Part shown: piece after piece, positions 1-64,000 of the stretch
Layout of the letters: every line of letters begins with the position of its first letter
Position numbering within the stretch: the first letter of the stretch is position 1
From: Psammoneis japonica
Taxonomy: Eukaryota
Direction: 5' to 3'
Assembly (NCBI GenBank): GCA_008632985.1
Contig: QPGO01000203.1
Span: 62,001 to 126,000, forward strand
DNA: 64,000 bases
Notes under the pieces: model-generated
Seen by the model: only the letters and a program-made list of their open reading frames with translations
Database searches by the model: none
What the model was told of the DNA's origin: nothing
Translations under genes and position numbers: made by a program

Positions 1-1642
1 CACAACCAAGAACCTAGCAGCACTCTCGGGAGTGGTGTACAACCTAGCCACTTCGCAGCAGAAGACTCAAGAACAGATCCACAGCACTCAAGAACAGCTC
101 CACAGCACTCAAGAACAGCTCCAGGGCTTTCAAACTGCTTCCGTGGCACGTTTCACAACAATCGAGGCAGGACAGAAAGATCTCGAGAAAAGAGTGTGCC
201 ATTTGGAAGAGTTGACTACAAGCAATGCCAAGAACTGGGCATCGTTTCAAGAGATAAGGGAGGAGTACCACCGCAATAGCCAAGAAATGGGAGGTTGCCG
301 CCTCTTTGCCTCCCCGAGGACCTCTCCAAGCACCACGGTAGTTCAGCTTGATGACATTACGGTCGAAGAAGAAAGGTACCTTATGACTAAGTTTGATGGA
401 CTCCTTGCTCCGAACTTCGATCCAACGCCACTCTCAGATGTTCATAAGGAAAATTTGGAACAGTTTAGTGGAGATCTCAAGGGTGCACCTCTAACTTCGA
501 TGTCCGCCGAATTTTGTGAGTCGGACTTTATTATGCTCAAAGATCCATCCCTCCTTACGCATATGGAGTCTTTCACGGAGTTCTATGAGCAACTCGGCGA
601 GAATTTCCTAGTCATTCCGTGCCCCGGAGATGATCAGTCGGCCGTGTATGTCGCGAATACTATCCAGGATACATTCACGGAGACCTTCCTTCCGGCTGTT
701 GGAGGCGTGACGGTTCAATTTGATTTCACCGTTTTGAAGGGTGACTTGTCCTTGATGGTCCATGCGCCCTCGTCTCAAGCTGCAACTGACACCGTGGAAG
801 CGCTTCGGCAGCTTGCTATGAATGGTCGTGCTCGGATTCGAGACATTGAAATTGAGGCGCGGTTTTCCGACTGCAACCAAAATGAGACCCCGATTGGTCT
901 GCCCTTTCAGTCGGAGCGTTATGAGAGTACGGCGACGCAATGCTCCTTGGAATTGAAGAACGTTATTGTGGCTCCCGAGCAGATGCCCAACCTTGTCGCT
1001 AATTTTGAATTCATCAAGTTTGAAAATGCTTCTTTTTCGATCGATGGTGGAGGTGCTCTTGTTGACGCAATTACCAAACGCCAGCAGAATCATTCGTTGC
1101 AGCGCATAGAATGCCGCAACACTGTTCCTTTTGAAGAGGAACCTCTCCTGCGTCTAGTAAGGTGGCTTGGAGACGAGGGACGGCAGTCCTTCAAACTCGT
1201 TCTGCAGAATAGTACGTGTGCACTGACTCACTTCTGTAATCACATACGACGATGCAATTGTTACTCTGTACGTTTTCGCTGCTTCTAACTCGTCTCTTTC
1301 CTGCTTCTTTTAGGTACTGTGGGAACTTTGTGGGATGATATGCCTCTTGCCGTCATGAACGAGATTGAATCTCAGATTTCGACGGCGTTCGCGAACGGCA
1401 CCAAGTTGGCTCATCTTGAACTCGTGTACGAGGATGTCTCGAAGTCTTCCCTGCGGTCAGTGCTGGAGAGTGCTGTAAAGACTGCTTTCCAATCGGTTGA
1501 TGAGGAAAGCAACCGAGCTTTCCGGATGGTTCACGATGAAGACTTCCTACCTATCGTGATTAAGGGATCACGTGAAAAGGTGGCAAAAATCTCCACACGT
1601 GTGAAAGCTTGGGCTCACGAGGCTCTTGGCACTGTCGCATAA
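1..1642 (+). CDS. 5'-partial spliced gene, unknown protein (N-terminal coiled-coil repeats, degenerate RNI/LRR-like C-terminal part)
   Basis: The frame is open from base 2. Intron 1212-1313 (GTACGT...CTAAC...TAG) joins ORF 32..1288 in frame to ORF 1319..1642. 21-bp tandem repeats at about 66-122 encode QEQ(I/L)HST. Confidence 0.6.
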
Positions 1643-2604
1643 AAGGAGCTACTGTGTTCCTCCTCTTTCTGCACTTTCGTTGATTCTACTCAGTGAAGAG
1701 GACTTCTATCTTCTACCTCTCTCTGCACTTCAGCTGCTGTACGAGTCATCGAGACTGTTTCTACTGACTGACAAAGACTTTCTCATCTTATGTGTATCTC
1801 TATACTTAAGCTGCAATGGGTAGCGAGTAGTTTGAAACTGCTTCTACCTATTGAAACGGACCTATAGCTTCTATGCATCTCTTCTATATTTTAGCTGCCG
1901 TAGTCAGTACCTTTTCGTTTGCTAATTTTCCAGCCTGTTGCGGCCCGACACCGAGGAATCAAGTATGTGAAAAGGGTGGTTCTTGAGCTTGCTACGGGGC
2001 TTGAGACTGCACTTTCGTGGAATACGGACGATTATCAATTCACCAGTTACATTAAAAGCAGCAGCTCCAATGCACGGGGCCTGAGCTGCTGTAGCGAGCG
2101 AAGCCAAAGTATCCCCATGTTGGCGAGGTTTTTCGTCCCTGACTCCGTGCGATTGTTTCAGACCATTCAAACAACAAGCAACAGCCTTACCAATTAGCAG
2201 CACCGTCGGAATAAGATAAGGCATGACTGAACGGCAAACTCGAATTATGAAAATGCAATGTCATTGCGAGTTGAGGTAGTTTGAGACTACCCCCTGACAC
2301 GTAACAGCCTGCAACAGGTGGCTAAACCATACCCACCTACTTCGATAAGATAGTGCATCCAACTAGTGATAGTCTTCTTCGGTTTCTGCAGAGCAAAATC
2401 AAGTAACGCCCATGCTCGTTCTTCGATGTTATCATTGATAGACTTGAATACGTCCTTTTCTCTTTCGTGAACAAGGACTCTGACTTGGTTGGTGTCCATA
2501 ACGCTGGAGTAAGTGCGTCACATCATTGTTGGGTGTCAAATGCAAGGTACCAAACGTAGCAAGTTGCCTCATTCACGTCCATAAGAGGAGTCTGCCAGAA
2601 TATC

Positions 2605-2995
2605 GTGCAAATCGTCAGCATCAACGAGAGAGGCGATCGACGAGGACAACAAAACAAGCTGGTCAAAGGTCGGGTCATTTAGTATACCGCGAGCATCATT
2701 CAGCAACTGAAACATACCGGTCGAGCTGGATGAAACAGTGCCATTTTCGTTGTTAAGACAATGAAGCAGCTTCGAGTATTCCTCGTTCTGTCTCAAGCCT
2801 CTTCTTGGAAAGATTCAAATAGTTCGTCTTGATTGCATCCAAAAGCTCATCGTTCTCTGTTGTCATGTGAACAAGTCTTCTTCTCGAGCCCGTAACAAGA
2901 CTCGTAGATCCGGTGAGCGAGGAAAACCAAGGTTCAGAGACGTCGAAAAAAAAACTAGCATACAGACTTGCATCTTGGTACTCAGTTTCGGCAAG
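2605..2995. repeat. Dispersed duplicate of 5027-5467 (decayed coding fragment)
   Basis: Shared GTGCAAATCGTCAGC...GTCATTTAGTATACCGCGAGCATCATTCAGCAACTGAAAC...CCAAGGTTCAGAGACGTCG...CTAGCATACAGA, with indels. Confidence 0.85.
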
Positions 2996-3252
2996 CGCGT
3001 AGGCTGCTAGCAACATGAGCATCATCATGACAGGACTGAAAAGTTTCAAAGGACGTGGTAGCTGGCGTACGAATCTTGGTAATCATGTTTTTCCATATGA
3101 GCGCCTTGGGTTGGATCCATCCCAAACACCACGATTAAGACAGATTCTTCAACAGCTATGGTTTTTGGTGACTGATGCTCTGACGGAGTCTCCTCAACAT
3201 CGCATCAGCACTTGACGCCTCTTCTTATTCTTGCACTGAGCACTCTTCTTCG

Positions 3253-3567
3253 TCATGGCTTGCTGAAACAACGGACAGCGCTATAATTGGATTGATTGTA
3301 CAAGACGGGCGTGGTCAATTCGATATTGTGAACTTGTCGAGCAATTACAGCATCCACCTGATATTTGTGGAACACTTCCTCAAAGGCATTGTACGGATTG
3401 GAATCTTTTTTCTGGATCACCCCAAGGAGAGTAGGACGGACGATGATAAAGGCCGACAATCCAGTTGACCAAGGATACAATCGCCGCGTTGTCGGAGAAG
3501 TGGCTTTTCTCAAATCTTGAACGAGCCGTTGCATTATTCTAACTTTCATTTCGGGAGGGACGGCCAA
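3253..3567 (-). pseudogene. Purple acid phosphatase / metallophosphoesterase C-terminal fragment
   Basis: AFEEVFHKYQVDAVIARQVHNIELTTPV resembles the FE.LF.KY.VD.V..GHVH.YERT.PV motif, with the GHxH motif degraded. No N-terminal domain is present. Confidence 0.5.
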
Positions 3568-3606
3568 TATTGGCTCTAATCGTACACTCTACTTGCAACT
3601 TCTCTT

Positions 3607-4508
3607 CTAAACGACAAGCGAATGGTGTTCATCGGAGGATCTCAACTCGGTGTATCGTTCCTGTTTGCGACGGTTGACACTCAAAAAGACTTGCTTGACT
3701 GCAAACGTCGTAAAAGCAATCAATAGGACGGAACCAAACGACCAATGATGATGGTGTGGTGGCGGTGGCGTTTGACTGGTGGTGACAGGGGTCGTGTCAT
3801 TGTCGAAATGATTGACTGGAACAGCATCATCCGAATCATCATGCTCGTCTCCAGGACGAGCCATACTGGTATTTGTATGGTTCTTTGTCAACAAGGACTC
3901 TCCGTGTGACATGACAACATCATCATCGATATCAATATCCGCGCCTTGCCAATTGCTGGGATTCAGTAAGGAAGCATTGGGATACTCGTGCACAATGCTA
4001 TAATTGTCCTTGGTATCCAACATTATTTCATCACAGTTCCCAAACTCTTGCTGGGCAGAAGACGTTGGAACCGTCATCCATCCCTCGTGGAGTCCACGCA
4101 AAAAATCCCACTCCGCAAAGGCGCCGCCCTCGGTCTTGAGAGTCCAATAAAACCAAGCGTCCGTTACATTTTCATACGTGACCATTTGAGCCTGGACGTA
4201 GTGCTTTAAAAAGTCTTGACGCTTGGGTGGTAGGGTCCGGTTCAAGAAGGGAGCTACGCCGTTTCGCGCAATTCCCTCCATGACTCGATTCAACTGGGCA
4301 CCCACCAGTTGGAAGGCTTGCAATCCGTATCGCGACATAGCGTGCCATTTTTTGGCCTGCCAATTTGACCGGGATACCAACAGAAGCATCCATTTAAATG
4401 ACAATCCGTCAGTGCAAATAAACAGGGAGCAATGAAACGCTCACTGAGCAACCAACCACCCAAGTCGACGCCGCGAATCATCATGCTGTTGTTGCTGGTT
4501 TTCGTCAT
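3607..4508 (-). pseudogene. GH5 exo-1,3-beta-glucanase-like gene with internal deletion and frameshift
   Basis: N-terminal IRGVDLGGWLLSERFIAPCLF (frame of 4290..4550) abuts C-terminal AQMVTYE...AWFYWTLKTEGGAFAEWDFLRGL and a TM helix (frame of 3607..4404). The catalytic core is missing. Confidence 0.75.
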
Positions 4509-4858
4509 GGCAAAAAAACCACCACCACTCATTCTCATACAACCAAGCATACACTTCCCTCCAACGATTACAACTCGGCATGTTTGTCACGTGTTGGCCC
4601 TCACCGAGGATCGCTGTCGACAAAAATGCGATTTTTCGGCATTTTGATAAGTCGTGCATCTCAAGAACGCATATAAAACGGGTTTTTTGACCCGCAAGGA
4701 TACTGCCTTTGCCCACTTCAGTGCCATCGCTGAATCCGGCGTAACAAACTTAGTCGGAAACGACCCTGAGTTTACAAGATGGGTCGAAAATGAAGGCGAT
4801 ATCCAAAAAGTGAGTATGCATACTGAAGCCTATCTAAGCCTATTTGGTGCATGGTGAT
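4506..4858. repeat. Upstream region duplicated at 5718-6074
   Basis: CATGGCAAAAAAACCACCACCAC...CAGTGCCATCGCTGAATCCGGCGTAACAAACTTAG...TAAGCCTATTTGGTGCATG occurs in both places. Confidence 0.9.
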
Positions 4859-5026
4859 GAGCGAGGCCGAACGAGAAATCTGAAATTGGCTGCAAGAGGG
4901 TTGCCAAAAGCGCCACGGGACCAATCACCGCGGCTAGCTTGACACGCGAGAAATGAAGGCCTGTGTCACAGACCCATAAGAAACAACACAATGAGACAGG
5001 TCAATATTGAAAGCAAGTAGAAAATC

Positions 5027-6074
5027 GTGCAAATCGTCAGCGTCAATGAGGGAGGCGATCCACGAGGACAACAAAACAAGCTGGTCAAAGGTCAAAGGTC
5101 GAGTCATTTAGTATACCGCGAGCATCATTCAGCAACTGAAACACATCGGTCGAGCTGGATGAAACAGTTCCATTTTCGTTTTAAAGACGACGACGCAGCT
5201 TCGAGTATTCCTCGTTCGTTATGGATGAGTCGTCCAAATGTTCCTGTTTCGTCATGTCTGAATTTGTGTCCCCAGGTTGTTTGTCTCTTCTTGGTAAGAT
5301 TCAACTTCATCTTGATTGCATACAAAAGCTTATCATTCTCTTGTGTCTTCTGAACAAGTCTTGTTCTCGAGCCCGTAACAAGACTCGCAGATCCGGTAAG
5401 AAAGGAAAACCAAGGTTCAGAGACGTCGAGAACAAAACTAGCATACAGATTTGCATCTTGGTGCTCAGGTGACGGGGGAGCATTGTCGGAGCGTCATAGC
5501 CACCCATCATTCGTGAGAAGATTCATCAGCATCAATTCCACGTCTCTCTTGCGAGATACGGACAGTTTCTTGCGGACAGATTCTAACCTCTTGCGAGCTA
5601 CCAACTTTTCCGCAATAACAACAAGAGTCTCTGCGGTCCTATTGACCTCCACAAAAGGCTTGGAATCGGAAACAAGGCCGTGATAACGTAGATTTTGGCA
5701 ATTCCCCAAATTCTAACATGGCAAAAAAACCACCACCACCTCTCATTTTCATGCACCCACGCATGTCCTTCCCTCCCTCGATTACAACTCGGCATGCCGG
5801 TCTTGCGTCGGCCCTTATCGAGGATGGCTGACGACGAAAATGCAATTTTTCGGCATTTTGACCGTGTCGTGTAACCCAAACACGCCTATAAAACGGGTTA
5901 TTTGACCCGCAAGGACAGCACCTTTGCCCATTTCAGTGCCATCGCTGAATCCGGCGTAACAAACTTAGTTGGAAACGACCCTGAGTTTACCGAGATCGGT
6001 CGAAAATGAAGGCGATATTCAAAAAGTGAGTATGCGTTGCATGCCTATGTTGTAAGCCTATTTTGGTGCATGAT
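5027..6074. repeat. Segment sharing two blocks with 2605-2995 and 4506-4858
   Basis: Direct sequence similarity to both blocks. The minus-strand reading frames are interrupted by stops. Confidence 0.8.
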
Positions 6075-6894
6075 GGCGATGCGAGCGCCGCGAAACGTCT
6101 TCAGTTTCCAGCTGAATTTTCAGAGCTCGTGGGGACCTCGTACGGTACGTAAATTCCTACGCGCGATCTTTCGAAGAATCGAAGCACTGGATCGCCAACG
6201 TCTGTACGTCTGTACTACTCAAACACGACTTCAGACTCGTCACTTTCAACTTTGCTTCTTGCTTGATGTATCATTGCGGCTGGATAGCGGTATAACACCC
6301 AACACAACCTCCACTACGCCACGAGCAACGCAACAAGAAGTGTCCGCAACGTGTACTCTGTGCTTTCTTGATCAGGGTCAAGATTTGCTCTCAGCGTTGT
6401 GTGCCGACCTTCAAACCCTGGCGGCCACGATTGAATATGAAAACAGGGACGAGTGCCGGGCGGTCCAAGTCAATGCCGTTACCGAATGCGGTTGTCCGCC
6501 CGTTGACGATTTCTACCGGTGAGTGCTCCATCTGCGATGGTGATACAGAGGCAGGCCGCCATCAAAAGAGACGATGAGCAAAACAAAGAACACTGTTCCA
6601 CCGTTTACATCTTCTGCTGAGTGGATATAAGGCAGATACGTGCCTTAGTGTCTTGGCTCTTGCTTTTCCAGGAACTCTCTCGAACTAAACAAGGGCACCA
6701 ATAGCAATCGCCAGTCGATCTTGGCCCACCCATGAAGGAGCCAACAGGAGCCGAGCTGCGAGTTGCCCAAGGTATAATCGTGTTGAGCCACACAATCCCG
6801 AGGACACCACTATCCCAACACGCGACAGAGACCAGTCAACGATCGGAAATCTCCCTTTCAAAAAGCAATGGCATGAAGAATTTTTCCTACTGAC

Positions 6895-7257
6895 TTATGA
6901 CTCATTGTCTTGCTGCTGTGAGGCTGCAACATCCTCGAGCCATTCCGAGTCGAGTCCGTGAGAGAATTGAGCCACGCGGGACGGGTCCATGGCGGGTTCA
7001 CCGGTGCAGGCTACACCGCCGCCATCATTATCATTGTCACCAAAAGCCGTCATGGACTCAATATACGCTTGAAACGACGGCGAAAACTCGGGGGGAGTGT
7101 AGTTGTGGTACTTGTCGTCGTCATTGATGCTCCGGGAGGCGCCTCGATTTATTGTACGGCGTCGTCGTGATAGACTCAGTCTTGTGCTGATCCAACCATT
7201 GCAAGAATCCAAACCATTCATAAGAAGCAATAAAATCCAAACGCAAGGCGAAGCCAT
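6895..7257 (-). CDS. Small unknown protein with signal peptide and possible plastid transit peptide
   Basis: MASPCVWILLLLMNGLDSCNG|W is followed by an S/R-rich stretch, like a diatom bipartite presequence. Confidence 0.5.
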   Translation of the reverse strand: MASPCVWILLLLMNGLDSCNGWISTRLSLSRRRRTINRGASRSINDDDKYHNYTPPEFSPSFQAYIESMTAFGDNDNDGGGVACTGEPAMDPSRVAQFSHGLDSEWLEDVAASQQQDNES

Positions 7258-7560
7258 AGTATTTTTCTCCTCTTGGTAATCGTTTCAGAAACAACACAAA
7301 CTGCCGTCAATAAGGGCTCGAGGCAACGCAACGACATGAAGAAAAATGAGGGTGCGCAGAAAAACAACTTCAACTTCTGACTCGCTTGACTCGCGACTAA
7401 CTCGACTACCGTATGATTTCGATGCCTGTCCTTCTGTCTGTTTGTGGTCATGACCTCCCAAATGAAGGCGAAAGGAACACAAACGAAACCACGACTACTT
7501 CATCCACTGTAGTACATTTGTTTTGAAGCTATCATTTACGCGTTGCTATTGTTCTCGGTT

Positions 7561-8906
7561 CTAGTTATAGCACCGAGAGATGCGGCACGACGTGTTTCTC
7601 GATCCCGGATTGGATTTTCTGGTTTCCCGCCATTTTCCCTCAATTTCAGCACGTGCTTTCTCTCCAACAATGTCACCCAAAGAATTGCGAAGCATTGCCA
7701 TGTTTTCCTTTAGTGCATGAGCTAAAGCACTCTCTCCAGCACTTCCGTGGTGGTCGTCTTGAACAGAGAAGGCTTTTCCTTGAGGAAGTGGCAAATCAAA
7801 TCAGGCTCTTTTCGCGTGCGCCCCAACACATTTGCCCACAAGGCATCAGGGACCAAAGACTTTCGCAACAAAAAGCTTCCTTTCTTTTTGCAATGATGAC
7901 AATCCTCGATTTCAGTGCATGCATTCTCTCCAACAATGCCAACCAAAAGATGACAAGGCATTGCTGTGTTTTCCTTTAGCGCACGAGCTAAAGCTCTCTC
8001 TCCAGCATCACCACACTGATTTCGCCGGACGCTGAGGAAATTTAGTGTGCGATTCTTTTGCAGCATCTTTCCAAAAGCTCTGGCACCTTTGTCGCCGATT
8101 CGATTGCTGTTGAGTTGCAAACTCCTGGTTCCCTTGTTCTGGGTGAGGCCTTTCCCGATGGCTCTGGCGCCTTCATCGCCTGTGCGATTCATTGAGAGAG
8201 AGAAATGACTGGAGCTTCATCATTCTCGGCAAGTCCCTTGAAAAGCTCTTGTGCACCATCATCTCCAATGTCATTGCCACGCAGAGAAAAACGTTTGACT
8301 GCACGATTTGTTTTCAACATTTCTCCAATGTGCTTTGCGCCCTCGTCGCCAATCTGATGATTGTGGTCAAGCCAGAGCACCTCGACTGAAGTGTTGTTCT
8401 TCAATGCCTCACACAGACACTTGGTGCCAGTTGGGCCAATGTGGTTGAAAGACAGCCCCAACTTTCTCAGCCGTGGCAGAGACGGGATCACTCGGCACAA
8501 CTGGCGCATCTCTTCATCTCCAACAATGTTTGTGGCACTGAGTTCAATCGACTCAACATTCGGAACTCTCTCATCGCCAAGATGTCTTGCAAATCATTTG
8601 AAGACAATGCCATTTTGTCAGAGGTGTCAAAGAGACAAGAAAATGAGTAAGCACCTGAAGAGGTCAGCGAGAGGTTTTCATCAAAGATAACAACAACGAT
8701 GTTGGATTCAGGATGCTTCGACGTTCGACCTTCTGCTTCGACGTTCCAGCAAGTTCGATCGTCGTAAAATCAGCGTAGGAATTGATGCGCGATTTCGCGC
8801 GATTGGATCTGGATCTTTTTCGCTCCAGCAGTTCCGCGGCGCGTCGCGAGGAGTCTGGAGGAGTCTTCGACGTTCGCTTTTTTCCAATCATTTCTTCAGA
8901 AGACAC
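7561..8906 (-). pseudogene. RI-type leucine-rich-repeat (NLRC3-like) gene, frameshifted, TpA-depleted
   Basis: Repeats of L.L..N.IGDEGA..I...L..N in ORFs 8189..8509 and 7722..8192, with a frameshift near 8190. An internal duplication (about 7640-7740 vs 7910-8010) is present. Neither ORF contains Tyr. Confidence 0.8.
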
Positions 8907-8969
8907 ATCACAAACCCACCGACGAGCGGCGGCGTTCTTGTTCTTGCATGGATCCGTTTTGTCGTCTTT

Positions 8970-10322
8970 ATGAAAAGAAAGATGTTTTATCTGCGTGCTT
9001 TGCTGCTGGTTCAGTTACTCCCAATTTTGGCGGCTGGGTTCTCGCTGACAACAACAGCGCGATTCTCATGCGGCTATTCTCGAGTAGTGGGAGAGAGACA
9101 ATGTCATCAACAGTATGCTCCCCAACAACCGCGATTTGCGCTGGTCAGACCAAGAGGCGCTACCGTATTGTCTTTGCTCTTTGCAAATCCAAACGACTCT
9201 TGTAAAAACGATCCTGACGTCTCGAATGAAAGCAACAAAAATAATTGCGCAGATCCGAATGCACACGACAAGCAGAAACATTCAGACCATGCAAAAGACG
9301 ACTCATCACTTCACCGTGCCGTTCATCATCACGTGGAACATCGAGCCTCGGAAAAGGGGGGAATTGAACTGAGTCGACTGGCGGCAGAAAAAGCCATCCA
9401 ATTTGTGGAAAAGGGGCGAGCGATTGATTTGGGATTGGAACGAGCTGCGGAACGATTCGGAGAACGTGCTACAGAAAGGGTGGGAGAGCGAGCGGTAGAG
9501 AGGATTGGAGAGAGAGCTGTGGAGAGAGTGGGAGAAAGTGTGTCGGAACGAATAGGCGAACGTGCGGCGGAGCGTGGGTTGGAACGAGCGGCAGAAAAGA
9601 TTGGAGAAGGGGCAGCTGAAAGAATAGCAGAGAGAGCGGCAGAGAGAGTGGGAGAAAGTGTGTCGGAACGAATAGGAGAAAGAGCGGCGGAGCGTGGCTT
9701 GGAACGAGCGGCAGAAAAGATTGGAGAAGGGGCAGCGGAAAGAATAGCAGAGAGAGCGGCAGAGAGAATAGGCGAACGCGGCACAGAGAGGATAGGAGAA
9801 CGGGTAGCGGAGCATGGATTGGAAAGAGCAGGTGAGAGAATCGGGGAGCGCGCTACTGCGAGGATGGGAGAGAGATCTGCTGAAAGATTTGGGGAGAGAG
9901 CCGCCGAGAGGATTGGAGAGCATACAGTTATTGCTGGACGAAAGAGTTTGAACGGAGTGGCTCGACCGTTGGCTTTGTCTATTCCAGAACGAGTGGCGCT
10001 ACGGATTGGTCGAGGATTGCTTATTGCACTGCCGGCACTTGGAGGTGTGTTTGCCCTGTATCTACTGAAAACAGACAGGGCGAGAGCAGGACTTGAACGG
10101 AAGCGTGGCTCGAAGTTGACCTCCGTGTTGTTTGGTGGAGCTGCTGCGACGGATGCAGTGGACGCTATTTGTCACTTTGCTATCGCTTATGGGGTTTTGC
10201 GCAAATTCTGCCATCATAAACTTGCCCAACTAGAAGAAGTCAGTCTCGGCTGTGCCTTCTTCTCAACACTCTGTGCTGTGGTGGGAGAGATTGTAACTTA
10301 TACAAACAGGAAGAAACGGTGA
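8970..10322 (+). CDS. Unknown protein: signal/transit peptide, ERAAERIG-type repeats, C-terminal TM helices
   Basis: 450-aa ORF with a hydrophobic N-terminus ending ILAAG|F, a 120-bp tandem duplication (9521-9760) and hydrophobic C-terminal segments. Confidence 0.8.
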   Translation: MKRKMFYLRALLLVQLLPILAAGFSLTTTARFSCGYSRVVGERQCHQQYAPQQPRFALVRPRGATVLSLLFANPNDSCKNDPDVSNESNKNNCADPNAHDKQKHSDHAKDDSSLHRAVHHHVEHRASEKGGIELSRLAAEKAIQFVEKGRAIDLGLERAAERFGERATERVGERAVERIGERAVERVGESVSERIGERAAERGLERAAEKIGEGAAERIAERAAERVGESVSERIGERAAERGLERAAEKIGEGAAERIAERAAERIGERGTERIGERVAEHGLERAGERIGERATARMGERSAERFGERAAERIGEHTVIAGRKSLNGVARPLALSIPERVALRIGRGLLIALPALGGVFALYLLKTDRARAGLERKRGSKLTSVLFGGAAATDAVDAICHFAIAYGVLRKFCHHKLAQLEEVSLGCAFFSTLCAVVGEIVTYTNRKKR

Positions 10323-10858
10323 CAACTGCTGAGGGTGGAAGCTTTGTGCGCGTAATACGGTCGACCGCAGCACCAAGGCAGATTTACCTGTTATCGGGAG
10401 GACAAAGAAGCCAACTGTGATGGCCCCGGCACCGGCCAAGTCCTCACCATGGCTTTTGGCCAGACGATCGAGATGTATGTATGTTTGTTTGTTTGATAGA
10501 TCCTCTCTCTATATACTAAAGCTACTTCTCTAGTAGTTACGGTAAACTCTACGCTAGAGCTAGCCTGTAGCTACTCTCTCTAGCTCTCTAGAGAGTAGCT
10601 AGAGAGAAAGATAGCCCATAGACTACCGCGGTAGACGGTAACGATAGAGTGGATGGAATGCGGTGCTTGAACCCGGAGGTCCACGAATCAATCGGTATCA
10701 TAAGTACGTACTTGAAGTACGGAGGACCCAAAAACTGACATGGGATTGAAAGATTGCGCAAGGATTGTGAATTCGCGACACTGGAAACTGGAAACGAAGA
10801 GACAAAAGCTGGAAGCATTGTATTACAAAAAAGAGATGAAAGAAACCGGAGGTCCAAG

Positions 10859-12586
10859 ATGAACGTCCTTACCTTCCTCTTGTTGATGATTGCACTTTAC
10901 ACGGCAGCAGCAACTGCACCCCCTGAATCATTCCCAGTCTGTGTTGGCGTCCGAGGAAATGCGCAGAATCTATGGGTGCACTTTGGTGCTTTAGCTCGCA
11001 TCGTTGAATCGCTTGGACCCATTGACGCAATGTCAGGAGGCTCGTCAGGGACCATCACGACACTTCTAACAGAAAGTATCCAATCGAATCCACTCATTGC
11101 TAATCTCAGTGATCAAGAAAAAGTTCCTCGCATCTCCTTCTTGCTGAAATCGGTTGAAGCCTTCATCGACGTGGACGCCAGAGACATTTTGGAACCATTT
11201 CGGTCGCTTAGTGGTTTGCTGCTTGAAATAAGACAGTCTGGAATCCTTGATCGACTCAGATCAGATGATGATGGCGTTGCTGAATCCGCGGTGGAGGACT
11301 TTCTAGATTTACTTCGAGATTTTGAGAAACGGCCCGGCACGCTTCTGAGCATCGTTCCAAGCATCATAAACCCCTCTGTATTTGCGACGATTCAAAATTC
11401 AACAACTCCAAAAGCACATATTTTGGATATTGTAGAGAATACTGGATTCAGCTTTAACTTGACGTCGCCTGCGGCATTGGTTAGACCCGCGCTGCCCAAC
11501 TGGCAATTTCTTGGCTCCATCGTCGATCTTGCCGCTAGTTTCTACAGTGGATATGAACCGGTCGATCTTGAGGAGATGGAAGTTTTGCTGTCACAATGTG
11601 CAGCCGCTTCGCTCGGAAAAGAGTGGCCGGAAATCAAAGATATCGAATTCAATGTCAACGACACTGTTTTTTATACAACAACAACTTGTGGCGAATACAT
11701 GGAGACCATGTTGGAAGCCTTTCTCAATCTCAAGATTGTTCCTGGAAACCCTTATCCACGCCGGGTCAACGAGCTGGTTGGGTCGGAACACTTGTACAGT
11801 ATTGCTCAGTCGTCTGGTATGAGTGGGGATGGTGTCGCCGTATTTCAAAGAGCCTGGGATGAGTATCTCAATGGTGACTTTAATGGCACATTCTTGGCCG
11901 ACAACATTGACTTCTCGTTTGTCTACTTTGCCTATTGGGGTGAACCAAGCCTCCTGGAACGTATCGGTGAAAACATTGCAAAGTTTTCTGACCTCAAATC
12001 TCAAAAGTTTCGTAACTTGGGTGATGAGACCTGGAATTATGTGCTCGGCCGATCTCCTGCGGAACCAGGAGCTTCTGCTGCAGTCGAATCAGGTCCGGAT
12101 TTTTTGACGACTGGTGGCTGGGCTGATTTAGTACCTGGACAAATATTAGAATCGGCCGGGTGTGAAACAGTAATATTGATTCAGCGTCAAGGAGGAGCTG
12201 GGTCATTTCAGCTACAGGTAGCAAGTATCCTCGGTGCCACCGACGATGAGATTGCAGCTCTCTTTGACTTGGATGAGCCAAACAGTGGTTGGAATGTAGC
12301 CCTCACCACCGCAGATGCCTCTCTTTGCTATGAGGAGAGCTCAGATAGTGTCCGTGGCTTGTTGTCGGAGGGTTGGAATGCACCACTTGTTACTACTGAC
12401 GAAGCGTTGCGTTCGATGTTTCCGGAGGAACTACCAGAAGCTGAGTTGCCAGGGTGCACTCCTCTGATAGACACTAGCACAAACGTTCCGAGGGGGAATC
12501 CTGAAGAATCCTCCGAAGCGCAATCCATGGCCGTGGTTTCCTACTGGCTTCTGCTAGCAGCCCTCCTTCTTCATTTAGCCAAGTGA
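10859..12586 (+). CDS. Secreted, probably GPI-anchored protein with patatin-like GxSxG motif
   Basis: ATG at 10859 starts the signal peptide MNVLTFLLLMIALYTAAA. Motifs CVGVRGN, AMSGGSSG and TGGWAD are present, plus a C-terminal SS...hydrophobic tail. No introns. Confidence 0.75.
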   Translation: MNVLTFLLLMIALYTAAATAPPESFPVCVGVRGNAQNLWVHFGALARIVESLGPIDAMSGGSSGTITTLLTESIQSNPLIANLSDQEKVPRISFLLKSVEAFIDVDARDILEPFRSLSGLLLEIRQSGILDRLRSDDDGVAESAVEDFLDLLRDFEKRPGTLLSIVPSIINPSVFATIQNSTTPKAHILDIVENTGFSFNLTSPAALVRPALPNWQFLGSIVDLAASFYSGYEPVDLEEMEVLLSQCAAASLGKEWPEIKDIEFNVNDTVFYTTTTCGEYMETMLEAFLNLKIVPGNPYPRRVNELVGSEHLYSIAQSSGMSGDGVAVFQRAWDEYLNGDFNGTFLADNIDFSFVYFAYWGEPSLLERIGENIAKFSDLKSQKFRNLGDETWNYVLGRSPAEPGASAAVESGPDFLTTGGWADLVPGQILESAGCETVILIQRQGGAGSFQLQVASILGATDDEIAALFDLDEPNSGWNVALTTADASLCYEESSDSVRGLLSEGWNAPLVTTDEALRSMFPEELPEAELPGCTPLIDTSTNVPRGNPEESSEAQSMAVVSYWLLLAALLLHLAK

Positions 12587-14181
12587 GTTCTACGTATTAC
12601 GGCAGGAATATTTGTTTTGTGTTTTCGTACTATCAAGGACAAAGGCCAAGGTTAGAAGTACTTGGGGGCTGCAATCGGCGGGACAATTGGCGCCTTACTT
12701 CTAGTAATTTCTACATTTTAACAATCCAGCGGAGAGCTCCAGTTGCAGGACTCCAGCGTAAAACACATCTTTCACTTAACAGATACTCAATACATTTACT
12801 GAATTGAACAATTCTCACCTTATTTTGTCGTCTCCATCGTCACAGGCGCTATCTTCCAACACCGGCTGGAACCATTCGTCACTTGCCTGAGAGGAGAAGC
12901 GAGCAAGATCTTGCTCGGCGGGAAGACGCGGTGCGCTTCAATTCGACCCGTCGGAGAACCCAGCGACAAACCAACTGCTTCGAATTAGAATAGCGCAGAA
13001 GCTATTCGGCGCCTCCTTCACCTAAATCCAACGCCTCGTCCCAGCTTTATATTCCAGCCCCTTTGCTGTTTTCGATTCATTTCATTGTTGCCCCAAAGGG
13101 AGGACTTGGCTGTGCCAATGGTATAAGCCGGGACGGCTCCCAAGTCTTTCTTTAGAGCAACAGCGACTCCTTCACTTTCAAAGTACTGCCAAAGACCGGT
13201 TGCTCCGACAGGTTGTACCGACAAGGCCTTGAGGTAAACCGTCGTTGTTGCGCCGTAGTCATAATAATATGTGCACTGGACTATACATGCCCACGAAGAA
13301 AAAGCTGTCGAATGAGTTTTGCCTCTGACGAGACCTTTTCGTAATCGTCATACATTCCGTGCTGCTTTTGAAGCGTTTGTGTAAATGATGGGAGGGCATA
13401 ACGAGGATGATTCCGTCTGCCTCGTCCTGGAACACTTCATCAATCTTATTCTTCTTTGGCGCCACAGTGGCCTGCTCTATACGAATCTTTGAGCCCCACT
13501 AGTGATCGTCAATTCTGTAATCACCGCATTCTCCATGCTTCTGAAGAGCCGTCTCGCACCCTTTGTGCATCACTACTTGATGAAAGGATTTGCTCATCCG
13601 CTCCCAGAGCGGTTGGCATTTCTTCCATCTCTCTTGAGGACTAGCGATGACACCAAAACCGCCATTCAATCCTGGCGCTTTTAGTGAGCCGTCTCGCACA
13701 TTTTGTGCGCCACTGATGGAAAGGAATGCTGAGAAGTCGCCACGATTTGATCATCCTCCAGGAACTCCCAGCTCGGTGATACTAAACCGCCATTCCGCAA
13801 TCAATTACTAGTACAGTGCTTCAGTCTTAACGGTACATTATGGTAGCTTGCTGCTCTTGTTGGCTACCTCTTCATGTTGCTTGAAATTATTCATATTTTT
13901 TTCCATTTTGTTGCTGTTTTCGTCATTGCTTTGCGATCCAGATCAACGCTCGAATGCAATCGAATAAATCAAAACTACCGCCATCGTTTCTCCGTCTCCC
14001 GTTCGGTGCACGTCTCGCCAACGCCAACGTAGAAAGTGTACTGAATTCTACGCAGAAACGCGAGATCGACAGGGGACTCGCGAGAACCGCACAAAAAGCA
14101 GCAACGCTCTCAAACAAAGACGACACGACGCAATAGCGAACGGCAAGAGACGTCAAAAACACAAAAAGAGTTTCAGACACC

Positions 14182-15705
14182 ATGGCATCAGAAGGCGCAA
14201 GCGATAGCGCTCCGGCTCCCCCAATGGAAAGGAAGCAGCCTCATTTGATGGCTCAAGATGCAAAGACAGTTGATCCCTCCAAACTCACGGCACTTTCTCC
14301 GGAAGTGGTATGTTTGACGACAGACAGACTCTTGTGAGGCTCGTAATTTCGCTCCAAAAAATGTGCTCACATTTTTCGCTCCGTCTTTTTGTTCTTACAG
14401 ATTTCTCGTCAAGCAACCATCAATGTCGGTACGATTGGTCATGTCGCACACGGTAAATCGACAGTAGTAAAGGCGATCTCGGGCGTTCAGACGGTCCGAT
14501 TCAAGAACGAATTGGAACGTAACATTACCATCAAATTGGGGTATGCCAATGCCAAGATTTACAAAGGCGACGCCAAAGATGACGACGGCGGCCATTACAC
14601 ATCCCGTGGATCCTCCCATGCAGATGTCTTTGAGCATAACGGTATTACTTACAGACTACGTCGCCATGTTAGTTTCGTTGATTGCCCCGGACACGATATT
14701 TTAATGGCAACCATGTTGAACGGTGCTGCCGTGATGGACGCAGCTCTCTTGTTGGTGGCGGGAAACGAAACTTGTCCTCAACCGCAAACCTCTGAGCATT
14801 TGGCGGCTGTTGAGATTATGAGGCTGCAAAACATTCTGATTCTTCAAAACAAGGTGGATTTGGTGAAACCGGATGCCGCCCTGGCTCAGCAGGAACAGAT
14901 CCGGCGCTTTGTGGCGGGGACAGTTGCGGATTCCGCACCGATAGTTCCCATATCCGCAGTGTTGAAGCACAATATTGATTGTGTCTGTGAATATTTGGTT
15001 CGGAAAATACCTTTGCCCCCGAGAGACTTTACCAGTGTCCCCCGACTCATTGTCATTCGATCCTTTGATGTGAATCGTCCCGGACAAGATGTGCGCGACT
15101 TGCAAGGTGGTGTTGCAGGAGGGTCGATTCTACAAGGCGTTTTGAGAGTGGGTGATGAAATCGAAGTGAGGCCCGGTATTGTTACCAATAAGGAAGACTC
15201 CGACGGAAACAAGATTATGGTTTGCTCTCCCATTTACTCTCGAATCTCGTCGTTGTACGCTGAATCGAATGATTTGCAATTTGCCGTTCCCGGTGGATTG
15301 ATTGGTGTGGGTACACGGATTGATCCTACACTCACTCGTGCTGATCGTTTGGTGGGGCAAGTGCTGGGTCTTAAGGGACAACTTCCACATGTTTTTGCTG
15401 AAATCGAAATATCATACTATCTCTTGCGAAGGTTGTTGGGAGTCAAGACATCGGACGGCGGAAAGCAGGCCAAGGTTCAGAAATTGACCAAGAATGAAAT
15501 GCTCATGGTCAATGTCGGATCGACAGCCACGGGAGGCCGAGTCCAAGCTGTCAAGGCTGATTTGGCCAAGATTGCTCTCACTACCGCGGTTTGTACCCAA
15601 GAAGGCGAGAAGATTGCACTTAGTCGACGTGTTGATAAGCACTGGCGGCTTATTGGTTGGGGTCAGATCCGGAAGGGTACTAAGCTTGACGTAATTGAAT
15701 CGTAA
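14182..15705 (+). CDS. EIF2S3: Eukaryotic translation initiation factor 2 gamma subunit
   Basis: Exon 14182-14307, intron 14308-14400 (GTATGT...TACAG), exon 14401-15705. Motifs [30 protein letters not shown] and [11 protein letters not shown]. Confidence 0.98.
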
Positions 15706-15974
15706 CCAGATACAGAACTGGATGGCTAAACTAAGGTACTGTACGGATAAGCCGACGACTAATACATGTATTTGAAACAGTATAAGTGTATCTTGCGTTT
15801 GTTTCAGTTGTCAAAACTCCACCGGTAACGATAGTAAGTTGGCACCGATCCAGCTCCGGATCGCTGGATGGCTCCTTGAAAAGTACCGGCGGGCACGAGT
15901 CAAAAGTTATCAGCCATAAAGTACAAGCGTCTTACATCCACGTAAAATACGACTGTAAGTACAATCACAAATAC

Positions 15975-17093
15975 TCATGACGTGAAGTGTATTTCTGGAC
16001 GTTCCTTCTTGAGCACCGCCACGTCTTCCGCAGACACGTCACTCCGAAACCAATGCAGTTTCTTTGAAGCTCGGACAAACTACATAATATTTTCAGCAGG
16101 CACAACCCTTGCGCAACGTTGACTGTACAATTTGTAGGTTGGATTCTTCAAGCTCACCCTTGTCAAGTTGGAACGGCAATGCTTGAAAAGACACAGACCA
16201 TTGATGCTTGTCGCCGGGGCGTACATGCACGCATTGTCAATATAAAGCTCTTTTAGTTGAGAGCAGTGCTCTAGGTGATACCCAGAAAAGTTAAAGCCCA
16301 CGGCGCCATTCCATTCAAAGACTTGCAGACTTTTGCCGTGGCGAATGGAAAAGTGAAAGGCTACTTCGTAATCAACTTTCGCGAAATTCAGGTTGATTTC
16401 AACGAGATTCGTAAACATCACGGATAGGATCTGGGGGACGCAACTGTGAACAGTCCTTTCGGAAATTGGAGAGTGATCATTCGGAAAGGAGAGGTCTAAA
16501 CTTGTGACACTCCCAAGACCGCCGTTCTTGTTCGGGGGAAGTAGTTTCTTGACGTTACTTATGGCGATCTTTTCCAATTTGTCGTGTCCCGAAATCTTTA
16601 GCCTGTTGCGTGGAGAAGCAAATACGCCTCTTTCATGGCAATCTAAGATGCGTTGAAGGACACGCGCGACACTGGATTTGTTGGTGCACACAATTTCACA
16701 TTTCCGAGTCTGGGAGAGCACTGGATTGCGGCTGTCATCACGACACCGCCTCGAGACCAGAGCAAAGCTGTCGTGAAGAAAATGCGAATCGAGATGCTGA
16801 AGGATGACGATTCGGCAATCTTCAGGCAGCACGCTCAGAGGACAATCGCTGCGAAAGAACGACACTTCATCTTGTTTCTTTGTGACGACACAACGCTCCT
16901 CCTCCACATTCTCGGAGGGGGTGGCACGCCGCTTATGTCGTCTGCTTCTCCTCGGGGCAGCTATAGAAATTTCCTTTGCGACAGTCATATGAACCTTTTG
17001 ACCGTTCTCGACTCTGCGTCGTTTGCTGCGGCTGCTGCCTTCTTCTTCAGCGGGGTCGCTGTCACAAAAGGAATCGAGTGACTCTGTCGACAT
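15975..17093 (-). CDS. F-box/LRR-like protein with an in-frame TAG 35 codons before the apparent natural end
   Basis: F-box-like LSVLPEDCRIVILQHL...FALVSRRC and LRR-like units. After TAG (16082-16080) the same frame continues FVRASKKLHWFRSDVSAEDVAVLKKERPEIHFTS-TGA. Confidence 0.7.
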
Positions 17094-17251
17094 GGCTACT
17101 TGCTCGTCGTTGTTCTAGTATGAGAGGTCCTGACACTACATATGAATATCGCTTTGACGGTCAGTTTTCGTGTGTCATTGTTGATGGCCGATCTCAGATG
17201 TCTCATGACTCATGATTGATTGTGAGTCTTGAGTCCATGTGAAATTGAAGC

Positions 17252-17285
17252 TGACGTCCTCGTGACGTCGAATGCCGGGTGACGT
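17252..17285. promoter_or_regulatory. Three TGACGT (bZIP/aureochrome-type) motifs in a divergent promoter
   Basis: TGACGT at 17252, 17263 and 17280, between the ATGs at 17093(-) and 17383(+). Confidence 0.45.
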
Positions 17286-17382
17286 GGCTTCACTTTTTTC
17301 TCACTTGAATTGAAAGCAGAAGATGACCATGCTCTTCAACACCGCTGCGTGAGAAAAGATCTGTGCCCACGTTGATCGAAAC

Positions 17383-18267
17383 ATGAGGAAACAAACCACG
17401 CGTGCAATACACTTGTGCTTTAGTTTGTGCTTGGTTCCATGCTGTGTTTCTGGATTTGTTGTTCGTAAAGATGCTTCGTCGTCGTCGGTGTCGCCCGTCT
17501 ATGGCATGTTTGACACGTTCAAAGAAGCCTTTGAAAACGACTCAACGCTAAGTTCAGACAAGTCAACAGGTCAACTAGAAGGACCTGGTACCGATAGAGC
17601 TTCCTCCTACGCTCCCGCCCGAACCCTTACAACTACGCAACTCAATTGGCAAAAAGCGAATCCGAGGCGCGGAGCACCCATTCGACCGGAATCCCTGGAA
17701 GGCACAAGTTGGGATTTAGACCTGTTCTTGGCAGGTGTACCGAGTAAAGATCCGTCGAATGATTTGTATGGAAGCAAGACGAACATTTCGAGTCGAGACA
17801 GGAGCTCAGGCTTGGATATTCCATCTGAACCATCGGTAACTGTGAGAATTCAGCTCTTGCCCGGAGGTGTCTGCAAGGCATCAAAAACTGCTTTTACTGA
17901 AGGAGAGTTGGATGGACAATGGAAATTGTCGGATAATGGTGAAGAACTGCGTTTCTCAATTGATGTTATGGGATACACCAGAACAGTTCAAACCAAGGGA
18001 AGCATAACAAAAGTGTACTGGAGCAAAGAAGACGAAGTTTCACGACAAACAAGTTCCTCGTACAACATTCCTCCGGGTTGGATATACGGGGATGTAGCTG
18101 TGGAGTATGGCGTTAGACCAGGATCCGTGCGCATGCATAGTGGAACGGATGGCGGTGTGCTTCGAGTTGAGCAAAGCATGGGTTTGCTAGGAGCCGCCAC
18201 CAAGCTAGTCCCCTGTGGAAAGTTCTCGGCTCGACCAGTGGAAACCAACGGCGACCAAAGCGTGTGA
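17383..18267 (+). CDS. Unknown, probably plastid-targeted protein
   Basis: 294-aa ORF. The signal peptide ends CVSG|FVV and is followed by a Ser-rich transit-like segment. Confidence 0.8.
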   Translation: MRKQTTRAIHLCFSLCLVPCCVSGFVVRKDASSSSVSPVYGMFDTFKEAFENDSTLSSDKSTGQLEGPGTDRASSYAPARTLTTTQLNWQKANPRRGAPIRPESLEGTSWDLDLFLAGVPSKDPSNDLYGSKTNISSRDRSSGLDIPSEPSVTVRIQLLPGGVCKASKTAFTEGELDGQWKLSDNGEELRFSIDVMGYTRTVQTKGSITKVYWSKEDEVSRQTSSSYNIPPGWIYGDVAVEYGVRPGSVRMHSGTDGGVLRVEQSMGLLGAATKLVPCGKFSARPVETNGDQSV

Positions 18268-18672
18268 AATGGCTACTCTCTAGTACCTTGCGGTAGCTAG
18301 TAGACGTGTCTTCGCAACGATAGAAATTGATGTACGACAAGCAAGTAGATGCTTATCGTGCCCTGTCGCGTAGACTATGAATAGAAGTTATGAATATTCC
18401 TTTATATGTAGTATGAATCCCATTCTCCCGAATAGAGACTAAAGCGCCGGAGCCACATATTATGGTCTTAGCCCATATTGTCCACCTCCCGTCGGACCAT
18501 GATGTTTGGCTGACTGAAGAGCAAGTCACTACGTTCTTCATGTCAAACGGCATTTTATCTCCCTGGAGAATGGCTCTCCGTGCAATTGAAATCTATGTCG
18601 AAACCATGCGAAGGAGCCGAGCGGCGCTCTCAAGCCCTTGAATTACTACTCTAGAAACGCTGACGGTCCTTC

Positions 18673-21168
18673 TCATCTGACAAATATGTCACGCTTTTCT
18701 TTCTTTCTCTGGGCCACATATCCTGGATCGTTCGTCATTGCCCAAAAGAAATGATGACGCCTCTCCTCCACCCACCAGTTTTTGTTGCTCCCTCTCAGGT
18801 TGGCGCCGTTTGTAGTTGTCTTTGAATATCTGTCTCTCCAATTTGGGTTGATTCTGTCCTTTACCGACACCGGTTTCATGGGGGGTTCCGAAGGGGGTCC
18901 CGTGGCTGATGTGGATGCGTCATATTGGCTACTAGGTGTTGTTCTCGGCCGCGAATGATGCCGTCTCGGATCACGATTCTTGTAATTCCTCCAGTAGTCC
19001 ATTCGGTCGTTGTAGTGGCTGCGGCCTTTTCCATGGCTCGTTTTATGACCTGACCAAGTGCGCCAGTGATAATTGCTCCACCTACCGTGCTTCCCCTTGT
19101 GCCAATTGTAGTGATTCCAACCCTTCCCTCTGCCCTTTCCTTTGCCGCGGCCTCTTCCATACTTGGGACAAGAATACACCCATTTGTACCAACGTATTTT
19201 ATTTCTCCAATAGACAGGTTGCAGGCGGTAGCCGCAACCCTCACGTTTTTGTTGACCGGCGGGTTTTGGCGTAGGTTTGTTAGTGCATCTAAAGGAAGTT
19301 GGTCTCCTTGTCGGCGTCCGAGATGGAAATAACGGATATAGTGTCGGCTCTTCAGTCGGTGACTCCACTATCGGCTCATCTGTGGTTGGCGACTTTTCTG
19401 CTGGGGTTGGTTTCGCGGACGGCTCAACAGTCGGTGGCGCTGTTGATTCTTCAGAGGGCGCCATCGTTGCATCGATTGGTGTGGGTTCTGATGTCGGTTG
19501 CTCTGCCGTTGTTGATTCTTCAGAGGGCGCCATCGTTGCATCGATTGGTGTGGGTTCTGCTGTCGGTTGCTCTGTCGTTGTTGATTCTGCAGTGGGCCCC
19601 ATCGTTGCTTCGTTGGGTGTGGGTTCTGCTGTCGGCTCCGTCGTCGCCTCTCCAGAACGACTCGGTGCCAATGTCGTTTCCTCTGTGGGTATCGTTGTTG
19701 ATTCTGCAGTGGGCCCCACCGTTGCTTCGATTGGTGTGGGTTCTGATGTTGGCTCCGTCGTCGCCCCTTCCATTGTGGGGGTTCCTGTCGGAATTGGCGT
19801 TGTTGAAGATACCGTAGGATTTTCGGTAACCCCAGATGCATTGGGTGATTCTGTAGGACTTTCGGTAACCTCGGTGGTTTGCTTCTCGGTTGGAAATGGT
19901 GTTTGTTCCGGGGTAGGTTCTGGGGTTGGTGCCGGAGTGACCTCAGTGGTTTGCTTCTCGGTTGGAAATGGTGTTTGTTCCGGGGTAGGTTCTGGGGTTG
20001 GTGCCGGAGTGACCTCGGTGGTTTGCTTCTCGGTCGGAAATGGTGTTGGTTCCGGGGTAGGTTCTGGAGTTGGTGCAGGAGTGACCTCAGTGGTTTGCTT
20101 CTCGGTCGGAAATGGTGTTGGTTCCGGTGTTGGTGCCGGAGTGATTAGCGGTGTCGGCGGGGGAGTTTCTTCGCGCGTTGGAGAAGAAGTTGAGCCTCGG
20201 ACTGGGTTTGTCGGCTCCGATGTCGGTGCAAGGGTTGAAGATATAGTGGGTGAAGGAGTTTCCTCTGGTGATGGCGGCGGTGTTGGGGATATCGTTGGAC
20301 TCGGCGTGGGCTCAGGAGTTGGAAGGGGCGTCGGGGGCGGCGTTGCAGCTATTGTCGGAGAAGGAGTAGCTAATGTTGGTGGAGGTGTTGGGGGTATTGT
20401 TGGTTCTGGCGTGGGTGGAGGAGTTGGAGGCTCTGTGGGAGATGGTGTCGACAAAGTAGGTTCAGGTGTCGGCGGCGCAGTTGGAGGTGGAGTCTGCTGT
20501 GGTGTTGGAGTTCTGGTTTCACTACAGCATTCTCCTATTCTCCCGAACTCCTTCACCTGGTCACAGGTGAATCCGCTATTGTCTCTGTTGCCATTGAACT
20601 CTAACTCACCGCAGTCAGTAGCAACTTCATCGCCGTCTACCCTCAACACTACCATTTTTTGTGTATTCGGGACGACTTGACCCCCTGGTTCGTCACATAT
20701 ACGGCAGGATCCCGGAACAGTTCTGGTGTTTGCACATCCACAATATATCCCGATTGTATTGTGTATAGCATCGCATGTTTGGGACGTGGTAGCGACATCA
20801 CTGTAGCCAATTCCTCCCCATTCGATACAGCGACGCTCGAACGTGACAAGTCTCAGCAAATCAGGCACGTTACTTCCGTCTTCGCATAAGTCACAGAATT
20901 CCTTTTCTGGAGTACACCCGCAAACTTTTACCCCTGCGTAAAATGCAGATTTGCATTCCGACTCTGTAAGCCCCCCTCTCCCAATGAGTTCTTGATATTG
21001 ACTGCACGTCAAGGTGTCGCCGGGGAAAAGTAGAACGTCATTGAACGCAGGGTCGATAAGAGTACCGTCAGGGCATAGCGTTGAACATTGGCCGTTCACA
21101 GCAGTACGGAAAAGACTTGATATAGAAACCAAAAAGAATATGTTCGCCTCGAAGCGCCGCAATCCCAT
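18673..21168 (-). CDS. Secreted mucin-like protein: Cys-rich N-terminal domains, Pro/Thr/Glu repeats, basic aromatic tail
   Basis: ATG at 21168 (MGLRRFEANIFFLVSISSL...), CxxCxDG and CGC modules, TPEPT/PTEKQTTEVTPAP repeats, and a C-terminal G/K/R/W/Y/H-rich region. Confidence 0.85.
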   Translation of the reverse strand: MGLRRFEANIFFLVSISSLFRTAVNGQCSTLCPDGTLIDPAFNDVLLFPGDTLTCSQYQELIGRGGLTESECKSAFYAGVKVCGCTPEKEFCDLCEDGSNVPDLLRLVTFERRCIEWGGIGYSDVATTSQTCDAIHNTIGIYCGCANTRTVPGSCRICDEPGGQVVPNTQKMVVLRVDGDEVATDCGELEFNGNRDNSGFTCDQVKEFGRIGECCSETRTPTPQQTPPPTAPPTPEPTLSTPSPTEPPTPPPTPEPTIPPTPPPTLATPSPTIAATPPPTPLPTPEPTPSPTISPTPPPSPEETPSPTISSTLAPTSEPTNPVRGSTSSPTREETPPPTPLITPAPTPEPTPFPTEKQTTEVTPAPTPEPTPEPTPFPTEKQTTEVTPAPTPEPTPEQTPFPTEKQTTEVTPAPTPEPTPEQTPFPTEKQTTEVTESPTESPNASGVTENPTVSSTTPIPTGTPTMEGATTEPTSEPTPIEATVGPTAESTTIPTEETTLAPSRSGEATTEPTAEPTPNEATMGPTAESTTTEQPTAEPTPIDATMAPSEESTTAEQPTSEPTPIDATMAPSEESTAPPTVEPSAKPTPAEKSPTTDEPIVESPTEEPTLYPLFPSRTPTRRPTSFRCTNKPTPKPAGQQKREGCGYRLQPVYWRNKIRWYKWVYSCPKYGRGRGKGKGRGKGWNHYNWHKGKHGRWSNYHWRTWSGHKTSHGKGRSHYNDRMDYWRNYKNRDPRRHHSRPRTTPSSQYDASTSATGPPSEPPMKPVSVKDRINPNWRDRYSKTTTNGANLRGSNKNWWVEERRHHFFWAMTNDPGYVAQRKKEKRDIFVR

Positions 21169-21720
21169 CTTGACACCCCGTTGTTGACAGCAATGTTCTT
21201 GCAAAATCGAATTTTGGAAGAGATATGGAAGGGTAAACAGCTTGAAAAATGATTCCCTGCATCGCGCATAACATAACAGAGGCAATCTGGAATCCTGCGA
21301 AAAAGAGGCAGGCTGTGCACGACTTAACAGGTCATTCTTCAAAGTATTTATTGGGCGTTTATTTAACCGAAGTCATAAGTGTACATAGGGGCGGACAGGT
21401 GAGATCATGAAAAAGGTCACACGTGACATCATCCGTTCCGCGTTGTGCCTCATCATCACATCTTGAATCTCTGTTTCAAACATCGCTCTCTCCACTCTCC
21501 AGAGAGAGTAGCTCTCTCTCTACTCTCTACCTAGATTCGAAAGTAGGTACAGTACGTGTGTAGTACGCTCTACTAGAGAGAGCTGAGTCACGGAGAAAGG
21601 AGAAGAAGAATAGTCTTCGGTCTCAAGTCATCCAATGGCGTCTCACATGACCACCCAAAACACGAGGATCCTGGTTACCGACGCGAGTTTTCGCTCCAAC
21701 TTGAGAAAGAATTCCACATT

Positions 21721-22578
21721 CTATTGATTGTGCTTGCCGTCGACGTTCTCCTTGGCGAATCGGATCAACTCCTCAGCAACTTGCGCTCGAATGCCGCCAT
21801 CAATCAACATTGCGCAGAGCAGCGTGGAGGTGGCTGCGAACGATTCAAGGGTCATGTCCAACACTGCCATATCCTCCAACGACTGGATTTCTGTATCCGT
21901 AAGAGAGCAGAATAGCTCGTGGCTCCGTATCAAATCTCGAACGATAAAGCATGAGTCACTATTATTGGATGCTTCAGCCATGGATGGTGGTACGGATGGC
22001 GGCGTTTCGTCCCCCACTGCTAACCTTACTTGTTGTCATGTGAGACGTGGCCTGTAAGTCTCCATTCTCACTCAAAACGGGATCATCGACTGGAAACATT
22101 ATATCGGTTCGCAAGATGTACTTTTTTTTCCAAACTTGAGTGGTATGCTGGCGTGATACAGATCGTGTTCAAAGACAACCACTCTCCAGTTTGAGGCGTA
22201 ACCATTGTGCAGCAAGAAGACTGATTGTTCCTTGATCCGCACTTCCCGCCGATGCATGCTGATGACGATGTAGTAGTCGACACGTGATGGTTCAAGTATT
22301 GCGTCTCGCCACCATCAAAATTGACTCCGTTTCCATCATTAAGATAAAGCAACACCGTCAAGAGAGACTGCGTCTTGTTGGGTAGGAATGTAGTTGCATC
22401 AAAATGTGGCTCAAATCGATCGTCCTTGTCCGCATCATACTTTAGTAAACAGAACTTTGGATTCAGACCACAAGGCTTCTTTCCAAATCGTTTCGTCAGA
22501 ACAGCATCCAGATGCTCGAGATTCTTGAGTTTCTGCCACAGCAAATTGAGCATGGATGGGTTATAAAAGACTGCCAAT
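21721..22578 (-). pseudogene. 2OG-Fe(II) oxygenase (prolyl-4-hydroxylase-like) copy 1, 5'-truncated and frameshifted
   Basis: Near-identical to 26672-27520. FEPHFDATT...LLYLNDG...GGET is retained. Indels lie near 22185, 22125 and 22040, and homology ends at about 22578. Confidence 0.9.
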
Positions 22579-22799
22579 TATTACATCTCGCAGTGGAGTC
22601 TCTGCTCTCTACTCGCTGCAACAAATAGTGAGTCCATTTCCATGAGGAGCTGGATACAGCCCATGGTACAAACTTAGAGACAACGGCACCAGCGCCATTG
22701 TCGAGAATCAATCATTAGATTTTGATGCGCTCTGTAGGTTCCACGTAGAAGTAATACTATACATCTCTCCCCAGCGTTTGAATTAAAATTTTTGACCCG

Positions 22800-22927
22800 G
22801 TCTGACATCCGTCTGACATCCGTCTGACACCCGTCTGACATTTTTTTTTGTCAAACTACGCACAAATTACACGAAAAAAATTCGTTTTGAAACGCCCGTG
22901 AAACGCCCGTGAAACGCTCTTGAAACA
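22800..22927. repeat. Two short 11-bp tandem arrays (GTCTGACATCC x4; TGAAACGCCCG x3)
   Basis: Seen directly at 22800-22841 and 22888-22927. Confidence 0.85.
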
Positions 22928-23111
22928 TTTGTTTGAGAATTCTGATCGCTGAGGATTGTTTTTGCGTAGGATTTCTACGGAGAGCTACGACCTACTGTAT
23001 CTCCCCACGTTATTTTGTACCTGCACCCGCACGCGCTATTTCTCTCTGAAAAGTTCATTCATCGAACCAACGACAAGCACAGTTGAGGTTGCAAGCTAGC
23101 TTCTTCTTCTC

Positions 23112-25950
23112 ATGGAACCAGACGAAGAGGCTGAAAGGAAAGCCAGGGACAGAGCGTACCAAAAAAAGTCTCGGGGAAAGAAGAAGGAAGCGGCAGCAGC
23201 GAAGCGGAGCAAGCAAGACGCAACCAACGAACGAGTTCGGAAGCACCGACTAGCCAAAAAGGAAGCCGAAGCCGCAGCAATGAACCAACAACACCAAACG
23301 CCTCGCCGTGCTTCGACGAGTCATCCGAGGTCGGCGCATACGACGCACGCGAGACCTCCGTTGGCAAACAGAACGCCACAATCTCTCAACCGCCGCGAAG
23401 CAACGCCTCTCCCGTCGACTGTCGGAGTGCAAACTCCGGCGGGCGGTTACCCACAATCACTCAGTAGAAACCAACAGTTTCGATTGGCGTTGTATGACAG
23501 AGCGATTGCCAGGCAGAACCAGTACGAACAGACCGTGAAGGAGACCGTGAGGGAGACCGTGGCGGGGAGCCTTACAGAAGCAGGTAGCATGAGTCGTGAA
23601 ATCGTTGCTCACCTCTTGCAACAAAGCGGCATTACCGAACCGTAAGTGGTCTCGCATTCTACACATTCTTCTCGCTCTTTGCTAATTCCTTTTTACCTCG
23701 AGAGTGTCGCACTGATCAATGTCTTTGTCTTTCTCTTATATTATTTATATAGCAATGACGCGGAATCGTCCCCTAGCCGCACCTTATTTCACAACTTTGG
23801 CGACGAGCGCAATTACGATCAAGCGGGGGAGATACAAAACAGTGGTTTTGATCAGTGAGTCTTCTTGACATTATATATGCTACAAATTCTGTTTACTTTC
23901 AGCGAATTTCTCACCCGACGATTTTTATTTTTTGCTGTTTCTAGACATCCGACGTCGGATTCCCACAACGTAAGGGACAGTCTTATGCAAGAGTAAGTTG
24001 TCTAGCATTCTAAAGATTCTGCGTTACCTCGTGCGTCTTACTCAATGAAGCTCTTTGATTTTCTACTATTTCTAGATATCCTACGAGTACGTCGGATGCC
24101 CTCTACGACGGAGACAATGGAAGCAACAAGCCGGCGGCTACAACCCGTTCTGCCTCTCGAGGAGCACATTCGAGACGTATTGAACAGTAAGTTGTCTAGC
24201 ATTTTACAGATTATGTGTTGCCTCATGCGTCTTACTCACTGGAGCTCTTTCGTTTTTACCATTTATAGACATCCGAAGTCGGATGCCGTCCATGACGGAG
24301 ACAGCAGTTACTATGACAAGCCGGCGGCTACAGCCCCTTCTGCGTCTGGAGGAGCAGGTTCGAGACGTATCGATCAGTAAGTTTTCTCTAGTGTTTCAAA
24401 GATTCTGTGTTGCCTCATGCGTTTCACTCACTGGAGCTTTTTACCATTTCTAGATATCCGACGTCGAATGCCCTCCTTCTCAAGGAACTGCATCAGATGC
24501 GCATCAACGGTGTCAGCGACGAGGATTGGAATTATGCTCAAGACATGGATTCTGAATACCCAGGAGCAATCGTTGTACGCAATATTGCCGAACAAGTCCC
24601 CTCTCTCATCGAAGCTAGCTTGAAGGCATCAACGGACGGTCAAGATCTAGTCGGAATCGGCACCAAGGTCATCCTCGCGAGCGATTACAAGTCGGCAGCC
24701 TTCTTCGTCGACAATCCATTCGACAGAAAGAGTGATTCCAGCGCCGCAGAGTCATGTGATGTCGAGTCCGTCGGTTCCGATGATTGCGACACCGGAGAAG
24801 ACATGGAACTGTATGGGGCACGGGGCCTGGGATTGACCAAGTCGCAAGACATTCATGTCACGTTTGGAACAGGCAAAGCAATTCTCCAAGTTGTCAGCAT
24901 CGAAGGAACTGATGCTATGAAAGACATGCTATCCGCTGCATTGGTGGGCCTTGCGCACGTCTCTGGAGCATCCGAGCTAACTATCACAACGAAGAAGAAC
25001 AAGCCGCTTCCTACTGTCACGTCAGAGGCAATGCGCACCTATGGGAAACGATGTGCTGAGTCCCACGGTTTTGCTAACCTTGTCTTCGCGAAGATGCTCA
25101 TAATTGAAGATGCAATTTTGAGCCCCTTGATGTGCTCGAGGTGCAACCTCATTTTTGAAGAATGCACATACTCGGATGAAGGTGAATGCTTCGCCAACGA
25201 CCCTGCATTTATCCGAAATGGCACTGGTGATCCCAGTAAGGAGGATACAGGTAGTGGACATCGCATTGCGGTTCACTTCATTGGTTCATGCCCTAATCTC
25301 AAATTTCTCATGCAAGGGATGCAGCACGCTCACTTCAAAAGCTTGACTTTGGAAGGATTCAAGGTGGGTGACAGCGACGACTTGAAGTGCCTTTTGCAGA
25401 TTTGTCGCACTGCCACAGAGCAGGGTTTTCAAATCTTGACGGACGGTGTCACCCCAGAGTCTGACTTCGTGGTGCTCAAGGGTCTCTACATGCCGTTCCG
25501 CTCAATGATTCGCAAAAACCAAATGATTTATGAATACGCCACTGGCCAAATCACGGAGGACCAGTTCTACGATGGTATTTCGAAGGCAAAGGCAGCAACG
25601 ATTGGTAAGGACGAAATGGTTCCGTCTGACGTAGTTGGCATTTGATGCGTGCTACGTGTGGACTGTCATTCACTAAACATCCTGCCTTTCTTGATGATTC
25701 CACAGAAGCCACCGCCGCTGCAAAGCCTAAGAAGCCCGAGGCCTTGGCCAACAAGACAGAAACGCTCCCCCGGGCTTCGTTGTGCGCACCCACCGCGGCC
25801 TCAGGCCATGGCAACAACGACTTGGAGCTAATCGATGCAGCGCCTCCCGTTCCGACTGGACGTTGTCACGGCAAAACGAAAACAGGATGCTCATGCAAAA
25901 GGTCGGCGAGAGACGGCGAGATGTTCTGCTATCTTCACCGGGACGAGTAG
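23112..25950 (+). CDS. Seven-exon unknown protein: basic N-terminus, duplicated mini-exons, degenerate RNI-like domain, C-terminal Cys/His finger
   Basis: Introns 23642-23752, 23855-23944, 23993-24075, 24187-24268, 24377-24453 and 25605-25705 are all GT-AG and keep the frame. The protein ends RCHGKTKTGCSCKRSARDGEMFCYLH. Confidence 0.75.
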
Positions 25951-26107
25951 GTCTATCAAACCATAGAATGAAATGACGAGAAATGCCAAGTGGCTTTGAA
26001 CACGATGTTTGAGATACAAGCACTATTCACGGTAGCATGAGTAACTAGTTGTAGAGAAGTCACATCCAACCAAGCAAACACTAGGCCCTGTAGGGCCTTA
26101 TGAATGC

Positions 26108-26500
26108 GGTCCTCTTCTTCCCCTCCACTCTACTTACAGTAGAGAGAATTTTACAGCAGCTCTAGAACCCTACTGTAGACCCTACTCCTGGACACACACA
26201 CGCTTCGCGGACATCATTGGCAGATACAACACTAACTGCAGCTGAAATAAGGCTAAAGAACATGTACACGGCCACGGTTATGTCCAGATTCTTGAATAAT
26301 GTCTGGAGTCCTGCTGCGTAGGTCCAGAAGACAGTGCTGCCGGGAAAAGAAAGGCACGTCGGGTCGCAGAACTGGACCCCGGTTCTGGATAGAGAGCGCA
26401 TTGCCTGACTCTAAGGGTCCTCTTCTTCCCCTCCTGCCCCTAGACAAACACACACATTTCGCGGGCATCTTTAGCAACTACAATACTGCTCTACTCTAGA
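26108..26500. repeat. Dispersed non-coding repeat starting GGTCCTCTTCTTCCC (one full and one partial copy)
   Basis: Matches 46466-46730. The head motif also occurs at 26416 and 28357. Confidence 0.85.
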
Positions 26501-26671
26501 GAGAGCTGAGTCACGGAGAAACGAGAAGAAGAATAGTCTTCGGTCTCAAGTCATCCAATGGCGTCACACGTGACAACCCAAACACTCGCGGGTTCTGGTT
26601 ACCGACGCGAGTTTTTGCTCCTCCGAAACGTCAAAGAAAATAACTTTGAAAAAGAATAATGATTCCACGTT

Positions 26672-27999
26672 CTATTGACCGTGCTTGCCCTTGACAGTCT
26701 TTTTTGCGACACGGATCAACTCCTCCGCAACCTGCGCTCGAATACCACCATCAATCAACATTGCGCAGAGCAACTTCGAGGCGGCTGCAAACGATTCAAG
26801 GGTCATGTCCAAAACGGCCATATCCTCCAACGACTGGATTTCTGTATCCGTAAGAGAGCAGAATAGTTTTTGGCTCCGTATTAAATCTCGAACGACAAAG
26901 ATATCACTATTTGATGCTTCAGCCACGGATGGTGGTACGGATGGCGGCGTTTCGTCCCCACTGCTAACCTTACTTGTTGTCATGTTGGGCGTGGCCTGTA
27001 AGTCTCCATTCTCACTCAAAGCAGGGCCGTCCACTGGAAACATTACATCGGTTCGCAAGATGTACTTTGTCCCAAACTTGAGAGGTATGCTTGCGTGGTA
27101 CAAATCGTGTTCAAAGACAACCACCCGACCAGTTTGAGGCATAACCATTGTGCAGCAACGAGAGTGATTGTTCCTTGATTCACACTTGCCACCAACACAT
27201 GCTGATGACGATGTAGTACTGGACACGTGATGGTTCAAGTATTGGGTTTCGCCACCATCAAAATCGACTCCGTTTCCATCATTCAGGTAAAGCAACACGG
27301 TCAAGAGGGACTGCGTCTTGTTGGGTAGGAATGTAGTTGCATCAAAATGTGGCTCAAATCGATCGTCCTTGTCCGCATCATACTTGAGTACACGCAACTT
27401 TGGATTCAAACCACAAGGCTTCTTTCCAAATCGTTTCGTCAGAACAGCATCCAGATGCTCTAGATTCTTGAGTTTCTGCCACAGCAAATTGAGCATGGAT
27501 GGGTTATAAAAGACTGCCAATTGATGGGGATTCGGATTCTGAATCTTTACAATATACTTTGACCCATCCATGGCTGTATGAGTAGCCTCCGTCACGTACT
27601 GAAAACCGGTTTGCGATGCCAACTTTATTAGTTCTCTGCACGTTTCCGCTGAAACAAAACTACTCACAGAAAAAGCAACAGAATCACTAGGGTTCTTCAA
27701 ATATCTCGAACATCTTGCTGGAAGTCGTATACTGTCCCAACCATGTACTGTTCTTCTTCTTCTTCGTTTTCTTCTTCGTTTTGATCTTGAGTAGAAGTCA
27801 GCGGACACGTTAAATTCAGCAGCTTCATCAAGGCGTCATGGGTGTTCACCGACGTAGTGGTACTGCTGATTGTACTTGACGATTCCTCGCCAGTCAACGA
27901 TGAGCTATCCTTTAAATTCTCTCTATCTCCATCGACCACTCTTATATTTTCAACCACAACGCAATCTCTTCTTGCGCTTTCGAGATGTTTCTCCACCAT
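26672..27999 (-). CDS. 2OG-Fe(II) oxygenase (P4H-like) copy 2; catalytic domain intact, frameshift near 27750
   Basis: HFD...H...R motif (FEPHFDA; FEHDLYHAS; KYILRTDVMF). The N-terminus MVEKHLES (27999) is out of frame here but contiguous in copy 3. Confidence 0.8.
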
Positions 28000-30070
28000 G
28001 GTTGATCTCCAGAATAAATTGTGTGAAAAAATGAGTGGAAGCTGGGGGACGTCTTCGGAAGTGAGACTGTCGAAGAAAGTTACGTAGAATTTGTACTAAA
28101 ACAGTCTGTCAATCAGTGCGATTGGGTATTTGGGACCTCTGGACAGATCCTACGTGTTTTCTTGTGCGTACAAATTGTACTGGGAAAACCCCCAAACGCA
28201 CTGGCGATCAGACCGCCTTCGACGCTCTCACTTCCAAAGACGCCCCCCAAAGCGCAGAAAGAGCGAGCGAATGAAAGGGTGGACGGACCGTGAAGCACGC
28301 GAACCTATGAATGGTACGCATTGCAATGGCACCCCTGCGATTGCGAGTGCGAACGTGGTCCTCTTCTTCCCGTCCACTCTAGCTCTGGCAGCCAGCAGTA
28401 GAGACTTTTCAGAAGTTCTGCTGGCTTCAGCACATTCATTCACGAATCTGATTCACGATGATTCACAGGGATGTGAAGAGGAATCACCACACAATTTGCA
28501 TCTTTGGAGCATCTTGTTCTTGTCCCCTGCTGCACCTGTCCTCCTCTCTGTGCTGCTGTGTTGTGCAACCTCAAGAGAGGTGCCAGCACCCTTCGTCTTC
28601 CATGTGAATCCTTGTGTCCCAAGTGGCTGCGAGACACTGGCCAGCAATGCACATGCCAGCAATCTCACAGCATGGCTTTTGCTGCCGCCAACCATCTCAG
28701 TGACATCCCACCCAACAGCAATCTTCTGCATTGCAGTCCTTCATTCCTCAGCAATTGGCATCTGTGCATTCTTGTGCTTGTGGGCTGTCTTCTGTGCATT
28801 TTGTGAGCCCCACGGAGAAGCATGTCTGCTGCTGGTGATCTCGCCACACTTGAAAGTTGATCTGGAAACCCTTGAGAAGTTTGCCAAAGCCTTTGCAGCT
28901 GCAGGCTCACTTCTGACACTCCTCCAAGTCTTTCAACACCCAACTGCAGTGGAAACCACATGTCCCATGGTGCTCATTCATGCAGTTCTTGATCAACTGA
29001 CCAGCACAACAGACCATCATCTCAGCACACTCATGGTGCTCATCCGCGCAGTTCTTGATCAACTGACCAGCACAAAATGACCATCATCTCAGCACACACA
29101 TGCCTCCTGCTGCTGCTTGATTTCAGCATCATCATCCAAGTGCTTTCAATTTAAGTTGGAGCAACCCCTTTTGTGACAAACTTGCACACCACTGGCTGCC
29201 TTGAAGCTGAGCAAACAGACTGAGCTGTCCAACAACCCAGGAAGTGCCAAACTGAACAAAGGTCATTTTGTCATGACTGTCCAAGACCTCGTCAAGTCTG
29301 GCAAGAAACCTTTTGTCATCTCAAGGACATTGATCGCAAAGCAGCACATTTGTCCAACTGTCTTTGTGCCTTTGCAGATTGTGACCTCCTTGACTGTCTT
29401 TGGAGTGCTGCACCTCCATTTGGTGCAGAAATGTGGTTTGTTGTTGTCATGTGCAGTGCAAAGAGGAGTTGCTTCACAACTTGCATCTCTTCAGAGCATC
29501 ATTGATCCTTGTGTCCCAAGCAGCCTCCAGCTTCAAGCTTGCTCATCCTTGCCAAAGCATTGCCAAATGCTCACAAAGCTTGCACAGCTGGACCATGTGT
29601 TTGCAAAAATGAGACAACCACCATGATCACCCACCCTCCCATTCTTGTGAGTGCCACGACAAGACAGCCCATCACAACAAGAGCCTTGTGGGCAATCAAA
29701 GATTGGGGCATGCTTGGTGGCATGGTCGCCCAATGCAATGATGCTTTGTGCTCTGACCTGTGATCACAATGATGTGCTCTCTCTCAAATGAACAAACAGA
29801 ATTGGCACAGCCAATTCTCTGTCAGATGTGACAAACAAAAAACAAGAGTGGCCAAGGTGGAGCTGCTGGTTCGGACATTTGTCCAATGTTCAACAAATGG
29901 CAGAAACAACAACATTGGCACCAAAGTCAGGAGCAGGACTTTCGTGGTGGCTTCATCAGCAGCCAGCTGCTGTTGTTGACATGGTTGAGGTTGTTGCATT
30001 AAAAAGATCCAAGTGGTGGAGGAGGACAGGCAAGTGGGCTTGATTGATTGTTTTTTTTTCATGTCAGCTC

Positions 30071-30072
<2 letters not shown>

Positions 30073-30106
<34 letters not shown>

Positions 30107-30126
30107 NGGGGGGGGGGGGGGGGGGG
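30073..30126. repeat. (CT)n microsatellite, an N and a poly-G run (probable assembly join)
   Basis: Seen directly, with N at 30107. A second (AG)n lies at about 36092-36113. Confidence 0.9.
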
Positions 30127-31959
30127 TGAGATGTGAAGATTGCAGCAAGACAAGAGGTTGCCAAGTTGCGTGATCGATGGCACACACCCTCCATTTGTTG
30201 CTCTGTGTTTGTCAGAACTTTGCATCCCACTCCCTCTTGAGGATGTGTGCTTTGGGTCCAGCATGGGCTGAGGATTCCATCAAAGGTCAAGCAGGTGGCA
30301 GAAACAAGCACACCACATGCTGTTGACACCATGGCAGCAGGAAGACTCTGAGAGTCATGTCCAAACAATTGTTCTCATTGGTTTTTGGAGGCAGAGAGGG
30401 ACAAGGGGAGCCAGCAAGCACAGTTGGGGCATGTGGCTGTGAGGACATCATTTTGCAGATTGCAGAGAATGGTGAAAAGCTGTCTGTGCCAGCAATTCAA
30501 AGACAGAGGGTGCGCTCATTGTCCCCAGCAGTTGCCACATGCTGCTGTGAGTTGTGCCAATGGCACACACAAACACACAACTGGTTTTGACAAACAACCA
30601 AAACATCATGAAAAAAAGAGAAAGAACATGACAGTGGGTCAGCAAAGTGGTGGCAAGAAAGGCACAAGTCAAACTTGCAGCTGGGGGGCAGAGAGCAGCT
30701 GTTGCAACTTGCAGGCTGACAAAGCAGCATGTTTCTTCAACAACATTTTTTCACTGCCCTCCCCTTTCTCCTGACTCCTGTTGTTGGGATTTCATGGCTT
30801 GATGGCTGCTGATCTGCGCTGGTCTTGCCAATCCCTGAGCTCACTGCATGGTGGATTGCAAACTCTGCTCCATGCCAGTTGTCATGTTGCCCTGGTGCAG
30901 AAGCCAAAAAGTGAGCATGAGACCCACCTTCTTTATGATGAGCTTCCCCAAGATTGCTTTGTCAATCTCTGACATGGTTGCACCACCCAATGGATGTTCA
31001 GGCTCCTCCACAACATTTTCTGAGATGCCAGTGCCTGCATCTCTAGCCTGAACTTAGAACACTCTTCTGACAGTGTTGGGTGTCAGATCGTCACACAACA
31101 GGTGCGGAGTTGTAGAGCACAACGTCTCACACACCATGGTGGTGCATCATTTTTTGTGTCAGCATCAGTTGTTCACAGTTCGTTCACGGTGTGTGCAAGC
31201 AAATCTACAATGGTCTGGCCACCTCTGCACGCAACATTTTCATCTGTGTGACACAGAACAGTGAGGAAAGCTTGTGTGACAGATGATGTTGAGTTTGGGC
31301 AATGCAATTTTCTCATGTTCATCACCTGCAAAAGGAAAAGGGGGGAAGGAGGGGATTCAACCATTTGAGCACACAAAAATTGACCATGTGGTCAGGGCCA
31401 GAGTTTTGTTGGCTTCTTCCATGTCATCTGGGGTGGGATTGCTGCAGGCTCAAAAGGTGTGGGTGCACATTGCAACTTTTTAGGGTGGCCCACCCTGAGG
31501 GTGTGCCACCAAGCTGAGCACCCCAGCTTGGTTTTTGCCCAAACCCCAGGCCAGCTGCCAGCCCCAGGAGGTGCTCTTCTCCCAGTGTGGTTTGGCTGTT
31601 CTCAAGCTGCACCACATTGATTCAAAGCCTGCTGCTGCACATGGGAAGGGCCAGAGGGAGAAGAAAAACATGCAAGTTTTGGCTGCTTGCTTTGGACCTT
31701 GTGTTGGTCATGAGCAAGCTGCATGACAAGACAGACACATGTCACACTGTTTGTCTTGCAGCTCCAGGAGCCTGCATCATTCTCAAGTTTGATGTGTCTC
31801 ATCTGGCAGCTTGGCAGCTTGGCAGACTTTCTTTGTTGCAGCCTGGCAAGTCATGGGGTGGGTGGCGCTGTTGTCAAGAGCCACTCCTCTGCAGGAGAGG
31901 GACAGGCACAGAAAAGTTTTGCAGGAGCTCTTCTGCCAATCAATGGCCAGTCAGGGCAG

Positions 31960-33120
31960 ACCAGACTGTGGAGATTTTCTTTTGATGAAAGCCAAGCAGC
32001 CACAGCAAGAGAACAATCATCAATGGCCGCAGCAGCCTGGGCAGTGGGATTTTCCTTTGATGATGGAAAAGCCAAGCAGCCACAGCAAGAGAAGATGCTT
32101 TTGTGATGGAGCATCAAATGGACAAAGCCTGGGTGTGCAAAGAGTTGTTTGCCCCAGCTCCAGCAAGCCATGTGCTCCAAAGGTGACACTGCACACATGT
32201 TTGTGCACCAACATGCCTCTTGTTTCAGGCCCTGTGTGTTGATGAGCAAGCTTCTGAGAGAAGAGTGAGAGGTGCAGCTGCATCACTGTGTGATGCTGGA
32301 GAGACTCATTGCAGCTGATGCATCTCAGGTTTCATGCTCAGCATGATGCTCAGTGACTCTTCTTGGGCCCAACCTCACTCAGAGCTTCTTTGTGTCAACA
32401 ACAAATTTTTCCACAGCACTGACAAAACAGCTTGAGGAAGCCTGCATGGAACAGGAGCTCTGACCAGCAGCTCTGGCTTTGACTTGAGGGTGGGATCTTC
32501 ACAGCTGTGGCATCTGTCAAGCTGGCTCTCTCAATTGTGAGGGGCTGTGGTCATGTGTGGGGTTGGGCAGTGCAGCCAGTTTGCTTGCACTCCTCATTGA
32601 TCATGGCACAAAGCACTGTGTCACATCTGCAAAGATGAGGGTGACTCTTGTGGGTGCTGGGCTGGTGTTCTGAAGGTCTGGGTGCACCCCCTGGGACACT
32701 GAGGAAGGGCTCAGCATTGTGCTGGCAGCAGCAGCTTGGCATGCAGTCTTGGCTGCAGCTTGGTGTGTGGGCAGCACTGTTGCTGCCAGGAGCTGGTCTG
32801 TGGGAGGAGGGGGGGAAGCAGGCAGAAAACTTTTTCTGGAGCCATTTTGTCAGTGGTGAGGATGGCCTGGACACTGAGGATTTTTGATGGAAGCCAAGCA
32901 GCCACCACAAGAGAAGATGATTGTGATTGAGCATCTGATGGACAAACAAGCCCAGGCACAGAGAGCTGTCTGCACTTGGTTCCAGCAAGCAGAGTGCTCC
33001 AAAGGCAACACCTTGTGTGTGCACTTGTGTGCCAACAAGCTTCAAGCTGTGAGTCACAAAAAAGCCACCAACCTCCATGAGTGCAGCAAGTCTTTGGTGT
33101 GCTGTGTTTGCCTCTGTTGA
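31960..33120 (+). pseudogene. Decayed gene with duplicated CCCH-zinc-finger-like segment
   Basis: About 31970-32220 and 32875-33045 are similar. The second reads AVCTWFQQAECSKGNT, like C-x7-C-x5-C-x3-H. Confidence 0.4.
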
Positions 33121-33299
33121 GTGTGGATTGAAAGGAGGCTGCAAATTTGAGATGAGTTGACTCATCTTTGCAAAAAACAAGGTGTGCATCATCCGCTTTG
33201 ATGGGACGCCAATGCAAAAATCTTAAAACCAGCACTGTTGCAAGCACTGGACAGAAAGAGAAACCCAACCAAAGTCATTTCAAAATGAACATAAAAATG

Positions 33300-35950
33300 C
33301 TGCAGTTGACTGGCACTGAGCAAAATGCATTGATGATTTTGCCCTTGACATCCTGTTTTGCTTGTTTGACTTCACTTGTGCCCAAACTCTGCATGAGAGC
33401 AAAAATGTCACTCAAGGCTCATCACCACCCCACTTGGCTTCATTCACTTTCAAGTCAAAAACAGCAATGGGTTGTGAAGTTTGTCATCAACTGGCCACCA
33501 ACATGAAAATTTCTTTGTCTGTGTTTGTGACAAATCGGAGTGGTGGTCACTGCTGTCAAAAATGCCTCTCTGTGTGGTGAGTCACATTGCTTTGGCAATC
33601 CATTCTCAGATCCAGCTGGGTGGAGCAAGTCTGCCACACACTTCTTGTCCCACCCATCATTGATGAGAGCAGCCTTGGCTGCCTTCCCTCCATCAGCTTC
33701 TGTCACATGAAGCCCTCTGATGGCATTTGGTTCTGAAAACTGTGCAAGCTTTTCAAGGGAGTTTGCCATGGTTGAACAAAACTGCTCCAGTTGAGAAACA
33801 GGCAGAAGCCTCAATTTCATTCAAGATGCTGTGAATGGCTGTGTGCTGTGTTGCATTGGAACAGTGACACATGTTGAGGCCCTGCAATTGTTGGCGACAG
33901 TTTTGATTGTCAGCTGTGATCAAGAAAAAAAGCAACTATTCCATTGAGCAACATGCTCACCCCAAATCCCAAAGCAGAGTTGGGCAACATGGGCATGCTG
34001 TGTCTCACACTTGTCCACTGCCCATGCTTTAGAAAGTTCAAGTCAAAATTGCTTGTCATGCCCAAATCCACAGACAAATCCAAAAAGAGCCAGTGTGTCC
34101 ATCTTGCTGTGTTGTCCATTCCATGGGGGCAAAACATGCAAGCCCACCAGATTGATCTGTGGGTGCATTGGCATGTTTGAGGCAAGTGCAACATCTCACT
34201 GTTTGAGTTGTGATCCATGCACAGCTGAAAAGCAAAACATGTTCTGTCTCACATGTTTGGCATTTGCTGGAACTTCATTGTCTTGATGCAGTTGCTCATG
34301 TCAAACAGCAACACCTTTGTGCCCCATGATGCATCCAAAATTGACATGTCTTTTTTGACAATGAGTGCTCTGCAAGGCTCCACTTGATGAAATTGCATGC
34401 TGAAGCCATCAATCTTGAGCTCTGCACAGACTTGGGGGTCATCAGATTGATGATGCACAGCAGATCTGTCTCTGAATGTCACAAAAGGCACTTCTGTTTT
34501 TGATTTTCTTTGGTGGAGATGTGTCCTGTCCAAGTCCCATGCCAAGCTGCTTTCTCACAAAAAAGGGGCTGCCTGCTGGCAGCCTTTTCTTCACCAGTGC
34601 ATGGAGACAACACTGGCAGCTCCAAAGACATCAAAAGCAGCAGCAAGGAGCCTTTTCTCCTGTGCAATGCTCCCTCAATTGACATGCTTTCACAAGCCAG
34701 CTGCTTGTTCCTGCAGAGCCAACATCATGAAAACAACTCTGTTGCTCATCTGACAGGCTGAAAGGTGCTTGGATGTCATGTCAATGTCAACATGCCCTGC
34801 CATTGATCCAAGGCAAGTCAATGATGGGTCAAGCAGCTGACAAAACGAGGATTCTTTGATTGGCAAATGAGGCACATGGCATTGCATGATGGAGTGGAGA
34901 GCTTTTGCCCTGTGCTGTGGGTCCTGCATCCCTGGTTGTGGCAGCCCAACACATGATCCATTGCCCATTGGTCTGTGCATGTCGACATGGGGCAGAGGCA
35001 GCAGTGGTGTTTGGGCCAAAACACCAACACTCCACCACTCTTCAACATGCATGCAGCCAATGACTGGCCAACAAGGCATTGTCCTTCCAAGTGCACACTT
35101 GTCTGCCCCCTGGTCCACCTGCTCTTTGCTTGTTGCTTGGGTCAACATCACCATTGTCAGTGTGTTCTTGAGTGTTTTGACAGCCTTTTTTGTGGGGGTT
35201 TTTGTTGCCAGAACATTGTGGAAAAGAACAAACAAAACACCACTTTTTCCAAATGCAATGAGCACAGCTGCCATGAACTCTGCCACAATGCTGCTCCCAT
35301 GCCTGTCTGGACAAAAGAGAACAGCAAGCCTCACTTCTTTGGGCAGGTTTGATGATGACTCATTGGCCTTGGTTTCGTGCTGGCAATCAATGGGTTGGTG
35401 TGGCAACTCATGTTTTCACCAAATGGCTTGCAAGCTTGTGGATGATGAAGCTCTGCATCTTGCCATTGACCACATGCATTGTTCAGAGCTGCTGGTGATG
35501 TGGCCAGTCAGACATGAAACATCAGCTCATCAAATGTCCCTTCTTCCTGCCACCAGACAAGGACAGTCAGGAACCATCCATTGAGCTGACAGCATTGACA
35601 TTGAAAGAGGGGTCATTGATGACTCTCCTCTTGGCAAAGATTGTGCAGACATTGGTGGTGCACTGGTGCAACACAAGAAACAGCAGCCTCTCCAGAGACA
35701 ATGACCAAGCAAGAATGTGAGCAGCTGTGGAGAATCATCTGCTGGCTTCAGCCAGTGTGCCCCTGCAGAATTCTGCAGGCGAATGAGTTCAACATGTCAG
35801 CCGCACTCAGATCATGATGTCAACAAGGTGTCAAGAAATCTTTGCACACCCCTTGGATCTTTTAACCCAACAACTTCAACCACACACAAACAACAGCAGC
35901 CATCAGATGATGAAGCCACCAGGACAAAAATCTCATTCTCCTGACTTTGG
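33300..35950 (-). pseudogene. Hypermutated relic of a long unknown gene (VEEWW and GHVDIDMTS motifs)
   Basis: Chain of minus-strand ORF pieces (34690..35406, 34249..34545, 33910..34218, 33455..33820). The 5' part is paralogous to 37800-38070. Confidence 0.45.
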
Positions 35951-37559
35951 TCAATGTTGCTGTGCCTGCCATTCACTGAAAAAATGGCTGGACAAACATC
36001 CAAATGAGTGGCTCTGCCTCAGATGCTTGTGTCTTTTTGCATGTCACACGTGGTGGAAAATCAGCTGTGCTGATTCTGTCTGTTTGTTCAAGAGAGAGAG
36101 AGAGAGAGAGAGAGCAGAGCCTTGCCTTTGCAGGTCTCAAAGCAGCCCCCAGTTCTGACAGGAGCACATTGAGTCAAAGCATCGTTGACTTCACTCTCTT
36201 TTGACTCCAGCACCAACAGAATGAATGAGAGCTGCCACATCAGAAAATGGAGCTGAGTGATCAAGAGACAGCACTCTCTGATGTGGGGTGCCAACAATCT
36301 CTGGGAACATCTTGTCCCCCACAGCCAAGGGTCCCTGGCTCAAAACTGAGCATGCACTCTGCTCTTGATCCAAGACATTGCCATCTTGACAAGTCTAAAA
36401 TTGTGAGAAATTTGGAAACAACAAAAGCCAGTCAGCCAGTTTTGACAAATTTCCACCTCTGCATGACACAAGTGGTGGTCTTGCTCATGGGCACTCCCAA
36501 ATTCTGAGCATTGTTTGCCTCATTTTCCTCTCCACTCAAGTGCTCTCACAAACAATGTGTGCCAAGTTTGATTTTTCTCTTCTCTAAAATTTTGTGCCTG
36601 TGGCTCACCTTTTGCATTTGCGCTGTTGCACCAGTCACCAGTGCTGCAGCTGGCTTCTCATTGAAGACTCTCTCATTGAAGACTCCCTGGAGACACAAGC
36701 TCCAGTCCTGCACAATGCACAAAACAAAACACTCCATCTTTTGAGCACAACTTGCATCAGCTTCATGTGCTGAGGCTGTTCATCAAAGACACTTGTGTGT
36801 TCTGGCTTTTGCATTTGATTGGAGCATCGGTGCTCAGACATTTTTTTCCCATTTTTGTTCAAGTTTTCACAGGGTGCACTGTGTCACAAATTTTTTCTGA
36901 AGAAACAATGCAGCTGGCTGCACATCAGCACACTCCCATTGCAGAGAATTTTGCATTGCAAGCAGATCACTGCTGTGAAACACATGTGCAGAAACATTTT
37001 GTGTCAACCTCCAAACATGCAATGACACATGAATCTTCAAAAATTTTGGTTCAAATCATCCTCTGTGTTGCAACTCTCATTTCCCACAATGAAAAAATGT
37101 TGATTGCACACAAAAACAACAACATTGTGACACTGAGACACAAGTCTCATCAGTGTTGCAAAACATCAGAATTTGGACAAATCCACACTTTTGGCAGTGA
37201 AAGCTTGTTTGCAAGTCAGAGACCCCATGCAAAAATTTTGCAAATGTTGTTTTTGAGCACCACTGAGCTCACAACAGCAAAGTCATCAAGCAACAAACAT
37301 GCAAACAATCACCAACAGAAAATGAGGCAATTTTGCAAACATGTCTCCTCTCCCCCACATTTGAAGCACATCATTTCCATTTTTTCCCTGGGTGCACTCT
37401 TTGGACATTGAAGAGTGTGCCCAGCCTGTTTTTGCCACTGTGAGTGAAGAAAACAGAAAGTCTTTGAAACAGGCAGAAGACCCCACACACAGAAATTGTG
37501 TGATCCAAAACACTCTCCTGACATGTCACAGCCAGCACAGCAGTGTGAGCCCCCACCTG

Positions 37560-38300
37560 GAGCTGGAGTGTGTCTGACACACAAAGAAGTGACAAGAGCA
37601 ACTCATGAAGAGCATCTCACATGGGGCAAGATTTCAATGATGTCCTTGAAGCAACGGGGGAAAGGAGATCTGGTGGTGAAGATGACACAACACAGTGCTG
37701 CTGCTGCTGTGATTTGTTGGGAACTCACAAAGGAGCAGCAGATGCGATGGGCACTTGGCTTCATGCAGCAGCCAACAGGTTGGCACGACAACATGCCACA
37801 TCTTGGTTGCCATTGACAACAGATGTTCCTTCCTGCCACACCAGACGAGGACAGCCAGGAACCATCCCTTGAGCCAACAGCATGGACATTGAAAGAGGGG
37901 CCATCGATGTCCTTTTTTAAAAAAAGATCGTGCGGACATTAGTGGTGTGTTGGCACGACAAAAAGAAATGATGGCCTCCCTTGATTCGACCACGCGAAAA
38001 TAATGTGAGCGGGAAAGGTTCAGTACACCCCCCGTACAGTACGTAGAATTCTACAGGCGAATCTTTGAGGTCAACACTGAAAACAGTATGGTAGGCTCTG
38101 GTATGTTCATATCGGTACAATTGTCAGTACGTAGAAGCGAACGATGTTGCCCGGTAAGTGACGTTGTCTTTCCGGAATACAATATACGGGGACAAAGAAT
38201 AATAAACAAAATTGAAAATTTGAAATCAGAAGTTCTTCCTCCACCGACAAGACTAACTGACGACCTGAAGCATGATGCACATCATGGCACTTTGTACGGA
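37560..38300 (-). pseudogene. Paralog of 35400-35950 straddling the right edge of the depleted domain
   Basis: Clear nucleotide alignment of 37825-38062 with 35540-35784. SPVEFY vs SPAEFC and TTNVRTIF vs TTNVCTIF. Confidence 0.7.
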
Positions 38301-38487
38301 CGGTAGAGAGCAAAGGAGTGTTTCAGTTTCTGTTTGCAGCACTACTGTATCTTCAAAAATATGTATCTATGTAAATATGTATTGGTTACACGGATCCAGT
38401 TAGTTCCTCCAGATACATGTCTTTTTGCCGAAAAGAGCGCATCCTTGAAACCGATCTGTCGATGAAGAAAATTGTCACCCACGCGAC

Positions 38488-40307
38488 TTACAAGGAAACG
38501 TGACGAGGAACAATAGCAGCACGATGGTTGAAATGATACTCCGGTTCTGAATCGTCATCAAGCTTCATCCATCCTTCGTCTTCCTTTTCCTTGGCGGAGC
38601 TGTTGCTGTTGCTGAGTCCTTGAAAGGTGAATTCGGACGAGCGCGAGGCAAAGAGAGGCGGAAGAGGCGACATGTCACTGCTGCTACGACGGGCCAGCAA
38701 AAGAGGAGGTGCCACTGGTGCTTTTTTCGTAGTACTACTGTCCGTGGAGCCTGTCTGAGATGCGGGTGATAGTACCTTTGACCAAACACTTGGTTTCTTG
38801 GGGGGTCGTCCCATCCGACGAGAAGCTTGATTGTGAAAAGAAGGAGGGCGGAGGAGGACACTTCTTAGAAAAAGCTGGGCTACTCGACGATACCTTCTTG
38901 GACCATTCTGAAGAACTTGTGTAGGAAAGAAAGGGTGGAGGAGCAAGACCTGCAGGAAGCTTGGCATGAGCTTGCCCACGGCCCGACGACGCCTTGTTTT
39001 TGTTCCAATCCATAGAGCTCGCTTTCTCCAGGAGCGGTGGTAGTGGGCAATTCGATACATTCGTAACCCAATCAGAAGAGCTATTCTGTTTGAGCAAGGG
39101 TGGGGGACAACTGCTGTACTTGGAAGGGCTGGTACTGGGCACCTTTTTTGACCAATCGGATGAACTCGTTTGAGCAAGAAACGCCGTAGGCGGGGGACAC
39201 GACAAATTCTTGGCAAAAAGTGGGACTCGTCGTCAACTCCTTGGCCTTCTTCCAATCCATGGAGCTTGATTGGATAAGCAAGGGAGGAGGAGGAGCTGCG
39301 GTATTCTTTGTGACTGGACTGGACACCTTCCTGGCCCACTCGAACAGATTGGACTACGCCAATAGAGGAGGAGGAGGAGGAGGAGGAGGAGGACAGTCGT
39401 TTTACGTCGACATGCTACTTGACACGCTCTTAATCCACTCAGAAGATGTGCTAGAAGTGGTGGAGGCAATGGACAATCCGGATCCTTTGACGGACTCGAC
39501 ACCGTCTTGGCCCATTCCATAGAGCTCGACTGCGCTAGTAGCGGAGGGGGCGGAGGACAGCCGTTGACCTTGGGTGGACTCGCCGCTACAGTGGCCCAAT
39601 CTCAAGAACTTGCCTGTTTTAGCAACGGTGGTGGTGGAGGAGGACCATGATTGGGCGTAATGGACGCCGCCTTGACCCAATCAATGTCGGACATGCCGCG
39701 ACCTGTTGGCTGATGAGGCGAAGGATGCCCTCCCGAAACGACCGCGGCACAACTTGCTGGCGGACGTGGCGGAGGAGGAACGCCATTCTCATAGCCGGAC
39801 TCACAGCGTACTTCTGGACAGTATGAAACTTGACGAAACGGAGATAGTTCCTGCTGCTGTTCACGGGTGCCATGAGGTTGGTCTTTAGCCGCAGGATCTT
39901 TAGACTCCTCTTCGTTCCTTGTCGTACTATCAAAGTATGATACTTGTCGGTGGCCGCGGGGCGTCGTTCTTCAGAATACCGTGCAAGTCCGTCCTATTCG
40001 GAACAAGTTTTCTTACCCTCCCGTACAAATCTAGAAGCAGTCCATGCAATGGTTCCATGCTTTGCGTGCTATAAACAAAGTCACAAACGTGGTCACGGTA
40101 CGCCCTTTTCATTGTGCTATTTGCGTCGTGCGATGCCGCGCTCAAGGTCGCCGAGAAGTCGTCAAACGATGGTGTCGCAGGTGTGGCGCTTCCCGAGACG
40201 GTTAAGCTCCCAAAACAAGCCTCGTCCGTGAACAGCACACGGTGAATGAGCTTGGGATCCACCGCGGATAAGGCGTCATCCCTTGTGGTCGAAGATGACG
40301 ATTCCAT
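38488..40307 (-). pseudogene. TCP11 (T-complex 11)-like N-terminal domain followed by Ser/Pro-rich repeats, with stops and frameshifts
   Basis: KLIHRVLF...TMKRAYRD...LLLDLYGRVRKLVPNRTDLHGIL. Downstream SSS(D/M)W.KK...CP.PP.L repeats are split across frames. Confidence 0.55.
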
Positions 40308-40869
40308 TAGAATCTACAGTGCTGTGGCAGCCTTCAACGAAAGCAAGGAACAAAAATTGGAGAATGCTGGGCGCGATAGGGATCTCAACGGCGTCGTTTT
40401 GACAGCGTTTTCTCGACAAGGACCTGCAGATGAGGATTGCCAAGCGATCAATGCTAGTAGTAGGCCCACTAGTGAGGAAGTTGTTGTCGTGTCTGTTCGT
40501 GTTCCATTTTCTTCTCTCGCTGTCGATTTCAGTCGCCAAAATCCAAAATGTGATCAAACGCAACGAGTACTAAGGTTACAGCTTCTGACGTTGGTAGAGG
40601 TGGTTCCATGGCCGGTTTAGGGGTGACATTGCTCATACAATACGAGAATGCAAGGCGTGGCTTGTTTACGGGTTTTGCAACGAGGCTTCCGAGGCGGAGG
40701 TGAGCCCTTCTTTCTGGCATCGATGCATGCTCTTTCGTACACTGTTCGCTTCAGCATCTCTTCTGTTGCATCCTCGGTCTTGTTGTTAAATACGAGGTTC
40801 TCGCATACCGTAGTATCCTCATATCGTCATCTAATTCATCGATAGCAAGGCTTTCCTTCGCAGTAGTCA

Positions 40870-41262
40870 CGATACCGACGTCTCAAGGATTGCGTGATGT
40901 AAGAACACGGCATGACGAAAGGTTCGAAATACCACCGATAAGCTTACGTGCGAACACTGTTTCCTTGATGGTCTTTGTTGCGTTGATAAAGTCCACTCCG
41001 TAGATGGCGTGTTCTTCCATGCCGGTGCCAATCGTCGGTGCATAGGGATCAAACACAATGTCTTCTGGAGGGTAACCCACTTCATTTACAAAAATGTCGT
41101 ACGAGCGTTTGTATATATGAACCTTGTCCTCCTCGGTCGCAGCTTATCCTTGTTCGTCAAACGCCATGGCTACTACCGCAGCGCCGTGTTTCTTCAACAA
41201 CGTCGCTTGCTCCTTGAACAACTCTTCTCCGACCTTGAGAGAGATGGAGTTCATAATGCAGT
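40870..41262 (-). pseudogene. METH: Cobalamin-dependent methionine synthase fragment (pterin-binding domain)
   Basis: [42 protein letters not shown]...VGYPPEDIVFDP..TIGTGMEEH..YGVDFINATKTIKE...GGISNLS, with an in-frame TAA at 41146-41144. No flanking domains. Confidence 0.92.
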
Positions 41263-41715
41263 TATATCTCTGTGATACTAATTCAGCTGTTCGGCACCAA
41301 ACGCCATACGCAATCAACGATATAGTGGTTGTCCACCGACTTACAACATCGAGATGTGCTTTGCAGTATCGTTTGCAAACACGTCGAAACCTTGGATCGC
41401 CATCAGCAAGTCAAAATCCAAATGGACAAGTCTTGAAGAATTGTGTCGAGTGCACTACGGTCTTGAACAACAACAGTGGACGATCGATGTCTTGATATTT
41501 TTCGTTTCTTTGTACATTGCACGTTGTTGTCACTCATCATCATGGTGATCTTTGCCTCTTTTTAGTTGCTTGGCGATGAAAATGTGAGCTCGTGTCGCCA
41601 ACCGTTGAAAAGGCGTTATGTTGAGGATTATAGTATTTAAAGCTGCATAACAAATTATAAAATCTATCCGTTATAACGATTTGAGTCGACTGAGTCAAAG
41701 GTCTGTCTCACTTTC

Positions 41716-43451
41716 ATGCCGACGATAAACGATGATACACGGTAACACAATAACAACGACAACGTAAACGCCATGGACTCACGGCCGCTTATGTATCTTC
41801 CTGGTCCCCTGTTGGAAGCAGAATGTGTTCCCCCGTTGGAATACATTCTGACTTTTCTACCAGTCGCTAGTGTCCCTGTCATGACTGAGGTTTGTAAAGC
41901 TTGGAGTCGAGAGATTGGTACGAATTCGCCTTTCTTGTGGAAGCACCTGTTGCAACGTCGAAATTTCCCGTTGCCCGACGAATCCACAATATCACCCGAA
42001 AACGCGAGAGACGTATACCGGAATGAATATATCAAGCACCACGTTGCGATGAGAAACGTCAAAGCGATTAAAGCTGGTGCCTCTGCTCTCCAGTTTCTAA
42101 ACAACCCTCTTATGCGGCTAGACAACCCCGTGACAAGCAAAGAATTTGTAGCGCAATCCTTCTCCTCACGCCGGGATGAAAGGATAAGCGGTTGCGTTGG
42201 CGTCAAAGTTTGGTCTCCACACCGTGTTCTTGCGCCTCTCTGAAACAGTGGCAAATCCAGGCAGTGACGAGAGCCCCCGCTCGTGCGAAGAAGTGTTGTG
42301 CCTTCGCGTGGACGAAATCTCTACAGAACACACCAATGCCTGGGCCTTATGTTCCTTTGATGTTGACGACGAAATGATTGGGTGTCTTTGTGAGGCAACA
42401 GGATATTGGGCAACGCCCTTCTTGATCTCAATTGGCTGGGAGAATTTCCTCAAATCAAACGGTCGCGTTGAAGAAGGGACTGCATGTGTGCTCAATCTTG
42501 GTGAAGCCTTTCTCAACCACATTCTAAGTTCCAATGTCATCGACCCTTCTACGCGCCGCGTCCTGGATTACATCGGAGAGCACGGTTTGAAATCTGTGGG
42601 TGGGCGTGCCTCTGGGACTGTTGCGGCATGCGGGCACGGCCGCTTCATGGTTGAGATGTGCGTGGCAACGGTTAACGACGAGGACTTTCTGGAAACGGTT
42701 CTGGATCGAAAGCTCGTTCTTGTATCAGCTACAACTGGAGCCATTGTTTGGATGGGAAGCACATGCGATGCTCCAGTTGATGAACTGCCAGACCTTGAAG
42801 GGGATTGGACTCTGAGTCGTGCACAATTCCGTTCGACAAGGGGCCGTCCCACAACCTGTACACTTGTCGCTGCGTCAGAATGTCTCGATGAAGTTGTGCT
42901 GATGGACGTAGATGGTTCGACAGGCCATGTAAGCCAGAGACGTGTCGCAGACGCGATAGACGAAGCAACAACAGATTTCCTTGTTGATGACTGGTTTATC
43001 TGGCAATGTCCAAGTACCCTCATTCATACTCCCACCGACATCGTGCTTGTTAAAAAAATGGTTCGGTGTAGGGACTTTTTTTTCGGATCAAAAGGCTCTG
43101 TTGATATTCTATCCGCATGCAGCTGCTACCTCGGAGGTGTCGTGCACGACATTGGAACTAGAAGACGTGACCGACGTTTCCCATATGGAATCTATTGGAG
43201 ATGAACATGTCGTAGTCCTTTTCAGTGCCCCGACAGTTAGACACAGACCTCTACTAGAGTCAATGTACGCGGTTGTCGTACATGTACCGACCCGACAAGA
43301 GCTAGGTCGCTTTCGCCTCTATGGTCCTTATAATTATCGTTGTCATGAGCGTTTATTTCTTGATGTCGCCGGCGATACGATTGGAGCAGGGTATGCTTGG
43401 AATGGTGTGGTGATGACCGGCGAAACCATCAGGTCCGTAGGCTACGAATAA
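41716..43451 (+). pseudogene. F-box-like protein gene broken into three frames
   Basis: PPLEYILTFLP....VMTEVCKAWSREIG...LWKHLL. Overlapping ORFs 41773..42243, 42197..43204 and 42981..43451, plus a TAA shortly after ATG 41716. Confidence 0.7.
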
Positions 43452-44139
43452 CAGCGAGGATATGGGAGTGAGAGTAACAGCGCCAAGAAATAGGAGAAGA
43501 AAAAAGGCAAATCACAAAAGGGGTAACAAGAACGACATGCGTTTCTTCGAGGAATCAGCCTTTATGGTTGAAATCGGGTCGGGAATGGCTTTTGTTGCAT
43601 ACAGTAGCTGTAACAGCCATATATGTTTGTAAGAAGTGATATGCTACCACTAAGATTCAGCTACGAGGCCCTGCTCGTCCCACCTGTCTGCCGCATTTGC
43701 AGCAATGAACCGTCGTTTTAAGTCCAGGAATGCAAAAGGGGAGCCAAAATATAGGCCAAACACAAGCAGCCATATTGGCTTCATGGAATGGCTTTGTTTA
43801 TGCTCCAGGAAAAATAGCGGCTCCTCTTTATGGCAATGAGCTCTAAGGAAATCATTCCGTGGTATCTAGAATAATAAGTGTGTAGAACTTGTTTCTTGAT
43901 GAAGCTTTCCGGTCAAATAGGTCCTTGTCCTTGTACAATCTCGTTATCACCAAACTCCATTACCACTGTGTTGCTAGAGGCTTCATCCACGTAATGCCTG
44001 GCCCACATCCATTGTGAGTATTTTATACTTAATTTAGAACAGTTCTTAGCTCTAGTCCCAACATCGAATATCATCCGCATTACAGCGATGAGAACTTTAT
44101 GTTGTGGTTCTTGACGAACAATCCGGACTTCATCCAGAT

Positions 44140-44882
44140 GGGAGAAAACAAGGAATGAGGGTCATTGTATCCTGAGTAGCCAGTGGCAGTTCTTAGAAGT
44201 AGGTAAGCGTAGGTAGACGCGCAAGTGTTAGGTTGCTATCTGATTATCACCTGTCATTAATCCTTACTGCGAGAGTGGGCACCCTGATACGCCCGTAAAG
44301 GCTCAGATGCTGAACAATAGGACGTCGATACTCGACATAATATTATGTTGCGCTTCATTGTTCCTTCTTGGATGTTTCTCGGGGTACGCATGCTGACATT
44401 GATAAGACCAGCCGTACCCGTGGCCTGATTACTTCGATGATGAAACTTCTTGATCGTATCCTCGTGTATTTCGTTCTAATCTTCAAAGGACACTACAGCA
44501 GTTACCGTCTTCGCTCGATGATGACGACGAAATGGAGCTCAACAGGAGAACGTCGCTCGCCTTTTCGTTGGATTCCTAGCATGACCTAGGGCTTTGGGAC
44601 TTCGTCAAGACGGGAGAAAACAATGAATCAGGATCATTGTATCCTGAGTAGCCAGTGGCAGTTCTTATAGGTAAGTCGCTAGGTAGAGGTACAAGTGTTA
44701 GGTTAACATCTGATTATCATCTGTTGTTGGTCCTTACTGCGAGAGTGGATGCTCTGATAAGCCCGTAAAGGCTCAGAATGCTGAACAATGTGACGTCGAT
44801 ACTCGACATTATGTTGCACTTCATGGTTCCTTCTTGCATGTTTCTCGGGGTACGCATGCTGACATTGATATGACCAGCCGTG
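44140..44882. repeat. Direct duplication (about 44140-44418 and 44612-44882)
   Basis: Shared GGAGAAAACAA...TCATTGTATCCTGAGTAGCCAGTGGCAGTTCTTA...CGGGGTACGCATGCTGACATTGATA. Confidence 0.9.
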
Positions 44883-45589
44883 ATAGAAGGGGGTTTCCTG
44901 TCTTCTCTTTCCAAATAAACGTGATGTGTTTGGATCTTTGGCGAAAAGACACAGACGCAATGATTGCAGACGATGCATCCAGTTTCCAAGAGCATCTCTT
45001 GACGATTGCCTGGAGAGCATGTACACTGCAGAAGCTGACATGGCATTTAAACCAGAATGGACACTCTGCACTTGACTGCGCCTTAACTTCTCCTCCAATC
45101 CTGTCAGCACACAAATCGGCATGGGGCTAACTCGTGTCCAGGTAACCGGTGGTCTGTAGAGATCCGTAGCAACCATCATCAATGTAGTAGTGCATGGTGT
45201 AAGCTGCGGCTCGTCTTGTTGTCGGTAACACCGTCATCACGTTTGAAACCAATGATCCGAGTACACAAGGCACCCGCATGAGCCACCAACAAGTGACTCG
45301 CATCAATTGGTGGGAAACATGAGGCACTTTGAAGAGTTGGTGGAAGAATTCTTGCATTGTCCGAATCAAATCACTACACAAATGAGTCACATCGATACGA
45401 AAATCTGACTTCATCGGGTCCATCTGCGGCACAGCTATTTCCATCTGGCTTTCTCGTGGCGCCCACATTGTCCACCACTCATCCACCATCCAGCAGTGTG
45501 ACATTGTTTTCTAGTTGTTTGATTTGTGCTGCATCTAGACTTGAGTTACAGCGCAATCTCGTTTTGAATCGACACAGCAATCCAACACA

Positions 45590-46311
45590 GTCGTTTCCGT
45601 CATTCAGGTAAAGCGTGCTGCGTCTTGTTGGGTAGAAATGTAGTTGCATCAAAATGTGGCTCAAATCGATCGTCCTTGTCCGCATCATATTTGAGTACCC
45701 GTAACTTTGGATTCAGACCACAAGGCTTCTTTCCAAATCGTTTCGTCAGAACAGCATCCAGATGCTCTAGATTCTTGAGTTCATGCCACAGCAAATTGAG
45801 CATGGATGGGTTATGGGTTGTGAAAGACTGCCAATTGATGGGGATTCGGATTCTGAATCTTTACAGTATACTTGTACCCATCCATGGCTGTATGAGTAGC
45901 CTCCGTCACGTACTGAAAACCGGCTTTCGATGCCAACTTTAGTAGTTCTCTACACGTTTGCGCTGACACAAAACTGCTCACAGAAAACGCAATAGAATCA
46001 CTAGGGTTCTTCAAATATCTCGAACATCTTGCTGGAACCTGTATACTATCCCAACCGCGTGCCCTTTCTTCTTCTTCTTCGTTTTCTTCTTCGTTTTGAT
46101 CATGAGTAGAAGTCAGCGGACACGTTAAATTCAGCAGCTTCATCAAGGCGTCATGGGTGTTCACCGACGTGGCACTGCTGATTGTACTTGACGATTCCTC
46201 GCCAGTCGACGATGACCTATCCTTTAAATTCTCTCTATCTCCATTGACAACTCTTATATTTTCAACCACGACGCAATCTCTTCTTGCGCTTTCGAGATGT
46301 TTTTCCACCAT
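45590..46311 (-). pseudogene. 2OG-Fe(II) oxygenase copy 3, 3'-truncated and frameshifted
   Basis: Matches 27265-27999. A short insertion near 45811-45820 gives a stop, and homology ends at about 45590. Confidence 0.9.
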
Positions 46312-46465
46312 GGTTGATCTCCAGAAATCGTCGGGAAAAAATGAGTGGAAGCGCAGAAAGAGCGAGCGAGCGAAAGGGTGGACGGACCGTGAAGCACGCG
46401 AACCTAATATGAATGGTACACTCTACATACAATACTAAGCACCCCCGAACCCCCGCGAATAACTT

Positions 46466-46730
46466 GGTCCTCTTCTTCCCGTCCACTCTAGACTTCTCAG
46501 CAGCTCTAGAGACCTAGACCCTACTTCTAGACATACAAACTTTGCGGACATCTTTAGCAGCTACAATACTACAGCTGGAATAAGGCTAAACAACATTTAC
46601 ACAGCCACCCTTCTGCCTAGATTCTTGGATAATGTCTAGAGGCCTGCTGCGTCGCTCGAGAAGACAGTGCTGTCGGGGAAAGAAAGGCACGTCGGGTCGC
46701 AGAACTAGACCCCGGTTCTGGTTATAGAGA
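46466..46730. repeat. TA-intact copy of the dispersed repeat at 26108-26400
   Basis: Shared GGTCCTCTTCTTCCC...AAAGAAAGGCACGTCGGGTCGCAGAACT.GACCCCGGTTCTGG. Confidence 0.85.
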
Positions 46731-46759
46731 AACCTCCTATCGCGTCTTGGATGCCATCC

Positions 46760-47456
46760 TTACCATCCAAACTTCCACCATGCCTTTTTAGGACCTGTCT
46801 TCTCCGCCGTGACTGGTATCTCCCTTGACTTTGCTTGTTCGTTTCGAGCTTTGCGTTTTTCAAACTCATCCCGAACCTTCTGTCTGTATTCCACAAAGTC
46901 AGCTTTTCTCTTTGCTGCTTCTTCCGACATGTTTCCTCTTGCCGCTTCTAATCTCTTTTGCAGGATTTCTAGCTTCTCTTTTCCCAGCTTCTCTGCAGCT
47001 TTGTCTCGTTCGCTAAGGTGCCAATCTTCCATGCAAAACATGAGTTCCAATTTTGTATCCAAACAGTCACGAAGTAAATTAGGATTGTGTTGTTCCTGAA
47101 AGAAGATGTCAGAAATACGCATTGAACATTACAAAAGAATGAGTAGACATGAAAACGACCGGAAGAACAGCGAACGCCGCTCCAAGATAACTTACCATGC
47201 CATTGAGGAAACATGTGTAGTACGCTCTCGCGGCGTATTCACATGATTCAGGCGAAGATGTCTTTATATGTTTAGCAGCGCTTAGTTTCATTTCTCGAAT
47301 CTTTTCTTCCGACGGCCATTCTGACATTCCAAGAGGAATCGAGCCAGGAGGTTTATCCGGTATCTTGTCTGGATCCAGCACGGGCCTTTCATTCTTGTCA
47401 AACTGAGCCGTTTCCCAAAAATTTTTGGGTTTAGCTGTTGACTCCTCTTTAGCCAT
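46760..47456 (-). CDS. Twin Cx9C (CHCH-like) protein, probably mitochondrial intermembrane space
   Basis: Exon 47456-47196, intron 47195-47096 (GTAAGT...TTCAG), exon 47095-46760. Motifs CEYAARAYYTC and CLDTKLELMFC, then a coiled-coil tail. Confidence 0.75.
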
Positions 47457-47624
47457 CCTGCTGCGAACCAGCCAATCTCAGCGTCGTTGACAACGGCGAT
47501 GACATTGTGAACGCGAGAAACGCGAAGGAAAAAGAAAATTGACAATTTGCCTCCGAGCCCATAACCTACTCACGTCATCCCTTTGTGGGCGCGGTAGGTG
47601 AAGCGCAGACGCTTCCTCTCTACT

Positions 47625-47950
47625 TACTACAAATTGCAAAACAATTGCGCGATACACGTGCCCGAAGGTCGAATATCGTTGCCCGAAGCAACATTCCTCC
47701 TTCGCGCAGATGTCTATTCTACATAGTTAGTATATGGTATTGAAAATCTCATTGTAGTCGCATGAGTCGTTGAAGTAATTTCATCAATGACCTCTGTGGT
47801 ACTGTGCTACGTGATCTACACAAATCGGACATTCTCGAATGCTGGTATATTTTCTACGGTCTCTACGTGCGCGAAGCTCGAATTTCGTGCCCGAAGCAAC
47901 AATCACCCTTCGGGCACGTGTATCGCGCAATTGTTCAGCAATTCGTAGTA
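47625..47950. mobile_element. MITE-like element with ~45-bp terminal inverted repeats flanked by TA
   Basis: Left TA-CTACAAATTGCAAAACAATTGCGCGATACACGTGCCCGAAGG; right CCTTCGGGCACGTGTATCGCGCAATTGTTCAGCAATTCGTAG-TA. No coding capacity. Confidence 0.8.
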
Positions 47951-50385
47951 GCTAAAATCGCTCTCCATCATCTTACTCTACTCTACTCTAGCTAGAGTAG
48001 CTAGTAGTAGAGCTAGCTAGCTAGAGAGTAGTGAGAGTAGCTGGGGCCCCACTCTAGTTAGTAGAGGCTATAGAGAAAGAGCTCTCCCTGTGTGCGGCAT
48101 GTAGAGAGTAGAAGGCCACCGACAGTGGCCCTGGCAGCCCCAACTGCTCTAGCTCTGCTAGCCAGAGGCAATTGTTTCCTAAACTCGGGCTTGAGTGACT
48201 GAAGACGCGTCGCCAGAATGCCAAGGTCAGGACCTTGCCTCCTGCCTCGGTGCCCCCACTTCCAGCATGGCCAATGAGAGCGCAAGCTCAACTCCAGTGA
48301 TGAATCATCTACAATGAAACAGACGCTGCTCGTGTGCTGTAGAATCGGACACCCTGTCCAAGTGACGTATTATACATAGACTAGACAGACGAAAATTCAA
48401 GTAGCATCCCATGGTGTGCCCCCCAAAGAGAAAACTCTCCAATCCGCATTCCCCACACTATTGGGAAGAAGCAGTTGCATCTCAATGCCCTGACAGATCC
48501 TAATCGCAGACAACAAGTCGATTATTCGATGATGCATTGGGGCTTTCACGTAGACCCCGGCGTTTTTGCCATTGCGGTAGCAAGTCTTCATAATGAGTAG
48601 CTCTACTAGACGGGAGCGTACTCTATGTAGGACCCAGTGGCAGCATTCGAGTCGTGATGAGCCATGCCTACATCTTGCTGTGAACACTTTGATTTGGCGG
48701 ACAGTTTCAAGTCACCCGCGTCCAGTCACAAGCATAACGTGCAATAAGCTGAGTAGTAGATTGCCAACAAGTCGAGCCGTGGATGCCGGTGCATCAGTCG
48801 CTGCTGCAAGGATGGTCGGAACTAACGAGAACCAAGCCAACGAAGACATCTCTGGGGAGGTGTCGGGAAGTAGCTGGCGCAACCCATTCTGCAGAGAATA
48901 AGTGTTTCGGACAAGGAACACTTCTATATTGAGGCGCAAGTCTGACCAAAATTTTAATAATACCAATCTTTCATCGCAGTCCTCTCTAGTAGAGAATAAC
49001 TGGCACTAGAAGAAGATCCGAACCTTGTGGATTTAGTGGAAATGGAACTGCGTGATTGAATCGTTCTTTCGTGAAAGCAATCTTACCCCTTGCTACTCAA
49101 AATCAAGTCCTTCAACACCTCTTCAACAATATTTGAATCACTCTGTGATATCCGAAAGCCAGAAGATGTCAAGCTTTCCGGACGCTGAGCGAGTGCCTTG
49201 CGACAGATTTCGGACACCACACGAGACCAACATGGTGAACGCTCGTCTTCGCCATTACTACTGCCGAAGGACGACGCATCTTGGCAAACATCCACGGGAA
49301 TCTTGAAAATATAAACGACAACATGACTTGTAGGTTTTGACTCGGAATCATCATCCATGTGACTTATTGGTGCATGCAACCATCCCACTGCCTTCCCACC
49401 ATTGCTGGGGATTAAACGTGCTTCACCACTAGTCCAATTTACAACGCTTCGAGTGCTTTCTTCGTTTCTCGAACCAACGACACCTTCCCCTATCGATAGT
49501 ATCTTCGATCCCTTCCAAGATTTGTTTCAGAAATGTACAATAGTGCACCAAAAACGTTACATTAGCCCCGGCAGAACGGGAGTAGGTATTTGCGGCATCA
49601 CACACAGAGAACCGTGCAGGTGACATAAACTTACTTCGCTAAGCGTCCGGATAAAGACAATCCGATGACTGCTACCAAATTCAATCAAAGGCTCCGCATC
49701 GACCGGCATGGTAAGTCTCCACAAGGATACTTGCTGCTCCCTCGCCACCAACGTTCTATCTTGTGTTCGTCGGACGGGTGTTTCCATCAACTTTTGTCGT
49801 TTGTGTTTTGCAACAGCATCTCGGATAGTGGCAGGCAGTCGGACGCTACCATTACCGACAAAACATTCATCACAATCACAATCTCGATAGCTACTTCCAC
49901 CAACGGCAAACGTCATGGAACGGAGAAAAGGATCTTCTTCCACATCTTTCTCCAAAGACAAGTCGTTCGTGTCGTCTTTATTCATTCTCTCTATTTCTGG
50001 AGGCGCAGAATTATGTATGTGCAGTTTGCAAGTTGCAGCCGACAAACCGAGCCCTTTGATGCTTTATCTCGCAGTTACCGACAAGGAAGCGATACACTCT
50101 CCAGCAACAGCACCGTTGTACAGCATCAAACCGAGGACAGCAGTTAGTAGTTAGTACAAGTGCCGACCACTGCTGGTTACGCTGTGCAACCAAACCTCTT
50201 GCGTCATGGTCGGTGATGGTCGGTGGTCGGTGTTCGGTGCAGTCGCGGGAGTCGGGTCGGTCGTCAACGAGGTACGAGCTCCAAAATATCATAGCGTGCT
50301 CAATTTTCTTCCCAGTTTCAGTTGTTGCTGGCTGCGGTATGCCTTTCAATAGTTGACTGCAATAACACCCTCTTTTATATCTATC

Positions 50386-50789
50386 ATGTCGAGTGGAAAG
50401 ATTGTTGTTGAGGTTTCCAAAAAAGCCATTGCAAAGGTTCGATGGGACGTCTTTGGGGAATTACCAAATCTCAACATACGAACCGGCAACAAAATTTTAA
50501 AGCGAACGCACAAAGGTACTTATTATGCTCGGTATTATCCTGATTCGATAGACAGCGCGGCTCGAAAGGTGAGATTATTTTCGTGAGAGTATTTGATTGG
50601 TGTTGGATATTTTCTTAGTCTTGCTAACATTTTTTGTTGTGCCACTTTCTCTTTGCCATTCTGCTTCAGACCATGCCCGAATATCAATCGGAACAAGCGG
50701 AACGGAGACTAGAAAAACTTCAATTGCTTCGACGCAGAGGAAAAGGCCCGCCAAAGAAGGGTTCTGGAAAGCGCAAGCAGAAAAAGTAG
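50386..50789 (+). CDS. MRPS33: Mitochondrial ribosomal protein mS33 (Rsm27-like)
   Basis: Exon 50386-50568, intron 50569-50669, exon 50670-50789. Motifs VFGE...RTGNKILKR...YYP and LRRRGKGPPKKGSGKR. Confidence 0.85.
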
Positions 50790-50925
50790 GATATCAGAAA
50801 ATGCAAAAGAGGTATGGCAGAGTTTGCAGTAGAGATTGGAATTGCTTTTCAGAGCTTTACAAAAACAATACTTCTAGAAAAGACGATGTTACTTTCATTC
50901 GAAACTCGTCCTAAACTCGCTCTGG

Positions 50926-52638
50926 CTATATCTTGTTTGTGGCCTCAAATAATGAGGAGTCGCCTACCCTTTGATTTCCATTGTTGTTTATACTCTTTGG
51001 TCCAAAATTGCAAAACCCCGGTCCAACCGGGCTGGCTGAAATGTTCCGTGCAAGCATTTGACATCGGAATTTAGCCACACGGTCCAATACAAGGGTACTG
51101 TTGTTGTCGTCCCCCACAATATGGTCACCACTCCATAGTCGTTCAGCTGCAGCCGATGCACGTGGCCATACGCGGCTGACGAAATTACTAGCATCCACCC
51201 GTTCTCCCCACATGCTGGCATGTCCGCCAATCACCAATTGCTTTTGCCGCAATGATGCTGCCGTAAAGTTTCGAGGCAAACATTGATGAAAATCCAAGTA
51301 CCGCTTGTCTAAATGATCCAAGTACCAGCAACCCGATATCAGTACTTGGAACGAAGAACTTGTAGCTCGCTGAATCGTGTCGACATTGTAACCTTTCCAA
51401 ACGTCCACAATGGCGCCGTTACTATTGGAGAGCAGACCCAGATCGAACACCTCTTGCCACACAATTACGCTTTTCTTCTTGGAGGCAACAATCTTCAAGA
51501 ACTCTTGTTCAAAATATTCGTAGAGTTGTGTTTCGTTCGTCATGTTGTGCTGTTGCATCCAGGATTGGATGGTTGGATCATACTCCCAACAATGAAAATC
51601 AACTTCATCTCCACCCAAGTGAACAATACTATCCGGAAAGAGCTCTACAATCTCGTCATATAGCCGAGAAATAAAGCCATAAACCTTGGGTGACGTAGGA
51701 TTGAGCGGTGTTGATGGTTGTGGACAGCGTGACATGAGTTCTGGATGGGACATGGCAATGGCTTGTGTATGTCCGGGCATGTCAAACTCTGGAATGACAC
51801 GAATCCCTCGAAAGTAGGCTTCTTGAACCACTCGGCGAACGTCATTGGGTGTATAGACAAGGCTAGGACTAAAACTACCCTTGTCGGCCAGCTCTGGAAA
51901 ATTCGACGAACGAAACGGAAACGATTGGTCGTCCGTCATGTGCCAATGCAACACGTTCATCTTGTTCATAGCCATGGCGTCCAGGGTAGTGTCCAAGATG
52001 AGTTCCAAAGGCAAAAAGTGACGAGCCGCATCAATCATGAGACCACGATGTGGATATTCCGGCTTGTCCTTGATGGCAAGTGGCGTAAAGGAAATCACAA
52101 ACACGTCGTCGTGATTGCCATCATTATCACTGTTCCATCCGTACTTTACCAGCTGACCAAACGATTCAAATCCACGAAGCATTCCAAAGACAGACTTGGA
52201 CTCTAGAACTGCATTTCCAACTTGTGGTATTGTCAAAGTATATGATTCATCCATTCCTTGCTTCAATTCCACGTTATTCGTCGACACGTAAACGTCAAGT
52301 CTTTCGAGAGCTTCCAGGGTTGTTGTTGCATTATTGTCAGGAGCAATGTTGTTGGGAGGGTTTTCGTTTGCTGATGGTATGCCCATGAACCAAAATCCCA
52401 TGTATCTTTGCCGCGCCTTTTCAACAAATTCCTTTACTAAATCATTTTCTTCTGGTGCGTGAAATTGAATCGTAAAGTGGTTTCGATCCAAGGTACGCAA
52501 CAGGAAATCATTGCCAAACGTGTATTGCTCGTACCGAGCTGCAGGAAAGATTTGATGGTAGTTACAATTATCCGTCTGGGAAATTGCTCTTGTTATGAAC
52601 AGCAACACGATCCCTACAAGCATCAGGAGAGGAACCAT
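50926..52638 (-). CDS. Beta-N-acetylhexosaminidase (GH20), secreted
   Basis: Signal peptide; HRGLMIDAARHF, NVLHWHMTDDQSFP, PEFDMPGH, HLGGDEV, GGHASMWGE, VWPRASAAAERLWS. Confidence 0.97.
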   Translation of the reverse strand: MVPLLMLVGIVLLFITRAISQTDNCNYHQIFPAARYEQYTFGNDFLLRTLDRNHFTIQFHAPEENDLVKEFVEKARQRYMGFWFMGIPSANENPPNNIAPDNNATTTLEALERLDVYVSTNNVELKQGMDESYTLTIPQVGNAVLESKSVFGMLRGFESFGQLVKYGWNSDNDGNHDDVFVISFTPLAIKDKPEYPHRGLMIDAARHFLPLELILDTTLDAMAMNKMNVLHWHMTDDQSFPFRSSNFPELADKGSFSPSLVYTPNDVRRVVQEAYFRGIRVIPEFDMPGHTQAIAMSHPELMSRCPQPSTPLNPTSPKVYGFISRLYDEIVELFPDSIVHLGGDEVDFHCWEYDPTIQSWMQQHNMTNETQLYEYFEQEFLKIVASKKKSVIVWQEVFDLGLLSNSNGAIVDVWKGYNVDTIQRATSSSFQVLISGCWYLDHLDKRYLDFHQCLPRNFTAASLRQKQLVIGGHASMWGERVDASNFVSRVWPRASAAAERLWSGDHIVGDDNNSTLVLDRVAKFRCQMLARNISASPVGPGFCNFGPKSINNNGNQRVGDSSLFEATNKI

Positions 52639-53003
52639 CGTGGACTCTAGCTACTAGTGTTTGAATGGATTGTAACAACAAGCGCAGCGAATGCAAAATC
52701 TTCGGTGGCGCGCAAAAACCTTGGGGCCCATTCGGGCACTGTGAGAACAGCACACGCCGCCACTGCTACCGGTATCATCAAGCCCTAAAAAATCATAACC
52801 GAATCATCACTCTTGGGCGATGCGATGCATGTTCGGTGTGCGATGCTGCTTTCATCCTCTTGCCATCAGAGCAGCAGAGCAAGGCATACATACCGTGATC
52901 AGAGGCTGAGTGATGCGACATTACTGAACGCACCTCGAAAACGACAGGTCATCTTTCCGTCCGTCCCTGTCACGCCCACAACAGCCAGAATCCCCGGTTG
53001 GCA

Positions 53004-54254
53004 ATGAAGGCTCGTTATTGGAACCACGGAATAAGCGTCGGAATGTGGTACCATAAGCGACAATATAAAGTTGCTGCTGTTGTTGGCCTGTTTTTTCAAG
53101 TCTCCTCGGCGCTTCACGTTGGCACCACCGCCCGCAGCGGGTATCGTTTCAAGCGTGTGGTGAATGAGAACGAACGCAAGTCGTTGGATTCGTTTTATCG
53201 ACAGCACTTTAGGAATCAAAAGAGGGTGGCCCCTCCAGCTCCAAAGGCGAGAGATGAAGTATACAGTCTCATGGATAACGAATGTTCCATCGTGGCGGCC
53301 GTCCGACTCTGCCCAGCCAGATCTCAATTTGTATTTCTGCGGTCCCTCTGTGTATCAAGGAACCACCGACGTCAAGGTGCAGCACTGCTCTTGATACAAG
53401 AAGCTCTACACGACTACAACATGCGGCAAAGGGATGCATACTCTTGCTTTTGTTTTGCTGAGAACAGGCTGCGCCCTCTCTATGAAAAAGCTGGCTTTTC
53501 CATCATCATGAACAAAGATTGTGTTCCTGAATGGATGTGGAGGTCGTATGAGCTTGTGGCGAAGCGCATGAAACGCAAGCATCAGGATATGCGGCTTTTT
53601 ATCAAAGACGCAACAAAACAGCCGACTATCGCCATGCAAGTGGTTCTACTGCAGCATTCCAACGAAGTGAAACGACCAACTTCGACAGCGCGATTGTTCT
53701 TTGCGGCGGCGGAGGGGTACAACGAACGCCGCCAGGATCCACTGCTATCTGAGCATGTTACTGTTGACAAATGGATATGGTCCGGACGAAACGATACGAA
53801 AACAATTGAAAACAATTTGAAACAAATAATTGAACGACAAGGAATGTATCCCGTATTGGTTTGGACCGGTGCTGGCAACACGACCTTTCAAAACAGCGAC
53901 ACTAAGACGGCTATTGAGGCTAGTACCCCCCTCTTTATCGTTTTGGATGGTACTTGGCAAGAAGCTCGGGGGATGTTTCGAAAGTTGTATTGTCTTCAAA
54001 AACTGCCCCGCCACACAATCATGTCCCAATCGCCATCCCAGTATCGTTTACGAAAGGATTATTCTGGTTGGCGATATCGCTTTGACGGCGGTAACCATGG
54101 CGAAAACCTGTTGTGCACGGCTGAGGTCATTGCAGCACTACTCAACGACAATGGTAACAAAGTGGGCGGAACATTGGTTCTAAATCGTCTTGATAAGTTC
54201 CAAGACGCCTTCAAAACAAGAGAAGGCGCGAGGTTGGGTTCTTATGAAGACTAA
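53004..54254 (+). CDS. GNAT acetyltransferase-like domain fused to a DTW-domain (TapT/DTWD2-like) tRNA aminocarboxypropyltransferase
   Basis: GNAT motif A LRSLCVSRNHRRQGAA...LYEKAGF. DTW motifs LLQHSNE..RPTSTARL, IVLDGTWQEA..MFR, SQYRLRK and LCTAE. Confidence 0.85.
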   Translation: MKARYWNHGISVGMWYHKRQYKVAAVVGLFFQVSSALHVGTTARSGYRFKRVVNENERKSLDSFYRQHFRNQKRVAPPAPKARDEVYSLMDNECSIVAAVRLCPARSQFVFLRSLCVSRNHRRQGAALLLIQEALHDYNMRQRDAYSCFCFAENRLRPLYEKAGFSIIMNKDCVPEWMWRSYELVAKRMKRKHQDMRLFIKDATKQPTIAMQVVLLQHSNEVKRPTSTARLFFAAAEGYNERRQDPLLSEHVTVDKWIWSGRNDTKTIENNLKQIIERQGMYPVLVWTGAGNTTFQNSDTKTAIEASTPLFIVLDGTWQEARGMFRKLYCLQKLPRHTIMSQSPSQYRLRKDYSGWRYRFDGGNHGENLLCTAEVIAALLNDNGNKVGGTLVLNRLDKFQDAFKTREGARLGSYED

Positions 54255-54998
54255 GTCAGAAAATGTTGTTCCGAAAACCTTCGTTCGGAAGTGAAGTATG
54301 GTCACGCCTACAATGCTACATACCGGTATTGTAGGACGCCTTGGCGGAAAGGTACTCTCACGTTTCATACTTCTCAACGGTATGTACAGCGCAGAGTCGA
54401 ACGTTTTGCTTGCGCCTTTGCTTATGTTCACTTTGGTCCTTGCAGTTTATAATCTGTTCTTTTTTAGAGAATAACATGCATCGACGCATTTGGAGCCTAC
54501 AAGGAGCAATACTGAGACCGAAGAGGAAGGGCATTGCGCTAATGAGAAAATGGAGCATGGAGCAACTGTTGGTATTATTGCTGGGATGAGGAGCTTCGAT
54601 AAAACGGCACGCACGTATAGATAGAGTTGTAAGGGCTTGTCGGCCACGAGTCGGCTGCAACGCCATGTCTGAATCAGAGAAGAAGAAGACACGACAACAA
54701 ACTCAGCGGCCGATGCTGATGACGCTGACATGCCGACACTGCTCAACATGGTGACGGCTTCTTGCATTCCAAAAACATGCTCTGTAATAGCATTCAATAT
54801 TCAGTTACATCTCACGTTGACTAGCATAGTACTCTACAAATAAGGCTAGCAAAGTAGATGACAAGGGAACCGCCGACTATTACAAATTACTCTCCCTCGT
54901 GCTCATCGAGGGAGTATTAGTATTCCTAGTTTCAAACAAACACACATAGTCGATTGCAGCTCTACCGGTACGAGCTTGATGGACGTCGACATCGCGAC

Positions 54999-56004
54999 TT
55001 ACGCAAGACGGTCCTTGCGTTCATCGCTATCGCGAAGCCGCTGCTTTAGCTCCGCAATGCGCTTGTAGATGGAAGCACGATCCTCCAGCTCTGCGTCCTC
55101 CTCGCCGGGAGCCATCGTGCGAGCTCGCTTGGAAGTCTTGCGAGGCTTGACAGGGGTGGGAGGCACAGGCCTGCCCCAAGCTAGGAGCCCAAGGTAGGTT
55201 GCAAGACGCTTGGCGAGCTCCCAATGGGTTTCGTCTTTGCGACGCCAGGTGATGATTCCACGTGGACCGAAGCGAGCGACGAACTCAGGGTCGTCAAAAG
55301 GGAGCGACTTGAAGACATCGGTGTTCTCCCAACCCCAGTTCTTCAGAATGTAGAAAAGCCTCTCGATCGCTTCGACATGGAACTTGTCAAAAACGTCCTT
55401 CGGCGAGGCAACTTGAAGCAGAGCAGGGAAATCCGATGGATGAATCCGTTCCAGCAACGACAGCAGCTCTGCGCCGAGTGGAGCCACCCCCAAAAAGAAG
55501 ACCTGCTCGTTCCACTCGCGAAGCAAGGCCTTGTGCTTCTCCTCCCACCTTTTCTCTGCCTCCTCGCCGAGACGAAGAGCTTCCTCGTCGCCCCTCTTCG
55601 ACTCCTCCAGCCTCGTCTCCACAGACAAAGCGCGTGCCACTTCCTCTCGCGCGGCGGCCCACAATGCCTGCTTGTTTTCGAGAGCCAAGGCACATCCCGT
55701 CTTAGCCTTGCTCAAACGTTTCCCTTCGGCCTCGCTTTCCCTGCGATGCAACGTCAAAGAGCAACGACAAGAGGTGAGTGTCGAAAGCACAGTGCAAAAA
55801 TTGATCTTAATTACAGCCAAGCACAAAAACTCACGCGATCTTCTTCTCGTACTCTCGTCGCACGGTCTTGGGGTTTCTCGACGCGTTCTCCAGCACGACG
55901 TTCTTCGACCGATCCTCGTGATCAAGCTGGACATGATCGCAGATAGCGAGGAGATAACCCTGCTTCTTCTCGTCCAAAGCACGAAATGCGGCGCTCAACT
56001 TCAT
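54999..56004 (-). CDS. Unknown coiled-coil protein, two exons
   Basis: ATG at 56004 (MKLSAAFRAL...). Intron 55834-55741 (GTGAGT...GCAG) joins in frame to ESEAEGKRLSK...RKDRLA. Confidence 0.65.
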
Positions 56005-56215
56005 GGTGGATGATGATTGTACGGATATGATGTGCAATGGACTCGTCGCAAAGCGAAAATTATGAGGGCAAGGAATGAGCAGACTGAATGAGCAGTCACG
56101 GGAAATTTGCCGACATGAGCAGTCTTCTTCCGTAGAACTTGTACCCGCTTCTACGAATTCCTATCTCAACTGACATTTTTTGCAGCGACCGTTTCATTCC
56201 AGCAATTCAAATCTT

Positions 56216-56501
56216 TTGTACTGGAAGCTACGTGATTTTCACGGATTCCTACTGAAACGGCAGGTTTTTCACGGTAACGGCAGCTCGAGTGCATTGTACT
56301 GAAAGTCACGTGAATGCCACGGATTCCTCTTCCTAAAACGGCAAGTTTTCTCGATGGTAACGGCAGCTGAGGTGTGTTGTATTGGAAGCCACGTGAACGC
56401 CACGGATTCCTACGGAAACGGCTGCTTTGGAAGGTAACGGCAGCTCGAGTGCATTGTACTGGAAGCCACGTGAATGCTACGGATTCCTATTGAAACGGCA
56501 G
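56216..56501. repeat. Minisatellite of about four ~78-bp units (also at 61209-61494)
   Basis: Unit TTGTACTGGAAGCCACGTGAA..CACGGATTCCTA..GAAACGGC...GGTAACGGCAGCT. Confidence 0.9.
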
Positions 56502-58829
56502 TGTTGCTGGCAGTATGAAACCACCAGGACGCGTCTCCTTTTTTCCCTCCGACGTTTGTCGCGGACAGAATGCAAATCGGGAGTGTGTTTGATGTCATTG
56601 ATTTTTGTGCTGCAGAACTTGCACTCGTCCTTTCTCCTACCCTTTGGTTTTGACTGGAGAGCACGGCGGTGGTTGATTGCCACGGGGCTGATTGATTCAA
56701 ATACACCTGTCGTGGATTCGAGATATTCAAAAGCTGACGCCCACCAGCTTGCTTGCCAATGCGATAATATTGTCTGGGTTGCTGGTTTGCTTGGGGTGTG
56801 CTGTACGCCAAACCGTGGGAGGCGAACTAGAGTACAGTAGTAGTAAGGCATTTACAAGAGCGTGACCAGTCTAAGTCCGTATCGTGATCAATGGTATTTC
56901 TTCATCGGAACAAATGTAAGTCAAAGTGCAGGACTCAGATGTTTAAAAAAGAGCTATTCTTTGCGTTGAGGCCTTCTTTGGCATGCATGGTGTGCTGGAC
57001 GGGTTTTGGAGATACCGTTCATGTCTTCAAACTGGCTACTTGGCCACGTCTGTGCAACTACAGTAGCGCACTGTCTTGCGGTCATTTGCACTTTTCCACT
57101 ACATAAGCCCCCCGCTCTTCAAACTTCACGACGGTTGCAGTAGATCACCGGTATCCCAGCCGACTGTATCTACAAGCGGATCAAGACCGTTGCTATCAAC
57201 ACGCAATTTTCAATCGGCTCTGTGTGTGTGTGTGTTTGCTCGCGATTGTCGCGGCATGCACCTTTGATTCGCTATAGAGTCTAGCTACTAGCTCGCTACT
57301 AGATAAGGTGGTTAGTCTCATTGTGTATGTTTCCGCCGCAGATTCACAATTGTCGAGTAGATCCCAACATTACACCGTGGAGAACGTTCTTGAATAACGT
57401 CGTCTCGGGGATGGGTTCCATTGCAAAATGGTCGTTGCATCCATAATCACCATTCTCAGATGGAACAATAGATGAATCCCTTTTTTAAAATGGTAGATAC
57501 TTCGTTGGACTTTAGAAAAACTGGGTCTTGACGTCTTCAATGGATACTTTGTCCGGTACGTCTTCCTTCGATGCCTGCTTTGGTTCAGACAACGACCCGC
57601 TAGAGACAAAAAGGGATACCGTAGTGCCAAATAGCAAGATTCGCTCGAACTCTTTCGACCTTCCATGCAGGTCACATGTGCTCAACTCTCTCCAAGCTGA
57701 GCCGTTTATGCATGGAGGTGGCTTTCTTGCGTGAATCATTGCCTGCGTTTTGAGATGGTTCCAAAGGCGAGGCGGTGCCGAGAGGCAGATATGGCGGAGC
57801 CTTACTTGTCGCTGAGTTGCGTCACCTTTGCCTCTGTTCTCTGCTCCCCTTCACGGTAAACTTCATAAGCCTGGTCCAAGTAAGACGTTGCCTAGTCCCT
57901 GTCTCCCTGGCGCAGAGAGAATGCAACAGCCAGTTCGAAAGCAAGGGCTGTACCCTGAAGGAAACCAGACCTCTGAGCGGTGAGCGGTGCGTGTTGAGTT
58001 TTCATAGCCCTAAATACTTGCTTGCTTTATTTGCGGGGCTCTCCTCTGCACCACTCACCACGCCTTGAACCTTCATGCTTCACTTTCACGGTTCGAGGGA
58101 CACTTCTGTTAGGGTAATGGTCATTGTCATGTCACGTTTTGTGTCTGTTGACACTATTCCCATGGATCCCCATGGTTTCCCATGTGTACATTCTACGTCG
58201 AAATTGGTACATTGGTCATTGTGCAAAAAGTCATTGTTCAATACTGCAGCTTGCCTGTACAATGGATAGAAAATAGTCAATCAAATTTTCAAAAATGGTC
58301 ATTCTCAGGTCATCTCACCTGCCCTCATCATTTTTTGGACATTTTGTCCATGGGATTCCATGGGACGGCGTGGGAAGAGGTGAGAGAAATACTCCCCAGC
58401 GATCCACGAATGAATTTTATGTACTGACTGCTTGCAGTATTCCCGAAAGCTGGGGAGAGAATCTCCCATGAAGCGGATCATCGCAAAAATCCCGATTCAA
58501 AGATTTTATCAAGGTTACATACACAGTAATATATAATACCGGTCTCAGGCGTTGTTTGCGTGTTGCCGGTTGCCGCTGATGATGGCGATGGGCGATGCCG
58601 ATGGCAAGATAAAAAACACAAAACAAACAACAAGCAGCAAGTGGCAAGTTATACAGCAGTACGTAGTCATCGTGCGACTGAATATACAGCGTCTTGAACA
58701 AGTCAACTCGGAAGCAAGTAAGCTTTGTGGAAGAGTGAACAGACCAGGAATTTGTGTCTGTGCAGCGCGGAAGCACAGAGGACGGGATAGCTCATCAATA
58801 ATGTTGCCTCGCCGTCGGAATCATCAACT

Positions 58830-59155
58830 ATGTCTTGTCCCAATTGTGGCTCCAGAGACGTTGAGCAGCATGGTGCGTCCAAAGCATCTATTGCACATGA
58901 TGCGGCGTTGTCGTTGAGGAAATCCCGCGATTATTTCGTCGGTGGATTTCGTAGAGGGAGCGGGAGGTTCGTTTACTTTCGTGACGCAGTTTGTGTCTGC
59001 AACCAGTTCAAAGGTTTGAACTGAAGGCAGCAGCGGTTGATTTGGCCTTGACTCAAGATAAGCGACGCTAGCAAATGATCGTAGACGAATTCAGGAAGTG
59101 GCTAGCAGACTTCGAGTGGGGTCACACTATGTGGATGCTGCTCACATACTCTCCA
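58830..59155 (+). pseudogene. BRF1: TFIIIB subunit BRF1 N-terminal fragment, frameshifted
   Basis: MSCPNCGS..VEQH.AS.ASI / CGVVVEE / AIISSVDFVEGAGG....QFVSAT / RIQEVASRLRVGSHYVDAAH, read across frames. Confidence 0.8.
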
Positions 59156-59291
59156 GGACATATGGTAGAAACGCTGTGTGGTCGTGGCGCCTGATTTTCT
59201 TTGATCATATTTTTGGGCTATGCGGAAAAGGTCACAATGAGAGTTGGAGATGTCAGTGTGGTGTTGGTGGCCTTCGTTGTTGTGGGCTTGG

Positions 59292-61740
59292 GTTGCGGAA
59301 GGATTATTTTGGTTGGCGATATCGCTTTGGCGGCAACAAAGCGAAAACCCATTTTACACGGCTGAGGTCGTAGCAGCACTACTCAACAACAATGGTAACA
59401 AAGCTGGCGGAGCATTGGTTCTGAATCGTCTTTCTAAGTTCCAAAACACGTTGAAAGCAAAAGAAGACGCGAGGTCGGGTTCTTATGAAGACTAAGTCAG
59501 AAAATGCTGTTCCGAAAAAACCTTCGTTCGGAAGTGAAGTATGGTCACGCCTACAATGCTACATACCGGTATTGTAGGACGCCTTGGCGGAAAGATACTC
59601 TCACGTTTCATACTTCTCAACGGTATGTACAGCACAGAGTCGAACGTTTCGCTTGCGCCTTTGCTTGTACTCACTTTGGTCCTTGCAGTTTATAATCTGT
59701 TGTTTTCTAGAGAATAATATGCATCGACGCATTTCGAGCCTACAAGGAGCAATACTGAGACCACCTTAGGAACTGAAGAGGAATGGCATTGCGCTAATGA
59801 GAAAATGGAGCATGGAGCAACTGTTGATATTATTGCTGGGATGAGGAGCTTCGATAAAATGGCACGCACGTATAGATAGAGTTGTAAGGGCTTGTCGGCC
59901 ACGAGTCGGCTGCAACGCCATGTCTGAACCAGAAAAGAAGAAGAAGACACGACAACAAACTCAGCGGCCGATGCTGATGACGCTGACATGCCGAGACTGC
60001 TAACATGGTGACGGCTTCTTGCATTCCAAAAACATGCTCTGTAATAGCATTCAATATTCAGTTACATCTCACGTTGACTAGCATAGTACTCTACAAATAA
60101 GGCTAGCAAAGTAGATGACAAGGGAACCGCCGACTATTACAAATTACTCTCCCTCGTGCTCATCGAGGGAGTATTAGTATTCCTAGTTTCAAACAAACAC
60201 ACATAGTCGATTGCAGCTCTACCGGTACGAGCTTGATGGACGTCGACATCACGACTTACGCAAGACGGTCCTTGCGTTCATCGCTATCGTCAAAAGGGAG
60301 CGACTTGAAGACATCGGTGTTCTCCCAACCCCAGTTCTTCAGAATGTAGAAAAGCCTCTCGATCGCTTCGACATGGAACTTGTCAAAAACGTCCTTCGGC
60401 GAGGCAACTTGAAGCAGAGCAGGGAAATCCGATGGATGAATCCGTTCCAGCAACGAAAGCAGCTCTGCGCCGAGTGGAGCCACCCCCAAAAAGAAGACCT
60501 GCTCGTTCCACTCGCGAAGCAAGGCATTGTGCTTCTCCTCCCACCTTTTCTCTGCCTCCTCGCCGAGACGAAGAGCTTCCTCGTCGCCCCTCCTCGACTC
60601 CTCCAGCCTCGTCTCCACAGACAAAGCGCGTGCCACTTCCTCTCGCGCGGCGGCCAACAATGCCTGCTTGTTTTCGAGAGCCAAGGCACATCCCGTCTTA
60701 GCCTTGCTCAAACGTTTCCCTTCGGCCTCGCTTTCCCTGCGGTGCAACGTCAAAGAGCAACGACAAGAGGTGAGTGTCGAAAGCACAGTGCAAGAGTCGA
60801 TCTTAATTACAGCCAAGCACAAAAACTCACGCGAACTTCTTCTCGTACTCTCGTCGCACGGTCTTGGGGTTTCTCGACGCGTTCTCCAACACGACGTTCT
60901 TCGACCGATCCTCGTGATCAAGCTGGACATGATCGCAGATGGCGAGGAGATGACCCTGACTCTTCTCGTCCAAAGCACGAAATGCGGCGCTCAACTTCAT
61001 GGTGGATGATGATTGTACGGATATGATGTGCAATGGACTCGTCGCAAAGCGAAAATTATGAGGGCAAGGAATGAGCAGACTGAATGAGCAGTCACGGGAA
61101 ATTTGCCGACATGAGCAGTCTTCTTCCGTAGAACTTGTACCCGCTTCTACGAATTCCTATCTCAACTGACATTTGCAGCGACCGTTTCATTCCAGATATT
61201 CAAATCTTTTGTACTGGAAGCTACGTGATTTTCACGGATTCCTACTGAAACGGCAGGTTTTTCACGGTAACGGCAGCTCGAGTGCATTGTACTGAAAGCC
61301 ACGTGAATGCCACGGATTCCTCTTCCTAAAACGGCAAGTTTTCTCGATGGTAACGGCAGCTGAGGTGTGATGTATTGGAAGCCACGTGAACGCCACGGAT
61401 TCCTACGGAAACGGCTGCTTTGGAAGGTAACGGCAGCTCGAGTGCATTGTACTGGAAGCCACGTGAATGCTACGGATTCCTATTGAAACGGCAGTGTTGC
61501 TGGCAGTATGAAACCACCAGGACGCGTCTCCTTTTTTCCCTCCGACGTTTGTCGCGGACAGAATGCAAATCGGGAGTGTGTTTGATGTCATTGATTTTTG
61601 TGCTGCAGAACTTGCACTCGTCCTTTCTCCTACTCTTTGGTTTTGACTGGAGAGCACGGCGGTGGTTGATTTCCACGGGGCTGATTGATTCAAATACACC
61701 TGTCGTGGATTCGAGATATTCAAAAGCTGACGCCCACCAG
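59292..61740. repeat. Segmental duplication, copy B (DTW 3' fragment, coiled-coil gene, minisatellite)
   Basis: Direct repeat of 54048-56747 with a 261-bp deletion at about 60288. Confidence 0.97.
60256..61000 (-). CDS. Paralog of 54999-56004 with an in-frame 87-codon deletion
   Basis: Same exon structure. LPFDD is joined directly to SDERKDRLA. Confidence 0.55.
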
Positions 61741-62480
61741 AGTAGAACGTTAGACAATAAACAGAATAGCCAACGCATAACAAATGGCGTACTTACTGTC
61801 TCCATGAGCCTAGCGGTACTGGCACAGCCATTGGTAGTTCTCGTTCCAAGAGCAGTCGAGAACATCCCAAACAAACCCGATGTCCTCTAGCTTTTAACGT
61901 CGTTCCGCTGACATGCCGTCCTTGTTTTGCCTCTGTGTATTTACCCATGACCCAAGAACCGTCCTGGTGGGAACCAACGCTACAATACCATAAAAACGAA
62001 ATGCATAGAGTAGAACATTAGACAACTAAATCAGAATGGCCAAAGTATAACAAATGGCGACACTTACTGTCTCCATGAATCTCTCGGTGCTGACACAGCT
62101 GTTGGAATTTTTCATTCCAAAGGTAGTCGGAAACATCCCAAACAAATCCAACGTTGTCTAGCTTTTGACGTCTCTCAGAAGGCATAGTGTCCTTCTCCTG
62201 CCTCTGTCGTAACACCCGTGGCCCAAGACTCGTCTCATCCACACTAGGAACTAACGCTGCCAGCAAAGCGCAGAAAAATGAAAAGATACTTAGATCATTG
62301 TGACAAGAGAAGAAACGAATCGAAGCACAACAAGTCGCAATACTTACTGTCTCCATGAACTACAATGTAGAGCAACAGATTCTCATAATGTTTCTCCCAC
62401 AGAAAACATCCCAAACGAAGCTCCTTTTTCCCAATTCTATTTTTCTGTCGTTGGGCCACAGGCTCAGATATTGGGCAATG
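61741..62480 (-). pseudogene. Helicase-associated (HA) domain repeats, decayed
   Basis: MPSERRQKLDNVGFVWDVSDYLWNEKFQQLCQHREIHGDS, with related units at about 61770-61990, 62050-62260 and 62335-62480, disrupted by frameshifts. Confidence 0.75.
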
Positions 62481-62523
62481 CGTCAAGTCGGTACCGGCAC
62501 TGTAGGGGCCCTAACAGCTGTAC

Positions 62524-64000
62524 TGTTGGAAATGGTGAATTAAAAGTTCAAACACCGAAATCAGATAGCACGAAGAAGACGCATGCGTCAGCGCTCATCA
62601 TGTGCTCCACGTGAAGCACTAAAACTGCCGATGGAAGCAGTCATGTTGTTCTCTTTTAACTCTTAGAAAGCATTGTGATAACAAGCTTGTCTATTTTAGC
62701 CTCAGGATCAGACCTTAGAGGACTGAGGTGGCTCTGGAATGGTCACCAGAAGGACAAATTACAACAGTTGAAAGAGAACAATCCAGCTGAGAGCTGTGAA
62801 AAGAAAGCAAGAAAGAAAAGAGTCGCTCTCACGGTGTGTGAGACATTTTGCTGCTTTGCCTTTTTTATCATGAGTGGAAGAGGCAGAGGAAGAACTGGCA
62901 ACAGAAGCCAAGGAAGAGGACCCTCAGGAAGGGGAAACAAGAGAGCGGCAAGCAAAGCCACAAGGGCATCAATCATTGTGTCTGCTGTGTTGGAAGTGCC
63001 AAGCAAGCATCTGATTTTCAGATTGCTGCTGAGTTCATCATCAACTACATTAAGAAGACTTGTGAGTTTGGAAATGACATTGCAACTGCACTCAACACTT
63101 GCACTCCATGCGACATGAGTTCCAAGAAGCCGACTTTGCAGGTCAGCTTGGCTGGAGAGGACAAGGCAGAAGAGGTGTTGAGCAAACAGTGTGAAATTGA
63201 ATTTAAGACAGAATTTGATGCTCACATTAAGAGGACCCAGACTCATGAGAACAACCTTGTCAAGGCTTGTGCTTTGCTCTGGGAGAGATGCTCCAAGGCC
63301 ATGAAGAACAAGATTCAAGCAAGAACCGAGTTCCAAACCAAAATTGAAAACGATCCCATCGAATTGCTCAAGGCCATTGAGGAGCATGCATTGAACCATC
63401 AAGAGCACAGGTGTGACATGGCCATCATCTCAGATTCAATGAGAGCTGTGCTGGAAACCAAGCAGAAGGAGAAGGAGAGTCTCCGAGATCACACCAAGAG
63501 ATTCAGGGTTGCAAGAGACATCATAAAGTCTCACATTGGAGGACCAATTGTCCTTACCAAGGCAGTGCAAAGCATGTCAGAACATGACGAGCACAATGCA
63601 GATGCCATCAAGAAGTGTCAAGAAAAGGCGTTCAGCCAATTGATGGGTTACGTGCACTTTGAGAATGTAGACCAGTGCAAGCATGGATCAATTCTGACAG
63701 GATTGAACACCCAGCAGTCCCTCAAGAATGACCAACATCCCAAGTCTGTTGCAGAAGCCAACACGGTGTTGAGCAACCACACTTTTGACTGCATTGGTCA
63801 GCCTGATGACAACCGCGACAGGAACAATTGAAGCAACAACTCTGACTCCAAGAAACAAGAAGAAAGCCAAGAAATCATGATGTCCTTTGCTCAGTTAGAA
63901 GGCAAGTGTTGTTGCTGTGGCAAGGCCAGACACAATTCCAACAAGTGCTGGGAAAGGCCAGGAAAACCTCAAGCAGAATGGGCCATCAACAAGGCCAAAG
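62524..64000 (+). mobile_element. Left end of a Ty1/Copia (diatom CoDi-like) LTR retrotransposon with degenerate gag
   Basis: Candidate LTR TGTTGG(62524)...ACAACA(62766). gag starts at ATG 62870 (MSGRGRG), frameshifts, then reads GSAKQASD, LLWERCSKAM, DPIELLKAI, KQKEKESL.D.TKRF. In-frame TGA at 63829-63831, then zinc knuckle CCCCGKARHNSNKC. Confidence 0.88.

Follow-up and report, generated by a model that had tools for sequence, protein, structure and literature searches.

Near-complete loss of TpA from a leucine-rich-repeat pseudogene that keeps most of its CpG in the diatom Psammoneis japonica

The stretch of DNA analysed here, referred to below as the window, covers 64,000 nt of one strand from the pennate diatom Psammoneis japonica (GCA_008632985.1, QPGO01000203.1:62001-126000). 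Near its left end lies the broken remnant of a gene for an RNI-type leucine-rich-repeat (LRR) protein, within a tract that is almost devoid of the dinucleotide TA. Two other tracts of the window are also purged of TA; one is a 9.5-kb block in its middle part and the other is a piece of a Copia-type retrotransposon at its right end (Table 1). Divergently from the LRR remnant, an ORF at 8691-10322 (+) encodes a long GERAAER-type repeat array and a C-terminal hydrophobic segment, and matches no Pfam family above cut-off.

Table 1. Features of the purged tracts and codon states of the LRR remnant compared with its related copies
Feature	Position	Strand	Basis or remark
TA-purged tract, frameshifted RNI-type LRR pseudogene	7570..8647	-	dinucleotide counts, CA/TG excess
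Frame A, 134 aa, four LRR_6 units, without TA or Tyr, has KHIGEML	8189..8593	-	Pfam LRR_6
Frame B, 164 aa, three LRR_6 units and a tail with EIEDCHHC and LICHFLKEKP	7722..8216	-	Pfam LRR_6
Start ATG of the family	8611..8613	-	window frame from this ATG stops after 41 aa
Frameshift 1, CT run, +2 nt relative to related contigs	8566..8572	-	2 contigs in X1 and 2 in X2 without the 2 nt at 8566
Frameshift 2, GA run and flank, +2 nt (8202, 8208) relative to one related contig	8194..8208	-	contig comparison
Internal duplication, two copies, 82.7% identical over 104 nt	7638..7741, 7904..8007	-	self-comparison
Frame B aa106, C of EIEDC			window TGT; related copies TAT
Frame B aa142, C of LIC			window TGC; related copies TAC
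Frame B aa68			window TGT; related copies TAT
Frame A aa77			window CAC; related copies TAC
Frame A aa74			window TGG (W74); related copies TAC
Frame B aa107, H of EIEDCHHC			window CAT; related copies CGT (Arg), CpG decay in window copy
Frame A aa79			window CAT; related copies CGT (Arg), CpG decay in window copy
Block purged of TA (16 sites, o/e 0.03) and CG (45 sites, o/e 0.08)	28400..37917, 9.5 kb		
Copia-type gag-like ORF, 329 aa, open	62842..63828	+	homolog P0298 carries RVT_2

The LRR remnant is divided between two reading frames, both of which score above the Pfam cut-off of 23.4 bits for LRR_6 (51.1 bits, E 7e-14, for frame A and 36.8 bits, E 3e-9, for frame B). Its repeat units consist of 28-29 residues of the form LxxLxLxxNxIGDxGA. 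In these respects it resembles RNI-type LRR proteins (Pfam LRR_6; RanGAP/NLRC3-like repeats), but it differs from them in its two frameshifts, its lack of Tyr and its damaged core positions. If the two nucleotides at 8566 are taken out, the open frame from the start codon of the family grows from 41 to 140 aa, and if 8202 and 8208 are also taken out, it remains open for 295 aa, to a stop at 7722. The damaged core positions of frame B are T12, T30, C68 and M86, where homolog segments have I, L or V in 70/73 to 47/56 cases. Because its frame stops at 41 aa and core positions are damaged, the tract is regarded as a pseudogene of the LRR_6 family. Protein relatives in the database reach at most 46% identity in a longer-length search; no relative from the same species appeared in a near-length search, and no further member of the LRR family was found within the window. 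A sequence-only reading of this DNA had noticed a Tyr-less LRR ORF with the strings EIEDCHHC, LICHFLKEKP and KHIGEML, all of which are present; Tyr is absent from the 298 aa of the two frames together.

The same reading had pointed to a lack of TA in the midst of frequent CG, and the counts agree with it. The 1078 nt of the LRR tract contain exactly five TA, at 7711, 7723, 7977, 7989 and 8043, all in the part up to 8043 and none in 8044-8647, so that TA o/e (observed/expected) is 0.07 vs 0.49 over all 64,000 nt. There are 44 CG (o/e 0.71; 0.96-1.01 elsewhere in the window), and the two CG-containing strings quoted in that reading, GTCGCCGATTCG at 8091-8102 and CCTCGTCGCC at 8342-8351, are there. 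CA and TG are in excess (o/e 1.50 and 1.36, respectively). Measured against the o/e values of long ORFs, the tract has TA -30.3, CG -15.4, CA +23.8 and TG +12.3, and the deficits (TA -30, CG -15) are roughly equal to the combined excess of CA and TG (+36). AA steps are not depleted (o/e 1.32), nor are AT and TT, and the GC content does not differ from that of the flanks (0.48). Two general biases were rejected on these counts, GC-biased gene conversion on account of the unchanged GC content and the undepleted AA, TT and AT, and Pol-eta-type WA mutagenesis on account of AA.

The TA-free gap from 8043 to 8648 measures 605 nt and ranks eighth by length in the window; all seven that exceed it lie inside the single block at 28.4-37.9 kb. 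Among 1008 background sliding windows of 600 nt, taken with the three purged tracts excluded, TA counts start at 2, with a 5th percentile of 11 and a median of 23. The left border of the LRR tract is abrupt, with nine TA in the ~72 nt of 7496-7568 and the next one at 7711, and the right border is softer, with ~21 TA per kb in 8648-9300. Four of the surviving TA are shared between the two copies of the internal 104-nt duplication (7711/7977 and 7723/7989).

The contribution of coding content was estimated by simulation, in which the amino-acid sequence was fixed and codons were sampled in 5000 runs from the usage of 11 control ORFs within the window. Frame A was predicted to contain 14.9 +/- 3.1 TA and contains 0, and frame B 15.9 +/- 3.4 and contains 4. 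None of the 5000 simulations was as poor in TA as the LRR frames, and the control ORFs themselves have TA at 0.56-0.95 of their own simulated values. The scarcity of TA in these frames is strong evidence for a purge beyond coding bias. The absence of Tyr alone is weak evidence, with Tyr at 1.3% in homologous LRR segments and a probability of ~0.02 for finding none in 298 aa. His and Cys account for 3.4% and 3.0% of the LRR frames, vs 1.7% and 1.3% of the aligned parts of 29 homologs.

Contigs from public DNA runs were compared with positions 6000-10500, with 80% likeness as the lower limit. X1 contigs are identical to the window, with 0 differences, over 6295-7521, 7842-8076 and 8627-8950. Inside the LRR tract the window sequence is matched by a listed contig for 7842-8076 only; this match has a depth of 72, next to ~61-70 in the identical single-contig flanks, and takes in five converted sites. 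Besides these, several contigs diverge from the window by ~10-17%; as many as 4-5 of them cover one place, and a variant can be common to as many as 4-5 distinct contigs. Summed contig depth is not a copy number, and therefore only 'several' related copies are claimed. These contigs are assumed to be paralogs belonging to one genome; they may instead stem from a second strain present in the sample. The suspicion of the sequence-only reading that the gene is multicopy is borne out by these several relatives, at least 80% alike, and so is its picture of a normal neighbourhood, since the flanks of the tract are not TA-purged and are matched by identical single contigs.

Between the window and the related contigs there are ~250 differences, from which the best-supported 40 were analysed. 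At 14 of these 40, the related copies have TA and the window has CA or TG, and the reverse is found at 1 (binomial p = 0.001). Intact, expressed relatives equally free of TA and with the same His and Cys residues had been named as the outcome that would speak against the reading; the opposite was found, as the related copies carry both TA and Tyr. CG is present in the related copies and absent from the window at 7 of the 40 listed differences (6 TG/CA transitions and 1 transversion), and the opposite holds at 4. A naive null predicts 9.9 TA-creating changes in 40, and 14 are observed (p = 0.075). Since this enrichment is weak when taken alone, the case rests on the asymmetry, on the sites with known polarity and on the gag test described below.

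Polarity was taken from 29 distant homologous proteins. At aa12 of frame B the codon is ACA (Thr) in the window and ATA in its relatives, and the homologs show I in 51, L in 15 and V in 4 of 73 cases; at aa30 (window ACC, Thr; related copies ATT) they have L, V or I in 78/88, and at aa86 (window ATG, Met; related copies ATA) in 47/56. Because the distant homologs have Ile, Leu or Val where the related copies read ATA or ATT and the window reads ACA, ACC or ATG, TA is the ancestral state. The homologs at these core positions, together with the related contigs lacking the frameshifts, identify the window copy as the broken, derived one. Furthermore, the 14 TA states of the related copies create 0 stop codons when changes that share a contig are read together. 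At the 13 polarised transition sites of the LRR tract, the window has, on the plus strand, CA at 8 and TG at 5. At the codon level, the proposal of the sequence-only reading that His and Cys replace Tyr is supported at the Cys of EIEDCHHC, the Cys of LICHFLKEKP, aa68 and aa77, and not at H107 and H79, both of which correspond to Arg. The His of KHIGEML is absent from the 40 listed differences.

The Copia-type gag-like ORF provides a second measure of the same change, with references from other genomes. The tract that contains it, 62760-64000, has a TA o/e of 0.14 and a CG o/e of 0.21, and represents the 5' part of a Copia-type retrotransposon that runs past the window end. The ORF has 2364 relatives at E <= 0.001, with identity up to 57% among the 150 listed. 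A consensus Tyr was defined as Tyr in at least half of the 150 representatives, which come from other genomes. At 15 such positions the ORF has Tyr at 1, His at 8, Cys at 5 and Phe at 1, whereas at the other consensus positions 103 of 123 residues are kept and 20 lost. Conversion of TAY to CAY or TGY has been highly selective here and has affected both strands, while the rest of the element is well conserved. The idea that a preceding purine decides between His and Cys is not supported at these codons, as a purine precedes 4 of the 8 His and 1 of the 5 Cys. In a Pfam scan of five ORFs in 62.0-64.0 kb, one passed, an HA domain at 62021-62359, which lies outside the purged tract.

The 9.5-kb block has lost both TA and CG, with coinciding and sharp borders for the two, an o/e of 1.89 for CA and 1.85 for TG, and an unchanged GC content of 0.48. 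Since TAA and TAG are absent, long spurious ORFs run through all of its frames. Of 52 ORFs of 28.0-38.2 kb scanned against Pfam, none gave a match above the gathering cut-off; below it were Beta_propel (18.9 vs 22.4 bits) and DUF2838 (19.4 vs 25.2). A search for direct and inverted repeats found no LTR pair in 27.0-39.5 kb. The block is probably a heavily converted transposon. A single N lies in it, at 30107. It is adjoined by a gene for a 2OG-Fe(II) oxygenase of the prolyl-hydroxylase type (PF13640, E 6e-9) at 26672-27835 (-), and nothing ties this gene to the TA process.

A linked duplication of 2.7 kb in the window (54048-56747 / 59293-61740), 93-98% identical, is not purged. Its 98%-identical stretch of 1.4 kb is untouched, and its two copies differ symmetrically in TA. 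Being duplicated is therefore insufficient to trigger the process. An ORF of unknown family lies in this segment, at 54999-55994 and 60256-60990. This two-copy gene (55.0-56.0 / 60.2-61.0 kb), whose TA o/e is 0.27, was considered as a further case of the same phenomenon and rejected for its lack of a CA/TG excess.

In the LRR copy, the loss of TA is nearly complete and CG is only mildly reduced, which means that TA conversion outruns CpG decay. The decay of CpG driven by 5-methylcytosine (5mC) is similar to the TA process in that both lose a palindromic pyrimidine-purine step to CA/TG. However, CpG decay acts on CG, whereas the process in the LRR tract acts on TA and leaves most CG in place. 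As 44 CG are kept at an o/e of 0.71, 5mC-driven decay cannot explain the loss of TA there. Apparent transitions from CpG to TpG or CpA are seen at six sites of the window LRR copy, and CpG decay accompanies TA loss in the two transposon-like tracts (CG o/e 0.08 and 0.21). The earlier claim that the TA process is separable from CpG decay is supported as a difference in rate (0.07 vs 0.71) rather than as complete independence. The LRR copy is the informative case, because in it the TpA process is seen without heavy CpG loss. Methylation of diatom transposons is treated in a published article (PMC9998398).

The sites that escaped hint at a flank preference of the TA process. In the LRR tract, the context of the five survivors is invariably TTAG/CTAA. 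When the three tracts are pooled, YTAR is found at 17 of 29 independent survivors vs 342 of 2084 background sites (p = 3e-7), and RTAY at none of the 29 vs 621 of 2084 (p = 3.5e-5). The survivors are mostly of the YTAR form (TTAA, TTAG/CTAA and CTAG), and in the rest of the window no TA context is rarer than TTAA (49/2084). RTAY sites would accordingly have been struck most and YTAR sites least. The ratio of RCA to YCA is 1.26 in the 9.5-kb block vs 1.01 elsewhere, and tentatively suggests that the changed base is the one preceded by a purine or followed by a pyrimidine; this RTA/TAY rule foretells the changed base at 5 of 6 informative LRR sites and fails to do so at the gag Tyr codons.

In the LRR copy TA was lost in a definite direction, on both strands and within the confines of the tract, and a local DNA mutation process is the cause to which this loss points. 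We consider it probable that the lineage of the dead LRR copy underwent conversion of TpA to CpA or TpG, and that the Copia-type element and the 9.5-kb block underwent the same conversion together with a loss of CpG. On this reading, one copy of a multicopy RNI-type LRR gene would have been broken by two frameshifts in short dinucleotide runs. In the lineage of this copy, TpA would have been changed to CpA or TpG, that is, by A:T to G:C transitions on either strand, and roughly 30 of ~35 expected TA sites would have been taken out in this way. The remainder of the copy would have stayed ~90% like its nearest relatives, with most of its CpG kept. The same conversion, joined by CpG loss, would have stripped the Copia-type retrotransposon and the 9.5-kb block. 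Such a conversion could be an enzyme- or chromatin-targeted DNA process aimed at silenced or repeated DNA, in which TpA would serve as a palindromic site for a mutagenic modification or for attack by a deaminase, independently of cytosine methylation.

A close counterpart is repeat-induced point mutation (RIP) of ascomycete fungi, which changes C:G to T:A at CpA and thereby creates TpA. RIP consists of confined, dinucleotide-specific transitions on both strands; it strikes repeated DNA including duplicates of host genes, spares the flanks and kills genes. The process in the LRR tract is like RIP in being a regional, dinucleotide-specific transition hypermutation of both strands, but unlike RIP it turns A:T into G:C at TpA and TpA is lost, the opposite chemical direction. 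Since A:T becomes G:C at TpA, cytosine deamination cannot yield this change. With regard to the duplication trigger of RIP, the LRR tract does coincide with a multicopy segment, yet the linked 2.7-kb duplication of 93-98% identity is unaffected. A second counterpart is A-to-I deamination, for which ADAR hyperediting and deaminases of the TadA/ADAT type show a 5'-U preference. The LRR process may be likened to it in the net change of A to G beside a 5' T, but it differs in acting on both strands, in being fixed in genomic DNA and in a host pseudogene, and in sparing AA. Against a hyperedited RNA copied back into DNA, with A to G on one strand, stand the changes on both strands: 8 CA and 5 TG among the 13 LRR sites, and similarly 8 His and 5 Cys in the gag ORF. 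A third is 5-hydroxymethyluracil in dinoflagellate DNA, a thymine modification reported to favour the TpA step; we know of no mutational purge that follows it. The papers found that mention both diatoms and 5-hydroxymethyluracil were, to judge by titles, work on a dinoflagellate (Symbiodinium). A literature search turned up no account of TpA being purged from diatom repeats, and a look-up of terms in PMC2806351, bioRxiv 10.1101/2025.10.24.684338 and 10.1101/2022.06.24.497555 met with none in the passages that these terms lead to.

Several other explanations deserve consideration. First, the LRR copy could have been purged elsewhere, for example in repeat-rich silenced DNA, and then duplicated into its present gene-rich site, which we hold to be possible but unlikely. 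The single-copy X1 contigs stop at 7521 and resume at 8627, so that the borders of the TA-poor tract nearly coincide with those of the repeated segment; the insertion of a piece purged beforehand would leave the same picture, and the right border is soft. On the other hand, no insertion marks such as a target-site duplication are evident at the LRR tract and no donor is known, and the two transposon tracts are sharp-edged as well, which an in-situ targeting of defined elements fits equally. If the copy was purged elsewhere, the process would not be one that acts beside intact genes. This alters the place of action and not the specificity for TA or the separability from CpG decay.

Second, TA might be hypermutable throughout the genome, so that a pseudogene drifts neutrally while selection keeps TA elsewhere. 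The window-wide TA o/e of 0.49 and mildly high CA/TG values (1.13-1.17) are in its favour. Nevertheless it is improbable, as TA is more frequent outside long ORFs than inside them (o/e 0.66 vs 0.49), and TA at synonymous sites and codon junctions is common in the 11 control ORFs, with 142 synonymous NTA codons and 199 T|A codon junctions per 4593 codons (3.1 and 4.3 per 100). Nine TA also stand in the 72 nt just outside the LRR tract, and the gag ORF has lost 14 of 15 Tyr vs 20 of 123 other residues while its 329-aa frame is open, which is too selective for slow drift.

Third, the direction could be the reverse, the related copies having gained TA by RIP-like C to T change at CpA and the window copy being the unmutated one. 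Pairwise differences as such carry no direction, and RIP does turn CA/TG into TA. We regard this reading as very improbable, however, since the three core LRR positions are Ile, Leu or Val in both homologs and related copies and Thr, Thr and Met in the window, the 14 TA states bring no stops, it is the related copies that are in frame and the window copy that deviates in composition, and the Tyr of gag is a consensus of 150 representatives from other genomes. Finally, that the tract is a working gene with TA-avoiding amino acids and codons, for which one could adduce the low Tyr content of LRR_6 repeats (1.3% in homologs) and the mutual dependence of repeat units, or else an artefact of assembly or base calling, is scarcely credible given that ~15 TA per frame are still expected at fixed amino acids, that two frameshifts and non-conservative core changes are present, and that contigs of accurate reads at single-copy depth reproduce 7842-8076 including its five converted sites.

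Granted that TpA conversion took place in the lineage of the LRR copy, a more specific proposal may be made, which is speculative and of low probability in our view: the diatom might mark silenced DNA by a second, possibly heritable, modification at TpA, mutagenic as 5mC is. Candidates for such a mark would be oxidised thymine (5hmU, 5fU) or a modified or deaminated adenine. It would be laid down independently of CpG methylation and could spread to copies of host genes, and over time its targets would lose TpA, and hence every Tyr codon, TAA and TAG. Among them, the LRR pseudogene would be one that bears the TpA mark but not the CpG mark.

If the phenomenon is genome-wide, it would be a targeted hypermutation with a chemistry opposite to that of RIP and different from the deamination of 5mC. 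A new DNA-modifying or deaminating activity would then have to exist in diatoms, which are major marine primary producers, and silencing would have a second footprint besides CpG depletion, by which silenced DNA could be dated and mapped. The phenomenon also matters for annotation, as purged transposons without Tyr codons, TAA and TAG give rise to long spurious frames and may escape profile searches.

Two further genes of the window were noted. An 899-aa ORF at 18673-21372 (-) is rich in Cys towards its N-terminus, includes a long array of Pro/Thr/Glu-rich repeats of mucin-like appearance, and has no Pfam match. The eIF2-gamma gene at 14347-15705 reaches no more than 92% identity with proteins in the database, its best named matches including Seminavis, Nitzschia and other diatoms.

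Follow-up and report, generated by a model that had tools for sequence, protein, structure and literature searches.

The closest known system to the one described here comes from Bigelowiella natans, in which integrated NCLDV and virophage DNA undergoes TpA hypermutation at a ~1000-fold per-generation rate, active in some lines only, and ADAT2 has been proposed, though not demonstrated, as the agent (Mettrop et al., bioRxiv 10.64898/2026.01.13.699255, 2026 preprint). In the literature searched, TpA-specific A:T->G:C hypermutation was described only in that preprint, and no diatom report was found; its main text as consulted holds no flank analysis and no mention of diatoms. We have analyzed a window of 64,000 nucleotides from the diatom Psammoneis japonica (contig QPGO01000203.1) in which several domains have lost nearly all their TpA steps. 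The features needed below are these:

7570..8647, minus strand: broken LRR gene copy, TpA-depleted, with most CpG retained
7709..8047, no strand: surviving TA at 7711, 7723, 7977, 7989 and 8043, 5/5 in TTTA/TAAA context (TTTAG/CTAAA)
26708..28042, minus strand: TpA-intact control, a 2OG-Fe(II) oxygenase gene region (Pfam) just outside the domain
28400..37917, no strand: old domain made up of nested, decayed repeats (TA O/E 0-0.08; CG O/E 0.01-0.21; CA/TG ~1.5-2.1)
29777..30110, minus strand: end of an ~810 bp multi-copy element, carrying survivor 30000 (ATTAAA)
31040..31230, no strand: less-hit patch with 4 TA (TCTAGC, CTTAGA, TGTAGA, TCTACA) and 6 CG
35847..36106, plus strand: second end of the ~810 bp element family, with survivor 35863 (TTTAAC) common to less-hit copies
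62800..64000, no strand: third depleted domain, up to the contig end, with 10 survivors (8 TTA/TAA, 3 TTTA/TAAA)

The LRR copy has LRR_6 Pfam matches at 7722-8216 and 8189-8593 of the window; there was no Pfam match in the 16 open frames tested of the old domain, nor in the third domain. At the genome scale 150 of 380 sampled bins (~40%) were TpA-depleted; a large part of this diatom genome has been rewritten by the process.

Both here and in B. natans the changes are A:T->G:C transitions (near-exclusively so in the diatom), restricted to TpA, on both strands and confined to regions, which in the diatom are sharp, discrete repeat domains; the TpA-poor clusters of B. natans are likewise enriched for transposon domains. 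Unlike in B. natans, the process in the diatom strikes copia elements, other repeats and the duplicate of a host gene, and far more of the genome is affected, near to saturation and with subsequent CpG decay. Fungal RIP changes C to T at CpA and so creates TpA and stops. It resembles the diatom process in being region-targeted and dinucleotide-specific and in disabling repeats through transitions on both strands, but here TpA and stops are removed (TA O/E near 0, CA/TG ~2).

Context of the surviving TpA sites

The first-pass annotation had claimed that surviving TpA sites lie mostly in TTTA/TAAA context, and this was borne out: 19 of the 31 survivors in the depleted domains are of this type, compared with 234 of the 2084 TA that the window has outside them (Fisher p 6e-11). 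All the sites it listed are present within 1–3 bases of the positions it gave; in the big block they fall at 29152, 30000, 30934, 31481, 33224, 33292, 34030, 35863, 36396 and 36585, to which 37918 (TTTAAA) has to be added. Its exceptions are also there, at 33937 (ACTATT) and, in the 31040-31210 patch, at 31044, 31055, 31113 and 31206. By domain the proportions were 5/5 (7700-8640), 11/16 (28400-37925) and 3/10 (62800-64000), the excess in the end block taken alone not being significant (p 0.09). The five LRR survivors represent three independent contexts, since the LRR unit is duplicated and 7711/7723 correspond to 7977/7989. Flanks of the same type surround 14–15% of the CA and TG inside the block, which rules out local composition as the cause; survivor contexts do not follow the background TA-context frequency.

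The excess was replicated in 41 other loci (135/241 survivors vs 180/1144) and in our largest set (240/390 vs 1338/10346), which takes in the window and whose sites are partly dependent through homology among repeat copies. The broader proposal, a sparing of TA beside an A/T-tract, is true of one polarity only, TTTA/TAAA. In the hexamer survival check of the largest set AATA/TATT ranked with the most strongly depleted contexts (7 vs 1501, retained 0.008), and the other hexamers made of A and T alone gave 0 vs 404; that AATA/TATT is not spared rules out A/T-richness or melting as the cause. YTAR alone is also an incomplete rule, TTTA/TAAA being retained at 0.32 vs 0.13 for other YTAR in the same set. 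The direct survival difference between these two classes was significant in one of two young copia families (p 0.002) and not in the other (p 0.13). There was a dose response to the A-run (0.04, 0.16, 0.33, 0.42, 1.19 and 0.56 for runs of 1 to 6+), in which the long classes may be inflated by newly arisen TA.

Direction, timing and specificity of the change

Comparison with homologues gave the direction. At 16 TA shared by two paralogues of the LRR copy the window has 10 CA, 3 TG and 3 TA, and 18 of the 23 CG that both paralogues share are kept. Survivors 7977, 7989 and 8043 are TA in both paralogues and are therefore old. For 28300-38100 the homologues among the loci compared cover 7761 of 9801 bases; at the 115 places where they have TA, CA is found in the window 45 times, TG 38, TA 4 and something else 28, and the four kept TA are all TTTA/TAAA (4/38 vs 0/77 in other contexts). 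Over 29777..30110 an unhit copy has 13 TA vs 1 in the window, and survivor 30000 is TA in most copies of the element. The oxygenase region, compared with a 93% identical copy, keeps 45 of 49 TA (2 CA, 1 AA, 1 gap).

The two young copia families provided the specificity. The TA outcomes were TG 728/CA 1130 and TG 602/CA 831, with transversions at 0/871 and 1/480 copy-sites, and private A->G changes at CpA, ApA and GpA were all at 1.9-3.2 per 1000 (CA->CG 2.5-3.2, GA->GG 1.9-2.3, AA->AG 2.6). In such sequence data A->G cannot be told from T->C on the other strand; the TG/CA ratio was 0.85 here (antisense-oriented alignments) and 0.79 in a metagenomic copia family (sense-oriented), biases that are opposite, and no strand bias is claimed. 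Nineteen LTR pairs differed at 180 TA-type sites, 25 CG and 10 others, a change at TA ~200-fold per base over other sites, and as the pairs differ mainly at TA-type sites the mutation took place after insertion. Estimates of LTR age and gene predictions within such domains will be distorted. No same-strand clustering was found in either family (0.516 vs 0.522+/-0.010; 0.506 vs 0.511+/-0.012). Hits on both strands, lack of clustering and the hit host-gene copy rule out editing during reverse transcription or a single processive burst. CpG loss co-varied with TA loss inside elements (13/327 vs 8/515, p 0.04; per-copy rho 0.49 and 0.55), TA being lost ~12-15x more than CpG per site in the LTR pairs, and TA survival showed no trend with distance to CpG.

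We read this as the work of a targeted mutator in silent-looking repeat and pseudogene domains, which changes TpA to TpG on either strand, site by site, after insertion and at a flank-dependent rate, and we give this reading a probability of roughly 0.93.

Flank dependence of the rate

Flank rates were estimated from 314 sites of the two young copia families, in which copies are partly co-ancestral and sites not fully independent; positions are counted outward from the TA step and bootstrap intervals were fitted. Survival of TTTA/TAAA was 0.80 and 0.77 vs 0.42 and 0.31 for non-YTAR sites, so that these before/after data support the earlier suggestion of context-dependent survival rather than neutral drift. 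Per strand, a pyrimidine at +1 raised the rate (+1 C 2.66x and +1 T 2.33x vs +1 G 1.08; 2.3-2.7x for C/T over A/G) and a following AA (TAAA) multiplied it by a further 0.25 (non-additive term 0.23-0.26). The rate was also lowered by T at -2 (0.45x), by C of a CpG at -2 (0.31x, vs 1.07x for other C), by T at -1 (0.62x) or -3 (0.72x) and by A at +2 (~0.6x), the base pair at +/-2 acting on both strands. Hairpin loops, local GC and positions -4 and +4 were without effect as extra terms, as was the hairpin stem (0.93, 0.74-1.08). The model was replicated in each family and holds with a synonymous-site covariate. Out of sample, TTTA/TAAA was predicted at 0.657 of the old survivors and seen at 0.615 (Spearman -0.60 over 132 hexamers). 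In the less-hit patch 4/4 TA carry a T at the second base upstream or an A at the second base downstream, with a predicted hazard of 0.97-1.12 vs a background median of 2.18. TTTA/TAAA marks the far end of a broader rule that is resolved by strand, in which a 3' pyrimidine is favoured and TAAA, an upstream T or an upstream CpG is disfavoured; it survives because both its adenines lie in slow contexts.

The same process is seen in the metagenomic family, with the TAY preference and the TAAA term (0.29-0.34) retained. The upstream-T effect is absent (-2 T 1.11 vs 0.45 in the diatom), the +2 effects are reversed and TTTA/TAAA sites survive no better (0.54, 12 sites, p 0.39). Of the flanking-base or DNA-shape preference put forward in the first-pass annotation the dependence on flanking bases stands, and pure DNA shape is weakened by the missing upstream-T effect. 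The flank code makes the search for the enzyme testable: a candidate has to act on TA while sparing CA and AA, prefer TAY, be slow at TAAA and produce no clusters of hits on one strand.

Candidate agents and alternative readings

As agent of the targeted mutator the most likely candidate is a zinc-dependent, TadA/ADAT2-fold adenine deaminase, to which we give about even odds. Such an enzyme would be recruited to CG-methylated heterochromatin and would convert dA to dI, read as G at replication; it would read T-A-Y directly and act at a slow pace, across many generations, on DNA that is duplex or opened briefly, an opening that a short A-run would resist. The outcome would be an inverse of RIP, in which retroelements are disabled via missense (Tyr->His/Cys) rather than stops, the stops being read through. 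A C5-methyl group at -2 (of T or 5mC) may hinder the enzyme, an idea weakened because it fails at -3 (CpG-C 1.03 vs T 0.72) and because -2 T is without effect in the metagenomic family. Two further points count against a deaminase: the role of ADAT2 as a housekeeping enzyme of tRNA, and the lack here of the same-strand clusters that processive single-strand deaminases leave. An ADAT2-like gene is present in the genome (locus L081), with HAE, PCxxC and the asparagine of GCRNDRFGG, its activity on DNA being putative. TEs are CG-methylated in Phaeodactylum tricornutum (PMC9998398).

The proposed comparison with TadA/ABE signatures agreed in the 5' T and the 3' pyrimidine and disagreed at CpA. ABE3.1 prefers YAC and ABE8e-YA YAY>YAR (PMC12528748); both make A->G changes with a 5' T and a favoured 3' pyrimidine as here, but they edit CpA too and require exposed single strands, and we saw no hairpin-loop or single-strand preference. 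CpA at background counts against a TadA-type agent because TadA editors edit YA. Amphioxus ADAT2 is a natural eukaryotic case of DNA adenine deamination (PMC10354150) and the diatom ADAT2 carries the asparagine that is key to it, but the preference reported for the amphioxus enzyme, for GAA and hairpin loops, and its deamination of C in TCG were not seen in the diatom.

Profile searches gave nine PF00383 matches (dCMP deaminase, TadA-like, ADAT2-like, RibD-like and two others, labels assigned in this analysis) and five PF14437 matches at the same loci. PF02137, the editase domain, was found in two genes, for one of which ESM Atlas returned 'editase domain' and for the other nothing. There were 27 matches to PF00145 (DNA_methylase), six of them retrieved, and six to PF00817 (IMS family). 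Exact protein look-up and look-alike search gave no match, and among the profile matches no unusual deaminase gene turned up and no candidate stands out as culprit. More tentatively, the agent might be a natural chromatin-guided base editor that acts on double-stranded TpA, leaves CpA strictly alone and detects a C5-methyl group (of T or 5mC) at the second base upstream. It would form an inverse-RIP defence common to this diatom, a rhizarian alga and one or more other microbial eukaryotes, each lineage having a flank code of its own. If true, a DNA adenine editor of natural origin that is strictly TA-specific would be of interest to base-editing engineers.

A duplex base-flipping enzyme of another class, acting at the self-complementary TpA with 5'-R-T-A as target, is rather unlikely. 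It would either convert thymine to a C-like base, by oxidation or amination, or methylate adenine, and might be a diverged C5-methyltransferase-like or ADAR-fold protein. We know of no T->C chemistry of this kind in DNA. The independent hits on the two strands, the effect of the +/-2 pair on both and the A-run dose response fit such an enzyme, as do the DNA_methylase and editase-domain genes; also, UNG-type flipping enzymes follow TA-step flexibility (PMC9995336) and A-tract pairs are slow to open (PMC3025553). On the other side, the Tet_JBP profile (PF12851) found no match, its positive control being silent too, and the ADAR reported on DNA/RNA hybrids, similar in its A->G after T, has TAG as best triplet (PMC5389660), a slow context here (+1 G 1.07 vs +1 C 2.63).

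Error-prone gap filling of pol eta/iota type, in which repair of deaminated 5mC would place G opposite template T at TA, would explain transitions at TA that co-locate with CpG loss, in a genome with six IMS-family matches. We regard it as improbable: pol eta, like the diatom process, gives A->G after T, but its hotspots are described as WA (PMC6423074) and ApA is at the level of GpA (AA->AG 2.6 per 1000), so the suggested match to its signature fails. Besides, transversions and same-strand patches are absent, survival is independent of distance to CpG and TA loss exceeds the CpG loss that supposedly triggers it. Vsr-type repair corrects T:G to C:G within the Dcm motif, which does not require TpA, the target here.

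A mutator that sees TpA alone, with the flank effects as passive DNA physics (A-tract rigidity, opening rates), is quite improbable as a whole and probably true for the TAAA term only, which is non-additive and conserved in the second organism, with longer runs giving more protection; physics should match across organisms, but the -2 T and +2 effects and the survival of TTTA/TAAA sites do not. That survivors are new TA (later mutation, slippage, poly(A) or target-site junctions), composition drift or an assembly artefact is already largely refuted: although some TA of low frequency in young copies appear to be recent, the homologue of survivor 33937 has TG there and the long A-run classes may be inflated, survivors are common to unhit homologues (LRR 3/3 testable; 4 in the block), young copies differ directly in survival, contigs from a public run, possibly of the source sample, agree with the block except for 0-5 differences over stretches of 475-1106 bases, and genes beside the domain keep their TA.

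Surviving TpA contexts

The TTTA/TAAA pattern among TpA steps that survive in the depleted domains is real. Three such domains lie in the window.

7570-8647: TpA-depleted, CpG largely retained (broken LRR gene copy)
28400-37917: TpA-depleted, CpG depleted as well (decayed repeats, the big block)
62800-64000: TpA-depleted

Every surviving site cited in the first-pass annotation was located in the sequence, and its claim that survivors are mostly TTTA/TAAA was borne out, with 19/31 against 234/2084 of the TA elsewhere in the window (p 6e-11). The share was 11/16 in the big block, 3/10 in 62800-64000 and 5/5 in the LRR copy, the last counting dependent sites because two pairs are duplicates of each other. 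Similar values were found in 41 other loci (135/241 survivors versus 180/1144 comparison TA) and in 146 kb of old domain (240/390 versus 1338/10346), both sets being de-duplicated by exact 32-mers only, with repeat copies partly dependent. CA/TG steps of the old domains carry flanks of this type in 15%. The proposed sparing of TA next to A/T-tracts stood for TTTA/TAAA but not for the opposite polarity, AATA/TATT, which was nearly erased (7 versus 1501); retention by length of the A-run after T, from 1 to 6 or more, was 0.04, 0.16, 0.33, 0.42, 1.19 and 0.56. The reported exceptions in 31040-31230 are present, all in moderately slow contexts of a patch less hit overall, and the one at 33937, in a fast context, may be a newly arisen TA.

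Of 16 TA common to two intact paralogues, 10 read CA, 3 TG and 3 TA in the LRR copy, the TA being retained at 3/5 TTTA/TAAA sites versus 0/11 in other contexts; CG was retained at 18/23. The 115 big-block positions with TA in a homologue read CA (45), TG (38), TA (4) or other (28), with retention at 4/38 TTTA/TAAA sites versus 0/77 others, and the adjoining gene region retained TA at 45/49. TAA and TAG are almost absent from the big block, the change to TG/CA is unable to make a new stop codon, and the long frames of copia have 0.1-1.2% Tyr (approximate, with overlapping frames counted) versus 2.0-3.8% for six frames of the host. Artefactual base calls are an unlikely source of the big-block pattern, since public-run contigs agree with it (0-5 differences per 475-1106 bases; the run may be the source sample). 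At 35417-35418 the window has CA and a contig of run X1 has TG, the site having gone opposite ways in two haplotypes. The (CT)17, one N and G run at 30073-30127 are probably an assembly join.

The genome (91.4 Mb, 597 contigs) is that of a diatom, probably a pennate one, judging from its eIF2-gamma, whose best matches (85-92% identity) include records of Seminavis, Nitzschia and Mayamaea. It was sampled in 19 arbitrary 10-kb stretches, where 150/380 bins of 500 bases had 5 TA or fewer and 91 of these 150 had 10 CG or fewer as well. Repeat status alone is insufficient for attack, since the dispersed duplicates (87-97%) of a 2OG-oxygenase region at 21711-22564, 26235-28014 and 45618-46729 keep TA intact. 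A tandem duplicate of about 5 kb (54100-56800 / 59340-61960) is TA-poor in its GC-rich part and shows two TA->TG differences (55944, 55955). The long frames at 8691-10322 and 18673-21372 contain coding repeats of 24/120 nt and 69/72 nt and have no Pfam match.

Loss in progress and the flank code

We have aligned 19 copies of one young copia family and 20 of another (the query and 19 of 24 near-full-length matches), keeping 192/214 and 122 TA-bearing sites after excluding those of unclear polarity. Both TG and CA outcomes appeared at 151/214 sites of family 1, indicating largely independent hits. Mean survival in families 1 and 2 was 0.80 and 0.77 for TTTA/TAAA (18 and 13 sites), 0.59 and 0.60 for other YTAR (25 and 19), and 0.42 and 0.31 for the remaining contexts (149 and 90). 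The target of the mutator is strictly TpA. Among 19 LTR pairs, identical when inserted, differences were 180 TA-type, 25 CG and 10 other (site-copies hit, TA 212/548 versus CG 25/770); transversions at TA were 0/871 and 1/480, and private A->G at CpA, ApA and GpA ran at 1.9-3.2 per 1000, CA and AA showing no excess. Away from TpA/CpG, these private A->G rates exceeded G->A (0.7-1.6) in both families, an unusual GC-ward bias for which mutator leak and RT error are candidate readings.

A competing-risk fit on the 314 sites gave the flank effects per adenine, counted outward from the TA step. On the 3' side these were C 2.66 (2.10-3.54), T 2.33 and G 1.08 at +1, C/T about 1.5 and G 1.82 at +2, and 0.25 (0.09-0.45) for AA following the TA. 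On the 5' side T gave 0.62 at -1, 0.45 (0.34-0.52) at -2 and 0.72 at -3, and a -2 C within CpG 0.31 (0.23-0.39) versus 1.07 for other C; position -4 had no effect in this fit. The effects agreed between families and were unchanged with a synonymous-site term (1.2). The survival of TTTA/TAAA then follows from two slow adenines, one in TAAA and one in TTTA on the opposite strand. A simpler version of the model, fitted on young copies, predicted 0.657 of old survivors as TTTA/TAAA (0.615 seen), 0.157 as one-TAY (0.149), 0.141 as other YTAR (0.228) and 0.045 as RTAY (0.008). Since both T and CpG-C are slow at -2, the code suggests that a C5-methyl clash there may slow the enzyme, an idea consistent at +2 (CpG-G ratio 0.66) and inconsistent at -3.

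We compared 80 metagenomic loci related to copia RT. One family of 35 loci, 31 non-redundant (L198, L208, L250, L252 and 31 related; RT about 57-67% identical), showed the same TA->TG/CA loss, with 120 differing TA sites and none shared between L198 and L252; other metagenomic copia families, among the matches listed, retain TA. Over 182-183 sites, C/T at +1 (2.2-2.7) and AA (0.29-0.34) behaved as in the diatom, -2 T was 1.11, +2 effects were unlike the diatom, and TTTA/TAAA survival (0.54) was no better than others (12 sites, p 0.39). The TAY and TAAA terms are common to both organisms, and the upstream terms, to which TTTA/TAAA owes its prominence in the diatom, are lineage-specific, a difference that favours readout by a protein rather than DNA physics alone. 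Of the flanking-base or DNA-shape preference first proposed, the flank effect is thus upheld and shape alone disfavoured.

Mode of action and candidate enzymes

The process is a variant of a recently described TpA hypermutation, the same core signature being reported in Bigelowiella natans (Mettrop et al., bioRxiv 10.64898/2026.01.13.699255), and three testable features of the B. natans type were all found in the diatom. The main text of that preprint, in its accessible part, contains neither an analysis of flanks nor a diatom. No further report emerged from a literature search whose coverage left subscription journals mostly outside.

Consecutive hits within a copy shared a strand no more often than chance would give (0.516 versus 0.522, and 0.506 versus 0.511). 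Hit and unhit sites clustered in tracts (0.598 versus 0.523), which CpG loss tracks (13/327 versus 8/515, p 0.04), and neither distance to CpG nor hairpin stems influenced TA loss. The action would consist of slow, recurrent single events within methylated, silent domains. In the L055 family (copies L086-L103), TA losses numbered 128 in the 3' LTR versus 20 in the 5' LTR, and the 5' region (5' LTR, leader) was largely spared in 11/18 copies. The LTR pattern is reversed in L092, in the second family several copies have escaped at one end, and edges of depleted domains fall within elements.

Our best guess, at even odds (about 0.5), is an adenine deaminase with the TadA/ADAT2 fold, brought to methylated chromatin. 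Changes are transitions only, and the diatom genome has an ADAT2-like gene with the required motifs; the GAA preference of amphioxus ADAT2 counts against this reading (PMC10354150 for both). The suggested comparison with TadA/ABE gave a partial match: the T-A-Y preference of TadA-derived editors (PMC12528748) agrees with the diatom code, but CpA is unaffected, and hairpin or strand-cluster signals were absent. Profile searches of the diatom genome found no special deaminase gene. A duplex enzyme modifying thymine, by sequence indistinguishable from adenine deamination, seems unlikely. Pol eta, also among the suggested comparisons, and ADAR both fail on motif, which is WA for the former (PMC6423074) and TAG as best triplet for the latter (PMC5389660).

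Two editase-domain (ADAT1/ADAR-fold) genes, on G000:C40 (L164) and G000:C79 (L165/L166), have catalytic motifs that look intact and no RNA-binding domain in the scanned frames. The genome has 27 DNA_methylase matches in total; C5-methyltransferase frames lie on G000:C301 (L173) and C297, one of them within a TA-depleted domain. At L080 (G000:C79:87006-90176), a deaminase domain and a 2OG-Fe(II) oxygenase domain share one frame.

Follow-up and report, generated by a model that had tools for sequence, protein, structure and literature searches.

Hypermutation directed at TpA steps has been reported once, in Bigelowiella natans, a chlorarachniophyte alga unrelated to diatoms (bioRxiv 10.64898/2026.01.13.699255, Mettrop et al., April 2026), so that a process of this kind is already known. 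According to the main text of that report, mutation-accumulation lines acquired transitions exclusively at TpA, which became TpG or CpA according to the strand affected. These mutations were confined to discrete regions unlike the host genome, the proven targets being an inserted giant virus and an inserted virophage, and the regional rate of de novo mutation was raised about 1000-fold in only some of the lines. A long-term depletion of TpA with enrichment of CpA and TpG was also described, with low-TpA genes being rich in reverse-transcriptase and DDE domains and with a Rho TpA of 0.45 in the giant-virus insert. The main text reports almost no GC-to-AT change and makes no mention of CpG, and a search of that main text returned no extended TpA motif. 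Our search of the literature found no description of such a process in diatoms or stramenopiles, of its saturation, or of its coupling with CpG loss.

Fungal RIP, too, is a hypermutation that makes only transitions, acts regionally on particular sequence units up to sharp edges and at saturating density, and disables transposons. It converts C:G to T:A mainly at CpA and thus creates TpA (PMC2621366). Among the proteins of diatoms is DNMT4, which is of unknown function and is related to RID, a protein of the RIP pathway, and diatoms methylate CG on transposons in a DNMT5-dependent manner (PMC9998398). The decay of such 5-methylcytosine turns CG into TG or CA within transposons, although it cannot remove TA. 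Editing of the ADAR or APOBEC type produces clustered transitions in animal retroelements, where it is a proposed defence, and it acts on one RNA or cDNA strand without restriction to TpA.

The locus considered here lies in the diatom Psammoneis japonica, within a stretch of 64,000 nucleotides that was analysed as a whole and is called the window. A 9,516-bp block (28400-37915) carries 15 TA and 45 CG dinucleotides, compared to 372 and 546 expected from their density in the rest of the window. The 1-kb bins from 29001 to 37000 contain 0-5 TA per kb (observed/expected, o/e, 0.00-0.08) and 1-8 CG per kb (o/e 0.01-0.14), with TG and CA at an o/e of 1.5-2.1. Bins elsewhere hold 21-62 TA per kb, except for 8001-9000, 55001-56000 and the last kb, and about 41-86 CG per kb. 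A preliminary description of this DNA had noted the near-absence of TA and CG and the abundance of TG and CA between normal flanks, and had delimited the block by the same coordinates, both of which are borne out. Its picture of a single 9.5-kb domain is correct for the block itself, but a second purged domain starting at about 62761 was missed, as was a half-purged island within the block (31040-31230; 4 TA and 6 CG in 190 nt, or about half the normal density). On balance, we favour the reading that the block and the second domain, which has the features of a Copia element, are the end-state of TpA-directed hypermutation combined with CpG loss.

Dinucleotide densities in the block and in the rest of the window are 1.6 and 39.1 per kb for TA, 4.7 and 57.4 for CG, 114.6 and 72.8 for TG, and 119.2 and 70.3 for CA. 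The combined deficit of TA and CG (90.2 per kb) is therefore matched by the surplus of TG and CA (90.7 per kb). When bases are reduced to purines (R) and pyrimidines (Y), the block and the rest are nearly the same, with 240.1 and 239.5 per kb for YR, 240.3 and 239.5 for RY, 256.1 and 258.9 for RR, and 263.5 and 262.2 for YY. The four R-YR-Y tetranucleotide classes are likewise equal, and base frequencies differ by no more than 0.005. Because the block equals its flanks at the R/Y level and in base composition, the changes within it are transitions at TA and CG only. The density of AA is unaltered (77.8 per kb in the block, 75.3 in the rest), so the purge is specific to TA and is not a general change of A to G acting equally in all contexts, an outcome that the preliminary description had held to be fatal to its proposal.

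The edges of the block are sharp. On the left, TA occurs in the flank as far as 28399 and not again until 29152; on the right, the final TA inside the block is at 36585 and the first in the flank is at 37918. Leftover CG dinucleotides are concentrated near both edges (9 in 28400-29050 and 5 in 37655-37915), whereas the lack of TA extends to the edges themselves.

Public reads support this sequence, on which the preliminary description had made its case depend. Contigs of 475-1135 nt built from run X1, with a word depth of 50-66, show 0-5 differences from the block, and one of them spans the right edge. Since these independently built contigs reproduce the block, its composition is not a base-calling artefact. 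Run X1 is the only run that contains the block and may derive from the assembly's own sample. No RNA run is listed as containing the block, and reads from run X2 cover the flanks but not the block; neither bears on whether the block is silent. Several bins of the block stand at 4-50 times the single-copy depth in run X1, with the TA- and CG-free segment at about 36916-37349 reaching about 50 times that depth. Among 651 contigs from this run, 303 are 90-95% and 170 are 95-99% alike. The latter are too similar for independent purging, which means that some of the signature is either allelic or arose by copying of DNA that was already purged. Differences between these contigs and the window were also considered as evidence of the purge. 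Among the differences listed (40 of 273), 21 lie in the block and 19 outside; several of those in the block pair CA or TG in the window with TA or CG in the contig, and YR changes of a similar sort occur in the flanks. This line of evidence was dropped because block and flanks are alike in this respect.

Over its 1,240 nt, the second purged domain (62761-64000, plus strand) has 10 TA and 15 CG, about 79% fewer of each than the background predicts. Judged by homology, it represents a Ty1/Copia retrotransposon, of which the 5ˊ part is present and the remainder is cut off by the end of the window. Seven intact Copia polyproteins align to 62926-63999 in tblastn searches, with 45-52% identity and E values of 1e-92 to 1e-110. 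The domain includes a Gag-like reading frame of 329 codons (62842-63828, plus strand), followed by an in-frame TGA (63829-63831, plus strand) through which the homology runs on and which aligns to a variable Lys/Asp/Asn-rich linker of the relatives. Further along the same frame (63907-63948, plus strand) is a CCHC zinc knuckle that reads C-C-C-C-G-K in place of the family consensus C-Y-C-C-G-K. An RVT_2 reverse transcriptase is found in the polyproteins of all five intact relatives inspected for it (5/5), and the window stops before this pol region. The purge begins about 165 nt 5ˊ of the aligned Gag region, where the contigs of relatives carry 430-620 nt. No LTR was identified within 62761-64000, and one, if present, may be unpurged.

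Tyrosine codons in this element reveal the direction of change. In the 14 consensus-Tyr columns of an alignment with 101 homologues, the window copy has His at eight, Cys at five, Phe at one and Tyr at none, while the median homologue retains 87% of the consensus Tyr residues. Other residues are conserved in the same copy (Lys 16/19, Ile 11/12, Asn 11/13). As judged by this comparison, the replacement of Tyr by His or Cys shows that the direction was TA to CA or TG, on both strands. The regional conversion of A to G after T on either strand that the preliminary description had deduced is thus upheld, also by CA/TG swaps between repeats in the block that are described below. In the block, TG (1090) and CA (1134) are about equally frequent and randomly interleaved (runs test, z=-1.04). 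Both strands were mutated about equally, which is as expected for a double-stranded DNA substrate and not for a strand of RNA or cDNA, and which differs from ADAR or APOBEC editing, as does the restriction to TA (with CG).

The TA sites that survive in the two domains (n=25) are not a random sample. Fourteen are in a Y-TA-R context, compared to 16.4% of background TA sites (p=7e-6), and none is in an R-TA-Y context, compared to 29.5% of background sites. These values show a bias that extends beyond TA to the neighbouring bases. The mixed tetranucleotide class has a 2:1 ratio of outcomes (31.8 versus 15.5 per kb). A rule suggested by these figures, by which a 3ˊ pyrimidine governs the TA step, was rejected because it is not upheld by Tyr codons that follow a pyrimidine, which became Cys in four cases and His in four. 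The context data are therefore ambiguous, and the bias cannot be assigned to the TA step.

The likeness to B. natans lies in the restriction of A-to-G and T-to-C changes to TpA, seen in the diatom in the fate of the Tyr codons and in the unaltered AA and R/Y classes. Confinement to discrete foreign or selfish DNA holds for the Copia domain; the edges are sharp and the 9.5-kb block is multi-copy, but searches of the block gave neither a transposon gene nor a viral one. The differences begin with the host, which is a rhizarian in one case and a stramenopile in the other. Depletion of TpA in B. natans is partial, compared to near-complete here, and the main text of that report describes no rise in GC-to-AT change, whereas CG was lost in parallel with TA in the diatom. 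The proven targets there are viral inserts rather than a retrotransposon and a 9.5-kb block, and rates were measured de novo, whereas only a historical trace is available in the diatom. The far stronger purging of R-TA-Y than of Y-TA-R also sets the diatom survivors apart from what that main text describes.

Repeats in and around the block indicate how the purge took place. The unpurged left flank contains a duplicated unit (27311-28405) whose paralogue (45618-46513), 18 kb away, is also unpurged, and the homology stops at the left edge of the block. Identity is 92.7% over 741 nt between 27311-28042 and 45618-46352 and 77.5% between 28250-28405 and 46349-46513. As an unpurged control, this duplicate shows 0 CA/TG swaps in 727 nt. 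A MITE-like insertion just outside the block (28043-28249), with 33-nt terminal inverted repeats at 28043-28075 and 28249-28217, has 8 TA and 13 CG in 207 nt, which is the normal density. It is present in high copy number (bin depth 7983), and some run X1 contigs skip about 235 nt at this site. Given that the 92.7% duplicate and the high-copy MITE are unpurged, neither duplication nor copy number is by itself the trigger. RIP differs in being triggered by duplication, and it creates TpA and stop codons, whereas the diatom process destroys TpA, creates CpA and TpG, and removes TAA and TAG. The left flank also includes a 2OG-Fe(II) oxygenase gene (26672-27832, PF13640 match), whose position beside the block is probably a coincidence.

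Within the block, an inverted repeat is formed by arms at 29777-30018 (minus strand) and 35847-36098 (plus strand) with 75% identity. Each arm adjoins a (CT)n/(GA)n tract, including (CT)17 at 30073-30106, and an N is present at 30107 beside this microsatellite. The two arms differ by 13 CA/TG swaps in 239 aligned nt, with about 11.5 expected if ancestral TA and CG sites were resolved independently. These swaps indicate that the repeat copies in the block mutated independently after duplication. A direct repeat has one fully purged copy inside the block (35543-35660, plus strand) and another that crosses the right edge (37829-37947, plus strand). The outside part of the latter retains CG and TA where the in-block copy reads TG or CA (CG versus CA, CG versus TG, TA versus TG), and its inside part, which is purged, retains two CG. 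A repeat that is purged only on its inner part supports a purge that acted in place.

The mechanism towards which we lean comprises two near-complete transition processes that would act, in the chromosome, on discrete repeated or selfish DNA. In the first, of the same kind as that measured in B. natans, the A of 5ˊ-TA-3ˊ on either strand would be changed to G, giving TG or CA. Most likely, an ADAT2/TadA-like deaminase would act on the DNA and turn its adenine into hypoxanthine. The second would be the ordinary decay of methylated CpG to TG or CA, with both processes aimed at the same silenced DNA. Their end product would be DNA without TA and without CG, in which every Tyr codon has become His or Cys, the TAA and TAG stops have vanished and signals containing TA, such as TATA and AATAAA, are erased. 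Targeting of repeated or selfish DNA is suggested by the Copia element, by the multi-copy segments of the block and by the 303 contigs that are 90-95% alike. Like the chemistry, a role of methylation, a targeting signal and a defensive function are inferred. The preliminary description had presented the process as undescribed, which the TpA-only hypermutation of B. natans contradicts. Two of its candidate mechanisms fit poorly: a polymerase eta WA hotspot would be at odds with the untouched AA, and biased T:G to C:G repair should have protected CG, which was lost.

Metagenomic relatives of the Copia element provide a view of CpG loss by itself. None of 78 shows TA loss, whereas about 20 of the 78 have a CG o/e of 0.18-0.5 with a TA o/e of at least 0.49, and only 1 of 945 500-bp windows from these relatives has a TA o/e below 0.25. 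The CG loss in the block may thus be a separate, superimposed decay of 5-methylcytosine. However, the losses are parallel (about 96% of TA and 92% of CG in the block, 79% of each in the Copia domain), which is what one coupled process would give and counts against two. The corresponding alternative, unlikely but deserving of serious attention, is a single reader or enzyme that acts on both self-complementary pyrimidine-purine steps, with both driven to TG/CA by a deaminase that either accepts A as well as C or is recruited by such a reader. Such coupling would account for the identical outer boundaries of the two losses and is attractive on grounds of base chemistry, by which fully methylated CpG and TpA would each display a symmetric 5-methyl pair in the major groove, and TG/CA one. 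It sits poorly with the CG-only decay in the metagenomic relatives, with the TpA-only process of B. natans and with leftover CG that is graded towards the edges when TA is not; moreover, we know of no enzyme with this double specificity for CpG and TpA on duplex DNA. ADAT2 offers a precedent, as the amphioxus enzyme edits A and C in DNA and the trypanosome enzyme deaminates C in DNA (bioRxiv 10.64898/2026.01.13.699255). A quite doubtful extension holds that a single diatom machinery reads the symmetric 5-methylpyrimidine pair of fully methylated CpG and TpA and turns both into TG/CA, and that DNA free of TA and CG then escapes both defences and is re-copied. Such DNA would be open to neither CG methylation nor further mutation, and its re-copying while invisible would explain the contigs that are 95-99% alike and the segment at about 50-fold depth.

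Oxidation of thymine is an improbable route to the same outcome. A TET/JBP-type dioxygenase would convert the thymine of TpA to 5-hydroxymethyl- or 5-formyl-uracil, which pairs with G and yields T to C, and the same enzyme class acting on 5-methylcytosine could add to C-to-T change. A T-to-C change on one strand is indistinguishable from A to G on the other, 5-formyluracil mispairs with G, and the 5-hydroxymethyluracil of dinoflagellate DNA prefers TpA and TpC. However, the adjoining gene matches the general 2OG-Fe(II) oxygenase superfamily rather than TET/JBP, and a 96% purge would seem to need rates that are high for a mispairing lesion. We regard as decidedly improbable that the elements were edited as RNA or cDNA during retrotransposition, in an ADAR- or APOBEC-like manner, and arrived already purged. 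In favour of this, sequence units meet at the left edge, a retrotransposon makes up one domain, and there are contigs 95-99% alike to the purged sequence. Single-strand editing would be one-sided, though, whereas His and Cys, like TG and CA, are about equally represented; the right-edge repeat is purged only on its inner part; and in-block copies resolved the same sites differently. To our knowledge, ADARs occur only in animals. They are also termed metazoan in the B. natans report (bioRxiv 10.64898/2026.01.13.699255). Very improbable, finally, is an artefact of base-calling or polishing where bases are modified, or inserted foreign DNA whose native lack of TA and CG reflects selection, even with an N beside the microsatellite and a sole supporting run of perhaps the same sample. 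The read contigs reproduce the block and span an edge, the changes are coherent at the codon level, and paralogues differ by CA/TG swaps; selection would not swap 13 of 14 conserved Tyr residues in Gag. Foreign DNA with a composition of its own, which the preliminary description had allowed for, is contradicted by R/Y statistics that equal those of the host and by Copia homologues that retain Tyr.

If TpA-directed hypermutation with CpG loss does operate in the diatom, at least two of the three SAR lineages share the process, which then reaches a group that is among the most important marine primary producers and targets not only integrated viruses but also retrotransposons. What the diatom would add is the coupling with CpG loss, the preference for R-TA-Y over a spared Y-TA-R, and a near-complete purge. 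TA and CG o/e near 0 with TG and CA near 2 could then serve as a genome-wide marker that maps the targets, and its presence or absence across diatom genomes could help to find the responsible gene.

The block has no recognisable gene, and copy number is the basis for considering it selfish DNA. Pfam searches with 17 long ORFs from the block and with all 147 stop-to-stop ORFs of at least 45 aa gave nothing above curated cut-offs, and the seven Copia polyproteins have no tblastn match there. A word-based protein search with ORF 34693-35415 (minus strand) returned none at E <=0.01 among 132 candidates, phmmer with ORF 36680-37408 (plus strand) gave 0 hits among 1.84 billion representatives, scans of viral contigs with ORFs 32554-33222 (minus strand) and 34871-35581 (plus strand) found no relative, and no Rfam family is present in 27000-39000. 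A scan for RNY codon periodicity was dropped because it could not tell the block and known genes apart. Purged DNA is also a hazard for annotation, because gene callers will call genes among the long ORFs in all six frames, which specify Cys/His/Gln-rich, Tyr-free pseudo-proteins. These ORFs arise in every frame from the loss of TAA and TAG (1.6 and 1.1 per kb, compared to 15.0 and 18.9 in the rest of the window). The longest, of 243 aa, is no longer than those in dinucleotide shuffles, which have a mean maximum of 224 aa. Five ORFs of at least 200 aa are present, whereas 200 shuffles give a mean of 1.06 and a maximum of 4; opposite-strand ORFs that overlap do not count independently here, and the surplus is a weak hint of former coding.

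The block at 28400-37915 of the window is almost devoid of TA and CG, confirming the preliminary description on this point. Its 9,516 bp contain 15 TA and 45 CG, compared to 372 and 546 expected from the density of these dinucleotides in the remainder of the window. In 1-kb bins, the block carries 0-5 TA and 1-8 CG per kb, and most bins outside it carry 21-62 and 41-86 per kb, respectively. Both edges are sharp. The final TA of the left flank is at 28399, with none following until 29152, and TA resumes in the right flank at 37918. The left edge is also the point where homology to a paralogous unit stops (27311-28405 versus 45618-46513).

The window is of diatom origin, as indicated by its eIF2-gamma gene (14347-15702), whose product has 85-92% identity to diatom proteins, with named matches in Seminavis, Nitzschia, Mayamaea, and Thalassiosira. 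Within the block, the combined change in TA and CG (−90.2 per kb) is balanced by that in TG and CA (+90.7 per kb). All four base frequencies equal those of the remainder of the window, and the purine/pyrimidine dinucleotide classes match as well (block/remainder: YR 240.1/239.5, RY 240.3/239.5, RR 256.1/258.9, YY 263.5/262.2). The four R-YR-Y tetranucleotide classes, which are invariant under any transition, also agree (62.7/64.3, 57.6/54.8, 55.8/57.5, and 63.9/62.8 per kb). Because all of these measures match, the block consists of ordinary host-like DNA whose TA and CG steps, and no others, have been replaced via transitions. We refer to this replacement, which yields TG or CA, as the purge. 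Long open stretches arise in all six frames as a consequence of the purge, since TAA and TAG drop (1.6 versus 15.0 and 1.1 versus 18.9 per kb in the block and the remainder, with TGA at 53.5 versus 36.3), and the longest ORF in the block (243 aa) is inside the range produced by shuffles.

A base-calling or polishing artefact is strongly disfavoured by contigs that were assembled from the reads of a public run (X1) independently of the GCA_008632985.1 assembly. This run contains 79% of the sampled words of the block. X1 may be the assembly's own sample, so the sequence may still reflect a sample-specific peculiarity. Over the block, the X1 contigs have a word depth of 50-66 and 0-5 differences per 475-1135 nt; two are identical to it (0 differences), and one contig spans the right edge. 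Given these contigs, and because the purge is also coherent at the codon level (Tyr to His or Cys, see below), we reject an artefactual origin for the signature.

The block carries diverged internal repeats. An inverted pair (35847-36098 and 29777-30018) with 75% identity exhibits 13 CA↔TG double swaps in 239 aligned nt, where approximately 11.5 are expected if both copies resolved each ancestral TA or CG independently. A control pair from outside the block, duplicated but not purged, is 94% identical and has 0 such swaps in 727 aligned nt. These alignments show that the repeat copies within the block mutated independently. Near this pair, a single N at 30107 occurs right after a (CT)17 microsatellite, and a matching (GA)n tract (~36091-36120) adjoins the inverted partner repeat. 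A direct repeat (35543-35660 and 37829-37947) crosses the right edge. At sites where the in-block copy reads TG, CA, and TG, the portion beyond the edge still reads CG, CG, and TA, although those outer 32 nt belong to the end of a single significant match and are not independent evidence. Because CG and TA are kept beyond the edge, this repeat speaks for a purge that took place in situ and ended at a position, and against the arrival of an already mutated element. In addition, TG and CA occur at equal frequency in the block (1090 versus 1134) and are randomly interleaved (runs z=−1.04), and long one-strand tracts are absent. ADAR-like RNA editing is contradicted by this strand symmetry.

From approximately 62761 to the end of the window, the same signature recurs in a weaker form, with 1,240 nt containing 10 TA and 15 CG, about 79% fewer of each than the background density would give. 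A coding frame of 329 codons (62842-63828) continues beyond an in-frame TGA at 63829 through to a CCHC zinc knuckle (63907-63948). This frame has 101 homologues with an E of 0.001 or better, the named ones being from diatoms, and relatives are encoded at 78 metagenomic loci. RVT_2, the Ty1/Copia reverse transcriptase, is present in all five intact polyproteins tested (1,643-1,755 aa), and seven intact polyproteins align to 62926-63999 with 45-52% identity. By this homology, the second purged domain is probably a Copia element.

These homologues reveal the direction of change. Tyr, His, and Cys are encoded by TAY, CAY, and TGY, respectively. An alignment of 102 sequences has 15 consensus-Tyr columns, and at the 14 where the window copy is aligned it carries His 8 times, Cys 5 times, Phe once, and Tyr never, while the median homologue retains Tyr at 87% of such columns. 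Other residues are kept in the window copy (Lys 16/19, Ile 11/12, Asn 11/13, and Arg 8/10 in a 39-sequence alignment). With the homologues as outgroup, the direction is TA to CA and TA to TG, and the ratio of 8 His to 5 Cys shows that both strands are affected about equally. Thus, the regional TpA-directed transition process proposed earlier gains support, together with a direction. One database homologue, P0215, has Tyr 1, Cys 4, and His 1 at 8 consensus-Tyr columns. This member of the Copia Gag family shares just 46% identity with the window copy and is therefore a different element that has undergone the same purge.

TA survives at 25 sites, 15 of them in the block and 10 in the Copia domain, and these sites are biased in context. 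Y-TA-R accounts for 14 of them, versus 16.4% of TA sites in the remainder of the window (p=7e-6), and R-TA-Y for none, versus 29.5%. The Y-TA-R share is also higher than that of Y..R contexts among the CA and TG steps of the block (23%), which are the source of any new TA. The mixed classes are unequal, at +31.8 per kb for YTGY/RCAR versus +15.5 for YCAY/RTGR (bootstrap interval of the difference 9.9-23.3). This asymmetry would fit a preference for A before a pyrimidine. However, it may belong to the CG step, because Tyr codons after a pyrimidine have become Cys 4 times and His 4 times. Two mechanisms raised in the preliminary description fare poorly. The hotspot motif of polymerase eta is WA, and AA is unchanged; biased T:G to C:G repair would be expected to protect CG, which the block has lost.

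A single coupled process could remove both TA and CG, as TA and CG are lost to matching extents in the block (96% and 92%) and in the Copia domain (79% and 79%). However, in about 20 of the metagenomic relatives (78 in all), the CG observed/expected ratio is 0.18-0.5 and TA is normal. TA loss is seen in none of the 78, the lowest ratio being 0.45, and only one of the 945 500-bp windows from these loci has a TA ratio under 0.25. Moreover, the CG remaining in the block is concentrated near both edges, whereas TA is missing right up to them, and the process reported in the main text of a preprint on Bigelowiella (10.64898/2026.01.13.699255) is TpA-only. We therefore favour, though not strongly, two co-targeted processes, one TpA-directed and the other causing CpG loss.

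Strong CG depletion alone (ratio 0.18-0.5), accompanied by TG and CA excess, occurs in copies of this Copia family at metagenomic loci L071-L077 and about 15 others, as would be expected if these elements are CG-methylated in other diatoms. The sole low-TA window, L015:1-500, has 5 TA, a CG ratio of 0.7, and TG and CA ratios of 1.59 and 1.36, with the low-TA stretch breaking off sharply at about position 510. It may be either a host gene low in TA or a flank purged of TA alone, in an environmental diatom. Within our window, the region 7724-8647 has 3 TA in 924 nt (0 in 8044-8647), TG and CA ratios of about 1.3-1.8, and mostly retained CG (0.6-0.9). Its minus-strand ORFs (7722-8216 and 8189-8593) appear by eye to encode ribonuclease-inhibitor-type leucine-rich repeats, which are naturally low in Tyr, and the region may be ordinary sequence or a TA-only purge. 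No TG or CA excess is present in the TA-poor coding bins 55251-56000 and 60251-61000.

No Pfam family was detected in 147 ORFs of the block, nor any Rfam family, similarity to the Copia family, or homologues of four long block ORFs in protein and viral collections. Among 651 contigs on 26500-39500, 303 are 90-95% alike and 170 are 95-99% alike, and word depth in several bins is far over single copy (564, 362, 333, 691, and 3049). At least parts of the block are thus repeated in the genome. The deepest of these bins includes a TA/CG-free segment at 36916-37349 (depth 3049, ~50 times single copy), and contigs around 37009-37197 omit 170-187 nt. This segment seems to be a short element, purged or naturally free of TA and CG, that is abundant in the genome. 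Duplication or copy number per se is rejected as the trigger, because neither a 741-nt duplicate with 92.7% identity nor the high-copy MITE-like insertion beside the block (28043-28249, 8 TA and 13 CG) has been purged. The insertion has 33-nt terminal inverted repeats and a bin word depth of 7983, and some contigs lack the ~235-nt piece at this site, which points either to a polymorphic insertion or to a very abundant element. The left flank also contains a 2OG-Fe(II) oxygenase gene (26672-27832, minus strand; PF13640, E 5.8e-09), parts of which repeat at 22357-22579 and 45618-46513 with 92.7-96.9% identity, indicating local gene-family or segmental duplication.

The closest known case comes from mutation-accumulation lines of Bigelowiella natans, described in a preprint posted on bioRxiv in April 2026 (10.64898/2026.01.13.699255). 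Its main text reports that 231 of 302 nuclear point mutations were inside two integrated viral regions, and that 230 of these 231 were A to G or T to C, all at TpA. Hypermutation occurred in some lines only, at ~6e-7 per site per generation; reverse-transcriptase and DDE domains were enriched among 324 low-TpA genes, and the authors proposed an ADAT2-like deaminase as the responsible enzyme. Neither diatoms nor CpG are mentioned in the main text. Fungal RIP, as reported in PMC2621366, is opposite in direction, changing C to T at CpA and creating TpA. Diatoms are reported to possess DNMT4, a relative of the RIP protein RID (PMC9998398). Our literature searches found no published description of such a process in diatoms or stramenopiles. 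Therefore, the earlier proposal that this hypermutation is undescribed does not hold in general, given the B. natans report, but the process appears new for diatoms. The diatom host, the completeness, the retrotransposon target, the coupling with CpG loss, and the context hierarchy appear to be the new aspects here.

Elsewhere in the window, a 543-codon ORF (8691-10319, plus strand) matches no Pfam family and includes, at 9600-10100, an extended array of ERxGERAAER-type repeats that are nearly identical to one another. Its product is a low-complexity protein rich in Glu, Arg, and Ala.

What the first reader, a model, noticed from the sequence alone, without database searches (positions are those of the whole stretch)
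35540..38062. Internal before/after pair showing TA->TG/CA and CG->TG/CA directly
Seen: 37923-37946 AAAGATCGTGCGGACATTAGTGGT vs 35636-35659 AAAGATTGTGCAGACATTGGTGGT differ by CG->TG, CG->CA and TA->TG. 38042-38062 CGTAGAATTCTACAGGCGAAT vs 35764-35784 TGCAGAATTCTGCAGGCGAAT differ by CG->TG, TA->CA and TA->TG. All six differences in these two segments fit the two rules. At protein level SPVEFY becomes SPAEFC. Inference: the depletion is acquired by mutation and depends on position, since the copy outside the domain keeps TA and CG.
Basis: seen in the sequence. Interest (0 to 1): 0.88.

Follow-up and report, generated by a model that had tools for sequence, protein, structure and literature searches.

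The report
Diatom repeat DNA purged of TA/CG
In a diatom genome, a 9.5-kb block of repeat-derived DNA has had nearly every TA and CG letter pair mutated on the spot to TG or CA, a type of targeted hypermutation that my literature searches did not find described.

Summary
The window comes from a diatom.

**The block.** Positions ~28,407-37,985 hold 15 TA and 42 CG where ~370 and ~542 are expected. TG and CA are raised by exactly the missing amount. A second such tract (62,760 to the window end) is the 5' part of a Ty1/copia retrotransposon.

**Direction of change (TA/CG to TG/CA), three lines:**
- Where copy B lies outside the block, 8 of 10 of its TA/CG sites are TG/CA in copy A.
- Repeat pairs inside the block carry TG opposite CA at 14, 11 and 6 sites (chance about 2). 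Five outside pairs carry 0-2. So each copy was converted independently, in place.
- Of 18 tyrosine codons conserved in 122 relatives of the copia protein, 14 now read His (CAY) or Cys (TGY).

**Reality.** Read-derived contigs reproduce the mosaic at full depth and cross the edge, so it is real DNA.

**Mechanism.** Best reading: a RIP-like or silencing-linked hypermutation, 50-150 times background, confined to repeat DNA and fading over ~130-300 bp at the edge. The enzymes are unknown. The A:T to G:C change at TpA has no known counterpart.

Seven literature searches found no prior description.

The parts
28407..37985 (.). Depleted block 1. Within 28460-37899 there are 15 TA and 42 CG in 9,440 bp (about 370 and 542 expected), and CA/TG are raised to 119/115 per 1000. 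It has no recognisable coding content.
   Evidence: for composition. Pfam on six read-through frames, 0 families. HMMER on a 1060-aa frame, 0 hits; 41 copia polyproteins, 0 tblastn hits here.
35531..35794 (+). Copy A of the ~255-bp repeat, wholly inside the block and fully converted (no TA, one CG at 35780).
37820..38076 (+). Copy B of the repeat, straddling the right edge. Its left part is converted or mosaic. From about 37985 rightwards it keeps TA and CG. Other genomic copies run on past 38077 into sequence like 35821 onward, so B is truncated there.
   Evidence: tables 5c and 8
37650..37985 (.). Graded right edge. Surviving CG at 37655, 37745, 37786, 37846, 37905, 37929, 37933, 37956 and surviving TA at 37918, 37940 are interleaved with sites already converted (37837, 37875, 37948, 37954, 37969, 37972).
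29777..30026 (+). Arm 1 of an inverted repeat inside the block (partner 35839-36098). Of 247 aligned bp, 49 are transitions and 15 transversions, with 14 TG-opposite-CA sites (chance mean 2.1).
35839..36098 (-). Arm 2 of the in-block inverted repeat.
32017..32219 (+). Direct repeat inside the block (partner 32847-33043). Over 190 aligned bp there are 11 TG-opposite-CA sites (chance mean 1.9).
32847..33043 (+). Second copy of the in-block direct repeat.
28964..29102 (+). 66-bp tandem duplication with 0 TG-opposite-CA sites and 18 shared TG/CA steps. It was duplicated after conversion.
31044..31230 (.). Small, less-converted island with 4 TA and 6 CG in about 190 bp. It may be a later insertion or a protected spot; this was not resolved.
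28250..28407 (+). Last stretch of the left flank that is homologous to 46349-46515. The homology stops at the left edge of the block.
28043..28250 (.). Roughly 200-bp very high-copy element. The summed contig depth is 9,732 in its 400-bp bin, against about 50-66 for contigs matching the block once. It is absent from the paralogue at 46.35 kb, and it is unconverted although only about 200 bp from the block.
62760..64000 (+). Depleted tract 2, running off the window end. It has 11 TA and 15 CG in 1,241 bp (49 and 71 expected) and is the 5' part of a Ty1/copia-type retrotransposon.
62848..63831 (+). Gag-like ORF of the copia element. Homology reads through the TGA at 63829 and continues to 63999. 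Of 18 conserved Tyr columns, the query has His (CAY) at 8, Cys (TGY) at 6, Phe at 3 and Tyr at 1.

Best explanation
A block of repeat-derived, non-coding DNA in a diatom chromosome, and a nearby Ty1/copia retrotransposon, have been hypermutated in place. Almost every self-complementary pyrimidine-purine step (TpA and CpG) has been changed by one transition to TpG or CpA.

**Shown.**
- The changes run from TA/CG to TG/CA.
- They happened independently in each resident copy, after the copies were in place.
- Neighbouring sites took their outcome (TG or CA) independently of one another.
- The action stops within about 50 bp at the left end of the block and fades over about 130-300 bp at the right end.
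- G+C content is unchanged, because gains at TA offset losses at CG.

**Inferred.**
- The per-dinucleotide rate is about 50-150 times the background transition rate. The process is therefore either still running or recent.
- The target is defined by the silenced or methylated state of repeat DNA. This makes it a RIP-like genome defence, or a by-product of that silencing.
- Chemically, the most economical scheme is deamination of the amino base of each step: C or 5mC in CpG gives T, and A in TpA gives hypoxanthine, which is read as G. It would act on either strand, one site at a time.
- An alternative single-enzyme scheme is oxidation of the two 5-methylpyrimidines (T in TpA, 5mC in CpG) followed by mispairing.

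The enzymes are not identified.
For: **Depletion and budget.** Searches give 15 TA and 42 CG in 9,440 bp. Outside, the rates are 39.2 and 57.4 per 1000. Converting every TA/CG of the rest of the window 50:50 predicts CA 118.5 and TG 121.1 per 1000; observed values are 119.3 and 115.0.

**Polarity.**
- 8 of 10 TA/CG sites of copy B are TG/CA in copy A.
- Of 18 conserved Tyr columns of the copia protein, the query has 14 His/Cys and 1 Tyr. Other conserved columns are kept at 167 of 236. With the first 81 homologues, Tyr was kept at 1 of 17 against 142 of 195 for other residues, Fisher p = 5e-8.
- Loose ends and bridging letters of other genomic copies carry CG where the window has TG/CA (tables 5c and 7).

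**In situ and independent.** TG-opposite-CA sites number 14 in 247 bp, 11 in 190 bp and 6 in 164 bp for pairs touching the block (chance means 2.1, 1.9, 1.6). Five repeat pairs outside have 0, 0, 1, 1 and 2 in 284-1004 bp. Runs of outcomes match random order: 7 against 7.9 expected, 7 against 6.1, 4 against 4.0, 6 against 7.2.

**Rates.**
- If at equilibrium, k/mu is about 53 for CG and 147 for TA.
- From the 4.3% non-rule transitions per lineage, the lower bounds are 60 and 75.

**Targets are repeats.** 929 contigs of run X1 lie on 27500-39500 at 80% likeness or more. Tract 2 belongs to roughly 1,600-aa polyproteins; 19 of 41 carry PF07727 and several are named reverse transcriptase by their sources.

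**Real DNA.** X1 contigs at depth 50-66 reproduce the mosaic: 653 nt and 809 nt with 0 differences, and a 980-nt contig across the right edge with 5 differences.

**A possible enzyme family.** Diatoms encode DNMT4 enzymes related to fungal RID, of unknown function (passages read in PMC9998398).
Against: - No enzyme, methylation state, chromatin mark or timing could be examined. No whole genome is held.
- All read data come from one sample and one study, probably the one the window was assembled from.
- No natural enzyme is known to me that gives A:T>G:C at TpA in double-stranded DNA (recalled, not tested).
- The block has more GC steps (73.5 against 57.9 per 1000) and fewer AT steps (54.5 against 65.6) than the simple conversion model predicts. 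Either the source DNA differed from the rest of the window or a further weak bias exists.
- None of 121 relatives of the copia protein with 8 or more of the Tyr columns shows the signature (at most 2 Cys/His each). Generality beyond this genome is not shown.
- A roughly 200-bp very high-copy element next to the block is untouched, so repetition alone does not mark a target.
- TA and CG do not behave identically at edges. In block 1, residual CG is enriched in the two 600-bp rims (11 against 4.5 expected, P = 0.007) while TA is absent there. At tract 2 the order is the reverse.
Confidence: 0.6

Rival explanations
1. Passive decay with no dedicated defence. The block is long-standing methylated heterochromatin. 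CpG is lost through ordinary 5-methylcytosine deamination, and TpA is lost through a separate chromatin-linked mutational or repair bias, for example a modified thymine or adenine that mispairs. The two processes only share the domain.
For: - The CG>TG/CA half is the classic signature of methylated DNA (established knowledge).
- Outcomes at neighbouring sites are independent, as expected for slow site-by-site decay.
- The counts fit a steady state.
- TA and CG differ somewhat at the edges.
Against: - The required rates are about 50-150 times background per dinucleotide. That is well above the roughly tenfold excess recalled for vertebrate CpG.
- No passive route to TA>TG/CA is known to me.
- TA and CG are depleted to similar degrees in both tracts: 96% and 92% in block 1, and 77% and 79% in tract 2. 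Their left borders coincide within about 60 bp. Both points suggest coupling.
Confidence: 0.25
2. Editing before integration. The repeats were edited as RNA or cDNA (ADAR-like A>I with a 5' U preference, APOBEC-like C>U) and then inserted already mutated.
For: ADAR prefers a 5' U, which would give UA>UG (recalled). Tract 2 is a retrotransposon.
Against: - Copy B is converted on one side and unconverted on the other, with an interleaved zone between.
- Copies inside the block were converted independently.
- A post-conversion tandem duplication shows the order of events in place.
- Both strands are hit equally: TG 115, CA 119 per 1000.
- AA, CA and GA are not depleted.
- ADARs are confined to animals (recalled).
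Confidence: 0.03
3. Artefact of sequencing or assembly. Modified bases in this domain are misread (A* as G, C* as T), and the consensus picks a strand at random at each site.
For: - Such an artefact would also be confined to a domain and give about 50:50 TG/CA.
- All read data come from one sample, possibly the source of the assembly.
- The sequencing platform is not on record.
Against: - Strand-specific misreading would make each read all-TG or all-CA. Instead, 31-mer-based contigs reproduce the fine TG/CA mosaic exactly at full depth (0 differences over 653 and 809 nt), and one contig crosses the edge.
- Conversion is partial and graded at the rim and in tract 2.
- A tandem duplication copied the converted state.
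Confidence: 0.03
4. Selection, or foreign DNA that is intrinsically free of TA and CG: avoidance of a TA- or CG-reading nuclease or methylase, or a horizontally acquired segment.
For: Motif avoidance by selection is common in phages, as several earlier scan notes describe. None of those notes concerns this genome.
Against: - The block has no detectable coding content to select on.
- Conversion destroyed 14 of 18 conserved tyrosines of the copia protein.
- The dinucleotide budget matches plain conversion of local DNA.
- Contig depth equals that of the flanks, and a contig bridges the edge.
- Unconverted copies of the same repeats exist in the same genome.
Confidence: 0.02

Closest known systems
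Repeat-induced point mutation (RIP) of Neurospora and other fungi (RID/DNMT4-dependent)
   Same: It mutates repeated DNA in place by massive transitions in a dinucleotide context. It leaves a sharply bounded tract of skewed dinucleotide content, ruins transposon proteins, and acts more weakly at the rim of the target. Diatoms carry RID-related DNMT4 genes of unknown function (PMC9998398, passages read).
   Different: RIP makes only C:G>T:A changes, mainly CpA>TpA, so it creates TpA and lowers G+C. Here TpA is destroyed, roughly 40% of the changes are A:T>G:C, and G+C stays at 48%. The change makes few stop codons: the copia frame has a single in-frame stop over 62848-63999. Outcomes at neighbouring sites show no strand coherence. 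The host is a diatom, not a fungus.
Methylation-driven CpG decay (vertebrate genomes; CpG- or TCG-targeted RIP-like mutation in some basidiomycetes)
   Same: CG>TG/CA on both strands, in transposon-rich DNA.
   Different: It has no effect on TpA. Depletion elsewhere is partial (observed/expected about 0.2 in vertebrates, recalled) and not confined to kilobase blocks with edges of about 50-300 bp. Here observed/expected is 0.08 for CG and 0.04 for TA.
Hyper-editing of retroelements by ADAR (A>I, 5' U preferred) or APOBEC (C>U)
   Same: Clustered transitions in mobile elements, including A>G after T/U.
   Different: Those act on RNA or cDNA before insertion. They are bound to the element, are strand-asymmetric, and are not limited to one dinucleotide. 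Here the action is in place, strand-symmetric and strictly at TA and CG.
Thymine hydroxylation (5-hydroxymethyluracil of dinoflagellates, base J of kinetoplastids) by TET/JBP dioxygenases
   Same: It is a DNA-level modification of T, reported with a TpA preference (recalled; the review read does not state the context). The same enzyme family also oxidises 5mC. One enzyme could therefore address T in TpA and 5mC in CpG.
   Different: These are modifications, not known to erase the dinucleotides from the genome. No such base is reported for diatoms in the papers found (listing only).

Membership tests
RIP (fungal repeat-induced point mutation) | Only C:G>T:A transitions | tested here: not met
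   TA>TG/CA (A:T>G:C) changes are shown by 14 Tyr>His/Cys codons and by TA sites 37940, 38040, 38044 and 38052 of copy B.
RIP (fungal repeat-induced point mutation) | CpA>TpA preference, with a gain of TpA and loss of G+C | tested here: not met
   TpA falls from 39.2 to 1.6 per 1000, CpA rises, and G+C is 48.3% both inside and outside the block.
RIP (fungal repeat-induced point mutation) | Acts in place on duplicated DNA, each copy mutated independently | tested here: met
   TG-opposite-CA sites number 14, 11 and 6 in three pairs against chance means of about 2. The block is built of sequence with many other genomic copies (929 contigs laid).
RIP (fungal repeat-induced point mutation) | Target defined by repetition above a length threshold | tested here: inconclusive
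   A roughly 200-bp very high-copy element at the rim and the last ~100-160 bp of copy B are spared. This fits either a length threshold or a chromatin-defined domain.
RIP (fungal repeat-induced point mutation) | Premeiotic timing and dependence on a RID/DNMT4 or Dim-2 enzyme | not testable with these tools
   No genome is held and there are no crosses. DNMT4 is known in 31 of 60 diatoms surveyed (PMC9998398).
Methylation-driven CpG decay | CG>TG/CA on both strands | tested here: met
   CG sites 37929, 37933, 37956 and 38042 of copy B are TG/CA in copy A. CG stands at 4.5 per 1000 against 57.4 outside.
Methylation-driven CpG decay | 5-methylcytosine present on the tract | not testable with these tools
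   No methylation data are available.
Methylation-driven CpG decay | Only CpG is affected | tested here: not met
   TpA is depleted at least as strongly: 15 observed of about 370 expected.
Pre-integration RNA/cDNA editing (ADAR/APOBEC type) | The mutated tract is bounded by the element and was made before insertion | tested here: not met
   The boundary falls inside copy B, with interleaved converted and unconverted sites. Resident copies were converted independently.
Ty1/copia LTR retrotransposon (tract 2 only) | Gag region continuous with a polyprotein carrying copia-type reverse transcriptase | tested here: met
   All 41 longer homologues match the ORF at E of 7e-50 or better, and 19 of the 41 carry PF07727. 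Sources name some of them reverse transcriptase, from Fragilaria crotonensis and Nitzschia inconspicua. The pol part lies beyond the window end. One of 8 shorter homologues has a weak Retrotrans_gag match, E 0.0013, below the cut-off.

The most novel reading that the evidence does not exclude
Diatoms, or at least this one, possess a dedicated DNA-level editing defence. It recognises silenced repeat DNA and erases both self-complementary pyrimidine-purine steps. It would include an enzymatic A:T>G:C change at TpA in chromosomal DNA, by a natural DNA adenine deaminase or a thymine-oxidation route, coupled to CpG deamination. This would be the first RIP-like system outside fungi and the first of any kind that removes TpA instead of creating it.
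Probability: 0.4. Interest if true: 0.95.

Novelty: new variant of a known kind. Interest (0 to 1): 0.88.

Why it matters
- **A defence outside fungi.** If confirmed genome-wide, this would show that hypermutation of repeats as a genome defence is not confined to fungi.
- **A use for DNMT4.** It would give the RID-related DNMT4 genes of diatoms, whose function is unknown, a testable role.
- **New chemistry.** It points to a natural activity that makes A:T>G:C changes at TpA in chromosomal DNA. No enzyme for this is known, and such an activity would interest base-editing research.
- **Different consequences.** The process removes two of the three stop codons and every tyrosine codon without lowering G+C. 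It therefore leaves long open but ruined reading frames, which can mislead gene prediction and repeat annotation in diatom genomes.
- **A practical marker.** Absence of TA and CG could be used to map silenced DNA in these genomes.

Tried and rejected
**Coding content of block 1.**
- Pfam on all six read-through frames: 0 families.
- Pfam at E up to 1 on single ORFs: only chance-level matches.
- HMMER of a 1060-aa read-through frame (34871-38050) against 1.84 billion representatives: 0 hits.
- tblastn of 81 gag-like and 41 copia polyproteins: hits only at 62.9-64.0 kb.

**RNA genes.** Rfam gave 0 matches and tRNA search gave 0.

**More before/after pairs.** Purine/pyrimidine-coded self-BLAST mostly returned chance matches at 73-83%. 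Only four pairs stood out: the finding's pair plus three in-block pairs.

**Left flank.** Homology to 46.3-46.5 kb stops at the block edge, so it gives no second before/after pair.

**Genome and earlier notes.**
- No whole genome is held.
- Earlier scan notes had nothing for this genome or sequence.
- The word search returned only phage motif-avoidance notes that do not bear on this finding.

**Expression.**
- No RNA holder is listed.
- Run X2, of unknown type, has contigs on both flanks and none on 28302-37925. This is not usable as evidence on expression.

**Differences between the window and near-identical X1 contigs.** Of 24 listed differences in the block, 8 fit the rule. About 47% of random transitions in this block would fit it by chance, so nothing follows about ongoing activity.

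**The 2OG-Fe(II) oxygenase family beside the block.** It has a 2OG-FeII_Oxy_3 domain and no PDB relative at E of 0.01 or better. I found no reason to link it to DNA modification.

**Third mutational rule.** None was visible among the 9 non-rule transitions in the copia protein.

**Literature.** Searches found no description of joint TA and CG conversion. One search found no report of 5-hydroxymethyluracil in diatoms (listings only).


Full report
**1. The quoted pair.** The homology is a repeat of about 255 bp, 35531-35794 (copy A) and 37820-38076 (copy B). BLASTN gives 81.7% identity over the best 120 bp. In purine/pyrimidine coding the two copies are 94.5% alike over 164 bp, so transitions dominate. 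In the well-aligned parts where B lies outside the depleted DNA, I examined 10 TA/CG sites of B. Eight are TG/CA in A, one CG is kept in both, and one TA faces TT. At other aligned positions 13 of 84 differ (Fisher p = 6e-5). The peptide remark is only roughly right: VEFY against AEFC holds, but 'SP' does not.

**2. The setting.**
- The window is eukaryotic and intron-poor, with about 48% G+C. Its eIF2-gamma ORF is 85-92% identical to diatom proteins; named hits include Seminavis, Mayamaea, Nitzschia and Fragilaria relatives.
- Counts per 500 bp show a block from about 28,400 to about 37,950 with almost no TA or CG.
- Within 28460-37899 there are 15 TA and 42 CG in 9,440 bp, where the rest of the window would give about 370 and 542.
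- A second, less complete tract starts near 62,760 and runs off the window, with 11 TA and 15 CG in 1,241 bp against 49 and 71 expected.
- The left border is sharp: the last TA is at 28399 and the last dense CG at 28456.
- The right border is graded over about 37,650-37,985.

**3. A mutational budget, not a foreign composition.** I converted every TA and CG of the non-block window at random to TG or CA. The result has CA 118.5 and TG 121.1 per 1000. The block has 119.3 and 115.0, and the unconverted window has 70.2 and 72.7. G+C is 48.3% inside and outside. The fit is not perfect: GC steps are higher (73.5 against 57.9) and AT steps lower (54.5 against 65.6) than predicted. The strand-symmetrised distance to the converted model is 0.037, and control chunks give 0.014-0.018.

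**4. Direction of change.** Three lines agree.
- *The A/B pair*, as in section 1.
- *TG opposite CA.* This configuration needs two adjacent transitions. It is most simply read as one ancestral TA or CG converted separately in each copy.
  - It occurs at 14 sites in the 247-bp inverted pair 29777-30026 / 35839-36098 (chance mean 2.1, maximum 8 in 2000 trials).
  - It occurs at 11 sites in the 190-bp pair 32017-32219 / 32847-33043 (chance mean 1.9).
  - It occurs at 6 sites in the A/B pair (chance mean 1.6, P = 0.0005).
  - Five repeat pairs outside the block have 0, 0, 1, 1 and 2 such sites in 284-1004 bp.
The longer ones are roughly 1,600-aa polyproteins; 19 of the 41 carry PF07727, and some are named reverse transcriptase in Fragilaria crotonensis and Nitzschia inconspicua. 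It is therefore the gag end of a Ty1/copia-type element.
  - Of 18 columns where tyrosine is the majority residue in the 122 homologues, the window has His (CAY) at 8, Cys (TGY) at 6, Phe at 3 and Tyr at 1.
  - Other conserved columns are kept at 167 of 236.
  - With the 81 homologues alone, Tyr was kept at 1 of 17 against 142 of 195 for other residues, p = 5e-8.
  - Cross-codon cases fit as well, such as T|ACN>T|GCN (Thr>Ala) and C|GTC>C|ATC (Val>Ile).
  - None of the 121 homologues covering 8 or more of these columns has more than 2 Cys/His there.

Contigs of other genomic copies, laid at 80% likeness or more, also carry CG where the window has TG/CA (tables 5c and 7).

**5. In place, one site at a time.**
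- The number of TG-opposite-CA sites in the 247-bp pair (14) implies about 28 converted ancestral sites, or 11% of positions. That is close to the 9.7% that TA plus CG occupy elsewhere in the window. So essentially all conversion followed the separation of the copies.
- The 66-bp tandem duplication at 28964-29102 has no such site and 18 shared TG/CA steps, so it was made after conversion.
- The order of TG and CA outcomes along a copy is random: runs of 7, 7, 4 and 6 against 7.9, 6.1, 4.0 and 7.2 expected. Neighbouring sites were hit independently and on either strand.
- Within copy B, unconverted sites (CG 37846, 37905, 37929, 37933, 37956; TA 37918, 37940) are interleaved with converted ones up to about 37972. 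Beyond about 37985 everything is unconverted.

**6. What the block is.**
- It has no detectable protein-coding content and no RNA gene.
- It is built of repeats. 929 contigs of run X1 lie on 27500-39500 at 80% or more, with summed depth 2-70 times the single-copy level in many bins. Their differences from the window are mainly transitions: 103-163 places for each transition type against 17-31 for each transversion type.
- Its left end is where homology of the flank to the paralogous locus at 46.35-46.5 kb stops.
- On the right, other copies of the repeat continue past 38077 into sequence like 35821 onward, so copy B is a truncated end piece.
- The converted tract therefore equals a repeat insertion block, minus its last ~100-160 bp.
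- A roughly 200-bp very high-copy element at 28043-28250, just outside, is untouched.

**7. Real DNA.**
- X1 contigs built from 31-letter words, at depth 50-66, reproduce the block: 653 and 809 letters with no difference, and 972, 1106 and 980 letters with 3-5 differences. The 980-letter contig spans the right edge.
- A strand-specific misreading of modified bases would give reads that are all-TG or all-CA, not the fine mosaic seen at full depth.
- The caveat is that all runs come from one sample and study, probably the source of the assembly.

**8. Rates (inference from counts).** The block has about 2,212 TG+CA steps, and each can regenerate one TA and one CG by a single transition.
- If the block is at equilibrium, the loss rate per dinucleotide is about 53 times (CG) and 147 times (TA) the background transition rate.
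- Independently, 92% and 96% depletion was reached while non-rule transitions reached at most 4.3% per lineage. That gives lower bounds of 60 and 75 times.
- The process is thus either continuing or recent. A single old burst would have left more regenerated sites.

**9. Mechanism.** What is shown is the rule, its direction, its in-place and site-independent action, and its confinement to repeat DNA with a soft rim. The rest is inferred.
- I think the most likely scheme is an activity tied to the silencing of repeats that deaminates the amino base of each self-complementary YpR step: C or 5mC in CpG, and A in TpA.
- A second single-enzyme scheme is oxidation of the two 5-methylpyrimidines (T in TpA, 5mC in CpG) with mispairing.
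- A third is two unlinked processes sharing a chromatin domain.
- Diatoms encode DNMT4 enzymes related to the RIP enzyme RID, in 8 pennate and 23 centric species of the 60 surveyed, with unknown function (PMC9998398, passages read). That is a lead, not evidence.

**10. Comparison and novelty.** The process works like RIP in that it mutates repeats in place, by dinucleotide-specific transitions. It fails two defining features of RIP: C:G>T:A changes only, and creation of TpA. It also goes beyond methylation-driven CpG decay, because TpA is lost at least as completely. Pre-integration editing is excluded by the boundary inside copy B. Seven full-text searches found no description of joint TA and CG conversion in diatoms or elsewhere. 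I saw only listings and abstracts, apart from passages of PMC9998398 and PMC6313786. The genome paper of this organism, if there is one, was not identified and could hold a remark that I missed.

**11. Limits.** I had one window, one sample, no methylation or chromatin data and no gene inventory. The generality of the phenomenon, its enzymes, its timing and its trigger all remain open.

Noticed in passing
window 21567-22579, 26488-28042, 45592-46352: There are three paralogous copies (88-91% identity) of a gene with a 2OG-FeII_Oxy_3 domain. The ORF 26672-27808 on the minus strand is 378 aa. One copy directly abuts the depleted block. It has no PDB relative at E of 0.01 or better.
   Followed up: partly
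window 28043-28250: This is an insertion of about 200 bp relative to the paralogue at 46.35 kb. The summed contig depth is about 9,700 against about 50-66 for contigs matching the block once, so it is a very high-copy short element, possibly MITE-like. It keeps its TA and CG.
   Followed up: partly
window 54048-56747 and 59293-61740: This is a segmental duplication of about 2.5 kb at 93-98% identity. It contains internal repeats of about 80 bp (56216-56501, 61209-61494) and GC-rich, TA-poor ORFs with no Pfam match.
   Followed up: no
window 9432-9919 and 19430-20428: Long ORFs without Pfam matches (8970-10322, 18673-21342) contain tandem repeats in their coding sequence. Local composition is skewed: TA is low but CG is normal, so this is not the same phenomenon.
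   Followed up: no
window 30073-30107: A (CT)17 microsatellite is followed by the only N of the window. Read contigs appear cut at this repeat and at 36081-36122.
   Followed up: no
window 63829-63831: A single in-frame TGA interrupts the copia gag-pol frame. Homology continues to 63999, including a CCHC-like knuckle in which a conserved Tyr is now Cys. Homologues have N, D, G or S at the stop column, so the stop is not an obvious CGA>TGA product.
   Followed up: partly
window 52998-54254: An ORF fuses a GNAT acetyltransferase domain with a DTW domain. Other ordinary host genes nearby are eIF2-gamma (14389-15705) and a GH20 hexosaminidase (50926-52638).
   Followed up: no
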